This document shows, piece by piece, positions 1 through 64,000 of a stretch of DNA of 64,000 nucleotides. The notes under the pieces are model-generated. The model was given only the letters and a program-made list of their open reading frames with translations, was not told where the DNA came from and searched no databases. Both the position numbers and the translations under genes were made by a program. Within the stretch, counting starts at the first letter, position 1; every line of letters begins with the position of its first letter. Source of the stretch: an uncultured delta proteobacterium (GTDB lineage Bacteria; Desulfobacterota; Syntrophia; Syntrophales; Smithellaceae); the NCBI GenBank assembly GCA_963753975.1, contig CAVWEH010000002.1, positions 544,001 to 608,000 on the forward strand, read 5' to 3'.

Positions 1-44
1 TCATATCCGTAGTGTCCGGGGTCCGATTCCCTGCACCGCCACCA
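1..44 (+). tRNA. tRNA-Met(CAT), 3' part (5' half lies outside the window)
   Basis: T-CAT-AT anticodon loop, T-stem CGGGG/CCCTG, acceptor 3' strand CACCGCC, discriminator A and encoded CCA. Confidence 0.85.
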
Positions 45-73
45 AAATATAAGCCGGCGACATGCGGTGAAAT

Positions 74-102
74 AAAAAAGGCCCTAAGAACGGGCCTTTT
101 TT
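74..102. terminator. Bidirectional intrinsic terminator
   Basis: AAAAAAGGCCC-taagaac-GGGCCTTTTTT between the tRNA and the convergent ORF 323..730. Confidence 0.8.
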
Positions 103-322
103 GATTATTGTCCGCTGGTGTGTGCAGAATAATTTATAAAACCGGCCAATATACCGATACGCCGATTAAAGCTGAACGACTTTAAAAAATAATTGACTAA
201 AAATATCAAATATGGTCCACACTATAATTATAGGTAAAGCGTCTACTTATTTATTATTACGGTCAAATTATCTAATAAGTACCACTAGTGCTATGATCAT
301 CAATCAGCATAAAAACGTCTTC

Positions 323-730
323 CTATTTTATCACTGATTCTTTCTTCAGCGTCAATGCCGCGTAATACTTGCTATTATCTTCCGCCTGATGAACAATTAA
401 TCCCGCTTCTTTTGACGGATAAATAAACTGACATTTCATGCCTTGCTTGTTGTAAAAATAAGGCGTCTTCCCTTCTTCATAAATGACCGCTGCCGGATAC
501 CCGTGATATCTATACAACCTTTTCCATTCACGTCTGGCATTTTCCTGCTTGAAATATGTTTCCAATTCCTGCTTGTGAGCAACAGCCGAAGGTGATTGCA
601 TATAGAGGTAAGACGTGGCACCGAGAAATACAAAAACTAAAAGCATAGTTGCCATAATAGTGATGTTGAGACTGTATAACCGCAGTTGATCGCAAAATGT
701 TCGCCAATTTCTTTTAATATTCATCAACAT
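323..730 (-). CDS. Hypothetical protein with one N-terminal TM segment
   Basis: 135-aa ORF, GGAGG RBS upstream, hydrophobic stretch ITIMATMLLVFVFLG. Confidence 0.6.
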   Translation of the reverse strand: MLMNIKRNWRTFCDQLRLYSLNITIMATMLLVFVFLGATSYLYMQSPSAVAHKQELETYFKQENARREWKRLYRYHGYPAAVIYEEGKTPYFYNKQGMKCQFIYPSKEAGLIVHQAEDNSKYYAALTLKKESVIK

Positions 731-913
731 AATGTGACCTCCTTCTCTAAGTTATAGATGCAAACATCGTCAACAAAGCCATCGTCGATATAATTATTCT
801 CTTCATCAAGCTTCCTTATGATAAAGATTTTTTTTACTTATGCGGCAATTAAAAAATATCAAGGTACCCACCTTGGCTCAATGCAAACCGCGAATTCTCT
901 TCTTTCATGACCT

Positions 914-1114
914 TCAAGGAAGCGGACCGGATGAAGCGATCGTCGGTGACGACTCCATGCGCTTGTCCGAAAGAACATTATCATGATAGATTAGTCCCCA
1001 GAGCGCGGCAAACAAAATAATGCTGGCACCCAGGATCGCCGCAGCAGCCATGCCGTCAACGATTTCGCCTAAGAATCTATCGAAGCTTTTGTATCGTTCC
1101 TGTGTTGACTTCAT
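914..1114 (-). CDS. Small hypothetical membrane protein
   Basis: 66-aa ORF, AGGAG RBS, one hydrophobic helix. Confidence 0.5.
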   Translation of the reverse strand: MKSTQERYKSFDRFLGEIVDGMAAAAILGASIILFAALWGLIYHDNVLSDKRMESSPTIASSGPLP

Positions 1115-1538
1115 CTTTCTTCTCCTGCACTTTTCCTAAAAAAACTTTTGGGACCGACTCTTTTGATCTTGCCTTCAGACTACTTCATGTAGTCTTTTTC
1201 ATTTTTAGGATAAATAACATAAAGACAAATGGCAACAATAGTTAACTGTATGCTTAATGGTAAGTAAATCCTACCCCAGCGTCTGGACGCTAAGACGCCT
1301 TCGTGCGGACCTCCGCCGCAGCACGCATTCGATTGCCTGTTGCATTCAGACGTCTTTCCGGCTATTATAACAACAACAGGATTTTGTTTTCTGCGAGCTC
1401 ATCCTTTAATATTTCGGGTATCGTGGAAAGGTAAATCTTAATCAGTATACTGAGTACTTCCAATGACAATTCGACGGTGATGCGACGGCAAAAAATTAGA
1501 ACTGGGCAATATACTCAAAGCGTTTTAATTAGTAGCTT

Positions 1539-2519
1539 ATGGTCGAAAGGGAATCAAAATACGATAATATTAATTTTAATCCCTGTATCTTGGTCAGGAA
1601 CCCGCACATACAATCTATTCTGGCCAGTTCCAGATTGCGCACGCCTCACAAAAATTACATGCGGGACAATTCTCAAGAGATAATTATCACCACTTCTGTC
1701 GGATCAAAGTTGCTTTCTTTTTACGCACGTCACGAAGCAAGCAAAGGTTTGATTATCTTATTGCATGGCTGGGAAGGTTCTTCTTCATCTGCTTACATAC
1801 TCGCATCAGGGGCATTTTTTTATAATCTGGGATTTTCCGTTTGCCGCTTGAATTTAAGGGACCATGGTGATTCACATCATCTAAACGAAGGGCTTTTCCA
1901 TGGAGCGCTGTTAGATGAAACGTTTGATGCAGTAAATCAACTAGCACAGTTGGAAAAGGATTCACCTGCATATATAATCGGCTTTTCTATGGGCGGTAAT
2001 TTTGCCTTGCGTATCGCCGGGAAACACTCCCGTATTCCTATACAAAATCTAAAAAGTGTCTTTGCCGTAAGCCCGCCCCTTGACCCTTATAAAACGACGT
2101 TGGCTATCGACAACGCCTACTTCTTTTATCGCCAGTATTTCCTGAAGAAATGGAAACGTTCTTTAATCAAGAAGCAGCAACTTTTCCCGCAAAAGTATGA
2201 TTTCAGCAAAATGCTGCGGACAAAAACCTGCATGGAGTTGACGGAAGCTGTTATGCCTTACTTTCCGGAGTTCCCATCATATCGAGACTATTTTAATTTA
2301 TACACGTTGAAAAATGATTTCTTTCAAAACTTTACTGTACCCGTTAAAATATTTATTGCGGCAGATGATCCGGTGATTCCCCAAGAAAACTATTACAGTT
2401 TACAGGAAAATAATTTTTTTCAAATTTTCAGGCATAGCTTCGGCGGTCATTGCGGATTTATCGATTTATTCCCGTTAGGCTGCTGGTATAACAAAATAAT
2501 CGCGGATATTATAAATTAA
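1539..2519 (+). CDS. Alpha/beta-fold hydrolase (YheT-like)
   Basis: NPHIQS, LLHGWEGSS, GFSMGG nucleophile elbow, DDPVIP, GGHCGF. Confidence 0.9.
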   Translation: MVERESKYDNINFNPCILVRNPHIQSILASSRLRTPHKNYMRDNSQEIIITTSVGSKLLSFYARHEASKGLIILLHGWEGSSSSAYILASGAFFYNLGFSVCRLNLRDHGDSHHLNEGLFHGALLDETFDAVNQLAQLEKDSPAYIIGFSMGGNFALRIAGKHSRIPIQNLKSVFAVSPPLDPYKTTLAIDNAYFFYRQYFLKKWKRSLIKKQQLFPQKYDFSKMLRTKTCMELTEAVMPYFPEFPSYRDYFNLYTLKNDFFQNFTVPVKIFIAADDPVIPQENYYSLQENNFFQIFRHSFGGHCGFIDLFPLGCWYNKIIADIIN

Positions 2520-2530
2520 TTTGGACATTT

Positions 2531-3373
2531 ATGGATCTATCTCTTTTCCACGAAAAGGACATATTCCCCTCTTTTGTGACCGCTAAATTAGCAGCGTCAA
2601 CGATCGATTATAAAGAAAAGCATTCTTTAATAACAAAGGCCAACAGGACAGATTGGCCTCATCTTGAAGCTGGAGTCGTCCTTTTGCTTCATTACAAATC
2701 AAATCAAAAAAAGTCAGAATACGTTTTTCAACTAATTAAACGTTCGCAAAAAGTCACTCAAGCCGGCGACATCAGTTGTCCGGGTGGTATTTTGCATCCG
2801 AGAATTGATAAAATTCTCAGCTATTTTTTGAAAACAGGAATAATTTCCGACCAGCGAAAAAAAATTTTAAATTACGATGCGTGTCAGGACAAAGAAACAA
2901 ATTCTTTAATTCGACTTTTTTTAACTAACGCTCTAAGAGAAGCTTGGGAGGAAATTGGTTTAATTCCATTTAACATCTCATTTTTAGGCGCCCTACCCTG
3001 CTATTCTTTAACTTCATTTGCCATAACAATTTACCCTCTGGTCTGTCTCACCTCTAAGCCTTTTAGATATAAATTAAGTTCGGAAGTGGATAAAATTTTG
3101 GAAATTCCCCTTAGTTTTTTCTTTCAAAGCTCTAACTATGCTTCGTTGGAAATTGAAGCGGCGATGGGAAATATATCTTCCCGCCAGACCAATAAATTTC
3201 CCTGCCTAGTCATTCCCGATGACCGGGGAAACATTGATATTCTTTGGGGTGCGACTTTTAATATTATTACGAATTTTTTGGCTATCGTTTCCGATAATAG
3301 TTTGCCCTTCCCTTCCTCTTCCAGAACAATTAAAAAAGTTTTGTCCAACAATTATATTTCCGGAAATCGCTGA
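2531..3373 (+). CDS. Nudix CoA pyrophosphatase (NudL-like)
   Basis: KRS..V.QAGDISCPGG, ALREAWEEIG Nudix box, LWGAT. Confidence 0.85.
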   Translation: MDLSLFHEKDIFPSFVTAKLAASTIDYKEKHSLITKANRTDWPHLEAGVVLLLHYKSNQKKSEYVFQLIKRSQKVTQAGDISCPGGILHPRIDKILSYFLKTGIISDQRKKILNYDACQDKETNSLIRLFLTNALREAWEEIGLIPFNISFLGALPCYSLTSFAITIYPLVCLTSKPFRYKLSSEVDKILEIPLSFFFQSSNYASLEIEAAMGNISSRQTNKFPCLVIPDDRGNIDILWGATFNIITNFLAIVSDNSLPFPSSSRTIKKVLSNNYISGNR

Positions 3374-3378
3374 TCTTT

Positions 3379-4053
3379 ATGGCTGTAATAAAAATTAAAG
3401 GTATTCCCGTAGAAACTATAATTTTCGATTTTGACGGAACACTGGCAAAATTAAATATTGATTTTAAACAGATGCGCGATGCTGTCCTGAAACTTATTTT
3501 TTCTTACGGTATTGCGCGACATAATTTGCAAACTGATTTTATTTTAGAAATGATTAACGCAGCCAAAAATATATTGTCCCGGAACTCACCTCAAAAAGCT
3601 GAAACATTTACTAATAAAGCAATCAAAATAATTGAAGCTATGGAAATAGAAGCAGCTATCAATGGTGAATTATTCCCCCAAACAAAAGAATTATTCACCC
3701 GTCTTAACTTAGCCGGAATTTCCACCGGAGTGATAACTAGAAACTGTGAGAAGGCCGTAAAAACTGTATTCCCCGATATCCTATCTTATTGCGAGGTAGT
3801 TGTCTGTCGCGATAAAGTAAAAAACGTTAAACCTCATCCTGACCATTTAAATAAAGCCCTGCAGATGCTAAACAGTTCGGCCAATACTACTTTGATGATC
3901 GGTGATCACCCTTTAGATATTCAAACCGGTCGTAACACGGGAACCCGTACAGCAGGTGTACTCACCGGACACTTCCGGAAGTCTGATTTTTTAAATGCCG
4001 GAGCCGATCTGATACTATATAAGGCCGGCGATTTATTAAATATGATAAATTAA
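3379..4053 (+). CDS. HAD-family hydrolase (phosphoglycolate phosphatase-like)
   Basis: FDFDGTL motif I, KPHPD, IGDHPLD. Confidence 0.9.
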   Translation: MAVIKIKGIPVETIIFDFDGTLAKLNIDFKQMRDAVLKLIFSYGIARHNLQTDFILEMINAAKNILSRNSPQKAETFTNKAIKIIEAMEIEAAINGELFPQTKELFTRLNLAGISTGVITRNCEKAVKTVFPDILSYCEVVVCRDKVKNVKPHPDHLNKALQMLNSSANTTLMIGDHPLDIQTGRNTGTRTAGVLTGHFRKSDFLNAGADLILYKAGDLLNMIN

Positions 4054-4343
4054 TTTTCGTCTAAACCCTTGTGATTTTATCTGTTTATATCCGCTCTCCA
4101 CTATTATTTATTGCCTATTTACCATTATTTTTTTGTATTATTTTATTCGACAGGATGCATAATTTAAACTTATTTTATTATTTAAATATATGATTCTTAT
4201 CGGCAAACCTGACGTAGAGCATCTCTTAAGAGGCGATATAATTTTGTTTTTAGCCGAAATAATAATTGTAAATTTTGCTGCAAACAATTAAAGTATGCGT
4301 AGATTCCGCACACTGCAATTTAATCAATAGTTGAGACAATTTT

Positions 4344-6239
4344 ATGAAATTAGAAAGCCCTCAAAAATATCTTGCCACCTATAAGAAAGATTACCCTGAA
4401 AAATTCGCTGTAGAAAATGAAATCTTTAAGCACATTCGCCGCGGCGACCATATTTTTGTTGCCTCCGGATGCGGCGAACCACAATATCTTGTCCAAGCAA
4501 TGACAAGCTATGTCGAATCGCATCCGAAAGCCTTTTTTGATGCCGAAATTATCCATGTTTACTCTTTAGGCATTGCTCCCTATACTGACGCCAAATATAA
4601 AGCAAACTTCCGCCATAACTCTTTTTTTATTGGTAATAATACTCGCGATCCCATCAACAAAGGTTTGGCTGATTATACGCCTATTTCTCTTTCGCATGTT
4701 CCTTCATTATTATATAGTGGTGTAATCCGCATTGACATAGCGCTGATACAAACTTCTCTGCCCGACGATCATGGCTACTTTAGCCTTGGCGTCAGCGTGG
4801 ACATAGTAAAGGCCGCTACGGAAAAGGCGGCAATTGTTATTGCACAAGTAAACGCCAATATGCCCCGAATTCACGGTGATGGTTTTATTCATATTAAAGA
4901 TGTAGATTTTATTATTCCCTATGATGAGCCGCTCTTGGAGGTAACAGGTGCAAAAACAAGCGAAGCTATTCAAAGAATCGGTAAAAACGTAGCGCGCTTA
5001 GTGCAGGATGGCGACACCATTCAAGTGGGATTCGGCAGCCTGCCCAATGCCATAATGGCCAATTTGTATAATAAAAATAATCTGGGAGTTCATACGGAAC
5101 TTTTAAGCGATGGTCTGGTGGATTTAATCAAAGCCGGGGTTATCGACAATTCCAGAAAAACCATTGACCGCGGAAAAACAACTGCCGCTTTCAGCATGGG
5201 GAAAAAAGCCACCTATGACTTTCTTAATGACAATCCTTCCATAAATTTCCGGACAATCGACTATACAAATAATCCGTTAGTTATTGCCCAAATAGAAAAC
5301 ATGGTTGCAATTAACAGCGCTCTGGAAATAGACCTCACCGGACAAGCCACTTCGGAATCGATTGGCAGCATTTTTTATAGCGGCGTCGGCGGGCATCAAG
5401 ATTTTATGAGAGGATCATTACTTTCCAAAAACGGCAAAACCGTTCTTGCTATGAAAGCTACTTCTCATGACGACACTATTTCCCGCATTGTTCCGGCCCT
5501 GAAAGAACAAGCGGGAGTAACTCTCAATCGTGGTGATGTCCGCTACATAGTAACGGAATACGGCATTGCGTACTTGCATGGAAAAAACATCCGGGAACGC
5601 GCTATGGAATTGATTTCTATAGCTCACCCCAAGTTCCGCCCATTGCTGATTGAAGAAGCCAAAAAACGCGGTCTGATTTTTAAAGACCAAGCTTTTATTC
5701 CCGGAAAGCACGGTGAATATCCAGAAGAGTTGGAAACATTCCGCACCACAAAAACGGGATTACAAATATTCATGAGGCCGGTTAAAATAAGCGATGAACC
5801 TCTTCTGAAAGATTTTTTTTATTCCCTTTCCGACGCGAGTTTGCACAGACGGTTCTTCTCTATTCGTAAAGACATGCCGCATGAAAGGCTACAGGATTTT
5901 GTGGTTATTGATTACACAAAAGAAGTTCTCCTGGTAGTTATCACCGGAGATCAGGAAAACCAGCTCATAGCCGCGATCGGGCAATATGGAATAGACGAAA
6001 GCACCCATACAGCTGAAGTTGCATTTGCAGTGCGCGATGATCACCAAAACCGCGGTATCGGTTTTGAATTGTTGAAATACCTCACGTATCTTGCCAAAAG
6101 ACAGGGATTACTTGGTTTCACAGCGGAAGTTCTTATCGATAATGAACCCATGTTGCATGTTTTTGAAAAAGGCGGATTCGATATGAAAAAAAGAGCTGAC
6201 AGCGGCGTTTACGATTTAATGCTTAAGTTTAAAATATAA
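4344..6239 (+). CDS. Acetyl-CoA hydrolase/CoA-transferase fused to a C-terminal GNAT domain
   Basis: GCGEPQ, GVHTEL, AINSALEIDLTGQ, SGVGGHQDF, VTEYGIA; C-terminal AEVAFAVRDDHQNRGIG. Confidence 0.9.
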   Translation: MKLESPQKYLATYKKDYPEKFAVENEIFKHIRRGDHIFVASGCGEPQYLVQAMTSYVESHPKAFFDAEIIHVYSLGIAPYTDAKYKANFRHNSFFIGNNTRDPINKGLADYTPISLSHVPSLLYSGVIRIDIALIQTSLPDDHGYFSLGVSVDIVKAATEKAAIVIAQVNANMPRIHGDGFIHIKDVDFIIPYDEPLLEVTGAKTSEAIQRIGKNVARLVQDGDTIQVGFGSLPNAIMANLYNKNNLGVHTELLSDGLVDLIKAGVIDNSRKTIDRGKTTAAFSMGKKATYDFLNDNPSINFRTIDYTNNPLVIAQIENMVAINSALEIDLTGQATSESIGSIFYSGVGGHQDFMRGSLLSKNGKTVLAMKATSHDDTISRIVPALKEQAGVTLNRGDVRYIVTEYGIAYLHGKNIRERAMELISIAHPKFRPLLIEEAKKRGLIFKDQAFIPGKHGEYPEELETFRTTKTGLQIFMRPVKISDEPLLKDFFYSLSDASLHRRFFSIRKDMPHERLQDFVVIDYTKEVLLVVITGDQENQLIAAIGQYGIDESTHTAEVAFAVRDDHQNRGIGFELLKYLTYLAKRQGLLGFTAEVLIDNEPMLHVFEKGGFDMKKRADSGVYDLMLKFKI

Positions 6240-6264
6240 CTTATTTTAGAAAGATTTATATTTG

Positions 6265-7605
6265 ATGAATCCCAATGTATTTCGTGAATATGATGTTAGA
6301 GGTGTTGTTGACAAAGACTTAAATGAAGAATTCGTTTTCAATCTGGGACGGGCTATCGGCACTTATGCCATCCGGTACAAAATAAAAAAAATGACGATCG
6401 GGCGCGATTGCCGCCTCAGCTCGGAAGCTTATCATAATTTTTTAATTCAAGGCCTTAATCACTCCGGTATTGATATAATTGATATTGGTCTTTGCGCTAC
6501 TCCCATGCTCTACTTCTCCATCCACCATCTTCATACTGGCGGAGGGGTAATGGTCACAGGCAGCCATAATCCACCTGAATTTAATGGCTTTAAGATTTGC
6601 ATCGGCCCCGACACTATTTACGGAAATCAAGTTCAAGAATTAAGAAAAATCATGGAAAGTGAACAATATTCGACAGGTATTGCGTCTTCAGCGCTTCAAG
6701 ATATTACTCCTGCTTATCAAAACTGCATTTTTGACAATGTTAAAATTACCCGGAAAATCAAAGTTGTAGTTGATGCCGGCAACGGTGTCGGCGGTTATTT
6801 TGCTCTTCCACTTCTAGAACGTTTTGGCTGTGAAGTTATTCCGATTAATTGCGAGCCTGACGGCCGCTTCCCTCATCATTTTCCCGATCCCACTGTGAAA
6901 GAAAATTTAGCCCAACTGATTAAATTAGTGGGTAACGAAAAGACGGATTTAGGGATAGCCTTTGACGGTGATGCCGACCGTCTCGGTGTAATCAGCGATA
7001 AAGGTGAAATCATCTGGGGTGACAAACTCCTGCTGCTTTTTTCCCGTTATATTCTCAAGGAAAAACCGAATTCCACAATAATTGGCGAAGTTAAGTGTTC
7101 TCAGGTTTTATTCGATGATATTAAAAAGCATTCCGGCCGGGCGATTATGTGGAAAGCAGGGCACTCGTTGATTAAGGCTAAAATGAAAGAAGAAAAAGCC
7201 GTATTAGGCGGAGAAATGAGCGGGCATTTCTTTTTTGCCGATCGCTATTTCGGATATGATGACGCTATTTACGCGGCAGTCAGGTTATTGGAAATTCTCT
7301 CCAAGACGGGAGAAAAATTAAGCACTCTGCTTTCCGATATCCCGCAAACTTATTCTACTCCGGAAATCAGAATTGATTGCCCCGATAACAAAAAAGCGGA
7401 AGTTGTGGAAAAAATTAAAAAACATTTCCGGAACAGTCCCGGCATGGTTGATATTGATGGAGTGCGCATCCCTTTTAAGGACGGATGGGCGCTTGTACGT
7501 TCTTCCAACACTCAGCCGGTAATTGTTATGCGTTTTGAAGCCTCTTCCGCGAAAAGTTTGCAAAAAATCCGTAAAGAAGTGGAAGCCGTCCTAACGATTC
7601 AATAA
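6265..7605 (+). CDS. algC: Phosphomannomutase/phosphoglucomutase
   Basis: FREYDVRG, TGSHNP, DGDADR, GEMSGH. Confidence 0.92.
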   Translation: MNPNVFREYDVRGVVDKDLNEEFVFNLGRAIGTYAIRYKIKKMTIGRDCRLSSEAYHNFLIQGLNHSGIDIIDIGLCATPMLYFSIHHLHTGGGVMVTGSHNPPEFNGFKICIGPDTIYGNQVQELRKIMESEQYSTGIASSALQDITPAYQNCIFDNVKITRKIKVVVDAGNGVGGYFALPLLERFGCEVIPINCEPDGRFPHHFPDPTVKENLAQLIKLVGNEKTDLGIAFDGDADRLGVISDKGEIIWGDKLLLLFSRYILKEKPNSTIIGEVKCSQVLFDDIKKHSGRAIMWKAGHSLIKAKMKEEKAVLGGEMSGHFFFADRYFGYDDAIYAAVRLLEILSKTGEKLSTLLSDIPQTYSTPEIRIDCPDNKKAEVVEKIKKHFRNSPGMVDIDGVRIPFKDGWALVRSSNTQPVIVMRFEASSAKSLQKIRKEVEAVLTIQ

Positions 7606-7737
7606 ATTCAAGCTAAACTGCTTTATCTTATTATTTTTTTATTGAATATTTTTTATTATTGTGTAATCTAGTAATAAATTGTTTGGACAACAATCAAGGC
7701 ATTATCGGAAGCAACTGCAGGGCAAGGAGGTTTATTT

Positions 7738-8928
7738 ATGAAGATTGTGCATCGCTTGTTACTCGTTTTGTTGATTAGTGTGTTTTTATTTGGTTGCGGC
7801 AGCAAGAAAGGCAGCACTACGGAAGGAAAGCTTGTCGACGGGCAAGGGCATCCACTTTCGGGAATAAGTGTTACTCTTAAACAAGTTCGACCTGTAGCGG
7901 GCTATGAACAACTCGAGGAAAAAACGGGCATCGATGGTATATTCCGCGTATCCGGCCTAATGCCTGATTCTGAATACATTATTACACCGGTATCCGATAA
8001 ATGGACTACAAAGGTAACGATGAAAATTACTGCCGGGAAAGAGGGGCAACCGCTAGTTTTAAGTAACCCTATTATCATTCGTTTTAATATGCTGCCGAAT
8101 GGAACTATTATCGACACAAAAACCGGTTTACAATGGCTGATCTACACGGCCACCGACATTAGTGCCGGCAATGTAATAAATACGGTAAAAACCATCAGCG
8201 AAGGGGGCTTCAATGACTGGAGGCTTCCCACAAAAGCGGAGCTTTCAGGTTTACAGGATAAAATAACCTCTCCAACAGAACAATCGGACTCTCCGTCCGT
8301 TAACGAAGTCTGCTGTGCTTGGACAGCCCCGCGCAATTCAGAAAAAATTGAATGGGAATTCTATGTTGATGATGGTAATGAACTTTGGACCTCCAGTAAG
8401 ATGCCGCCAAATGATAGAATCGTTATCGTCAGGAATTATAGTGAAATTCCCGCAACGGCCCAGGCTCCAACCGTGGCAGTACCCTCTCCTGTTGTTGTCC
8501 CTCAACCGCAAGCGGCGGCTTCCCCTGCTCCTGCAGCTGTTAGTGCACCGGCTGTATCAGAAAAGAAGGACGCAGCTGGTGCCGTGCCAGCCGGCAATAC
8601 TGTAATTGTTCGCTTCGATCCCAAGAAGGCAACAATAAATGCCGAAGATTTAGCCGCATTAAAAGTCTTTTATACTAAAATTAAAGATACATCCGGAAGA
8701 ATACTTATTGAAGGTCATTCTGATGCGGGCGGAACTGCAATGACTACCATGAAAAATTCTGTTGATCTTGCGCTTTCCACGTTGTCTCTCTTAAAGAAAA
8801 TGGGTTTGAGCGACAAAGCAAAAGTGGAATTAAAGGGTATGGGGGATACAAAGCCGGTAGCCGATAATAAGACGCCTGAAGGCCGACAACAAAACCGCCG
8901 CGTGGAACTGACCTTCATCCCCGAATAA
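7738..8928 (+). CDS. Lipoprotein with a carboxypeptidase-regulatory-like domain, DUF1566/Lcl-like domain, Pro/Ala linker and OmpA-like domain
   Basis: Lipobox LFGC; DTKTGLQW...DWRLPT; C-terminal IEGHSD...NRRVE. Confidence 0.8.
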   Translation: MKIVHRLLLVLLISVFLFGCGSKKGSTTEGKLVDGQGHPLSGISVTLKQVRPVAGYEQLEEKTGIDGIFRVSGLMPDSEYIITPVSDKWTTKVTMKITAGKEGQPLVLSNPIIIRFNMLPNGTIIDTKTGLQWLIYTATDISAGNVINTVKTISEGGFNDWRLPTKAELSGLQDKITSPTEQSDSPSVNEVCCAWTAPRNSEKIEWEFYVDDGNELWTSSKMPPNDRIVIVRNYSEIPATAQAPTVAVPSPVVVPQPQAAASPAPAAVSAPAVSEKKDAAGAVPAGNTVIVRFDPKKATINAEDLAALKVFYTKIKDTSGRILIEGHSDAGGTAMTTMKNSVDLALSTLSLLKKMGLSDKAKVELKGMGDTKPVADNKTPEGRQQNRRVELTFIPE

Positions 8929-8951
8929 AAATAATTAACTTGTTATAGACG

Positions 8952-8986
8952 AAAGCTCGCTGATTCGGCTTGCAGTGAGCTTTTTT
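8952..8986 (+). terminator. Intrinsic terminator
   Basis: AAAGCTCGCTG...CAGTGAGCTTTTTT just after the OmpA-domain gene. Confidence 0.7.
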
Positions 8987-9179
8987 ATTAGCGCAGATAT
9001 AAGATAGCGTGACTTGAAGACATATATAAGATTGTCTGAGCAAGAATGACCGTTAAAAAACCTTGCCCCGACGCCTAAGGGGCAGGCAATTTTATCCAGA
9101 TATATTTTCTTTATAGCAAACTCATACTTCATTTTTTTGACAGCACGATCGTACTCTAACTATTTCCAATGAGAAAATA

Positions 9180-9256
9180 TGGTCGGGGCGGCAGGATTTG
9201 AACCTGCGACATCCTGCTCCCAAAGCAGGCGCGCTACCAGGCTGCGCTACGCCCCG
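9180..9256 (-). tRNA. tRNA-Pro(TGG)
   Basis: CGGGGCGTAGCGCAGCCTGGTAGCGCGCCTGCT-T-TGG-GAGCAGG...GGTTCAAATCC...CCCCGACCA. Confidence 0.97.
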
Positions 9257-9858
9257 ATTTTTAAATTTTTTGATTTTTCCTGCAGGCTTTTTTTAAGTTG
9301 GGCAAATGCCTGCCCACGATGGCTTACTTTATTTTTGATTTTCGCTGACAATTCGGCCGCGGTCATTTTTAATTCCGGCACCATAAAAACAGGATCATAA
9401 CCGAATCCATTATTGCCGCGCGGTTCATCAATAATTCGTCCGCGCCATTTACCTTCAAAACAATCATAACTGCCATCTATTCTGTAGAGCACCAGCACAC
9501 AGAAAAAAGTGGCTCCTCTCTTTTCCTGTGGAATTCCTTTTAATCTGGCAATAAGCTTAGCAATATTCTCCTCATCAGTGGCGTTTTCTCCGGCATAACG
9601 CGAAGAATGAATTCCCGGTTCACCTCCCAATACATCCACTTGCAATCCGGAATCGTCAGCCAAAACTGTTTCGCCGGTAAATTCCGAGACTATCTTTGCT
9701 TTTTTCAGCGCATTGGCGAAGAAACTGTTTCCATCTTCAACAATCTCCGGGGCATTATCATAATTATTTAAGGAAACCAATTTTACATCTAGCTCTTGAA
9801 GCATAGCCCTAATTTCTTTTACTTTTCCTTCATTACGGGAAGCAAATACTATTTTCAA
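9247..9858 (-). CDS. rdgB: dITP/XTP pyrophosphatase
   Basis: ASRNEGK, ADDSGL, GFGYDP, SHRG; downstream of rph. Confidence 0.95.
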
Positions 9859-10586
9859 TGCGTCAGATCCCCTACAATTTCTTTTTGCCGGGCAATGATC
9901 TTTTGAATGCCTCCGGACGCCAGATCGGTCATCTTGTTTAATTGTTCCTTATTAAAAGGAACATGCTCTGCTGTGCCCTGTACCTCGATTATGAGACCGG
10001 ACCCGGTCATGACAAAATTCATATCCACATCGGCCTGCGAATCTTCCGTATATTCCAAATCAAGAAGAATTTGATTATCGACTATTCCGACACTGATCGC
10101 TGACACAAAATCGCTGATGGGAATTTCTTTTACCAGGCTATCTTGCTTTAATCTTTTAAATAAATCTACCAGGGCTACAAAACCGCCCGTAATTGACGCG
10201 GTTCTGGTGCCACCATCAGCCTGAATTACATCGCAATCTACATAAACAGTTTTTTCACCAAAATCAGCCAACTTGGTCACCGCTCTCAATGATCTGCCGA
10301 TCAGCCTTTGGATTTCATGCGTTCGGCCGCCCAAACGTCCACGAGAAGATTCCCTTACGGTTCTAGTTTGAGTGGACATGGGCAGCATGGAATATTCGGC
10401 TGTTAACCACCCTTTCCCCGTATTTTTTAAGAAGGGTGCAGGTTTGTCCTCCAAATAGGCGGTGCAAATTACCTTGGTATTGCCGAACTCCACCAAAACA
10501 GAACCGGCAGCACTTTTTAAATAATTATTGGTTATTCTGATGGGTCTTAGTTCATCAAATTTTCTACCTGAACTTCTTTTATTCAC
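9855..10586 (-). CDS. rph: Ribonuclease PH
   Basis: [26 protein letters not shown]. Confidence 0.97.
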
Positions 10587-10589
10587 AAA

Positions 10590-11282
10590 TCACCTGAAAA
10601 ACGATTTAATGCTCTTGGCCAATGCTCCGGCAATTTCAACTTGCGTATCGGGGGAAAGCAATTTTTTTTTGTCTTCGGAATTAGTGGCAAATCCTATTTC
10701 CACAACTAAAGCCGGCACGGCTAAGCCGTCAATTATCGGCAGATCAGCTTCCCTCAATCCTCTGCTTTTTCGGGGAAATAAAGCATCTAAGTTCTTTTGA
10801 ATAAGATGGGACATTTTAACGGAATCATTGAGATATCTATTTTTTACCCGCCGCGCGCTAACATTAACCGCCGTTTTTTTTCCCGTTATATCCTTAAAAC
10901 CCGTATAATACAGCTCAAATCCGGACGCATTTTTACCAAATCCGGAGTTAATATGAATACTTAAAAAAAAGTCCGGTTTGATTTTTTCAACAATTTTTTT
11001 TCGCTCTTCCAGACTAAGCTCCCTGTCGGAATCGCGGGTTAAGATGATCTGCAAATTATTTTCTGGAGCAAGTTCTTTCTGCAGGGCTGAAGCAATAATA
11101 AGGGTAATATCTTTTTCGTCAACCTTATCTTTTATTCTGACGCCTGAGTCTTCCCCCCCATGTGACGGATCAATGACAACGACATGCTTTTCTCCTGCTG
11201 CCAATGCCGGTAGCGCCATCCCTAGAAAAAAAGCCGCTATTAAAATGCCTATCCGCGATATTATTTCGGACTTATAGAACAT
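10590..11282 (-). CDS. N-acetylmuramoyl-L-alanine amidase (Amidase_3)
   Basis: Signal peptide; IDPSHGGED, EKD, SIHIN, VEIGF. Confidence 0.88.
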   Translation of the reverse strand: MFYKSEIISRIGILIAAFFLGMALPALAAGEKHVVVIDPSHGGEDSGVRIKDKVDEKDITLIIASALQKELAPENNLQIILTRDSDRELSLEERKKIVEKIKPDFFLSIHINSGFGKNASGFELYYTGFKDITGKKTAVNVSARRVKNRYLNDSVKMSHLIQKNLDALFPRKSRGLREADLPIIDGLAVPALVVEIGFATNSEDKKKLLSPDTQVEIAGALAKSIKSFFR

Positions 11283-11308
11283 AATTTCACCTGTTTATTT
11301 TGCGCTTG

Positions 11309-11336
11309 CTTATAGCAGAGTAGATGTGTTTGTCAA
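11309..11336 (-). promoter_or_regulatory. Putative sigma70 promoter for amidase-rph-rdgB
   Basis: TTGACA-16 nt-TATAAG with TG extension. Confidence 0.5.
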
Positions 11337-11367
11337 CAGCCAATATGGCTATAGTTCTCCGATTTCG

Positions 11368-13512
11368 TTATTGACGCATCCGTTCAACGGATTTAACAAA
11401 TTTCAGTTGTCTGATTGCCGAAAATATTTGATTAAGCTGATGCAAATCATTTACCTCAATTATGAAATTGCAGGTGGCGATCATATCGATTGTTTCCACT
11501 TGCGCATAACTGATATTAATATCAAATGATGAAATGACGGAGCTCACCTCCGTCAAAACGCCTTTGCGATCACTGCAGACCACTCTGATATGAACGGGAT
11601 AAGCATGCTTCTCCTTCATGTTCCATTCCACATCCACAATTCTATCCGCATCCAATCTTTTCAGATGAGGGCAAATTTGCGTATGAACTGTAATGCCTCG
11701 TCCGCGTGAAATGTAGCCGGATATTTCATCACCGGGGATAGGATTACAGCACTTCGCAAACTTAACCATTACGTCATCAATGCCTGGCAGTGATATGCCC
11801 AGTGACTCTGAAGCGGCGGCTGTTTTTTTCTTTATCTGTTCTTTGGTCTGTTCGGGAGCGCTGACTGATCCTTCCGCCAAAAAATGATTGACCACCTGCC
11901 GGGGCGATACTTGCCCAAAACCGACCTGGGAGATTAAATCGTCCAGAGAATTTACCGAGTATTCGGCAAATACTTTTTTAATTTCCTCCGATTTAACATA
12001 ATTGCCGAATTTTAAATTATGCCTTTTAAATTCCTTTTCCAATAAATCGCGCCCCAGGGCGAGGCTGCTCTTTTTTTCTTCCGCGTTAATCCAATTTCTG
12101 ATTTTGGAAATTGCTCTGGAAGTTACCACATACTTCAACCAATCCTTGCTGGGGTGGTGCCCTGCCTGCGTTATTATTTCCACGCGGTCGCCGTTTTGTA
12201 GTTCATACCTCAAAGGAACAATGTTCCTATTGACCTTGGCGCCGATGCACTGATTCCCAACATCGGTATGAATGCTATAGGCAAAATCAATGGGGGTCGC
12301 CCCTTTGGGGAAAGATTTAACATCGCCATTAGGGGTAAAAACGTAAACTTCTTCCGGAAACAGAGCCAGTTTCAAATTGGACATGAACTCTTTCGGATTT
12401 TTTATCTCCTGCTGGATTTCCAGCACTTCTCTGAGTTTTTTAATTTGGTTTTCTTCATTATCTTTGTAGGCGCGTCCTTCTTTATAGCGCCAGTGAGCCG
12501 CGATGCCTTTTTCCGCCCATTCGTGCATCGCTCTTGTGCGTATTTGTATTTCCAGTCTTTCCCCGTAAGGACCGACAACCGTAGTGTGCAGCGACTGATA
12601 ATTATTTGCTTTCGGCATAGCAATGTAATCTTTGAATCGTCCGGGTACCGGCTTCCACAAAGAGTGCACGATACTAAGAGTCTCATAGCAGGACTTTTCT
12701 TTATCCGAATCAAGTATTATGCGAAAAGCGATCAGATCATAAACTTCGTCAAAATTTATGTGCTGTTCATGCATTTTTTTGTAAATGCCATAAAGATGCT
12801 TCGCTCTTCCTTCCACTTCTCCTTTGATATTGAATTTTTCCAGTTCGGCATAAATAATATTTTTCACTTCCTCGGTATATTTATTGCGCGATTCATTAGA
12901 TTTTGCCAGCCGCGTGGATAATTCGTTATATGCCTCGGGAGAAAGGTGCTGAAACGACAGATCTTCCAGCTCTGTTTTCATCCAGTTGATTCCCAGACGA
13001 TTGGCCAGAGGCGCATATATGTCAATCGTTTCCCTGGCGATATAGATCCTTTTATCCGGCGGTTGATATTGCAATGTTCTCATATTATGAATGCGGTCGG
13101 CCAGACGCACCAATAATATGCGAATATCGGAAGACATGGCTAGAATCATCTTACGGAAATTTTCCGCTTGTCTTTCCTCTTGAGACCCGAAAGAAATAAG
13201 ACTGAGCTTTGTTAACCCGTTGACCAGGAAAGCTACATCTTTGCCGAATTCGTTTTCTATTTGCGCCGTTGTGGTTAAAGTATCTTCCACCGCATCATGC
13301 AATAACCCGCTAATGATCGTCGCGGCATCCACTTTCATGTCCGCGAGAATTCCCGCCACTTCCATCGGATGGGTGAGATAGGGTTCGCCGGACAATCTTA
13401 CCTGTCCCTGATGCACCGTAGCCGAGTAGATGTAAGCTTTCTTGATCATCTCCAAGTCTTCCGGAGGCAAGTACGATTGGGTTTTATCGAGAATATCAGT
13501 GATGCGTAACAT
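11368..13512 (-). CDS. spoT: Bifunctional (p)ppGpp synthetase/hydrolase
   Basis: HD domain (LLHDAVED), RFKDYIA, YQSLHT, TGS and ACT domains. Confidence 0.95.
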   Translation of the reverse strand: MLRITDILDKTQSYLPPEDLEMIKKAYIYSATVHQGQVRLSGEPYLTHPMEVAGILADMKVDAATIISGLLHDAVEDTLTTTAQIENEFGKDVAFLVNGLTKLSLISFGSQEERQAENFRKMILAMSSDIRILLVRLADRIHNMRTLQYQPPDKRIYIARETIDIYAPLANRLGINWMKTELEDLSFQHLSPEAYNELSTRLAKSNESRNKYTEEVKNIIYAELEKFNIKGEVEGRAKHLYGIYKKMHEQHINFDEVYDLIAFRIILDSDKEKSCYETLSIVHSLWKPVPGRFKDYIAMPKANNYQSLHTTVVGPYGERLEIQIRTRAMHEWAEKGIAAHWRYKEGRAYKDNEENQIKKLREVLEIQQEIKNPKEFMSNLKLALFPEEVYVFTPNGDVKSFPKGATPIDFAYSIHTDVGNQCIGAKVNRNIVPLRYELQNGDRVEIITQAGHHPSKDWLKYVVTSRAISKIRNWINAEEKKSSLALGRDLLEKEFKRHNLKFGNYVKSEEIKKVFAEYSVNSLDDLISQVGFGQVSPRQVVNHFLAEGSVSAPEQTKEQIKKKTAAASESLGISLPGIDDVMVKFAKCCNPIPGDEISGYISRGRGITVHTQICPHLKRLDADRIVDVEWNMKEKHAYPVHIRVVCSDRKGVLTEVSSVISSFDINISYAQVETIDMIATCNFIIEVNDLHQLNQIFSAIRQLKFVKSVERMRQ

Positions 13513-13540
13513 TAAAGTTCCCAGCTAAATTGACTTGCGG

Positions 13541-15268
13541 CTATAACAAGCCTGCCTTTAATGATTCAGCGATAAATGCTTTCACTTCCTGAATAATCTT
13601 TGGCAGCGGATACAGTTTATTTTCACCGGTTTTTCTGATTTTCAATTCCACATTCCCATCAGCCAGGTTCTTCTGTCCGACGGTAATTCTCAGGGGAATC
13701 CCGATTAAATCGGCATCCTTGAACTTTACGCCGGCTCTTTCATCCCGGTCATCGAAAATAACCTCCATTCCCTCGGCCAACATTGAAATATAAAGATTTT
13801 CTGCAGCCGCGAAGATATTTTTTTCGTTCACATTCACCGGGGTAATAATTACATGATATGGCGCCAAAGGCATAGGCCAGATAATCCCATCTTTATCGTT
13901 ATTTTGTTCGATGCAGGCGGCAACTGTTCGGCCAATGCCGATTCCGTAGCAACCCATAATCATGATTTTTTCCTGGCCGTCTTTATCCAAATACGCTGCC
14001 TTCATCGCTTGACTGTATTTTGTGCCTAGTTCAAAGACATGGCCTACTTCAATGCCCCGCGCGAATTGGATATTGCCGCCGCAGCGAGGGCAGAAATCAT
14101 TTTTTTCCACGACACGCAAGTCGGCGAAATCTTCGATATTAAAATCCCTGTCCATATTGACATTCTTCAGATGATAATTTTCCTTATTGGCGCCCATGAC
14201 AAAATTGACCATATTCATTATAGAATAATCGGCAATCACCCGCGCCTTAATTTTGACGGCGCCGGCAAATCCCCGCGGTGCGCCTGTCGCTTTTTTAATC
14301 AGTTCATCATCGGCCAGTTCCAGTTCGGTCGCGCCCAGATAGTTTTTTACCTTGATTTCATTTACTTCCTGATCACCCCGGATAAGCACGGCGCAAGGCA
14401 CGCCGTCGGCACTGAAAATCAATGTTTTTACAATCTCTTGAGGTCTAACATTCAAAAACGAGCTGACTTCTTCGATTGTCCGCACGTTTGGTGTATGAAC
14501 ATTTTGCAACGGCAACCAATCTTTTTTAGTCGTCTTTTCCTTTTTCGGCGGCGCTACTTCAGCTTTTTCCAAGTTAGCCGCATATGTGCATTTTTCACAA
14601 AACACCATGGCATCCTCACCGGATTCAGCCATAACCATAAATTCATGCGAATATTTACCACCGATACTGCCGGAATCCGCTTCCACCGAACGGAATATCA
14701 GCCCGCAGCGGCGGAAAATATTATTATAAGCGGCAAACATCTTTTCATAACTTATTCGGGCGCCCTCTTCATCGGCATCAAAACTGTAAGCGTCCTTCAT
14801 GCCGAATTCCCGGCACCGCATTACACCAAAGCGCGGACGCATTTCATCACGGAATTTTGTCTGAATTTGATAAAGATTACGGGGTAACTGACGATACGTT
14901 TTCACGTCATTGCGGACTAAATCAGTAATTACCTCTTCGTGAGTCGGCCCCAGGCAATACTCCCGTTCATGACGGTCGCGAAATCTTAAAAGCTCCTTAC
15001 CATAATGTATCCACCTGCCTGATTCCTGCCAAAGCTCCGCTGGTTGCACCATCGGCAGATAAACCTCCTCTGCTCCGGCCTTATTCATTTCCTCCCGCAC
15101 AATTTGCTCTACCTTGCGAATAACACGATAGCCCAGAGGCAAATATGAATATATGCCGCTGGTTAATTTTCTGATCATCCCGGCCCTAATCATTAATTGA
15201 TGGCTGATAACCTCAGCATCGGAAGGAACTTCTCTTCCCGTGGGCAAATGCATTTCCGAATAGCGCAT
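13541..15268 (-). CDS. proS: Proline--tRNA ligase
   Basis: LGPTHEE, RPRFG, GIEVGHVF, MGCYGIG, DADLIG. Confidence 0.97.
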   Translation of the reverse strand: MRYSEMHLPTGREVPSDAEVISHQLMIRAGMIRKLTSGIYSYLPLGYRVIRKVEQIVREEMNKAGAEEVYLPMVQPAELWQESGRWIHYGKELLRFRDRHEREYCLGPTHEEVITDLVRNDVKTYRQLPRNLYQIQTKFRDEMRPRFGVMRCREFGMKDAYSFDADEEGARISYEKMFAAYNNIFRRCGLIFRSVEADSGSIGGKYSHEFMVMAESGEDAMVFCEKCTYAANLEKAEVAPPKKEKTTKKDWLPLQNVHTPNVRTIEEVSSFLNVRPQEIVKTLIFSADGVPCAVLIRGDQEVNEIKVKNYLGATELELADDELIKKATGAPRGFAGAVKIKARVIADYSIMNMVNFVMGANKENYHLKNVNMDRDFNIEDFADLRVVEKNDFCPRCGGNIQFARGIEVGHVFELGTKYSQAMKAAYLDKDGQEKIMIMGCYGIGIGRTVAACIEQNNDKDGIIWPMPLAPYHVIITPVNVNEKNIFAAAENLYISMLAEGMEVIFDDRDERAGVKFKDADLIGIPLRITVGQKNLADGNVELKIRKTGENKLYPLPKIIQEVKAFIAESLKAGLL

Positions 15269-16354
15269 TAAACCTCCTTTTCCCCCTCAAGCATCGAATT
15301 TATCTCTTCCAATAAAACCGGCACAAAGTTTTTTTCGGCGATTTTTTTTGTGGCTTTACCCTTTTTAAAAAGCATGCCGGAACCACGGCCTCCGGCAATA
15401 CCGATATCCGCATCGGCCGCCTCACCCGGACCATTGACAACACAGCCCATCAAGGCAACTTTCAAATATTCTTTCTTTCCGCTGAGTGCTTTTTCTATTT
15501 TTTTAGTCAACGCCGGAAGATCGATTTGACAACGTCCGCAAGTAGGGCAGGAAACAATTTCCGGCCCGACCATTCTAATTCTCAATGCGCGCAAAATGCT
15601 GTAAGCCACAGGAATCTCCGCAAGAGGATTGCCGGTCACGGAAACTCGAATTGTATCGCCAATGCCTGCATAAAGAAGCGTCCCTATGCCCAGTGCTGAT
15701 TTTATCGCGGCATCAACCAAAGTTCCGGCCTCCGTCACACCCAAGTGCAGCGGATAATCAGTTTTAGCCGCGATTAGGCGGTATGCTTCAATCATCGTCA
15801 GAACATCCGATGATTTAAGCGATAATTTAATTAAGTCAAATCCTTCATCCTCAAAAATCTCAATATTTCTTAAAGCACTGGCAACGAGGGCTTCCGGAAC
15901 CGGACCGCCATATTTCTTGGCCAAATCTTTCTCGAGCGAACCGGCGTTGACGCCTAGGCGAATAACAGTCCTCCGTTCTTTTGCCGTTTTTACGATCTCG
16001 CGGATCTTATTCTTTATCAATATTACCGGGATTAATTCTTATGCCATCCGCCCCCAGCTTCATGGCATCGAGTGCCAACTGATAATGGAAGTGGATGTCG
16101 GCAATGAGCGGCAGGCGTATCCTTTTTTTGATTTCCGGAATTGCCATGACGGCATTATGATCAGGCACGGCAATACGGACAATTTCGCAGCCGGCTTCCG
16201 CGAGTGCGTTTATTTGGGCAGACGTGGCTTTTACGTCACGGGTATCCGTATTAGTCATGGATTGCACCACCACAGGTGCGTCTCCGCCTATCGGCACACC
16301 TCCAAGATTAATTATTCTTGCTTTTCTCCTCTTGATTGATGATGAGTGCTCCAC
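15268..16354 (-). pseudogene. ispG: HMBPP synthase IspG, split by a +1 frameshift near 16013-16016 (probably a sequencing error)
   Basis: VQSMTNT, ADIHF, RINPGNI in ORF 16007..16354; GVNAGSL, CPTCGR, GCVVNGPGE in ORF 15268..16020. Confidence 0.92.
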
Positions 16355-16681
16355 TTGGCGCCAGCTTTCTACGATTTTTTATATTTAAATTTATAACATG
16401 CGAATTGATCTTCGGCAATGGCTAATTTGATTGGAAAACTGCCAAGGCAATAATATCGTTAAAATAATAAATGTTGGCATAACACCTAAAAGCGGGGTCT
16501 CATTTTGCCAATATTTCTTGAATAATTTCTCTTTTGAGCGTTGTATTTGCTCTTCGGTATACTCTCACTAATTCTTTCAAATAGGCAAAGCAACCATCCA
16601 GAGAATTTGTTGTATTGGGAATATTGAATTCCGGATATTTCTGGTAGGTAAACAGATAAAGCCAAGTCAAATCTACAAAAT

Positions 16682-16721
16682 GAAGAGGGGCTGCCTGTAT
16701 CAGTACAAGCAGCCCCTCTTC
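16682..16721 (-). terminator. Hairpin downstream of the RTX gene
   Basis: GAAGAGGGGCTGC...GCAGCCCCTCTTC 13-bp inverted repeat. Confidence 0.65.
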
Positions 16722-16765
16722 TCAAATAGCCTTCACGAGTTCTAATACCACTATGCTGTTAAATT

Positions 16766-19700
16766 TTACTTCCAGCTCTGCGCCAGGATATTCTGGTATT
16801 GCTGGTCATTCATCATCGCCGTGTATTTCTGCAGGACGTCCATACCGGAATCATTGTTGATTGCGCTCATTGTGTTCACGATGGTTTCGATATCCTGCCG
16901 GGTGATGTAATGACCATCCGTAACTTCCAGTCTTTCAATTCCATAATTTGTCTGTTGGAATTCCCCAGCTATCTTCATGTAGTTATTGGCATCGATAAAT
17001 ACATAAAGATCGTTGTTTTGCTTGACTAGAACCGGCTCGGTCGTGGTTATTCCGTCAGTAAGCTTGAGATTATCTATATCGCCGCTCACGCCGGCAGTTT
17101 CATTGAGTGTATCCTGTCCATCTGTTCTGCGGAAAAGATACGTATCACTGCCGTTGCCGCCGGCCAGTATGTCGTTACCGGCACCGCCATCGAGTGTATC
17201 ATTGCCATACTGGCCAGAAAGAGTGTCGTTGCCATCCCCCCCAAGCAAGGTACTGTTGCCGTAGTAACCCGCTGTCAAAACGTCATCACCAGAACCACCA
17301 TCCAATATATCGTTGCCATACCAGCCACCTCTTAAAGTGTCGTTACCATCCCCGCCAAGCAAGGTACTGTTGCCGTAGTAACCCGCCGTCAAAACATCAT
17401 TCCCAGAACCACCATCCAATATATCGTTACCGTAGGTGCCGCCAGTTATTGTGTCGTTGCCACCTAAACCATAAATGGTATTGTTATGATCATAAACCGC
17501 CACCCCTGTAAGATTGTCATTCCCTTCTGTACCCGTAATGGGCAAAATCTCCGCCCTGCCGCCTATATCTGCAGCCGTCAGTACCGTACCATCGGCAAAA
17601 CGAAAATTGTCCACCTGATAATACCCAGAACTAAACCAGTTCTTTACAGTTAATGTCTCCCCCGTATCCTTGATCCGCAAAACAAGATCGCCGCCCGCAT
17701 TGAGGCCATAACCAATGTAATCAAAAGAATCAACCGTCAACCCCTCCCCAAACTGAACAGTGTCCGTACCGTTATAACTATTATTATCACGCTGGATAAT
17801 GTCATTGCCGGAACCTCTCCCATAGATGAACTTGTCGTCACCGCGACCGCCGTATAAATAGTCGTTACCGGCACCGCCATCGAGTGTATCATTGCCATAC
17901 TGGCCAGAAAGAGTGTCGTTGCCATCCCCCCCAAGCAAGGTACTGTTGCCGTAGTAACCCGCTGTCAAAACGTCATCACCAGAACCACCATCCAATATAT
18001 CGTTGCCATACCAGCCACCTCTTAAAGTGTCGTTACCATCCCCGCCAAGCAAGGTACTGTTGCCGTAGTAACCCGCCGTCAAAACATCATTCCCAGAACC
18101 ACCATCCAATATATCGTTACCGTAGGTGCCGCCAGTTATTGTGTCGTTGCCACCTAAACCATAAATGGTATTGTTATGATCATAAACCGCCACCCCTGTA
18201 AGATTGTCATTCCCTTCTGTACCCGTAATGGGCAAAATCTCCGCCCTGCCGCCTATATCTGCAGCCGTCAGTACCGTACCATCGGCAAAACGAAAATTGT
18301 CCACCTGATAATACCCAGAACTAAACCAGTTCTTTACAGTTAATGTCTCCCCCGTATCCTTGATCCGCAAAACAAGATCGCCGCCCGCATTGAGGCCATA
18401 ACCAATGTAATCAAAAGAATCAACCGTCAACCCCTCCCCAAACTGAACAGTGTCCGTACCGTTATAACTATTATTATCACGCTGGATAATGTCATTGCCG
18501 GAACCTCTCCCATAGATGAACTTGTCGTCACCGCGACCGCCGTATAAATAGTCGTTACCGGCACCGCCATCGAGTGTATCATTGCCATACTGGCCAGAAA
18601 GAGTGTCGTTGCCATCCCCCCCAAGCAAGGTACTGTTGCCGTAGTAACCCGCTGTCAAAACGTCATCACCAGAACCACCATCCAATATATCGTTGCCATA
18701 CCAGCCACCTCTTAAAGTGTCGTTACCATCCCCGCCAAGCAAGGTACTGTTGCCGTAGTAACCCGCCGTCAAAACATCATTCCCAGAACCACCATCCAAT
18801 ATATCGTTACCGTAGGTGCCGCCAGTTATTGTGTCGTTGCCACCTAAACCATAAATGGTATTGTTATGATCATAAACCGCCACCCCTGTAAGATTGTCAT
18901 TCCCTTCTGTACCCGTAATGGGCAAAATCTCCGCCCTGCCGCCTATATCTGCAGCCGTCAGTACCGTACCATCGGCAAAACGAAAATTGTCCACCTGATA
19001 ATACCCAGAACTAAACCAGTTCTTTACAGTTAATGTCTCCCCCGTATCCTTGATCCGCAAAACAAGATCGCCGCCCGCATTGAGGCCATAACCAATGTAA
19101 TCAAAAGAATCAACCGTCAACCCCTCCCCAAACTGAACAGTGTCCGTACCGTTATAACTATTATTATCACGCTGGATAATGTCATTGCCGGAACCTCTCC
19201 CATAGATGAACTTGTCGTCACCGCGACCGCCGTATAAATAGTCGTTACCGGCACCGCCATCGAGTGTATCATTGCCATACTGGCCAGAAAGAGTGTCGTT
19301 GCCATCCCCCCCAAGCAAGGTACTGTTGCCGTAGTAACCCGCTGTCAAAACGTCATCACCAGAACCACCATCCAATATATCGTTGCCATACCAGCCACCT
19401 CTTAAAGTGTCGTTACCATCCCCGCCAAGCAAGGTACTGTTGCCGTAGTAACCCGCCGTCAAAACATCATTCCCAGAACCACCATCCAATATATCGTTAC
19501 CGTAGGTGCCGCCAGTTATTGTGTCGTTGCCACCTAAACCATAAATGGTATTGTTATGATCATAAACCGCCACCCCTGTAAGATTGTCATTCCCTTCTGT
19601 ACCCGTAATGGGCAAAATCTCCGCCCTGCCGCCTATATCTGCAGCCGTCAGTACCGTACCATCGGCAAAACGAAAATTGTCCACCTGATAATACCCAGAA

Positions 19701-22700
19701 CTAAACCAGTTCTTTACAGTTAATGTCTCCCCCGTATCCTTGATCCGCAAAACAAGATCGCCGCCCGCATTGAGGCCATAACCAATGTAATCAAAAGAAT
19801 CAACCGTCAACCCCTCCCCAAACTGAACAGTGTCCGTACCGTTATAACTATTATTATCACGCTGGATAATGTCATTGCCGGAACCTCTCCCATAGATGAA
19901 CTTGTCGTCACCGCGACCGCCGTATAAATAGTCGTTACCGGCACCGCCATCGAGTGTATCATTGCCATACTGGCCAGAAAGAGTGTCGTTGCCATCCCCC
20001 CCAAGCAAGGTACTGTTGCCGTAGTAACCCGCTGTCAAAACGTCATCACCAGAACCACCATCCAATATATCGTTGCCATACCAGCCACCTCTTAAAGTGT
20101 CGTTACCATCCCCGCCAAGCAAGGTACTGTTGCCGTAGTAACCCGCCGTCAAAACATCATTCCCAGAACCACCATCCAATATATCGTTACCGTAGGTGCC
20201 GCCAGTTATTGTGTCGTTGCCACCTAAACCATAAATGGTATTGTTATGATCATAAACCGCCACCCCTGTAAGATTGTCATTCCCTTCTGTACCCGTAATG
20301 GGCAAAATCTCCGCCCTGCCGCCTATATCTGCAGCCGTCAGTACCGTACCATCGGCAAAACGAAAATTGTCCACCTGATAATACCCAGAACTAAACCAGT
20401 TCTTTACAGTTAATGTCTCCCCCGTATCCTTGATCCGCAAAACAAGATCGCCGCCCGCATTGAGGCCATAACCAATGTAATCAAAAGAATCAACCGTCAA
20501 CCCCTCCCCAAACTGAACAGTGTCCGTACCGTTATAACTATTATTATCACGCTGGATAATGTCATTGCCGGAACCTCTCCCATAGATGAACTTGTCGTCA
20601 CCGCGACCGCCGTATAAATAGTCGTTACCGGCACCGCCATCGAGTGTATCATTGCCATACTGGCCAGAAAGAGTGTCGTTGCCATCCCCCCCAAGCAAGG
20701 TACTGTTGCCGTAGTAACCCGCTGTCAAAACGTCATCACCAGAACCACCATCCAATATATCGTTGCCATACCAGCCACCTCTTAAAGTGTCGTTACCATC
20801 CCCGCCAAGCAAGGTACTGTTGCCGTAGTAACCCGCCGTCAAAACATCATTCCCAGAACCACCATCCAATATATCGTTACCGTAGGTGCCGCCAGTTATT
20901 GTGTCGTTGCCACCTAAACCATAAATGGTATTGTTATGATCATAAACCGCCACCCCTGTAAGATTGTCATTCCCTTCTGTACCCGTAATGGGCAAAATCT
21001 CCGCCCTGCCGCCTATATCTGCAGCCGTCAGTACCGTACCATCGGCAAAACGAAAATTGTCCACCTGATAATACCCAGAACTAAACCAGTTCTTTACAGT
21101 TAATGTCTCCCCCGTATCCTTGATCCGCAAAACAAGATCGCCGCCCGCATTGAGGCCATAACCAATGTAATCAAAAGAATCAACCGTCAACCCCTCCCCA
21201 AACTGAACAGTGTCCGTACCGTTATAACTATTATTATCACGCTGGATAATGTCATTGCCGGAACCTCTCCCATAGATGAACTTGTCGTCACCGCGACCGC
21301 CGTATAAATAGTCGTTACCGGCACCGCCATCGAGTGTATCATTGCCATACCTGCCATAAAGACTGTCATTGCCCGATCCGCCAATAAGCGTATTGCTGCC
21401 GTTGTAACTCGCCGTAATAACATCATCGCCGGAACCGCCATCCAGCATATCGCTGCCGTTATAACCACCAGTAAGGGTGTCGTTGCCATCACCGCCTAGC
21501 AATATATTGCTATGAGCAGCACCGCCATACCAACCCGCTGTCAAAACATCATTCCCAGAACCACCATCAATGATGTCATTACCGTTGCCGCCAGTTATTG
21601 TGTCGTTGCCGCCTAATCCGTAAACTGTGTTGTTCATATACGAAACCACGGCCGAGGAAAGATTGTCATCTCCTTCAGTCCCCATAATGGGAAGCATCTC
21701 CGTCCGGGCATTTACATCAGCAGCAGTCAGTTCACTGCCGTCGGCAAAATGAAACTTGTCCACTTGATATTCCCAATTAGTAAACCAGTTCTTGATCGTT
21801 AAGGTCTCTCCGGTATCCTTGATCCGCAGGATAAGATCGCCTCCCTCATTGAGGCCATAACCAATGTAATCAAAGGAATCAGCCGTCAGACCTTCACCGA
21901 ACTGCACCGTGTCCGTACCGTTGGGATTGGAATAGTAGCTGTAATCACGCTGGATAATGTCATTGCCGGAACCTCTCCCGTATATAAATGTATCGTTACC
22001 TCCACCGCCGTATAAATAGTCATCGCCCAAACCGCCATCTAGCGTGTCGTTGCCATACCTGCCATAAAGACTGTCATTGCCCGATCCGCCAATAAGCGTA
22101 TTGCTGCCGTTGTAACTCGCCGTAATAACATCATCGCCGGAACCGCCATCCAGCATATCGCTGCCGTTATAACCACCAGTAAGGGTGTCGTTGCCATCAC
22201 CGCCTAGCAATATATTGCTATGAGCAGCACCGCCATACCAACCCGCTGTCAAAACATCATTCCCAGAACCACCATAAAGAATGTCGTTGCCATCACCGCC
22301 CGACAAACTATCGTTACCGGCACCACCAGCGATAGCATCATCATTAGCAGTACCATTTAGTGAAACGTTGCCTGTACCACCAACAATCATATTTTTATCG
22401 AAGGAATTGACAATGAAATACGTTTCCTCGTCAGCCCCGGAAAGCATGTTGTTTCGGAAACTTTCATAATTCAAGTCGGCGCTGTTTTCGGCGTTGAGTC
22501 CACCAAGAGACCGGACAAATTCTGCCAGGGTAAACTTCCCTGTTATTGGATCTGTAGCAATACGCTGCTGGAAATCTGCGGCAACGGTACTTAGATCACC
22601 TTTAATGCTCTGAGTGCTTTCGTCCCAACTATACGTAATTTCATCAAAAAATCCCTTTAGATGGGTTTGCATCATTAGCTCGCCATAAAACATATCAAAC

Positions 22701-30646: not shown

Positions 30647-31377
30647 TTACTTTAAATGAACTGACCAAGCATTACGGTGCCACCATAGCCGTAAATAAGC
30701 TGTGCTTGCATGCTGCTGCCGGAGAAATTTATGGTTTTATCGGCCCGAACGGTGCCGGCAAAACCACGACCATTCGCCTGATGGGCGGTATTCTTGCACC
30801 TACCTCCGGCGATATTATCATTGGCGGAATAGATATAGCTCAAAATCCAATAGCTGTAAAAAAAATGATCGGTTTTGTCCCCGACAGGTCTTTTCTTTAT
30901 GAAAAGCTTACCGGTATGGAGTTCCTGCGTTTTTCAGCCGATTTATATGAAGTCAATCCCGCCGAATTCTCGCCAAAAGCCGAACAATTGCTGCATCAAT
31001 TTGCTCTTTGGGAGTGGGCTGATGAAATAATCGAAGCTTACTCCCACGGCATGAAACAAAGGCTTATTATCGCTTCCGCGCTACTGCATGATCCGAAAAT
31101 ACTGATAATCGATGAACCGATGGTAGGCCTTGACCCCGCCGCCGTGCGCATGGTGAAGGATATTTTCAAAGACCTAGCCCAAAAGCAAACAACTATTTTT
31201 ATATCCACCCATACCTTGAGCATAGCTGAAGATTTATGCCATCGTATCGGTGTAATTCATAAAGGCACACTGCTTGCGGAAGGCTCTGTTGACGAATTAA
31301 AACATATTGCGAAACTTGGCGAAGCCGGGCTCGAAGAAGTTTTCTTAACTATAATTAAGGAAAACTCCTTTTTATGA
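30643..31377 (+). CDS. ABC transporter ATP-binding protein
   Basis: GPNGAGKT, YSHGMKQR, IIDEP. Confidence 0.95.
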   Translation: MITLNELTKHYGATIAVNKLCLHAAAGEIYGFIGPNGAGKTTTIRLMGGILAPTSGDIIIGGIDIAQNPIAVKKMIGFVPDRSFLYEKLTGMEFLRFSADLYEVNPAEFSPKAEQLLHQFALWEWADEIIEAYSHGMKQRLIIASALLHDPKILIIDEPMVGLDPAAVRMVKDIFKDLAQKQTTIFISTHTLSIAEDLCHRIGVIHKGTLLAEGSVDELKHIAKLGEAGLEEVFLTIIKENSFL

Positions 31378-33068
31378 ATACAATTCTTTCCTTATTAAAA
31401 CCGCGGGTATTTTCTACAATCAATAGCTTGCGGACCGGCAATAAAAGAAACAGTTGGATGCGCATTTTCATGTTTGGTGCGGCCGGCATTGTTTTTTGGG
31501 CGGGCGCTTTCATTATTCTCTACCGAGTTTTATTTTATTTTCAAAGCGTACAGGATTTCGGCGATATACTGGCGATGAAACTTCTCTCCATGATCATCAT
31601 AACCTTTTTTGTACTCTTATTGTTCAGCAGTATCATTAATTGTCTTTCCCATTTGTATCTGAGCCAGGATTTACAGTTTTTACATTCTTTGCCGGTTTCG
31701 TCCAAGGATATATTTCTTTCCCGTTGGCTCGTAAGTACATGGGACAGTTCCTGGATGGTCGTTGCTTTCAGCCTTCCTGCATTTTTATCTTACGGCCTCA
31801 TCTACAAAGCAGGCATTATTTTTTACACGATTGTTTTAGTCGCTATAATTTTCATGTGCCTTATCGCTTCGGCTCTTGCCGCCATTTTGGTTTTATTTGG
31901 AGCTACGATACTGCCCGCCGGGAGAATCAGGACGATTCTTATCATTCTGGGGTTCATTCTGGTGTTACTGTTTGTTTTCGTTTTGCGTTTAACAAGACCG
32001 GAACAACTTGTCAATCCGGATAGCTTTGCTTCCGTCGTGCTCTATTTGAACTCCCTGCAAACGCCCAATTCTCCTTTGCTGCCGACAACCTGGATTACCG
32101 ATGCCGTTAAAGCCGCTCTTCAGGGTGAAATAAATAGTTCCCTGTTTAATATCGCCCTTGCCGGAAGCTGTGCTTTCATGCTTATTTTCATCGGCGATGT
32201 TCTTGCCCGGGCCACGTACTTTAGGGGTTTTTCTAAATCGCAAACAACGTCGCCTCGCCTATTTAAGCCTTTAAAATATAAAGGCCTGAGCTGGGAAAGC
32301 TTATTGAATTTCCTCCCGCGCGAATCAAAAGCGTTTGCCGTCAAAGAAATTAGAATATTCTTTCGCGATTCGACACAATGGCCGCAATTATTTCTGATGG
32401 CCGCATTAATTATAATTTATCTTTATAATTTTTCCGTCTTGCCCCTGGACAAATCACCGATTAAAACGATTTATCTGCAAAATCTATTTTCTTTCTTAAA
32501 CATGGGGCTGTCGGCTTTTGTGCTTTCGGCGCTTGCCGCCCGCTTTGTTTTTCCGGCAGTGAGCATGGAAGGAAATGCCTTCTGGATTGTTCAAGCAGCT
32601 CCCGTATCGATAAAAAGATTCCTTTGGATTAAGTTTTTTTTGTACTATGTGCCTTTGATAATTATCGCGGAAATTCTGATAATTGTTTCCAACCTGCTTT
32701 TGCAAGTTTCTCTGTTCATGATGATTCTATCTGCTGTAACAATGTTTTTTCTTGTTCCCGCGATAGTCGCCCTGGCCCTCGGATTAGGCGCTGTTTATCC
32801 CGACTTTAAATCGGAAAACCCTACGCAGGTTGTGACCAGTTTTGGCGGCCTGCTGTTAATGATTCTCTGCTTTTTCTTAATTGCGCTGGTCATAATGCTG
32901 GAAGCCGGCCCCGTGTATTACACATTTATGGCCGGTATCCACGGAAAGCATATTTCTGTACTGCAAATGATATGGTTGATTGCTTCCTTTGGTCTGGCTA
33001 TTTTTCTTTGCTTCTTATCCGTATTTTACCCCATGCGTCTTGGCGAAAAAAATCTCCGCATTAGATGA
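31374..33068 (+). CDS. Putative ABC exporter permease
   Basis: Multi-TM protein coupled to the ATPase; KEIRIFFRD, SMEG motifs. Confidence 0.8.
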   Translation: MNTILSLLKPRVFSTINSLRTGNKRNSWMRIFMFGAAGIVFWAGAFIILYRVLFYFQSVQDFGDILAMKLLSMIIITFFVLLLFSSIINCLSHLYLSQDLQFLHSLPVSSKDIFLSRWLVSTWDSSWMVVAFSLPAFLSYGLIYKAGIIFYTIVLVAIIFMCLIASALAAILVLFGATILPAGRIRTILIILGFILVLLFVFVLRLTRPEQLVNPDSFASVVLYLNSLQTPNSPLLPTTWITDAVKAALQGEINSSLFNIALAGSCAFMLIFIGDVLARATYFRGFSKSQTTSPRLFKPLKYKGLSWESLLNFLPRESKAFAVKEIRIFFRDSTQWPQLFLMAALIIIYLYNFSVLPLDKSPIKTIYLQNLFSFLNMGLSAFVLSALAARFVFPAVSMEGNAFWIVQAAPVSIKRFLWIKFFLYYVPLIIIAEILIIVSNLLLQVSLFMMILSAVTMFFLVPAIVALALGLGAVYPDFKSENPTQVVTSFGGLLLMILCFFLIALVIMLEAGPVYYTFMAGIHGKHISVLQMIWLIASFGLAIFLCFLSVFYPMRLGEKNLRIR

Positions 33069-33236
33069 ACATTTTCTATTGCGATATTAAGCTGATCGGG
33101 CATTCCAATCGACGACGATTGCGAAACCAGAAAACGAAAATTGTCTTGATTTTACTTGCCGGATAAGCTAAACAAGCGCGCATTCTAATGAAATTGCTTT
33201 TTTTAAGATAGCACGGAAATATTGAAAGGAGCTTTC

Positions 33237-35318
33237 ATGGCCAAGTACGAATCTAAATCCTTGAGGAATTTAGCTGTAGTCGGGCACGGCGGAACGGGCA
33301 AAACCTCCCTTTGCGAATCTTTGTTATTTGTTTCCGGAAAAAACGAACGATTAGGAAGAGTCGATGATGCGACATCGTCCATGGATTTTGAGCCGGAAGA
33401 GCAAAAACGGCGCGTATCGATTAGTTCGGCGGCAAATTTTATCGACTGGGAAAAACATAAAATCAACATTATCGACACGCCGGGCGATTCCAATTTTGCC
33501 TATGACATAAAATGTTCGATGAGTGTCGTCGAAAATGCGGTCATTATCATTGACGCCGTCGGCGGCGTCGAATTTCAAACACAAAAAGTTTGGGAATTAG
33601 CCGATGAATTCAAACTGCCCCGCATTGTTTTCATCAACAGAATGGATCGTGAACGCGCCGGTTTTGAGAAGGCGCTCGAAAGCATCAAAAGCAAATTCGC
33701 CAAAAAAGTTACCCCTGTTTGCCTGCCTATCGGCGCGGAAGACAAATTCAACGGCATCGTTGATTTAATTAATTTTAAAGCTTACTTATTCAGCGATAAC
33801 AAAGGAATCGGTAAAACAGTGGATATTCCCGCGGAAATGATGGAGGAAGCAAAAAGTTTACGCGGAACTATGGTGGAAGACATTGCTGAAGCCGATGATG
33901 AACTGATGAATAAATATTTGGAAGCGGGTGAACTTTCCCTGGAAGAGCTAAAAGCAGGATTGAAAAAGGGCGTGACGTCGGGCAGCCTGATTCCTGTGGT
34001 CTGCGGATCGGCAATGAAAGGTATCGGCATCACCTTGTTGATGGATTTAATTGTCGGCTCTTTTGCTTCCCCGATTGACCGCGGCGTCGTAAAAGGCAAA
34101 AAACCGGGAACAGACGATATTGAAGAAAGAAAGCCTTCAGAAGACGCTCCTTTCTCGGCGATAGTTTTCAAAACAATTGCCGATCCTTACGCCGGCAGAC
34201 TGACTCTCTTCCGTGTCTATTCCGGCAAGCTCAACCCCGATTCCAGCATTTATAACTCCACAAAAAAAATAACGGAAAAATTCGGGCACATCTTTTTCCT
34301 GGAAGGAAAAAATCAAAAACAGGCGGAAGAACTTATTCCCGGAGATATTGCCGGTGTGGCCAAACTAAAGGAAACAGTAACGGGTGATACTTTATGCAAT
34401 GAAAAATCTCCCATTATTTTTGAAAAAGTTGCAGTCCCGCCGCCCATTATGTCTTTTGCGATTGAACCGAAAACGAGGGGTGATGAGGATAAAATTGCGT
34501 CATCCATCCACCGGCTCACGGAAGAAGATCCGACAATCGTATTTTCCCGCGATACGCAAACCAAAGAAATGATTCTTTCGGGTATGGGTCAGGTGCACAT
34601 CGAAGTCAACATCGAAAAAATGAAAAGAAAATTCGGGGTCGAAGTAAACCTGAACACGCCTAAAGTTCCCTACAAAGAAACGATTAAAGGGAAAACCAAT
34701 ATTCAGGGCAAATACAAAAAGCAATCCGGCGGGCGTGGTCAATTCGGAGACGCTTGGATTGATATTGAACCGCTGCCGCGCGGCAGTGGTTTCCAGTTTG
34801 CCGATAAAATTGTCGGCGGTGTTATTCCCGGTCAGTATCGTCCGGCTGTGGAGAAAGGCATTGTGGAAGCGGCGGCGAAAGGTGTTCTCGCCGGTTATCC
34901 TGTTGTAGATTTTAAAGTATCTCTCGTTGACGGTTCCTATCACACCGTTGATTCTTCCGAAATGGCCTTTAAGATCGCCGGCTCCATGGCTTTTCAAAAG
35001 GGTGTAATGCAATGCCAGCCTATTCTTCTGGAACCGATAGTGAATATCGATATAGAAATTCCGGAAGAGTACATGGGCGATGTGATCGGTGACTTGAATA
35101 GCAGACGCGGCCGGGTTCAGGGTATGGATGCCAAAGGTTCCAATCAAATAATCAAGGGCCAGGTGCCTCTCGCGGAGATATTAAAATACGCGCCTGATTT
35201 GCGTTCCATGACCAGCGGCAGAGGAAATTTCACCTATACTCATTCTCACTACGAAGAAGTTCCCGCATATATTGCGGAAAAGATTATCGCCGAGTCGAAA
35301 AAAGAAAAAGAAGAGTAA
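33237..35318 (+). CDS. fusA: Elongation factor G paralog (EF-G2 type)
   Basis: GHGGTGKT, DTPG, NRMDR, KKQSGGRGQFG, VDSSEMAF; AAAGGAG RBS. Confidence 0.92.
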   Translation: MAKYESKSLRNLAVVGHGGTGKTSLCESLLFVSGKNERLGRVDDATSSMDFEPEEQKRRVSISSAANFIDWEKHKINIIDTPGDSNFAYDIKCSMSVVENAVIIIDAVGGVEFQTQKVWELADEFKLPRIVFINRMDRERAGFEKALESIKSKFAKKVTPVCLPIGAEDKFNGIVDLINFKAYLFSDNKGIGKTVDIPAEMMEEAKSLRGTMVEDIAEADDELMNKYLEAGELSLEELKAGLKKGVTSGSLIPVVCGSAMKGIGITLLMDLIVGSFASPIDRGVVKGKKPGTDDIEERKPSEDAPFSAIVFKTIADPYAGRLTLFRVYSGKLNPDSSIYNSTKKITEKFGHIFFLEGKNQKQAEELIPGDIAGVAKLKETVTGDTLCNEKSPIIFEKVAVPPPIMSFAIEPKTRGDEDKIASSIHRLTEEDPTIVFSRDTQTKEMILSGMGQVHIEVNIEKMKRKFGVEVNLNTPKVPYKETIKGKTNIQGKYKKQSGGRGQFGDAWIDIEPLPRGSGFQFADKIVGGVIPGQYRPAVEKGIVEAAAKGVLAGYPVVDFKVSLVDGSYHTVDSSEMAFKIAGSMAFQKGVMQCQPILLEPIVNIDIEIPEEYMGDVIGDLNSRRGRVQGMDAKGSNQIIKGQVPLAEILKYAPDLRSMTSGRGNFTYTHSHYEEVPAYIAEKIIAESKKEKEE

Positions 35319-35384
35319 ATAACCACGGGTATGAACTCCAGAGATAGTTGCGGAGTATCATACCCTCCGCTTCGCGGGATTGTT

Positions 35385-35512
35385 TCCAATCTCGATGCAT
35401 CGTGATTGGATAATTCGACCTGCAAGCTTCAGCGCACTCCGTTTCTGAAACTTGGGTCTCATTACAATTTACCAATTCCGCTACGCTTCGCTTTCGTAAT
35501 TGGAGTTTCACA
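35385..35512 (-). repeat. 54-bp hairpin-unit array, locus D (two units plus a trailing hairpin)
   Basis: Minus strand TGTGA-AACT-CCAATT... then TAATGA-GACC-CAAGTTTCAG-AAACGGAGTGCG-CTGAAGCTTG-CA-GGTC-GAATTA (35411-35464). Confidence 0.85.
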
Positions 35513-36007
35513 ATGATCCGCGCCGGAATTATAACGGTAAGCGACCGTAGTTCTCAGGGTATCCGTGAAGATGCCGGCGGCCCTGTCCTTGCCGCCGTGC
35601 TTGCGGATGCCAAGATAGAAGTTTGTAAATCTCTCATCATTCCGGATGAAAAAAGCGAAATAAAAGATGCAATAATAAAATTCGCTGATAAAGAAAAACT
35701 TGATTTGATTTTAACCACCGGCGGCACCGGCGTCAGCCCCCGCGATGTAACTCCGGATGCGACAGGGGAAGTAATCGACAAACAAATCCCCGGCATGGCC
35801 GAAGCCATGCGGCATCAAAGTATGAATATCACTCCCTATGCCATGATTTCCCGTGCCATAGCGGGAATCCGTGGACGCTGTCTGATAATTAATCTCCCCG
35901 GAAGCCCGAAAGGAGCCAAAGAAAACCTGGCTATAATTCTGCCCGCGTTGAAACATGCCGTCGAAAAAATTAAAGGAGACGACACCGAATGCGCGAGCCC
36001 CATCTAG
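35513..36007 (+). CDS. mog: Molybdopterin adenylyltransferase (MogA/MoaB family)
   Basis: TVSDR, TTGGTG, RDVTPDA, NLPGSP. Confidence 0.92.
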   Translation: MIRAGIITVSDRSSQGIREDAGGPVLAAVLADAKIEVCKSLIIPDEKSEIKDAIIKFADKEKLDLILTTGGTGVSPRDVTPDATGEVIDKQIPGMAEAMRHQSMNITPYAMISRAIAGIRGRCLIINLPGSPKGAKENLAIILPALKHAVEKIKGDDTECASPI

Positions 36008-36063
36008 TCTCATTTTGTGCCATGGGATTTGCCGCTAATTTTCGTAAATCATCAAAGATTTTT

Positions 36064-36549
36064 TTATAACCCGTCATGAAAATTGACCAGGTGTTTTTCC
36101 AGGAATTGCAGAGCATTGCGCTGATGCGTCCCCGTCCAATAAATATTGTGACAGGAAGGACACTGATTATACCGGGTGCAATTTTCAAAGACATATGCAG
36201 GCACTTGATTGCGCACTTCTTCAGCGGAAACCGAATGAAGCTTTTTGTTGCATCTAAGGCATATTGTAAACATCTTTTGCTTATCTATCTTCAGAGAAAA
36301 TTTATCGATGATATCATTTAGTTGATGGACGATATCATTGTCTTTAATCAGATATAAACACCCGGAAAACTGACGCTCCACCATGTCTATTCTTTTTGTC
36401 AGCACAATTCTTCCTTCGGCGGCGGCTAAACGCAGCATTTTCCTTCCGGCTTCTTGCGGAAAAACTACGGTATCGTAACCTAAAAGCCGTAACCATTTAG
36501 CCAGCTTTCCCAAGGCAGCGTCGACAATAAATTGGGGATTGTCAAACAT
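36064..36549 (-). CDS. Mut7-C RNase domain protein (DUF82)
   Basis: FIVDAALGKLAKWLRLLGYD, CxxC...CPSC..IYW.GTH. Confidence 0.88.
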   Translation of the reverse strand: MFDNPQFIVDAALGKLAKWLRLLGYDTVVFPQEAGRKMLRLAAAEGRIVLTKRIDMVERQFSGCLYLIKDNDIVHQLNDIIDKFSLKIDKQKMFTICLRCNKKLHSVSAEEVRNQVPAYVFENCTRYNQCPSCHNIYWTGTHQRNALQFLEKHLVNFHDGL

Positions 36550-36564
36550 TTTTTGGAGACATTA

Positions 36565-36867
36565 TTATGACATTTTGGATTCATGAACGACCGGCGGAGG
36601 CTCGTCGGCACGGAGTTCCTTACGCAAATCGCGAATAGTTCTGTTCAAACGACTAATTGTGCGGTTCAAACGAAAACGCTCCACTATCCCCCATAAACTC
36701 GTAATTATTACTCCGGCAAGAAGAGAGCCAAAAATCAGCATATAAGCCGGCACAACAACATCCAAATGCTTGTAATATTGCAGATGTACCGGCGCCGAAT
36801 TCAATTGGGAAAAAGTCACGCTAAAAATAATAAATATTAAAGTTAAAATCAAATAAATTACCTTCAT
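36565..36867 (-). CDS. LapA-family membrane protein
   Basis: Two TM segments, QLN..V.L motif, basic C-terminal coil. Confidence 0.7.
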   Translation of the reverse strand: MKVIYLILTLIFIIFSVTFSQLNSAPVHLQYYKHLDVVVPAYMLIFGSLLAGVIITSLWGIVERFRLNRTISRLNRTIRDLRKELRADEPPPVVHESKMS

Positions 36868-36871
36868 CGCA

Positions 36872-37357
36872 TCATACCTCCTGATGATATTTTCTAAAGA
36901 GAGGAGCAAGATTAGCCGCTGTCGTAGCCACATCCTCCGGTATTACACGCACATTGCCAACCACACTCATAAAATTAGTATCGCCTTCCCAACGCGGAAC
37001 TACATGAAGGTGAATATGATCCTCAATGCCGGCTCCGGCTGCCTTGCCTATGTTCATGCCGACGTTGAATCCGGCCGGATTCATCGCTTCCCGGAGAGCT
37101 TTAAATGACGTTTCTAAAAGGTTGAAGATTTCTTTTCTTTCTTCGGGAGACAGATCCGAATATTCACCTGTATGCCGATGGGGAATAATCATCAAATGAC
37201 CGCTTATGTAAGGATATCTGTTCATCATCACAAAAGTGTATTTGGCTTTATAAAGGACATAATCATCACACTTGACTAAACATTTACAGAAAATGCACTC
37301 TTTAGTCTTTTTGCTTTTAATATATTCCATTCTCCAGGGCGCAAAAATTGTTTCCAT
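36872..37357 (-). CDS. HIT-family hydrolase (Ap4A/FHIT-like)
   Basis: APWRMEY, CIFC, HIHLHVVPRW. Confidence 0.93.
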   Translation of the reverse strand: METIFAPWRMEYIKSKKTKECIFCKCLVKCDDYVLYKAKYTFVMMNRYPYISGHLMIIPHRHTGEYSDLSPEERKEIFNLLETSFKALREAMNPAGFNVGMNIGKAAGAGIEDHIHLHVVPRWEGDTNFMSVVGNVRVIPEDVATTAANLAPLFRKYHQEV

Positions 37358-37375
37358 ATATTTTAAACCCGCTAA

Positions 37376-37868
37376 TTAGATGTTAATTATCCTACCTGCC
37401 ACTTCCTTGTCAATTTCTAATATGCCGATAGTCTTGGAAGACGCAAAATGCCGGTCTGCGGCCGAGCCGGGATTAAAGAACAGCACATTACCCTTTTTAC
37501 AATTTGCCGGTTTATGCGTATGTCCATAAACGATACAATTCGCATCACTAAATCTGGTCAATATTTTTTCCTCCATGCCCCGGGGAGATCCCCAGCCGTG
37601 AATCAAAGGCGAACTTAAATCCTTTTATTTCAAAAAGCAAATACTCAGGCAATTTTTCTTTAACGGAAAGATTATCCATGTTGCCGCATACCGCCAAGAC
37701 TTCTTTCCCCGCGAAAATTTCCAAAACACTAAGATCGACCAGATCTCCGGCATGAAGAATCATATCTACATCGCCGAAATGTTCAGCGATGCATCTTCTC
37801 ACATTATCATCATAACCTGTCAGATGAGTGTCGGAAATGACCCCAACCTTTACCTTCTTCTCTTCCAT
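37376..37868 (-). pseudogene. YfcE-like metallophosphoesterase, +1 frameshift near 37605 (probably a sequencing error)
   Basis: ISDTH, HAGD, GNMD in one frame; IHG, GHTH, NPGS in the next. Confidence 0.85.
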
Positions 37869-37921
37869 AATCAACTGCCAAAGTATTAGCGATAAGAAAT
37901 AAAAAAAACAAGTTTTATTTA

Positions 37922-38001
37922 TAATGAAACTCAGATTTTATAAGCGTAGCGCAGTAAAATCTGCAAGTTGAATTATCCTGGGTGCGAAGCACATCAGGAT
38001 A
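37922..38001 (+). repeat. 54-bp hairpin unit, locus A, plus a trailing GCGAAGC hairpin
   Basis: TAATGA-AACT-CAGATTTTAT-AAGCGTAGCGCA-GTAAAATCTG-CA-AGTT-GAATTA (37922-37975). Confidence 0.85.
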
Positions 38002-38102
38002 TCTTTGAAGTAAAGCTCTACATAGCGAAACGGGATCATCAACCACTATATCCAATTAACAGGAAAAGCTTTTAATTTGACTTTAGTATTAAGTAAAGTT
38101 AA

Positions 38103-40121
<2,019 letters not shown>

Positions 40122-40281
40122 TACCGCTTCGTTTTCAAGGAATAACGAGGCGGTAGTGAAACTCAAATCTCAGGAACGCAGTGAACTGGAATTAGTTAGT
40201 TGTAATGAGATCCAAACCTCAGAAACGAAGTGCACTGAAGTTTGTTGATCGAATTATCCAATAGCCTTTAGCTATGGGGAA
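40122..40281 (+). repeat. 54-bp hairpin-unit array, locus B (two units with flanking hairpins)
   Basis: Units at 40154 (TAGTGA-AACT...) and 40203-40256 (TAATGA-GATC-CAAACCTCAG-AAACGAAGTGCA-CTGAAGTTTG-TT-GATC-GAATTA). Confidence 0.85.
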
Positions 40282-40360
40282 CTATCCAGCATGAGCTGTG
40301 GCTAGGAGGGAGCTGACGACGAAGCCAACAAAGTTAGCCGAAGGAAGCGATGCGAGATTT

Positions 40361-40633
40361 ATGAAAAGAGTTCATGTTTATGTGAGCGGCAGAGTGCAGG
40401 GAGTATTTTTCCGTGCGGAAACTCAGCGCACGGCGATGAATTTTAATCTCACCGGCTGGGTGAAAAATACAGCCGACGGCCGGGTGGAAGCTGTTTTTGA
40501 AGGCAAAGATGAAAACGTCGATAAAATGATAGCCTGGTCCCATACCGGCCCGCCGCATGCCCGAGTTCAAGAAGTTATCACTAATGAAGAATCATACACG
40601 GGCGAATTTAGGAATTTCAGTATTAAATATTGA
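40361..40633 (+). CDS. acyP: Acylphosphatase
   Basis: VSGRVQGVFFR, GWVKN..DGRVE. Confidence 0.93.
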   Translation: MKRVHVYVSGRVQGVFFRAETQRTAMNFNLTGWVKNTADGRVEAVFEGKDENVDKMIAWSHTGPPHARVQEVITNEESYTGEFRNFSIKY

Positions 40634-40950
40634 CAAATACAATTTTGTCATTACCCGGCACACTTGATTTGACGGGCAGTGTTCAATTAAATCATATCTC
40701 CGTTATTGTTAACACCTACTAATATTTAGTGGCGGGCAGTATCTAGAATTGAGGATTAGGGTGGAAAGAGAGTAGCGGCAAGGATCAGGACACGTAAATC
40801 TTCGTACCAGCGAAGCTAATTCAACTACAAGAACAAATACTGACTAACGACAGAGAGGTTAACTCAATTCTCAATGACCATGCCCGGGATAGTGATCTGA
40901 GAGTCAATAGATTTGTCGAAGATGGGTTGGGGCATTGATCTTTCTAACCT

Positions 40951-41364
40951 TCAGACAGATTTCATCTTAAAAAGCTTTTTATTGACGGAGACCACCGGAC
41001 AAGGAGCCTCCAAAATAATATGTTGGGCGTTGGAACCAAAAATCAGTTTCCCCACCTTGGATTTCTTTTCAATTCCAATGAAAATCTGGTCTACATTATT
41101 ATCCTTGGCAAACGTGACTATATCTTCCCCCGGAAAAAGGCCACGAATCAGCAGGCGGGTATCGCAGAGAATGCCTTCCTTTATAATAGAAGCTTTTAAG
41201 TTCTCCAAATTACTTCCCATGGTTAAATCATCAACTTCCTTTGCGCTTTCCATTGAGTGGACAATATAAAGGGTGGCGTTAAAAAGTTTAGCATTTTTCT
41301 TGGCCAAAGCTAAGACAGCTTTATCCATTTCAGTCCCTTCGGCATACGCAACTAAGAATTTCAT
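40951..41364 (-). CDS. Universal stress protein
   Basis: FLVAY, IFIG, IFGSNAQHIILEAPCPVVSV. Confidence 0.9.
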   Translation of the reverse strand: MKFLVAYAEGTEMDKAVLALAKKNAKLFNATLYIVHSMESAKEVDDLTMGSNLENLKASIIKEGILCDTRLLIRGLFPGEDIVTFAKDNNVDQIFIGIEKKSKVGKLIFGSNAQHIILEAPCPVVSVNKKLFKMKSV

Positions 41365-41426
41365 CTTGACCCCCTGTAGCAGATGTTAACTGTCGATTTA
41401 ATGATGCTGTACTTACTTTAAATTAG

Positions 41427-41455
41427 AATATAGAGAAATCAGTTATCTATGTCAA
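41427..41455 (-). promoter_or_regulatory. Putative sigma70 promoter of the usp gene
   Basis: TTGACA-17 nt-TATATT. Confidence 0.55.
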
Positions 41456-41601
41456 CGAATTTCTAACGAACCAAAAAGCATCATATGCCATGATATTATA
41501 AACATTATTTCATCAATGTTTGAGCGTTTTCTTTTCATATAAAATCCTCTTGCTTTTTACCCTAAAAAACATACTGTAGTCTGTCTGGAAGGAGAAACGA
41601 T

Positions 41602-42111
41602 ATGGGTGCTATTAAAGATATTGTTGATCTTATTACTCAACTCAATAGTAGTATACTTAAGATTCAGACGTTGATACTTACGGTTCAAGAGGAAGATGCA
41701 GCACTGGTGTCTGAAAACCTTGATTTGAAAAAAAGGATATTTGAACTTGAAAAAAAGTATTCTACATTTGAGGAAAAGCGTTCTGCACTTCAAGAAAAAT
41801 CTTCTGCTGAAAATTTGCAAGATAAATACGAATTTATCAAAGAAGAAGAAAAGCATTCTGTGCTTCAAGAAAAATCTTCTGCTGAAAATTTGCAGGATAA
41901 ATACGAATTTATTAAAGAATTTGGCATCTATAAATCTAAAGAATCTGGAAATTATTTTTGCGCCTCCTGTTTAATGAAAAATATTGAATCTCCTTTAACA
42001 CAGAGACGAACCGGGTGGCGATGTGAATCAAAAGGTTGTGGTAAGTTTTATACCAACCCAGCATATCAAACGCAAAAACGTAAACCTCGTAAGTATTTTC
42101 AATGGAGTTAA
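41602..42111 (+). CDS. Hypothetical coiled-coil protein with C-terminal Zn ribbon and internal duplication
   Basis: GGAG RBS; AT-rich; CASC...CESKGC; duplicated LQEKSSAENLQDKYEFIKE. Confidence 0.7.
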   Translation: MGAIKDIVDLITQLNSSILKIQTLILTVQEEDAALVSENLDLKKRIFELEKKYSTFEEKRSALQEKSSAENLQDKYEFIKEEEKHSVLQEKSSAENLQDKYEFIKEFGIYKSKESGNYFCASCLMKNIESPLTQRRTGWRCESKGCGKFYTNPAYQTQKRKPRKYFQWS

Positions 42112-42300
42112 TAAAAAGAGCATGGTTTTTTTATTCTCCTGTATCAAGTAAACTATCCCTGAAATTTGGTTTCGTATGTCAATTAAATATTGATTACCAT
42201 TTGAAAGAAGGTATGTATGTGAAAAATTCTAAATGCTCACTTGCAGGAAGAAGTGAATAAGAACAATCCTTATATCTGCCGTCAATTTCGACAAGCCACA

Positions 42301-43482
42301 CTATCGACATTCCTTGATTGCTTCCGCAAAACCTTCCATGGAATTAATTATCGTTGCATCATCAACGCAGAAGGCAATCCGAAAGTAGCCCGGTCCGCCG
42401 AAACCGCTGCCGGGCACAACCAGTATATTTCTTTTTAGAAGCATCTTAACAAATTCCATATCGTCGGGAATCGGGCTCTGCACAAATAAATAAAACGCGC
42501 CCTCCGGTTTTTCGAATTTGTAACCGGCTTTGGCCAATCCTTCACAAAGAAGATCGCGTTTCTTCTGATAAATCTTGGTATCTACTCTTGCATTCTGCAA
42601 TCTCGCGACGATTCTTTGCATAAAAGCCGGCGCATGGACATAACCCAATATTCTTGTGCAGAGAATCATGGCATTCACAAGGTCAGCGCCGTGTTCGATT
42701 TCGGGATTCATCGCGATATAGCCGATTCTTTCTCCCGGCAGGGAGAGAGTCTTCGAATAAGAATAAGCAACAATACTATTTTTATAGGCTTTCAAAATAC
42801 TCGGCACAACGACATCATCGTAGACAATTTCCACATAGGGCTCATCGGAGACGAGATAAATTATCTTGTTTAGCTCTTTGTTCTTTTCCGTCAAAAGCCT
42901 GACCAGATCGTCTATATTCTGCTGGCTGTAAACTTTCCCCGTGGGATTGTTCGGAGAATTGATCAAAACCGCCTTCGTATTTTCGTTGATCGCCGAGGCT
43001 ACCGCCTTGACGTCCAGAGAAAAGTCAGGATTGGTTTTGACCAATTTAACAACTCCCCGGTAATTATCGATGTAAAAAGGATATTCGACAAAGTACGGCG
43101 TCGGCACGATCACTTCATCTTCGGGATCAAGTATGGATTTGAAAATCACGTTTAAAGCACCAGCGGCCCCGCAGGACATCAGCACATGATCCGCTGTGAG
43201 CTGCAAACCGTAGGTTCTGTTAATTTTGTCTGCAATCGCCTGGCGGGTTTCAGCAAAACCAGCGTTCGGTGCATAGCCGTGCTTCATCGCTATCACTTCG
43301 TGCGCGAGCGCTATCAGCTCTTTCTTAAATTCATTCGGCGGTTCCACATTCGGATTGCCCAGACTGAAATCGTACACTTTATCGGCGCCATGTTTCTTTT
43401 TCATCAGCGCGCCTTCTTCAAACATTTTTCTGATCATTGACGATTTCGAAATAGATGATTTAATCTTCCGGGCGATAGACAT
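42301..43482 (-). CDS. PLP-dependent aminotransferase class I/II (aspartate aminotransferase-like)
   Basis: FSLGNP, NSPNNPTG, SDEPY, SYSKTLSLPGERIG. Confidence 0.93.
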   Translation of the reverse strand: MSIARKIKSSISKSSMIRKMFEEGALMKKKHGADKVYDFSLGNPNVEPPNEFKKELIALAHEVIAMKHGYAPNAGFAETRQAIADKINRTYGLQLTADHVLMSCGAAGALNVIFKSILDPEDEVIVPTPYFVEYPFYIDNYRGVVKLVKTNPDFSLDVKAVASAINENTKAVLINSPNNPTGKVYSQQNIDDLVRLLTEKNKELNKIIYLVSDEPYVEIVYDDVVVPSILKAYKNSIVAYSYSKTLSLPGERIGYIAMNPEIEHGADLVNAMILCTRILGYVHAPAFMQRIVARLQNARVDTKIYQKKRDLLCEGLAKAGYKFEKPEGAFYLFVQSPIPDDMEFVKMLLKRNILVVPGSGFGGPGYFRIAFCVDDATIINSMEGFAEAIKECR

Positions 43483-43517
43483 AAATCCTGAGCTCCTTCG
43501 CGACAGCCGTGGAAAAA

Positions 43518-43835
43518 TTAAGCGTCGTGTTTACGGCGTCTGACCAAAATATACACGCCAATTAAAACCAGAACGGCCGGTAATATATATTGGGAATACT
43601 TGTATAGTTCCAGGCCGTAAAATTCCGTAATCAGAAACAACACACCGACAAAAGTGATAAACCATCCGCCAATATCCTTGAATCTCTGAATCAGAGTGCA
43701 AATGCCGACGACAATAAGCAATATCGGCCAGGTCCGCGAAAAAGAATATGCCCCCGATTTACTCAAGAATATTAATATACCAAGAGTAATTAAAATCATG
43801 CCGCCTGTAAGTACATTATATTTTTGTTTCGCCAT
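43518..43835 (-). CDS. LiaF/DUF5668-like four-TM membrane protein
   Basis: GMILITLGILIFL...WPILLIVVG pattern. Confidence 0.7.
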   Translation of the reverse strand: MAKQKYNVLTGGMILITLGILIFLSKSGAYSFSRTWPILLIVVGICTLIQRFKDIGGWFITFVGVLFLITEFYGLELYKYSQYILPAVLVLIGVYILVRRRKHDA

Positions 43836-43896
43836 AAAAAAATCTCCTTATTCGTATTATCTTCAAGCGGCCGGATTTTACTCCGGCCGCATTAAT

Positions 43897-44112
43897 TGTT
43901 GAAACTCCAATTTCAAAAACGTAGCGCATAATCTAATAACCTGAAGGTCGCAAGATGTCACACGTTGAAATTGGTAAATTGTAATGAGACCCAAGCTTCG
44001 GAAACAAAGTGCACCGAAGCTTGCAGGTCGAATTAATGAAACTCAGATATTACAAACGCAGTGCAGTAATATCTGTTAGCTGAATTAATCCCATAGCCAA
44101 AGGCTATTGGGG
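43897..44112 (+). repeat. 54-bp hairpin-unit array, locus C (three units plus a trailing hairpin)
   Basis: Units at ~43897 (with a 36-bp insert), 43982-44035 and 44034-44087, the last two sharing a TA. Confidence 0.9.
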
Positions 44113-44130
44113 CTATCCCGCAAAGTTGGC

Positions 44131-44895
44131 TCATAATTTTTCCGCTAACTTCAGAAAGGGCTTAAACAAATCAATGGGGATGGGAAATAACGTCGTAGAA
44201 TTGTGTTCCGCAGCAATCTGATTCAACGTTTGCAAGTAACGCAATTGCAGCGACATCGGCTGAGTCTCCATTAAAGCGGCGGCGTCAATAAGTTTCTGTG
44301 CAGCTTGAAATTCGCCTTCGGCATTGATAACCTTGGCGCGCCGTTCTCTCTCCGCTTCTGCCTGTTTGGCAATGGCCCTCTTCATTTCTTCCGGCAGATC
44401 TATCTGTTTCACTTCCACCAGCGATACTTTAATACCCCAGGGCTCGGTACTGCGATCCAGGATTTCCTGCAATTGCATATTGATCTTTTCCCGCTCGGAA
44501 AGAATTTCGTCCAGCTCCACCTGACCGCAAACACTGCGGAGTGTGGTCTGGGCAAGCTGAGAAGTGGCAAAGAGGTAATTTTCGACATTGATCACCGCCG
44601 CATTAGCGTCCATTACGCGGAAATAAACAACGGCGTTAACCTTGATAGAGACATTGTCTTTGGTGATAACATCCTGCGGGGGCACATCCATCGTAATCGT
44701 CCGCATGTCGATCTTCACCACTTTATCGACTACCGGAATTATGATGATCAAACCGGGGCCTTTGACGTCGCGAATCCGTCCCAAACGAAAAACCACAGCC
44801 CTCTCATATTCATTCAATACTCGAATGGCCGAAGCCAAAAACATTACGACCAATACTATAACGACAATTGTCGGCAAAGAAAAAGCTCCAAACAT
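44131..44895 (-). CDS. SPFH/stomatin (slipin) family protein
   Basis: [30 protein letters not shown]. Confidence 0.95.
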
Positions 44896-44931
44896 TTTGA
44901 TGATCCTCCTTTTATTGATTTCAAAAAATCT

Positions 44932-46236
44932 CTACTCTTTTTTCATTTCTTCCACGATCAATTTCAATCCTTCAATCTTGACAATTTTTACTTTTGCTCC
45001 CTTTTTTATAGGCTTTCCACTTGTCGCCTTCCAGTATTCGCCTTTAATAAACACTTTCCCTTCATTGGCAATGTCGGTCAAGGCTTCAGTTTCTGAACCA
45101 ATCATTGCTTCTGCTCCTGTTGATTTCTTCCTCATTTGCGCTTTAACAGCCATCCAAATAACGACAATAAAAAAACCGGAGACTAATATTACCGCCGGGA
45201 TTAAAACCTGCAAAGAAATCCGCAATGCCGGTTCCGGTGTATCAAACAAAAGCAATGATCCCAACACCAATGAAATCACGCCACCAACAGTAAGTATTCC
45301 ATGACTCATAACTTTTATCTCCGCAATAAATAAAATAACGCCGAAAATTATCAGCAAAATTCCCGTGTAATTTACCGGCAAGGTGGACAGCCCGAAAAAA
45401 GCCAAGAGTAAAGATATCCCTCCGATTACTCCGGGTAAAATCGCACCCGGTGTAGAGAGTTCAAAATATAAGCCGGCTAGGCCGATCAATAAAAGGATAT
45501 ACGAAATATTGGGGTCGGAAATTGCTGCCAGTATTCCCTGGCGCGTTCCCATCTCTTTATTATTGATTACTGCATTTTTTGTCGATAGTTTCTCCTTATT
45601 ACCGCTCGCCAGTGTCACTTCTTTTTTATCAATTTCGGCCAGAAGCTTCTCCACGTCAGGCGCGATAAAATCGATGACATGTAATTTAAGCGCTTCTTCG
45701 GCCGTTATGGATTCACTTTTTCGTACGGCTTTTTCCACCCATTCTTCAGAACGGCCCCTCGTTTTAGCAATGCTGCGGGCGTACGCGGCGGCATCATTTT
45801 CCACTTTTTCGGACATAGTTTTATCCAACTCTCCGCCGCCGAGGCCAATCGCCACGGGATGAGCAGCGCCGATGTTCGTGCCGGGCGCCATTGCGGCAAT
45901 ATGCGCGGCTTCCGTGATAATCACTCCGGCCGACGCGGCGCGCGCACCGGGAGGATAAACAAAAACGATTACCGGCAAAGGAGCGTTAAGAATGCTCTTG
46001 GCAATATCCCGCATCGCCGTATCCGTTCCACCCGGCGTATCCAGCAATATAATTAATCCTTCGGCGCCGGCTTTTTGCGCCTCTTCAATGCTCCCGGCTA
46101 TATATTTTGCCGAGGGCGACGTGATAACACCTTCAACTTTAATTACGTTGAATACAGGTTTTTTCTCCTGACCCCAAACTCCGCCGCTCAACAATATTAA
46201 TAATACGGCTAATGTATAAATTATTTTTTTGTCCAT
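44932..46236 (-). CDS. nfeD: NfeD-family membrane-bound serine protease
   Basis: LDTPGG, AASAG, IGAAHPV, C-terminal OB (GEYW.A); upstream of the stomatin gene. Confidence 0.92.
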   Translation of the reverse strand: MDKKIIYTLAVLLILLSGGVWGQEKKPVFNVIKVEGVITSPSAKYIAGSIEEAQKAGAEGLIILLDTPGGTDTAMRDIAKSILNAPLPVIVFVYPPGARAASAGVIITEAAHIAAMAPGTNIGAAHPVAIGLGGGELDKTMSEKVENDAAAYARSIAKTRGRSEEWVEKAVRKSESITAEEALKLHVIDFIAPDVEKLLAEIDKKEVTLASGNKEKLSTKNAVINNKEMGTRQGILAAISDPNISYILLLIGLAGLYFELSTPGAILPGVIGGISLLLAFFGLSTLPVNYTGILLIIFGVILFIAEIKVMSHGILTVGGVISLVLGSLLLFDTPEPALRISLQVLIPAVILVSGFFIVVIWMAVKAQMRKKSTGAEAMIGSETEALTDIANEGKVFIKGEYWKATSGKPIKKGAKVKIVKIEGLKLIVEEMKKE

Positions 46237-46268
46237 TATCTTCACCTTTTTGCCTTGACCCTTCCGAC

Positions 46269-46988
46269 CTAAACCCGAACTTCTTTCATTATCATTTGGA
46301 CATCTTCCCAGACAAGTTTTTTTGCCGAGGGATTTCTCAGGAGATATGCCGGATGATACGTCGGCATTAATTTTATGTCTTCGTAAGAATGAAAACGGCC
46401 CCGCAGCGCAGATATCGGAATATCGGTTTTGAGAAGCGTTTGCGCGGCAAAAGTTCCCAAAGCGCAGATTACCTGGGGCGAAATAACTTGCAATTGCTTC
46501 TTTAAAAACGGTTCGCATAACGCTATCTCCGAAGGCAAGGGATTACGATTGCCGGGTGGACGGCATTTAAGTATGTTGCAGATATAAACGTCCTTGCGCT
46601 TCAAACCCATAGCCTCTATAATTTTCGTCAAAAGCTGACCGGCTCTTCCGACAAAAGGCACGCCCTGTTCATCTTCGTCGGCCCCGGGAGCTTCACCCAC
46701 AAAAACAATGCGCGCGGAAGGATTTCCATCGCCAAATACTAAATTGCGTCTGGTCTTGCCCAGCGGACAAAGATGGCAGGCTTTCATCTCCTTATATATC
46801 TTTTCTAAATCCGCCCCTTTATTACCGGTAAGATTTTCGATTTTGGCGAGTGGTGGCGGTTTTTTTCCCCATTCCAGCCCGACGGACAAACTTTCTTGAT
46901 TCGCAACATATCCCTTGATCGCCTTAACTACGGACAACAATTCTTCATGCAGCTGATTGTTGGATGGTAACAAAAATAATTCCGCCAT
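46269..46988 (-). CDS. Uracil-DNA glycosylase, family 4
   Basis: CxxC, GEAPG, FVGRAG, KCRPP.NR, TYHPAYLLR. Confidence 0.93.
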   Translation of the reverse strand: MAELFLLPSNNQLHEELLSVVKAIKGYVANQESLSVGLEWGKKPPPLAKIENLTGNKGADLEKIYKEMKACHLCPLGKTRRNLVFGDGNPSARIVFVGEAPGADEDEQGVPFVGRAGQLLTKIIEAMGLKRKDVYICNILKCRPPGNRNPLPSEIALCEPFLKKQLQVISPQVICALGTFAAQTLLKTDIPISALRGRFHSYEDIKLMPTYHPAYLLRNPSAKKLVWEDVQMIMKEVRV

Positions 46989-48199
46989 TACTTTTTGCCG
47001 CCGCCTTTCTTCTTAACCAAGTTTTTGACATGATTCAGAATTTCTTCGGCCGCTTCGATTTTGGTCATTTTGCTCAAAGATTCAGTCTTGCCTTTGTCAT
47101 CAATTATCGTAATTATATTGGTGTCGGCCTGAAAACCGGCGTCATCTTGGCGCAAGTCATTGGCGACAATCAAATCCATATTTTTCTCTTCCAGTTTTGC
47201 CTTCGCATTGGCTAAGAGATTTTGTGTCTCCATGGCAAATCCGACCAATATGCGTTGGCCCTTGTTTTTCCCAATTTCCGCGATTATATCCGGATTTCTC
47301 GTGAGCGTGAGCGAGAGAGGTTTTTTATCCTTTTTGATTTTATCCCTGGAGAAAACACTCGGCCTGTAGTCAGCAACGGCGGCAGCCTTAATAATGATCG
47401 TAGCCGCTTTATAATTCTCCAATACTGCTTTATACATATCGCGCGCCGTCCGCACCTCGATTAATCTTTGCGCCTTGGGAAAAGGCAAAGAGGTTCGTCC
47501 GGTAATCAACGTTACATGAGCGCCGCGTCTGCCGGCAACTCTAGCCAAGGCGTACCCCATTTTCCCCGAGGACATATTCGTAATAAACCGCACCGGATCG
47601 AGCGGTTCCTCCGTCGGCCCCGCAGTAATTAAAATTTTTTCCCCGGCAAAATCCTTAGGAGTCAAGAGCGATTCAATTTCCTCGATGATTTCCTGGATAT
47701 CAGGAAGACGGCCGGCACCTTCGGTTTTGCAGGCCAATTCTCCCACGCCACTGTCCATAACGGCATAACCGTGACTTTTCAGTTTGTTGATATTTTCCTG
47801 CACAATGGGATTTGTGAGCATCTTATCGTTCATTGCCGGACAAATCAAAGTAGGTTTATCCGCAGCCATAATCGTCGTCGAGAGCAGATCATCGGCAATG
47901 CCTGATGCAATCTTTCCGATGATGTTGCCCGTCGCCGGCGCTATAACAAACGCATCGGCAAATTGTACAAGAGCGATATGAGCCATGTCATATTTATCGG
48001 TAAGCACAAACATTTCCGTGTACGCCATACCGCCGGAAAGAGTTTGCAGGGTTAAGGGAGAAATAAACGCCGTCGCGCTTTTGGTCATGATAACTTTTAC
48101 CTCGGCGCCTTCCTTAACGAGCGCGCGTGTTAATTCCGCCGATTTATAAGCGGCAATTCCACCCGTAATTCCCAAAACAATTTTCTTCCCTTTAAGCAT
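46988..48199 (-). CDS. coaBC: Phosphopantothenoylcysteine decarboxylase/ligase
   Basis: GGIAAYK, PAMN, TAGPTEE..DPVRFITN.SSGKMG, AAVADY. Confidence 0.96.
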   Translation of the reverse strand: MLKGKKIVLGITGGIAAYKSAELTRALVKEGAEVKVIMTKSATAFISPLTLQTLSGGMAYTEMFVLTDKYDMAHIALVQFADAFVIAPATGNIIGKIASGIADDLLSTTIMAADKPTLICPAMNDKMLTNPIVQENINKLKSHGYAVMDSGVGELACKTEGAGRLPDIQEIIEEIESLLTPKDFAGEKILITAGPTEEPLDPVRFITNMSSGKMGYALARVAGRRGAHVTLITGRTSLPFPKAQRLIEVRTARDMYKAVLENYKAATIIIKAAAVADYRPSVFSRDKIKKDKKPLSLTLTRNPDIIAEIGKNKGQRILVGFAMETQNLLANAKAKLEEKNMDLIVANDLRQDDAGFQADTNIITIIDDKGKTESLSKMTKIEAAEEILNHVKNLVKKKGGGKK

Positions 48200-48545
48200 A
48201 ATCTTGCCTCTGTGGTTGGTTACTAGAAGAATATAACAACGTTTTATCACAAGATCAAGGCATAACTGTCTGAAAAATAGCGCTGTACGGAAAGGTTTAT
48301 CTTTTAATTTCGCTTTGCATATCAAGCGGTTTAAACTACAAAAAGAAAAAAGCGGCAGATTACTACGTGTTTCTGTGAAGGAAACTTACCATAATTTTTC
48401 CAGCTGTTAAAAAGGGAGAATTGTCGTGCAAGCGAAAATAATATCAATAGAAAAATGCGCATATAAAATGCTGAACAGCTGACCTGCCATTAGATCCAGC
48501 ATGCGCCGGATTAACGGCTTTAATCTTAGTATTCTGGTTCTGCCG

Positions 48546-49412
48546 TTAACTTTTGTTGATGTCACGATGGGTCAAATTGACCATGTACTTCATCGTGGAA
48601 AAGTAAGAACCCAATTCATTGGCCATAACTACAGAGCGGTGTTTTCCGCCGGTACAGCCCAGGGCAACATTTAAACGAGCTTTTCCTTCTTTTTCATAGA
48701 GAGGAATAAGTAAGGTCATTAAGTCCGATATTTTTTTCAAAAATTCCTTGCTTTCTTTGTTTTTCAAAACATAGTCTTTAACGGCGGCATGGTGGCCGTC
48801 GAAGTTTTTTAAATTTTCAACAAAGTAAGGATTGGGCAAAAACCTTACGTCAAAAACAAGATCGGCATCGGCGGGCAATCCGTAGCGATAGCCGAAGGAA
48901 GTAACATTAACGGCCATTTTATTATACCCGGAAGACGGAAGAAAATGCCTCTGTACTATATCTTTCAGTTGGTGAACGTTAATGGAAGTTGTATCGATAA
49001 TTTTATCCGCCATTTGTTTCAATGGCAATAATTTTTCTCTCTCCAACCGGATGCCCTCCATAACGGGACCTTTTTCCGAAAGAGGATGAATACGTCTTGT
49101 TTCGCTAAATCGATGCAAAAGAGAATCGTCACTGGATTCCAGGAAGAGAATGGCGATTTTGTAACCCTTGTCTTTCAAGCGCGTAAATATTCGCTGGTAC
49201 TTATCGAGGAAACTCCTTTCGCGCAGGTCCATGACCATCGCTACCCGATCTATTTCCGGCGAGGAATGAGTGGTGATATCAAGGAATTTCGGCAGCAGAA
49301 CAACCGGCAGGTTATCTACACAAAAAAAACCTATATCTTCCAATGCCCGCAGGGCTGTACTTTTACCGGAGCCGGAAAGGCCTGTGATAATTACAACTCG
49401 CAGATTTTTCAT
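48546..49412 (-). CDS. rapZ: RNase adapter RapZ (YhbJ/YvcJ)
   Basis: [32 protein letters not shown]. Confidence 0.95.
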
Positions 49413-49900
49413 TCAACCGTCCTTTTAAACTGCTGAATGGCTTTTTTTAGCAGATTTTTATCAAAATAGCCAGAAGATGGAATTTTTACCTGCACACGGG
49501 GTAATTTAGTTCCGAGGACTTCCATCTCTCCGCTATCTAAAGAGAAGCGGGATACGACAGCCTTTCTAACTTCTATAATTCCTGCAAGAATTGTCTCTCT
49601 TTTAATCTTTTGGGAATCCAATACTTTTTTTACGGAAACGATTCCCGTTTCTTTTGTATGTAACAGGTTCCTGATTTTCGCATGCCCGCGGGCTATCAAT
49701 GCTCCCTTTTCATTTCTTTGGACAACGGCAATATCATCGGCAATCCAACAATTACCTTCCTTGGCCAACGCCAGAGCGGCCGTTGTTTTTCCTATTCCGC
49801 TCGGCCCTGTAATTAATATGCCTCTACCCTGACATTCAAAAACAACGCCATGGAAATTCGCAATTTCCTGCATTTTCTGGCTAATTAAACCTTCCCCCAA
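49409..49900 (-). CDS. hprK: HPr kinase/phosphorylase-like protein, catalytic domain only
   Basis: HGV....[19 protein letters not shown]; lies between ptsN and rapZ; true start may be 49873. Confidence 0.75.
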
Positions 49901-49966
49901 GTTTTGTACTCATTAAAAGCGTATAATTTCTAAGCGATTTTATTATCTAAGGCGAAATATAGCGGA

Positions 49967-50434
49967 TTAAAGGAGGCAGGATTCATCTTGATCGATAATT
50001 ATTTTATACAAATCGCCCCGGGAATTTGCTTCCAATAGCTTTTCGCGAAAACTAGCTACTTTCAACATTTTGGAGATTTTGGCCAAAGCTTTTAAATGCT
50101 GACCGGCCGAATTTTCCGGTGCTAAAAGCAGGAAAAAAAGATGGACGGGTTTGCCGTCTATGGAATCAAAGGCAATGCCTTCTTTGCTGCGCCCGAAAGC
50201 AACAACAAGTTTTTCCAGGTTGGGAACTTTGCCATGAGGAATGGCAATACCGTCACCTATTCCCGTGGAACCGAGATTTTCTCTCTGTTTTAAAACTTCG
50301 ACAACCGCGGCAGAATCGAGTTTAAGTCCTCCCTTGATTATTGTATTAACCAACTCTTGCAAGGCTTCATCTTTGTTCTTTGCCGACAAGTTATCATTAA
50401 TAAATCCACTGTTAAAAATCTGAGCCAGCTGCAT
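49967..50434 (-). CDS. ptsN: PTS EIIA (nitrogen-regulatory) protein
   Basis: RENLGSTGIGDGIAIPHG, FDSIDGKPV. Confidence 0.93.
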   Translation of the reverse strand: MQLAQIFNSGFINDNLSAKNKDEALQELVNTIIKGGLKLDSAAVVEVLKQRENLGSTGIGDGIAIPHGKVPNLEKLVVAFGRSKEGIAFDSIDGKPVHLFFLLLAPENSAGQHLKALAKISKMLKVASFREKLLEANSRGDLYKIIIDQDESCLL

Positions 50435-50632
50435 TTCGACACCTAATCGGCGATTTTCTGAAGAATTTTAGTACTTTATTTTTTCCGTTTTACGATTCAA
50501 AGAAGCCATAAATATTGCGGGCAAACATTTAATATATTTATGATTCTTTCCCTGCGCCGAACCTTTATTTTTTTTCATTTTCATATTTTAGTCAGGATTT
50601 TAGAATATAAGATCAATTGATACAATGGCTGG

Positions 50633-51166
50633 TCAGCTGTTTGTCTCGATCAGTGCATAATTCCCGTCATCGCGCCGGTAGACCAAACTTACCTTTTCGG
50701 AAGAGGAATCTCGATAAATTATAAAGCGGCTTTTGGTTCCTTCCAGCTCCATCACCGCTTCATCGAGCGACATGGGTTTCAGTACTATTTTGCGCGTTTC
50801 TGCGATTTTGTTTGCTACTGATTCTTCTGTCTGCGCTCCCTCATTTACGCTCTCCATGCTGCGGCGAATACTTTTAGGCTTATGTTCTCTGATTTTATCT
50901 TTTTGTTTTTTCAGCTGTTTTTCAATTTTCTCTATACAGTTATCAATAGCCGTGCGCATGTCTTTGGCTTCTTCCCTGGCATTTACATTCCACCCGTTCG
51001 CGCTCAGATTTATTTCCGCAAAATTTCTGAATTTTTCCACAGAGAGGATGATATGAACTTCGGCCGGCGCATCTACGTATTTATTCAGCCTCTGAATTCT
51101 TTCTTCGGCGTAAACTTTTTGCCATTTCTCACCTTCACCGCTTCTGAAAGTCACCGAAATTTTCAT
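50633..51166 (-). CDS. hpf: Ribosome hibernation factor (long HPF)
   Basis: S30AE domain plus KPMSLDEA...VYRRDDG; downstream of rpoN. Confidence 0.9.
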   Translation of the reverse strand: MKISVTFRSGEGEKWQKVYAEERIQRLNKYVDAPAEVHIILSVEKFRNFAEINLSANGWNVNAREEAKDMRTAIDNCIEKIEKQLKKQKDKIREHKPKSIRRSMESVNEGAQTEESVANKIAETRKIVLKPMSLDEAVMELEGTKSRFIIYRDSSSEKVSLVYRRDDGNYALIETNS

Positions 51167-51319
51167 TATTTTACCTCCTCCTTAATACGCATCTCACGGT
51201 ATACGTTGTCACGGCTTGATAGCATGATGACAATAAAGGTAAGTGGTATATTAATGTAAAAGCCGAAAGTCAATTCCTTTTTATTTTTTCTTTTTTAATA
51301 ATGACCACTTATAATAATT

Positions 51320-52798
51320 CTAAAAATATTTTTTCCTTTTTGAAGAAGGTAAAATACCCATCATCTCCCTGTATTTGGCAACAGTACGGCGGGCGATATC
51401 AATACCGTTTTCTTTCAGCAAATCCGCTATTTCACAATCACTATATGGTTTTTTCGGTTTTTCTTTGGCGATTATCTTCTTAATTTCTGCTTTCACGCTT
51501 TTGGAGGCAATATTTTCCCCGGATACTCTTTGAATGGAACTGCCGAAGAAGTACTTCATTTCAAAGATTCCCCGCGGCGTATGCATGTATTTATTGGTCA
51601 CTACGCGGCTAATGGTGGATTCGTGCATTTCCACATCATCGGCAATATCACGCAATACCAGCGGCTTGAGAAAATTGATGCCCTTGTCAAAAAAATCCTT
51701 TTGATATTTAACGATGCTTTCCGCGACTTTATAGATCGTTTTTTGCCGCTGCTGGATACTTTTAATCAACCAAGTGGCCGACTGCACTTTCTCTCTGATG
51801 TATTTTTTTCCGTTTTCTTCATTGTTGCGGCCGTGAGCGCCAATTCCCGCCATAATTTCACGGTAAAAATTACTGATGCGCAAATGAGGTAAACCATCAT
51901 CATTGAGAATTATTTTATATTCATCTCCGGATTTGACAACATAAACATCGGGAATGATTGCTTGAATTTTTTCTTCGGAATAAACGCTGCCCGGTCGGGG
52001 ATCCATGCTGCTGATCAATAATACCGCCTTCTCTATTTCGTGCAGGTGTATTTTTAATTTGCGGGCAATATGGACATAATTTTTCAGTTCCAAATCCTTA
52101 AGATAGTCTCTGATAATAACTTCAATAATCGGGTTTTTATTCACGCCCAGCATTCGCGCTTGGATTAACAAACATTCCTGCAAACTGCGGGCGGCTATTC
52201 CGGGCGGATCGAATTCCTGAATCTTTTTCAGAACGGTTTCCACGAATTCTTCACCAACATTTTCGAGAACGGCGATTTCCGCCACAGTCGCACATAAATA
52301 GCCATTCACGTCAAGATTGCCGATAATTTGGGTGCCGATACGCATTTCCTCTTCAGTAAAAGGTGAAAGCTTCATTTGCCACATCAAATATTTTGTCAGC
52401 GATTGACTTTCGGTAAGAACATTATCCCAGGAAGGCGCTTCCGTATCTCTGCGGCCGTAAGTTACCCCGACCGGACCATAATCTTCCAGATAGTTATTCC
52501 AGTCAAATTCCTCACGCCCGTCTCCTTCTCCGGTAACCTCTCCCGTACGTTCTATCTGTTTTACATCTTCTTCACGTTCAATAGATTGAACATCATCTTC
52601 GCCTTGGGCCTGAACTTCCTCCTCATTTCCTTCGTCCGGGGAAACTTCTTCCAGGAGGGGATTTTCTTCCAATTCCTGATTGATTGTATCGACAAGTTCC
52701 AGTCTGGATAGCTGCAGTAATTTTATGGCCTGCTGCAGTTGCGGTGTCATAATTAACTGTTGGGAAAGTTTTAGATTCTGTTTTAACTCAAACGCCAT
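51320..52798 (-). CDS. rpoN: RNA polymerase sigma-54 factor
   Basis: MTPQLQQAIKLLQL, HESTISR, ARRTVAKYR RpoN box. Confidence 0.98.
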   Translation of the reverse strand: MAFELKQNLKLSQQLIMTPQLQQAIKLLQLSRLELVDTINQELEENPLLEEVSPDEGNEEEVQAQGEDDVQSIEREEDVKQIERTGEVTGEGDGREEFDWNNYLEDYGPVGVTYGRRDTEAPSWDNVLTESQSLTKYLMWQMKLSPFTEEEMRIGTQIIGNLDVNGYLCATVAEIAVLENVGEEFVETVLKKIQEFDPPGIAARSLQECLLIQARMLGVNKNPIIEVIIRDYLKDLELKNYVHIARKLKIHLHEIEKAVLLISSMDPRPGSVYSEEKIQAIIPDVYVVKSGDEYKIILNDDGLPHLRISNFYREIMAGIGAHGRNNEENGKKYIREKVQSATWLIKSIQQRQKTIYKVAESIVKYQKDFFDKGINFLKPLVLRDIADDVEMHESTISRVVTNKYMHTPRGIFEMKYFFGSSIQRVSGENIASKSVKAEIKKIIAKEKPKKPYSDCEIADLLKENGIDIARRTVAKYREMMGILPSSKRKKYF

Positions 52799-52825
52799 AA
52801 CAAATATTCATAATTCGCTGATTTT

Positions 52826-53566
52826 TTACAAATTGAAATTTTCCCCAAAGTAGAATTTTCGGGCAAGTTCACTGCAAGCGATTTCTTCCGGTTCGCCTTC
52901 AACAAGTATTTCCCCTTCGTTGACAATATAAGCCCGGTCACAACAGGAAAGGGTTTCGCGCACATTATGGTCGGAAACGATGATACCGATTCCCTTGTTT
53001 TTTAACTTGGCGATAATTTTTTGGATGTCGGCAACAGCAAGCGGATCAATACCCGCAAAAGGTTCGTCCAAAAGGATGTATTTGGGCGACGTAACCAGTG
53101 CCCGCGTTATCTCCACCCTTCTTCTTTCACCTCCGGAAAGAGAATAGGCATAGTGTTTCGCCAAAGAGGTAAGATCAAGTTCTCCCAGAAGCTCCTGAAG
53201 CTTTTCCTTTCTCTCTTCCTCCTGCATATCAAGGGTTTCCAATATGGCTAAAATATTTTCTTCGACGGTCAGCTTGCGGAAAACAGATGGTTCCTGCGGC
53301 AGATAATTTAAACCTTTGCGCGCCCGCTGATACATGGGATACAAGCTAATGTCTTCACCATTTAAAAATATTTCTCCGCCATCCGGTTTGATCAAGCCGA
53401 CTATCATATAAAAAGTGGTTGTTTTCCCTGCGCCATTGGGACCCAGTAAACCCACTACTTCACCCGGTGAAATCGATAAATCAATCCGATTGACTACTCT
53501 GCGCTTATTATAAATTTTGGTTAGTCCTTTTGCCGATAATTTACTTTTTGCCGATAATTTATTCAT
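52826..53566 (-). CDS. lptB: LPS export ABC ATPase
   Basis: GPNGAGKTTTFY, LSGGERRRVE, DEPFAGIDP, DHNVRE. Confidence 0.96.
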   Translation of the reverse strand: MNKLSAKSKLSAKGLTKIYNKRRVVNRIDLSISPGEVVGLLGPNGAGKTTTFYMIVGLIKPDGGEIFLNGEDISLYPMYQRARKGLNYLPQEPSVFRKLTVEENILAILETLDMQEEERKEKLQELLGELDLTSLAKHYAYSLSGGERRRVEITRALVTSPKYILLDEPFAGIDPLAVADIQKIIAKLKNKGIGIIVSDHNVRETLSCCDRAYIVNEGEILVEGEPEEIACSELARKFYFGENFNL

Positions 53567-54174
53567 AATTTTCCATCGCCCACTGATTCCTGCTTATTTT
53601 GCTCAATCTTTTTTTCCGGCGGATAAAGTACGGCTTTGACTCTTTCTTTTTTCTCCTGATCACATACTTCAACTCTGCCTCGTTTTTCATTCACGTAAAT
53701 AATCACTCTGCATCCTTTTATGGAATTTTTCCCTTCCTTGAGCAAAGCGTTACCGGTCAAAATAATCTGACCGGTATCATGATAATATACCCCCTCATCA
53801 CCGGTGGCGATTCTTTCTCCCTGAGTTACTGAAACATTTCCCTTTGCTTCAATTTTTTCCAGATCGCCTGTTCCCTCGATTTGCATTGTCCCGACTTTGT
53901 CATTTTTGGCGGGCTCTTTTTTATAATATAAAAGAAGCTGGTCTGCCTTCAATACCCGGTCTCCCTGCTTGGCTATTGCGTTACCGGTAAATATTATCAG
54001 CTTCTTTTCATTAAAAGCGTCCATGTGATCGGAATCAATTTCAATAGGTTCATTTTTTTTAATTAGATCTTCCGCAGCGACATTGTTATCTTGAGCATAA
54101 AGACGGGGGGAAACCAAAAGAACAATCAACAAGATAAAGAAGTATATTTTTCTATTAATCATTTCGTTTCTCAA
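53563..54174 (-). CDS. lptA: LPS transport periplasmic protein
   Basis: Signal peptide, OstA-like PIEI.SD...FTGN..A.QG; between lptC and lptB. Confidence 0.85.
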   Translation of the reverse strand: MRNEMINRKIYFFILLIVLLVSPRLYAQDNNVAAEDLIKKNEPIEIDSDHMDAFNEKKLIIFTGNAIAKQGDRVLKADQLLLYYKKEPAKNDKVGTMQIEGTGDLEKIEAKGNVSVTQGERIATGDEGVYYHDTGQIILTGNALLKEGKNSIKGCRVIIYVNEKRGRVEVCDQEKKERVKAVLYPPEKKIEQNKQESVGDGKL

Positions 54175-54729
54175 CTATTTTATTTTTGCTTTTACCATGG
54201 AGGAAAGCTTTAATTGTCCTTTCTTAATGAAAAGGGTGAGTCCCACACCTTTTATTTTCATGAATTTATTTTCCATGGTCACCGGCGCATCGGTAAAAAA
54301 TTTTCTTTCTTCTTCATTATAATTCAAATAATCGGTGTGAAACTTATCGCCGGTATCGGACGTTATTACCACGTTACCTATTATTTTAACGTCTTTCGTA
54401 TCCGTAAACATCTCGCCTTTATCCGCCGTCAATATGAAAGATTTTCCGTCAGGCATATTTATTTTTATTTGCACCCGGTCAAACAAAGCAAGATTCTTTT
54501 TTCTGTAATAAGTGGCGGTATCGGCCTTCATTTCCCATTGGGAAGCGCCTTCGCCGACTTCCGTGTAGACGAAGCCTTTAATTTGCAAGTCGATCTGTTC
54601 CGGTAATGCTTTTAACAAATCTTTCGTTCTGGTATCTTTAATTTTAAATATCACCGCGACAATAATTATGACGACCACGCAGGCGATTGCTATTGACGAT
54701 ATAAGTATTGTTTTTTTACTTAATTTCAT
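54175..54729 (-). CDS. lptC: LPS export protein LptC
   Basis: N-terminal TM followed by a beta-rich region; operon position. Confidence 0.82.
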   Translation of the reverse strand: MKLSKKTILISSIAIACVVVIIIVAVIFKIKDTRTKDLLKALPEQIDLQIKGFVYTEVGEGASQWEMKADTATYYRKKNLALFDRVQIKINMPDGKSFILTADKGEMFTDTKDVKIIGNVVITSDTGDKFHTDYLNYNEEERKFFTDAPVTMENKFMKIKGVGLTLFIKKGQLKLSSMVKAKIK

Positions 54730-54880
54730 TATCTCACCTAACTCCGATTTTCCCCTCTATAGCAAAAAGCATTTTTTGTTATATCATTCAAGATGTCGCC
54801 TGTAAAGATATAAGGAAGATTAGCGGAGATACCCGAGAAATGCTGTTGCTTTTATATAAGATATTCTACTGTTAGCCTTT

Positions 54881-55420
54881 TCAATCGTGCTTCGCAAACT
54901 CATACTTGGCGGCGATTTCCGGCCATTTGCCCTGGGCTTGCAAAATCAACTCACAAATCTCGCGCACCGCGCCGTGTCCGCCTCTGCGCTTTGTTATGTA
55001 ATCAACCGATTTTTTCACGACATCGAGGGCATCAGCCACTGCCGCGGAGAATCCCGCCCGTTTCAACACGGGTATGTCCACTATATCGTCACCTAAGAAA
55101 GCCACCGCGGTTGCCGGCAAATTATGTTTTAGTAAAATTTTTTCGAAGACATCCTTTTTGTTCAATGCGCCCTGATAGACATCAGCAATATCCAAATCAC
55201 GCGCCCGCAGTCGGACAACTCCCGATTCCCGCCCTGTCAGCAGCGCCACTTTAATCCCATAACGCTGGATTATCTTGACGCCGTGTCCGTCACGAACATC
55301 AAAATTCTTCATCTCGCGTCCGTCATCATCCATTATTATCCGGCCGTCCGTCATGACTCCGTCCACATCCAATATCAGCAGTTTTATGCCTTTGAGCTTT
55401 TCTTTAATATTTTTTTTCAT
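54881..55420 (-). CDS. kdsC: KDO 8-phosphate phosphatase
   Basis: LDVDGVMTDG, FDVRDG, GDDIVD, GGHGAVRE. Confidence 0.94.
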   Translation of the reverse strand: MKKNIKEKLKGIKLLILDVDGVMTDGRIIMDDDGREMKNFDVRDGHGVKIIQRYGIKVALLTGRESGVVRLRARDLDIADVYQGALNKKDVFEKILLKHNLPATAVAFLGDDIVDIPVLKRAGFSAAVADALDVVKKSVDYITKRRGGHGAVREICELILQAQGKWPEIAAKYEFAKHD

Positions 55421-55421
55421 T

Positions 55422-56243
55422 TCAGCCTTTCTTAACCATCTCGTCAATCTTTTTCAACATTATCAACAGTTCTTCCAGCGAATCGAGATACAAAGAATTA
55501 GCGCCGTCGCAAAGCGCTTTTTCCGGGTCTCGGTATACTTCCAAAAATATACCGTCCACGCCCGCGGCTACCGCTGCCCGCGCGAGATAGGGCACCATAT
55601 CCCGCTCGCCGCCTGATACTGTTCCTTCTCCTCCGGGCAATTGCACAGCGTGGGTCGCATCAAAGATTACCGGATATCCCATTTTTCTTATAATAGGCAA
55701 GGACCGCACGTCAAAAATAAGGCTATTGTAGCCAAACGATGTACCGCGTTCGGTAATCATAATGTTTTCATTGCCTGCCGCCCTCACCTTTTCTATGATA
55801 TTGGCGGCATCCCAGGGCGCCAGAAACTGCCCTTTCTTAACATTGATTACCCGCGCTTTTTTGGCAATTTCTATCACAAAATCAGTCTGACGGCACAGAA
55901 ATGCCGGCACCTGCAGGACATCCAACACTTGTGCGGCAGCATCAATTTCTTCAAAGCGGTGCACATCGGAAAGAAGCGGCACACCCAGCTTCTCTTTTAT
56001 TCTTTTAAGAATCGCCAATCCCTCTTTTATTCCCGGACCGCGGTAAGATTTAATCGAAGTTCTGTTGGCCTTATCGTAAGAAGCCTTGAAGATAAAGGGA
56101 ATCTTCAATTTAGCCGTAAGTTTTTGCAGATATTGAGCAACATCCAAAGCGGCTTTTTCATTTTCCAGAACGCAGGGACCCGCGATTAAAACGAATCCCG
56201 CGCTACCTCCGATAACAAAGTCCCCCATGTCGATTTGCTTCAT
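55422..56243 (-). CDS. kdsA: KDO 8-phosphate synthase
   Basis: IAGPCV, KASYDKANRTS, PAFLCRQTD, KKGQF, DATH. Confidence 0.97.
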   Translation of the reverse strand: MKQIDMGDFVIGGSAGFVLIAGPCVLENEKAALDVAQYLQKLTAKLKIPFIFKASYDKANRTSIKSYRGPGIKEGLAILKRIKEKLGVPLLSDVHRFEEIDAAAQVLDVLQVPAFLCRQTDFVIEIAKKARVINVKKGQFLAPWDAANIIEKVRAAGNENIMITERGTSFGYNSLIFDVRSLPIIRKMGYPVIFDATHAVQLPGGEGTVSGGERDMVPYLARAAVAAGVDGIFLEVYRDPEKALCDGANSLYLDSLEELLIMLKKIDEMVKKG

Positions 56244-58273
56244 GATTTATTACTCTCCTTGGTTTGTTTCTGTCTCTTTTTCTGCAAAAGTAGAATTTTA
56301 AGCTTGGGAATTTTTCTGGTGGCTTTTGCCGATTCGGGATTGAGTTCATAGGCGTTGGTGTATGCCTTTAGCGCCTCCTGATACAACCCTTTTTTCTCGT
56401 AAGCTTCTCCCAGGTTACTATATAGCTCATCATCCTCCCGGTCATATTTCAGCGCAATCAAGTAATTCTCAATGGCCTTATTCCAATCGCGGCGAGCGGC
56501 ATAAGCATAACCTAAACTGGAATAAGACGCAGCTTTTTTCGGCTCCAGAGCAACTATTTTCTTGTAATATTTTATTGCCGTTTCGTATTTTTTTTCTTTC
56601 AGGTAATACTGCGCAATAATACTTAATACCTCCTTGGTCGGGGGAGAGATTTTTTCATATTGGGCAATCGCTTCTTTTCCCTTGCCTAATTTGCCGTAGG
56701 TATAGGCTAAATTATAGTACACATTTGAACTTTTAGCGCCCTGTTTAATTGCCTTTTCGTAATTTTCGGCTGATGCCGCATACTTCTTTAATTCACCGTA
56801 GGCGAAACCCAGGCTGACATAAATCGAGGCTTGTTGGGGAAATTTTGCCGCCAATTTTTCGTAGTACTTTACGGCCTGGTCGAATTTCTTGTTTCTGAAG
56901 GCCAGATCGGCCAGGCGCTCCAGAGCGTCCGTATCTCCCGAATTGATTTTTAAGACCTGTTCGTACTCGTTGACCGCTTCCGCGTCCATTTTTCTTTTTT
57001 CGTAGGCCACTCCCAGGTTAAAGCGGATTACCGGTTCGTTAGGACTAAGTGAAACCGCCTTTTTCAAAGCTTCCAATTCTTCCTGCGGTTTACCTCGGCC
57101 GGCATAAGCCGAAGCAAGATTGGCGTACGCGGCGGCCTGATTGGGTTGATTTTTGATAATTTCCTTATAATACTTAATGGCCTGATCATATTTTTTGAGT
57201 TGCAAATAAACATCCCCCAAGGCAATCACGGCTGCATCCTTTTCCTTTTCTTTCGAATGCTCGGCAACATATTTGTATTGCTCGATCGCCAAACTCGTCA
57301 TCTTCTTTTTTGTATACGCCTCGCCCAACTTGAACCTTAGCGGATAGTTTTCGGGTTCCAGCCGCACCGCTTCACGATAATTTTCTATAGCTTTATCCCA
57401 CAGCCCTTTTCCCGCCAGGGCAAGGCCCAGGCTGATATAAACCTCCGCTTCCTGCGGACTTATTTTGACCATTTTTTTCGATACATCAATAGCGCGGTCA
57501 AATTCATCTTTCTTAAGATAACACTTGGCCAATTCGGCAAGAGCCGTGGTATCGTCGGGCTTGATCTCCAATATATCTTTGTATTGGCTTATGGCATCAT
57601 CGAGCCTCCCCTGCCGCAGGTAAATACCTGCCAGAATCTGGCGTACTCCGATATCCTGCTTATCCAAGGCTATAGCTTTTTTTAAATATTCGATTTGCTC
57701 TTTAATATTGCCCGAATCCTTGGCAAACCTGAGCCAGTCTTGCGGCATGATTTCAATCTTAAGCGGAACGGCCGCGATCATTTCATTTAGATAATTTACG
57801 CGAATTTTGTAATCGGTTATGACGGTTGAGTCTTGAGGCATAGATCCGCTTTTTATTATTTTATTGACCAGATCGACTCCGCGCAAGAGGACGCCGATAT
57901 CATTATCGCCCTTGCTTAATCCTTCGACAATAACTCCCGTGTATCTGCCCAGTAAATCGTCACTGACTACAGATTTCACCACGAATTCGTCCCGGTAAGT
58001 CAACTCCAGCATTTCATTCGCCGCCACGCGGATATTTTTGCCGTTTTTTTCCATTTCCAGATAATAGAAATGCGGCTTTTCTTTCAATACATAATAGGAA
58101 AAAGTATTTTTTACTCGCAAGGCCTGGTCACTGAAAGTTCGAATGGTCCGGGGATAAAAATAATAGAGAAAGGCAAAAGCCGCGATAAGAATAACCAAAA
58201 AAATCAGTATTCTTCCGATGGGAATCCGCCTTTTCCTTTTTTGCAATCTGCTATCTATAAGTCGATCAATCAT
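56240..58273 (-). CDS. Membrane-anchored TPR-repeat protein
   Basis: N-terminal TM followed by many TPR motifs (LG.AY...G.Y..A...Y.KA). Confidence 0.88.
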   Translation of the reverse strand: MIDRLIDSRLQKRKRRIPIGRILIFLVILIAAFAFLYYFYPRTIRTFSDQALRVKNTFSYYVLKEKPHFYYLEMEKNGKNIRVAANEMLELTYRDEFVVKSVVSDDLLGRYTGVIVEGLSKGDNDIGVLLRGVDLVNKIIKSGSMPQDSTVITDYKIRVNYLNEMIAAVPLKIEIMPQDWLRFAKDSGNIKEQIEYLKKAIALDKQDIGVRQILAGIYLRQGRLDDAISQYKDILEIKPDDTTALAELAKCYLKKDEFDRAIDVSKKMVKISPQEAEVYISLGLALAGKGLWDKAIENYREAVRLEPENYPLRFKLGEAYTKKKMTSLAIEQYKYVAEHSKEKEKDAAVIALGDVYLQLKKYDQAIKYYKEIIKNQPNQAAAYANLASAYAGRGKPQEELEALKKAVSLSPNEPVIRFNLGVAYEKRKMDAEAVNEYEQVLKINSGDTDALERLADLAFRNKKFDQAVKYYEKLAAKFPQQASIYVSLGFAYGELKKYAASAENYEKAIKQGAKSSNVYYNLAYTYGKLGKGKEAIAQYEKISPPTKEVLSIIAQYYLKEKKYETAIKYYKKIVALEPKKAASYSSLGYAYAARRDWNKAIENYLIALKYDREDDELYSNLGEAYEKKGLYQEALKAYTNAYELNPESAKATRKIPKLKILLLQKKRQKQTKESNKS

Positions 58274-58451
58274 TTATTCCTCAACGGTTGAATTTACCCC
58301 GCTGCAGAAAGCTCCCGTTTCCCGCCGGCGGTGAATGCTTTCTGCAAACCGCGGGATGTCGCGTTTAGGACAGGTGCCTCCGGCACCTGCCGAAGGGGCT
58401 CCACTAGTTAAATTTTTCCCAATCGAGGCCAGTCACTAAATATGCCGTCCG

Positions 58452-59343
58452 TCAGCTCCGGGGATGATATTTATGATGTATTTCTCTTAACCTTTCCCGT
58501 GTTATGTGCGTGTAAATTTGCGTCGTGGAAATGTCGGCATGTCCCAGCATTACCTGCACGATGCGCAAATCCGCGCCGCCTTCCAGCAAATGCGAGGCAA
58601 AAGAATGGCGAAAAGTGTGCGGATGAACCTTCTTTTGCAATCCGGCTTTTTTAGCATAACGGACGACTATTTTCCAAAAACCCTGCCGGGTAAATTTTCC
58701 TCCGAAACGGTTTAAAAACAATACATCCGTGCTTTTTTTTTGCATCAATTGCGGCCGGGCCTTATCTATATAAACTCTTACGCAATCGTAAGCGGTTTTG
58801 CCGACAGGAACAATTCGTTCCTTACTGCCTTTGCCCATAACAGTCACGAAGCCCACCTGCCAATTAATGCTGTTCATCGTCAAATTAATCAACTCCGAAA
58901 CACGAATCCCCGTTGCGTACAGAAGCTCCAGCATGGCGCTGTCCCGGAGCGCCAAAGGCCGTCTGGTCTCCCGGCTGAGATAAAATAACATTCATTTCTT
59001 CCTTGCTTATCGTATCGGGAAGCCGCATCCATACTTTGGCCAGTTCTATGTTGGCTAGCGGCGTCTCATCGATTTTCTTTTCTTGCAGAAGGAATTTGTA
59101 AAACCCCCGCATAGCCGCGAGCGACCGGTTCATGGAATTAGCCGATAATCCCTCTTTCTTAATCTGCGTTAAATATTCAATAATTACCTCCGGTGTAACT
59201 CCCGCAAGCTCAGTTATGCCTTTTTCCCCCTCAACAAACCGAAGAAACCGGCGCAAATCACGGCCATAGGCTTCCAGCGTATTTTGGGCAATGCCCCGTT
59301 CAATTAACAGATAACGGAAATACTTCTCCAGCAATTCCTGCAT
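58452..59343 (-). pseudogene. xerD: Tyrosine recombinase XerD, +1 frameshift near 58955 (probably a sequencing error)
   Basis: NTLEAYGRDL in one frame; LYATGIRVSEL, GKGSKER, HTFRHSFASHLL, LGHADISTTQIY in the next. Confidence 0.9.
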
Positions 59344-59457
59344 GGAACTTTTTAACGCAAATACGCCGGCGAAGCAAAGTTTTTTTATTGACTTATTTGC
59401 AAATCTCGTAAAAATGATAATGGAGAAATTAAAGAAAATAACTCTAGGAGATTTCTC

Positions 59458-59904
59458 ATGAAAAAAATCATTATTGCTTCCGATCACGGCGCCGTAGCTC
59501 TAAAAGCCGAAATTGTATCCTTTTTAAAAGCGAAAAATTGCGCGGTAAAAGACATGGGCGTAAATAGCGAAGATTCGGTGGATTATCCCGATATCGCTCT
59601 CGCCGCATGCAACGAATTTAAGACCGGAGGGTATGATTTCGGCATTTTGCTTTGCGGCACGGGAATAGGAATGTCCATCATCGCCAACAAAATCAAGGGT
59701 ATCCGCTGCGCACAAGTTTTCGACCTTTTTACCGCCGAGATGGCCAAAGCTCACAATAACGCCAATTTTATCGCTTTCGGCGGCAGAGTAAAATATTCCA
59801 TACCGGTTACGGAGATGATCGAAAAATTCATGAATTCAAATTTTGCGGGCGAGAGGCATGAAAGAAGAGTCGCCAAAATAATGGATATAGAAAACAAGTG
59901 TTAG
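59458..59904 (+). CDS. rpiB: Ribose-5-phosphate isomerase B
   Basis: SDHG, VDYPD, CGTGIG, HNNAN, RHERRV. Confidence 0.95.
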   Translation: MKKIIIASDHGAVALKAEIVSFLKAKNCAVKDMGVNSEDSVDYPDIALAACNEFKTGGYDFGILLCGTGIGMSIIANKIKGIRCAQVFDLFTAEMAKAHNNANFIAFGGRVKYSIPVTEMIEKFMNSNFAGERHERRVAKIMDIENKC

Positions 59905-59932
59905 AGCCCCGCTCATAACTCAGGTATCTGAT

Positions 59933-60794
59933 ATGGCGGAAGTTTTCGACAAAAAAAAGATTCGCCGGGTATTCCGCAACGTGCAAAAGCACCTGCTAAT
60001 CGGAGAATTAATCCGTCAATTTTCCACCAACAAAGAAGACATCAGGAAAACCGCCTTAAGCCAGATTGATTTATCCCATTGCCAAAATGTTTTGGAATTA
60101 GGCTGTGCTTTCGGGGCTTTTACCGAAGCCCTGCAAGGCAAACTTCATCCGCAGGCCCAAATCACCGGCCTGGATATTATTCCTGAATATGAGCACTTCT
60201 TTCTCGCAGCATGCCGACGCGCGGGTTACACCGGAACATTTTCCGCCGCCGGAGTCGAGCAGATTAAAAAGTACCCCGCCCGTTCTTTTGATTTGATCAT
60301 TTGCAGTTATGCTTTATACTTTTTTGTCGGTATGATTCCGGAAGTTTCCCGCATCCTGAAAAGAGACGGAATTTTCGTTAGCATCACTCATTCCCAATGC
60401 GACATGCAGGAGTTGGTAGAGATTATCAAAAAAATCATGAAGCGAAACGACTTGCTCAATGATAAATCAATCCCTGCCGATAGAAATTCTTGTCGGCCAA
60501 TTTTCCGCCGAAAACGGCGAGACACTTCTGGCTCCATTTTTTGGCCAAATACGGGCAATCGATTTCAAAAATAAGCTGGTTTTTCAGCCCCAGGAAATTG
60601 ATTATTTTCTGGAATATTTTCAGTTTAAAAAATCTTTTTTTCTGATGGAAACTGATGCCCACAAAAAAAATATAGTTGATAAGCTTGTGCGGGAGTTGAA
60701 AGATACAGCGATAGAGGGAAAGACTATCAGCATGTGCAAGGATGATAAGATTTTCATTGCTTCTCAACCCCTGATGCCGAAGGAACCATCATGA
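59933..60794 (+). pseudogene. Class I SAM-dependent methyltransferase, +1 frameshift near 60464 (probably a sequencing error)
   Basis: VLELGCAFG, GLDI, FDLIICSY; C-terminus continues in ORF 60459..60794. Confidence 0.8.
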
Positions 60795-61813
60795 AAAAAC
60801 AGCGCCAGCATTGCCTTTACTGCGGTCGTGCCACCATCAAGAAATATGAAGACAACGTCCGGCGGGACTTCTGCCCCTCCTGCCAGTCGTTTTTTTATGA
60901 AAATCCACTGCCGGTGGTTTCCGCGATTCTCGATTCTTCACGCCGGATACTTTTAGTTAAGCGCAGCCGGCCTCCATTTAAAGGTATGTGGTGCCTGCCG
61001 ACAGGCTTTGCCGAAGCGGGAGAAAGCATCGAAGATGCGGCCCTGCGCGAATTGCAGGAAGAAACCGGCATTAAAGGCCGGATTGTAAAACTCTTGGATG
61101 TTGATTCCTACAAGAGCCGCTTTTACGGCGATTTGCTTTTTTTGACCTTTGTCGTCGAAGAAGCAGGCGGAAAACTTGCCGCCGGCGGTGATAGTGAGCA
61201 AGCCCGGTTTTGGCCGGTAAACAAACTGCCGCCTTTGGCCTTCCCTCCCAATAAACGCGCCTTGGATGCCTATATAAAAAGCAAGAGGGATTACTGGGCG
61301 ATATTCGATTCTATCGAACACGCGAATGAAAAAACACCTTCGCCCAAGATAACAAAAAATCCTTTAACACGAAGGCTCGTCAATTTCATCCTGAAGAATA
61401 AGGAAGACATCATCAATCAATGGCTGGAAGACGTGGCGGCAAATCCGTCCACTACCGAATATCGTAGTGTGGAGAGCCGCACACTATATAATATCTGCGA
61501 CAGGATACTTTCCCAGATAACGCTCTGGCTGGGCGGCCTGCACGATGTTGACAGGATTAGGAGTTTCTACACCAAACTGGGCCGGGAAAGAAAAAAAGCC
61601 GGTTTTAAAATCAGTGAAGCGTTGAGCGCGCTCAGCCTCATCCGCAAGCACATTTGGACGTTCGCGCTAGCGCAGGATGCCCTCTCGAAAAATCTGGAGC
61701 TTTACATGACTTTTGAACTGCAACGGCAAATGACCATCTTCTTCGATCTGGCTACTTTTTATCTAACTCGCGGGTATGAAGAAAATAATGAGACTCAAGT
61801 TTCAGAAACATAG
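60791..61813 (+). CDS. Zn-ribbon Nudix hydrolase with an extra C-terminal helical (RsbRD-N-like) domain
   Basis: CLYCG...CPSC..YENP, GFAEAGE...AALRELQEETG; C-terminal I..QW...LGRER...GF.ISE. Confidence 0.85.
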   Translation: MKKQRQHCLYCGRATIKKYEDNVRRDFCPSCQSFFYENPLPVVSAILDSSRRILLVKRSRPPFKGMWCLPTGFAEAGESIEDAALRELQEETGIKGRIVKLLDVDSYKSRFYGDLLFLTFVVEEAGGKLAAGGDSEQARFWPVNKLPPLAFPPNKRALDAYIKSKRDYWAIFDSIEHANEKTPSPKITKNPLTRRLVNFILKNKEDIINQWLEDVAANPSTTEYRSVESRTLYNICDRILSQITLWLGGLHDVDRIRSFYTKLGRERKKAGFKISEALSALSLIRKHIWTFALAQDALSKNLELYMTFELQRQMTIFFDLATFYLTRGYEENNETQVSET

Positions 61814-61891
61814 TGAACTGAAACTTGTAAGCCGAATTAATGAAACTCAAATATTACAAACGCAGTGCAGTAATATTTGCTAGTTGAATTA
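61786..61891 (+). repeat. 54-bp hairpin-unit array, locus E (two units)
   Basis: Units 61786-61839 and 61838-61891 share a TA; the first supplies the Nudix stop codon. Confidence 0.9.
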
Positions 61892-61986
61892 TCCCGCTGT
61901 AGGCGGAGGAGATCGAAGATATCCGCGGTATCCCGCAGGCGGAGCCTGTCGGGACAAGATTCAATAATGCCCTTAGGAGGGTTGTT

Positions 61987-62629
61987 ATGGAATTCAAAGA
62001 TGCAATGAAACAAAGACGAGCCGTGAACTATTTTGATCCTACCAAAGACGTAACCGATGCCCAGATCAAAGATATAATAGAAACCGCTTCGCTCGCGCCT
62101 TCCGGATTTAATCTTCAGCCGTGGAACGTAATCGTTGTCAAGGATAAGGCAAAAAAAGAAATCCTGAGAAAGGTCGCGTGGGATCAACCCAAGGTAACTG
62201 AAGCGCCTGTTGTCCTGATTGTTCTGGGCGATCGTGATGGCTGGAAAAATGGCCACAGCACTTTTGAGAAGGATTTCGTCGAAATGGTTAAAATCGGCGC
62301 AATGAAAAAGGACCAGCATGACTGGTTTGCCGGTGCGGCAAAATCTATTTATGGATTAAACCCTGATCAGAAAATGGCGTTTGCCTGCAAAAATGCCGGT
62401 TTTTTCGCCATGTCGCTGATGCTCGCCGCCAAGAATGCCGGACTCGACTTCTCATCCGATGGACGGACTTGATGTTGAAGGCGTTAAGAAGGCTTTTAAC
62501 ATACCCGATCAATACTGGGTTCCTCTTTTACTGGCAATCGGTCATTTCGATAAAAGCAAAACTCTTCTTCCGGCAAAATGGAGAAAAAGCTATAATGAGA
62601 TAGTAGTGAGTTTTAATGACACTCGCTGA
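61987..62629 (+). pseudogene. Nitroreductase family protein, +1 frameshift near 62449 (probably a sequencing error)
   Basis: RRAVNYF, APSGFNLQPW; continues as SHPMDG...LLAIG in ORF 62435..62629. Confidence 0.87.
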
Positions 62630-62692
62630 AAACGAGTATCGCGAAGTTTGAAGCGTAAGTGGAATTATCCCAGGAGCGTAGCGACGCGGGAT
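62614..62692 (+). repeat. 54-bp hairpin unit, locus F (divergent), plus a trailing hairpin
   Basis: TAATGA-CACT-CGCTGAAAAC-GAGTATCGCGAA-GTTTGAAGCG-TA-AGTG-GAATTA (62614-62667). Confidence 0.75.
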
Positions 62693-62753
62693 TAATGACA
62701 CCTTAATCGAAAAAAGCGATGTTTGTATATTAATTGTTAGGAGTAATAAAAGA

Positions 62754-62995
62754 ATGTCAGAAAATGATTGCAAGTCGCTACCAGACGAGAGACTTATTAA
62801 AATGACAAAAGAACCTCCATCGTCATCGGATCATGTAAAGGCCGCTATTGAACTTCATAAAAGACAAAAAAAAGAGATGATAAGATATATTCTGTCGAGG
62901 ATTCAACTAGAAAAATGACCTTTATAATTCTTGTTGTCACAATCTTATCTTTCTTGGCTATTTTGTATCAATGCGTTAAGCTTTATGTTTACTGA
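62754..62995 (+). CDS. Small hypothetical membrane protein with a frameshift at the A8 run 62866-62873
   Basis: AGGAG RBS; adding one A joins MSEND...HKRQKK to DDKIYS...MTFIILVVTILSFLAILY. Confidence 0.4.
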
Positions 62996-63113
62996 ATTAA
63001 ATTCCGGGAACAGTATGCTAACTATTAAAATATCGTAATCGGATCACCTTTTTATTTTGTGCCGAACGTAGAACTGTTACTTCATTGATAATTGCGCAAG
63101 TACGGAGGTCTTT

Positions 63114-63782
63114 ATGTTTGGATGGATGAAAAAATCTGGTAAAAATGGCCTGGTGGCTGCTGCTAATAAACAATTTGAACTTTCTTTGCCCAATGTAATT
63201 CATTTTTTAGAGTTTATCGATGCCGACAGGAAAAAGTTAACCGACGACGACCTTTGGCTTCTGCGCTCGTATCAACTGAGCATCATACTGCGTTGCCTCT
63301 CGATGGAAAATGCCTATCAAAAAACTGGCCAAGACCATAACTTCAATCATTTGTTTGCTGTCACTATGACCCCTTTTATTCGGTCCCATCGAGATGATGG
63401 TGGAGACGCAATTCAATTCTTTGCAGAACAACAAGATGCTCCCAAAGTCGCTGAATTCATCTTGGATGTAATCGGGCTGAATGCGCCTAACCCTCTTTCT
63501 TATATTCAACTATTCTGGGATGAAGTATGCTTGGTTCCATGCATTTCAAAAAAACCTTTTGTCATGAATCTATATTGGGACCTATTTTGCTCCGCAGGAA
63601 TTGTCATTGAGGATGGCCTTGGTATTTCTAAATATAAGAATAAATTTGACCAAATACTCAGACATAAAGAAACTGAACTGCTCGAATTAAAACATATTGT
63701 GGACTCTGTGCCTTCTGCTGCCCCTGATATATACCATACCATGCGACCACTATTTCCAGGAAAGACAGATAACAAGAAATAA
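63114..63782 (+). CDS. Hypothetical protein
   Basis: 222-aa ORF with GGAGG RBS. Confidence 0.7.
   Translation: MFGWMKKSGKNGLVAAANKQFELSLPNVIHFLEFIDADRKKLTDDDLWLLRSYQLSIILRCLSMENAYQKTGQDHNFNHLFAVTMTPFIRSHRDDGGDAIQFFAEQQDAPKVAEFILDVIGLNAPNPLSYIQLFWDEVCLVPCISKKPFVMNLYWDLFCSAGIVIEDGLGISKYKNKFDQILRHKETELLELKHIVDSVPSAAPDIYHTMRPLFPGKTDNKK

Positions 63783-64000: not shown

Follow-up and report, generated by a model that had tools for sequence, protein, structure and literature searches.

PATEs are gene-less derivatives of IS200/IS605 elements (PMC10055086; mechanism in PMC6006769). As portrayed in the accessible part of PMC10055086, they have neither terminal inverted repeats nor target duplications, form hairpins on one strand and have an AT-rich flank directly at the left end. 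The REP, BIME and REPIN repeats associated with RAYT (TnpA-REP) proteins are, in the accessible parts of PMC3733652, PMC6006769 and PMC3333891, high-copy intergenic hairpins of single-stranded DNA (ssDNA) with bulged stems, clustered as mosaics and patchy across related genomes. The NTS/SRM hairpin repeats of the Ssn (GIY-YIG) nucleases are thought to be read as ssDNA (PMC11893778, in part), and streptococcal BOX elements and other protein-inserting small repeats form modular hairpin chains, with occasional in-frame insertion into proteins (PMC3184786, in part). The integron attC site is a folded single strand with extrahelical bases, in which structure stands above sequence. These traits recur in the hairpin family described here from a 64-kb window (the whole stretch of DNA analysed), the AT-rich flank in part of its members, and some members are also composites with real IS200-type left and right ends. 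The family is a variant of PATE/REP-BIME-like elements; it does not belong to the attC sites, the canonical REPs or any Rfam family.

The initial annotation of the window recognized eight complete 54-nt units. All eight are present at their coordinates and on their strands, with 3-4 of the 4 and 8-10 of the 10 stem pairs formed, while of 31 further loose matches to the unit ends in the window, none forms both stems (0/31). A covariance model returns 10 strong matches and 1 weak match in the window and misses the unit at 43897, which is split by a 36-nt loop insert. The units at 35465, 40154 and 43897 had been taken for end variants; they do exist, but each is a complete unit that a nested element interrupts behind G49. 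Similarly, the 12-nt segment between the 10-nt stem arms is present, but it is not an unstructured loop: it folds into a (G/A)NA triloop on a 2-bp stem, and 80 of 92 stem-selected units have both of these stem pairs. The reported stem covariation is strong. Across 54 aligned units 95.2% of cells pair, versus 76.4% in shuffles, a value reached by 0 of 500 shuffles; slid registers pair in 23-39% of cells, and double changes are seen at 17 of the 20 pairs, kinship between units being ignored. The tandem G·A at 5-6/49-50 is invariant, and a subfamily (8/92 units) has a second GA/GA in place of two Watson-Crick pairs; in a larger set, a second GA/GA occurs at two columns in 51/405 and 72/405 units. 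Unit positions 1 and 54 change together, being TA in 329 and CG in 51 of 405 units. The covariation, the invariant tandem G·A and the triloops thus uphold the view that structure rather than sequence is kept, and the conserved one-strand fold would imply a protein that reads folded ssDNA. A chance origin is excluded by the counts in the same genome (G000), where nhmmer gives 233 matches at E<=0.1 versus 0 in one shuffled genome, and the anchor pattern gives 75 matches versus 0 in the shuffled control.

The unit most likely folds as DNA, not as RNA. The TAATGA strand has 109 C-(G/A)NA-G triloops after clusters and the other strand 13, with 17 expected, whereas GNRA tetraloops (12 and 14 on the two strands versus 29 expected) show no excess. 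Such mini-hairpins are much more stable as DNA than as RNA, according to the accessible part of PMC13037366. Units do lie both sense and antisense to genes, as the initial annotation stated: between co-oriented genes 48 are sense and 46 antisense, which shows no RNA polarity, and their context is like the background. A leading/lagging-strand bias is not significant (69/119, p=0.10). It is the one-strand tandem G·A and triloops, together with the missing GNRA excess and the missing sense/antisense bias, that point to a DNA fold, which the unit probably also adopts in the cell. Tandem sheared G·A pairs and GNA/ANA triloops are familiar chiefly from NMR and melting studies. Here they belong to a natural, deeply covarying ssDNA fold, common to a syntrophic deltaproteobacterial family and some Bacteroidota.

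The unit alone, as originally delimited, is not the whole element. This 54-nt hairpin (hairpin A) is the constant left-end module, at the 5' side, of tiny gene-less mobile DNA elements, and the mobile unit is hairpin A plus a flush second hairpin (B) or a three-way junction. Unit positions 51-54 are located at the foot of hairpin B, and the element ends are not inverted repeats. At G49|A50 we found 22 nested insertions, all starting at unit position 1 and ending at the base of hairpin B, with no target duplication at any of the 22 junctions. Elements of the three-way-junction type have 0-3 letters in common at their two ends, and in them the variable base at the right end does not track the target sequence on the left (11/45 versus 1/5, p=1, a comparison of low power). 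Insertion into loop sites (G|N) is seen besides G|A. The elements are mobile: the comparison of orthologous loci proposed in the initial annotation reveals empty sites among relatives, several of which deviate by 1-3 nt from the scar that was predicted. In lptE, for example, G010 and G011 have a clean empty site where G000 has a 138-nt in-frame insertion, and occasional in-frame copies lie inside other proteins as well (mntP and a yhbQ-like gene). Besides the stretches between genes, the family reshapes stop codons and even reading frames.

The window holds six such loci. Between fusA and mog, a composite element on the minus strand (35322..35513) consists of a host unit (35465-35513) cut after G49, a nested two-hairpin element (35385..35464; unit 35411-35464 plus flush hairpin B 35385-35410, with no target duplication), and a host remnant with a three-way-junction module (35322-35384) ending CCCGTGGT. 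The composite is entirely missing in G013, G011, G010 and G002. It is also missing from contigs of all 3 sequencing runs compared (joint 35318->35513), these being low-share DNA contigs; contigs skipping exactly 35385-35464 occur in 2 of the 3 runs and may derive from other copies of the host unit. The remaining loci are on the plus strand. Upstream of ligA (37922..37999) lies a unit (37922-37975) with hairpin B (37976-37999); at this site G013, G011 and G002 have related, partly different elements and G014 has none. In the block 40154..40284, the host unit (40154-40202) is cut after G49 and followed by a nested unit (40203-40256), its hairpin B (40257-40279) and the host remnant (40280-40284); the whole block is missing in G013. 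This block sits within a different, larger repeat (about 40113-40356). At 43897..44125, a host unit (43897-43981), whose 36-nt loop insert (43929-43964) is made of nested micro-hairpins, precedes a unit at 43982-44035, an overlapping unit at 44034-44087, hairpin B (44088-44113) and a host remnant (44114-44125); relatives have differently nested versions or an empty spacer. The array at 61786..61954 comprises tandem units (61786-61839 and 61838-61891), a junction module (61892-61929) and a hairpin (61930-61954). It is missing in G011, and the NUDIX ORF (60791-61813) ends inside its first unit, overlapping the start of that unit. Finally, the locus 62614..62702 contains a unit (62614-62667) from the subfamily whose 10-bp stem includes another tandem GA/GA, then hairpin B (62668-62691) and the start remnant of a further unit (62692-62702).

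Compared with PATEs as described in the accessible part of PMC10055086, these elements differ in having the 54-nt module in front, which is missing from autonomous IS200 copies, and hairpins that reach right to the ends; an IS200 hairpin is missing from most copies, insertions occur at G|A and in loops, and no TnpA is found in this genome. The likeness to REP that was originally drawn is apt, within differences from the accessible parts of PMC3733652, PMC6006769 and PMC3333891: flank and column counts reveal no GTAG or CGTC tetranucleotide at the hairpin foot, and the clusters are head-to-tail and nested (61/63 on one strand), not inverted doublets. Of the genes that the initial annotation proposed to look for between units (RAYT, GIY-YIG or integrase), no RAYT or GIY-YIG gene is flanked on both sides, and the one tyrosine-recombinase gene so placed is a chromosomal xerC-like gene. 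BOX elements and protein-inserting repeats are likened to MITEs in the accessible part of PMC3184786, with discussion at the level of RNA, whereas here the loops are of DNA type and there is no duplication.

Our main reading, to which we assign a probability of about 0.5, is that these are non-autonomous elements that would move as folded ssDNA, most likely via an IS200-type Y1/HUH transposase supplied in trans. It is the IS200-type end hairpins and the AT-rich, target-like flank of many composites that point to this enzyme. Autonomous IS200-group tnpA genes are bordered by ends that bear GCT(C)TGC hairpins, next to an AT-rich flank; their right end is GTTCA. In G061, a Bacteroidales genome with 46 copies, 15 of the 20 copies fetched consist of unit and hairpin B followed by IS200-type left and right ends, and 11 of the 20 have a TTAAT flank; an IS200-type right end is found at 6 of 27 other Bacteroidales loci. 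In the clusters of G000, the GCTTGC hairpin is the sole IS200 end feature (18/134). The GTGA subtype mostly has TTTAT directly before it, a motif reported as an IS200/IS605 target in the accessible part of PMC10055086. Such a motif at the left end is seen in the GTGA type (TTTAT) and the G061 composites (TTAAT), but not the G|A and loop G|N insertions, whose mismatch with the ...AT| target rule speaks against Y1. So does the position of the hairpins, which are subterminal in known IS200/IS605 elements and not flush. Nor was a guide tetranucleotide recognized, which in IS200/IS605 elements lies 5' of a subterminal hairpin and pairs with the target. The two-hairpin type has no IS200 ends, and most elements have no IS200 hairpins. 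No Y1 gene is found in G000 (95% complete), nor is TnpB, and a Y1 match is missing in 5 of 12 unit-rich genomes including G000 (completeness 58-98%). Of 79 Y1 loci, 2 have a unit on one side and none has units around it; the 79 include all 11 in unit-rich family genomes, 50 of 65 family matches having been examined. G061 has no TnpA matching the IS200 query at E<=1e-20, and among Bacteroidales the co-occurrence of that TnpA with the unit is weak (3/7 versus 11/94, p=0.054).

Under this Y1 reading, hairpin A would be the invariant 5' module, with hairpin B, a three-way junction or left and right ends of IS200 origin directly adjoining it. In the folded strand both element ends would lie side by side in the manner of a nicked dumbbell; the element would be excised, probably as a circular intermediate, and then inserted into ssDNA that is AT-rich or unpaired, leaving no target duplication. 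The putative TnpA-type enzyme would now be missing from many carriers, and repeated insertion into older copies would build the BIME-like same-strand mosaics. The exact junctions offer ready-made oligonucleotide substrates for testing such mosaic assembly, and the same substrates could show whether an IS200 transposase carries an extruded passenger at its left end.

A tentative but quite conceivable alternative keeps the same mobile ssDNA elements and assigns hairpin A to a dedicated, unrecognized enzyme (a nuclease/ligase or a host ssDNA strand-exchange protein), which would cut at the foot of A and, in other copies, at the sheared G·A pairs; IS200 ends would then be merely frequent landing sites and occasional vehicles. 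This would accord with the geometry of hairpin A, constant across two phyla while B varies, with G|A and G|N targets that are structural rather than sequence motifs, and with about half of 95 strict units adjoining or lying inside another module. Furthermore, autonomous IS200 copies never bear the unit, and Y1 is missing from the richest clade, yet insertions differ between its species. However, when 1385 ORFs beside 825 unit matches were clustered, the 45 largest clusters held only housekeeping families and repeat read-through ORFs, with no candidate gene among the inspected clusters. Almost as conceivable is the bolder proposal that the two-hairpin element represents a self-contained ssDNA transposon class, an ~80-nt 'dumbbell' whose enzyme, from a family not yet linked to transposition, would recognize the tandem-G·A/bulge/triloop geometry of hairpin A, cutting both at the foot of this hairpin and, in other folded DNA, at sheared G·A pairs. 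If true, it would mean that the element inserts itself without a scar in several phyla, with protein genes, IS200 ends and other elements as its targets. An enzyme other than Y1, if responsible, would represent a new scar-free ssDNA cut-and-join activity.

Other enzymes or functions fit less well. Ssn nucleases cut ssDNA near their own hairpin repeats (PMC11893778, in part), and of the 3 small GIY-YIG genes in G000 one bears a unit at its 3' end, so that an Ssn-like nuclease might cut beside the hairpin and host repair spread it. We consider this unlikely: the unit-bearing gene is a YhbQ-like orthologue that occurs in unit-poor genomes and is unit-free in the unit-rich G005 and G010, a unit is nearby (on one side or inside the gene) at 4 of 50 GIY-YIG loci and on both sides at 0 of 50, and the true Ssn-type genes of the host family are flanked by their own, GTCATT-type repeat, a motif different from ours. 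Very improbable is a structured RNA element (terminator, stabilizer or RNase site) in untranslated regions. Most copies are intergenic, tandem G·A pairs occur in RNA too and the strand also folds well with RNA parameters, but against this stand the even orientation to transcription in a background-like context, the DNA-type triloops, the patchiness at orthologous sites and the lack of an Rfam match. Least probable of all are attC-like sites of a dispersed integron, despite the ssDNA hairpin, its fixed 2-nt bulge, its one-strand polarity and a xerC-like gene with units on both sides. That gene is chromosomal and the only tyrosine-recombinase gene so placed, as are many housekeeping genes. There are no cassette arrays, the neighbours are housekeeping genes and the elements, themselves the mobile cargo, insert whole into genes; no integron integrase was seen beside units, the 5 tyrosine-recombinase matches in G000 being xerD-like, xerC-like, one further integrase and two remnants in a general rather than integron-specific search. 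The earlier likening to attC does not stand. Overall, Y1, GIY-YIG, integrase and reverse-transcriptase genes are neither specifically flanked by units nor track with them. A reverse transcriptase was rejected as the mover: the G000 copy lies behind an HTH-like gene and on inspection by eye resembles a retron, and this enzyme family is missing from most unit-rich genomes. A DDE-derived MITE was likewise rejected, there being no terminal inverted repeats and no target duplication, and positions 1 and 54 covarying as a pair.

In G000, about 230 copies form 134 same-strand clusters, 15 of which overlap called ORFs. The unit is present in 26/36 Smithellaceae-like genomes, which represent the host family, and in 16/121 genomes of the order Bacteroidales, so that its range in genome and metagenome scans comprises at least these two groups. 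As the initial annotation had left to be checked, Rfam 15 gives no family match at the gathering score, its sole match in the window being one tRNA. We found no published description of the hairpin family in the mostly open-access literature searched; the motif tables of PMC5737381 and PMC11893778 could bear on its novelty. The element at 35320-35515 has no match among GenBank phages or PLSDB plasmids. In viral contigs, three further patterns gave 0 matches, whereas the first pattern gave 4 loci that are Mu-type phage-like, judging by their ORFs.

All eight complete units that the initial annotation had placed in the window were recovered at the same positions in a both-strand scan; each forms 3-4 of the 4 pairs of the short stem and 8-10 of the 10 pairs of the long one. 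The genes surrounding them are housekeeping genes. In the whole genome under study (G000; 2.43 Mb, 95% complete), 95 units were found under a strict stem filter, and a profile search yielded 233 matches in 134 clusters vs 0 in a shuffled genome. A covariance model accepted 144 of the 150 candidates scored, and the unit has no match in Rfam. As described initially, units lie sense or antisense to flanking genes, and they do so evenly (48 vs 46). Same-strand layout is seen in 61 of the 63 multi-unit clusters.

The covariation claimed for the stems is borne out. Among 405 distinct units, picked through anchor positions that lie outside the main stems, the top 15 pairs by corrected mutual information are all predicted pairs; the covariation counts are not independent events, because the unit copies are related. 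In an alignment of 54 units, also related copies, pairing occurs in 95.2% of cells; shuffles reach 76.4% and slid registers 23-39%. The 12-nt loop noted earlier is present, but it is not a plain loop: it contains a 2-bp stem capped by a (G/A)NA triloop, and among 92 stem-selected units both pairs of this stem form in 80 and the triloop occurs in 81. In one subfamily a second GA/GA replaces two Watson-Crick pairs, a swap that suits folding of the TAATGA strand alone. In the sequence downstream of clusters, this strand has 109 C-(G/A)NA-G triloops vs 13 on the other (17 expected), and GNRA tetraloops number 12 and 14 (29 expected). Published work describes mini-hairpins of this triloop type as having a much higher stability in their DNA form than in their RNA form (PMC13037366) and tandem GA mismatches as strongly stacked in DNA (PMC8163305). 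We infer that the folded DNA strand of the unit is the target of selection.

Lone units are rare. Of the 95 strict units, 81 are followed by TCC, ATCC, TACC or similar letters, where a second hairpin begins, and 9 directly by another unit. Three carriers of the unit (hairpin A) recur: A with a flush hairpin B; A with a three-way junction ending in CCCGTGRT (the junction type), a motif present in 75 of the 134 G000 clusters with one mismatch allowed; and A with B and IS200-type ends. The units initially read as end variants are actually host units interrupted after G49 by an A+B element nested in them. Among the sequences examined there are 22 such host units, and in 20 of them the right-hand remnant retains its pairing (Watson-Crick or G·T) to position 3 of the host left arm; the nested junctions are therefore exact, with the insert running from position 1 to the foot of B and zero duplication. 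Further inserts occupy the triloop (G|N) or GAAT|TA, or follow an element end in tandem. If the two ends of an element were joined, the intermediate would be a closed dumbbell.

Four tandem copies at G000:C4:307575-307950 fix the ends of an element of 94 nt, made up of the unit and a three-way junction, and a relative, G013, has a similar array (L217). A nested TAACC-type micro-hairpin insert of about 16-20 nt lies within the loop of a unit at window 43929-43964; this type occurs in 35 of the 134 G000 clusters, and also within an unrelated GTAG-type repeat adjoining a RAYT-like gene (L037). At window 40113-40356, a different larger repeat encloses the 40154 cluster (stem arm 40119-40153, right part GACGACGAAGCC-rich). 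The whole block is missing from G013.

Comparison of orthologous loci, proposed in the initial annotation, did reveal empty sites, for example at fusA-mog, lptE and mntP. The fusA-mog element is missing from four relatives (G013, G011, G010, G002) and from contigs in each of the 3 public runs. More empty sites, in both directions, emerged from 800 kb of two relatives, and several deviate by 1-3 nt from the predicted scar, in AT-rich spacers. The cleanest pair is lptE, with an in-frame 138-nt insert in G000 and empty sites in G010 and G011. The in-frame mntP insert is present in G000 and G011 and absent from G010, G013 and G006, and a yhbQ-like gene of G020 has an in-frame 132-nt insert. The lptE insert, which is of the junction type, has ATT at either end, leaving a short duplication formally possible for this type; against it, the right-end base shows no dependence on the left flank (low power). 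We consider the family to be mobile elements folding as single-stranded DNA, with a probability of about 0.9.

The chances seem evenly balanced that TnpA, the IS200-type Y1 transposase, moves the elements in trans. According to PMC6006769, TnpA cuts single-stranded DNA with the help of hairpins and of a guide situated at a hairpin foot. TTTAT, an IS200/IS605 target motif in PMC10055086, mostly precedes GTGA-type starts. In the IS200-group tnpA set compared (host family, Bacteroidota, viral contigs), autonomous copies have a GCT(C)TGC hairpin in their left end, which follows an AT-rich flank, and GTTCA closes their right end. A Bacteroidales genome, G061, has 15 of 20 fetched copies composed of unit plus B followed by IS200-type left and right ends; their flanks differ (11 TTAAT), so the composite seems to have spread in the manner of a PATE, a gene-less IS200/IS605 derivative. 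In some Smithella-type composites, the third arm likewise resembles the IS200-type left end. However, G000 has neither a Y1 nor a TnpB gene, 5 of 12 unit-rich genomes lack a Y1 match, most elements lack IS200 hairpins, and no autonomous IS200 among the loci examined carries a unit. Units flank none of 79 Y1 loci, the RAYT/HUH arrangement sought earlier. Moreover, TnpA, or a simple PATE reading, leaves both the G49|A50 and the loop junctions unexplained.

It is possible, though less likely, that an unrecognised enzyme moves the elements. The presence of GIY-YIG, reverse transcriptase and tyrosine recombinase genes does not track units in the genomes examined, and ORFs next to 825 unit matches are housekeeping genes with no candidate enzyme in the 45 largest clusters inspected. 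The unit family works like PATE and like REP/BIME elements, but it lacks defining traits of REP/RAYT, Ssn (GIY-YIG nuclease), attC and MITE, and shows those of PATE in part only. No description of it was found in the literature searched (mostly open-access papers, without ISfinder).

The pattern is present in 26 of the 36 host-family genomes (0-160 copies each) and absent from all 24 genomes of other families in the order. A sample of the phylum had it in 5 of 7 family genomes, and 3 of 393 others had single matches, unpaired by eye. Named matches, among those listed, are mostly Smithella, Smithellaceae, Syntrophaceae and unclassified Deltaproteobacteria; others listed are Bacteroidales, Flavobacteriales, Mariniphaga and one Ca. 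Buchananbacteria contig. The host family is thus probably Smithellaceae-like. With the covariance model, 16 of 121 genomes in one Bacteroidota order have the unit, and the pattern is in 4 viral contigs. In three Bacteroidota genomes (L558, L562, L571), an mnmE-like GTPase gene has a unit at its stop codon.

Elsewhere in the window, a xerD-like gene is seemingly split over two overlapping ORFs (58452-59487, minus strand) and a nitroreductase ORF (61987-62472) seems short vs relatives, each possibly through an assembly indel. A 2502-aa protein (16766-24274, minus strand) combines an N-terminal glycosyl hydrolase 108 and a peptidoglycan-binding domain with many RTX calcium-binding repeats. A small GIY-YIG gene lies between a duplicated tRNA 5' half, bearing inserted mini-hairpins, and the intact tRNA (L003:1405-1850; G000:C5 about 719300-719750), with the same layout in G003 (L389). 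A separate CCCCGTTAGA-type repeat flanks an SLX1-like GIY-YIG gene (L002:1480-1830; G000:C1 about 309200-309550), and a unit at C2 about 119250 has a similar repeat in its loop. G000 also carries an HTH-like gene with a 292-aa reverse transcriptase, retron-like by eye (L476:1058-2244).
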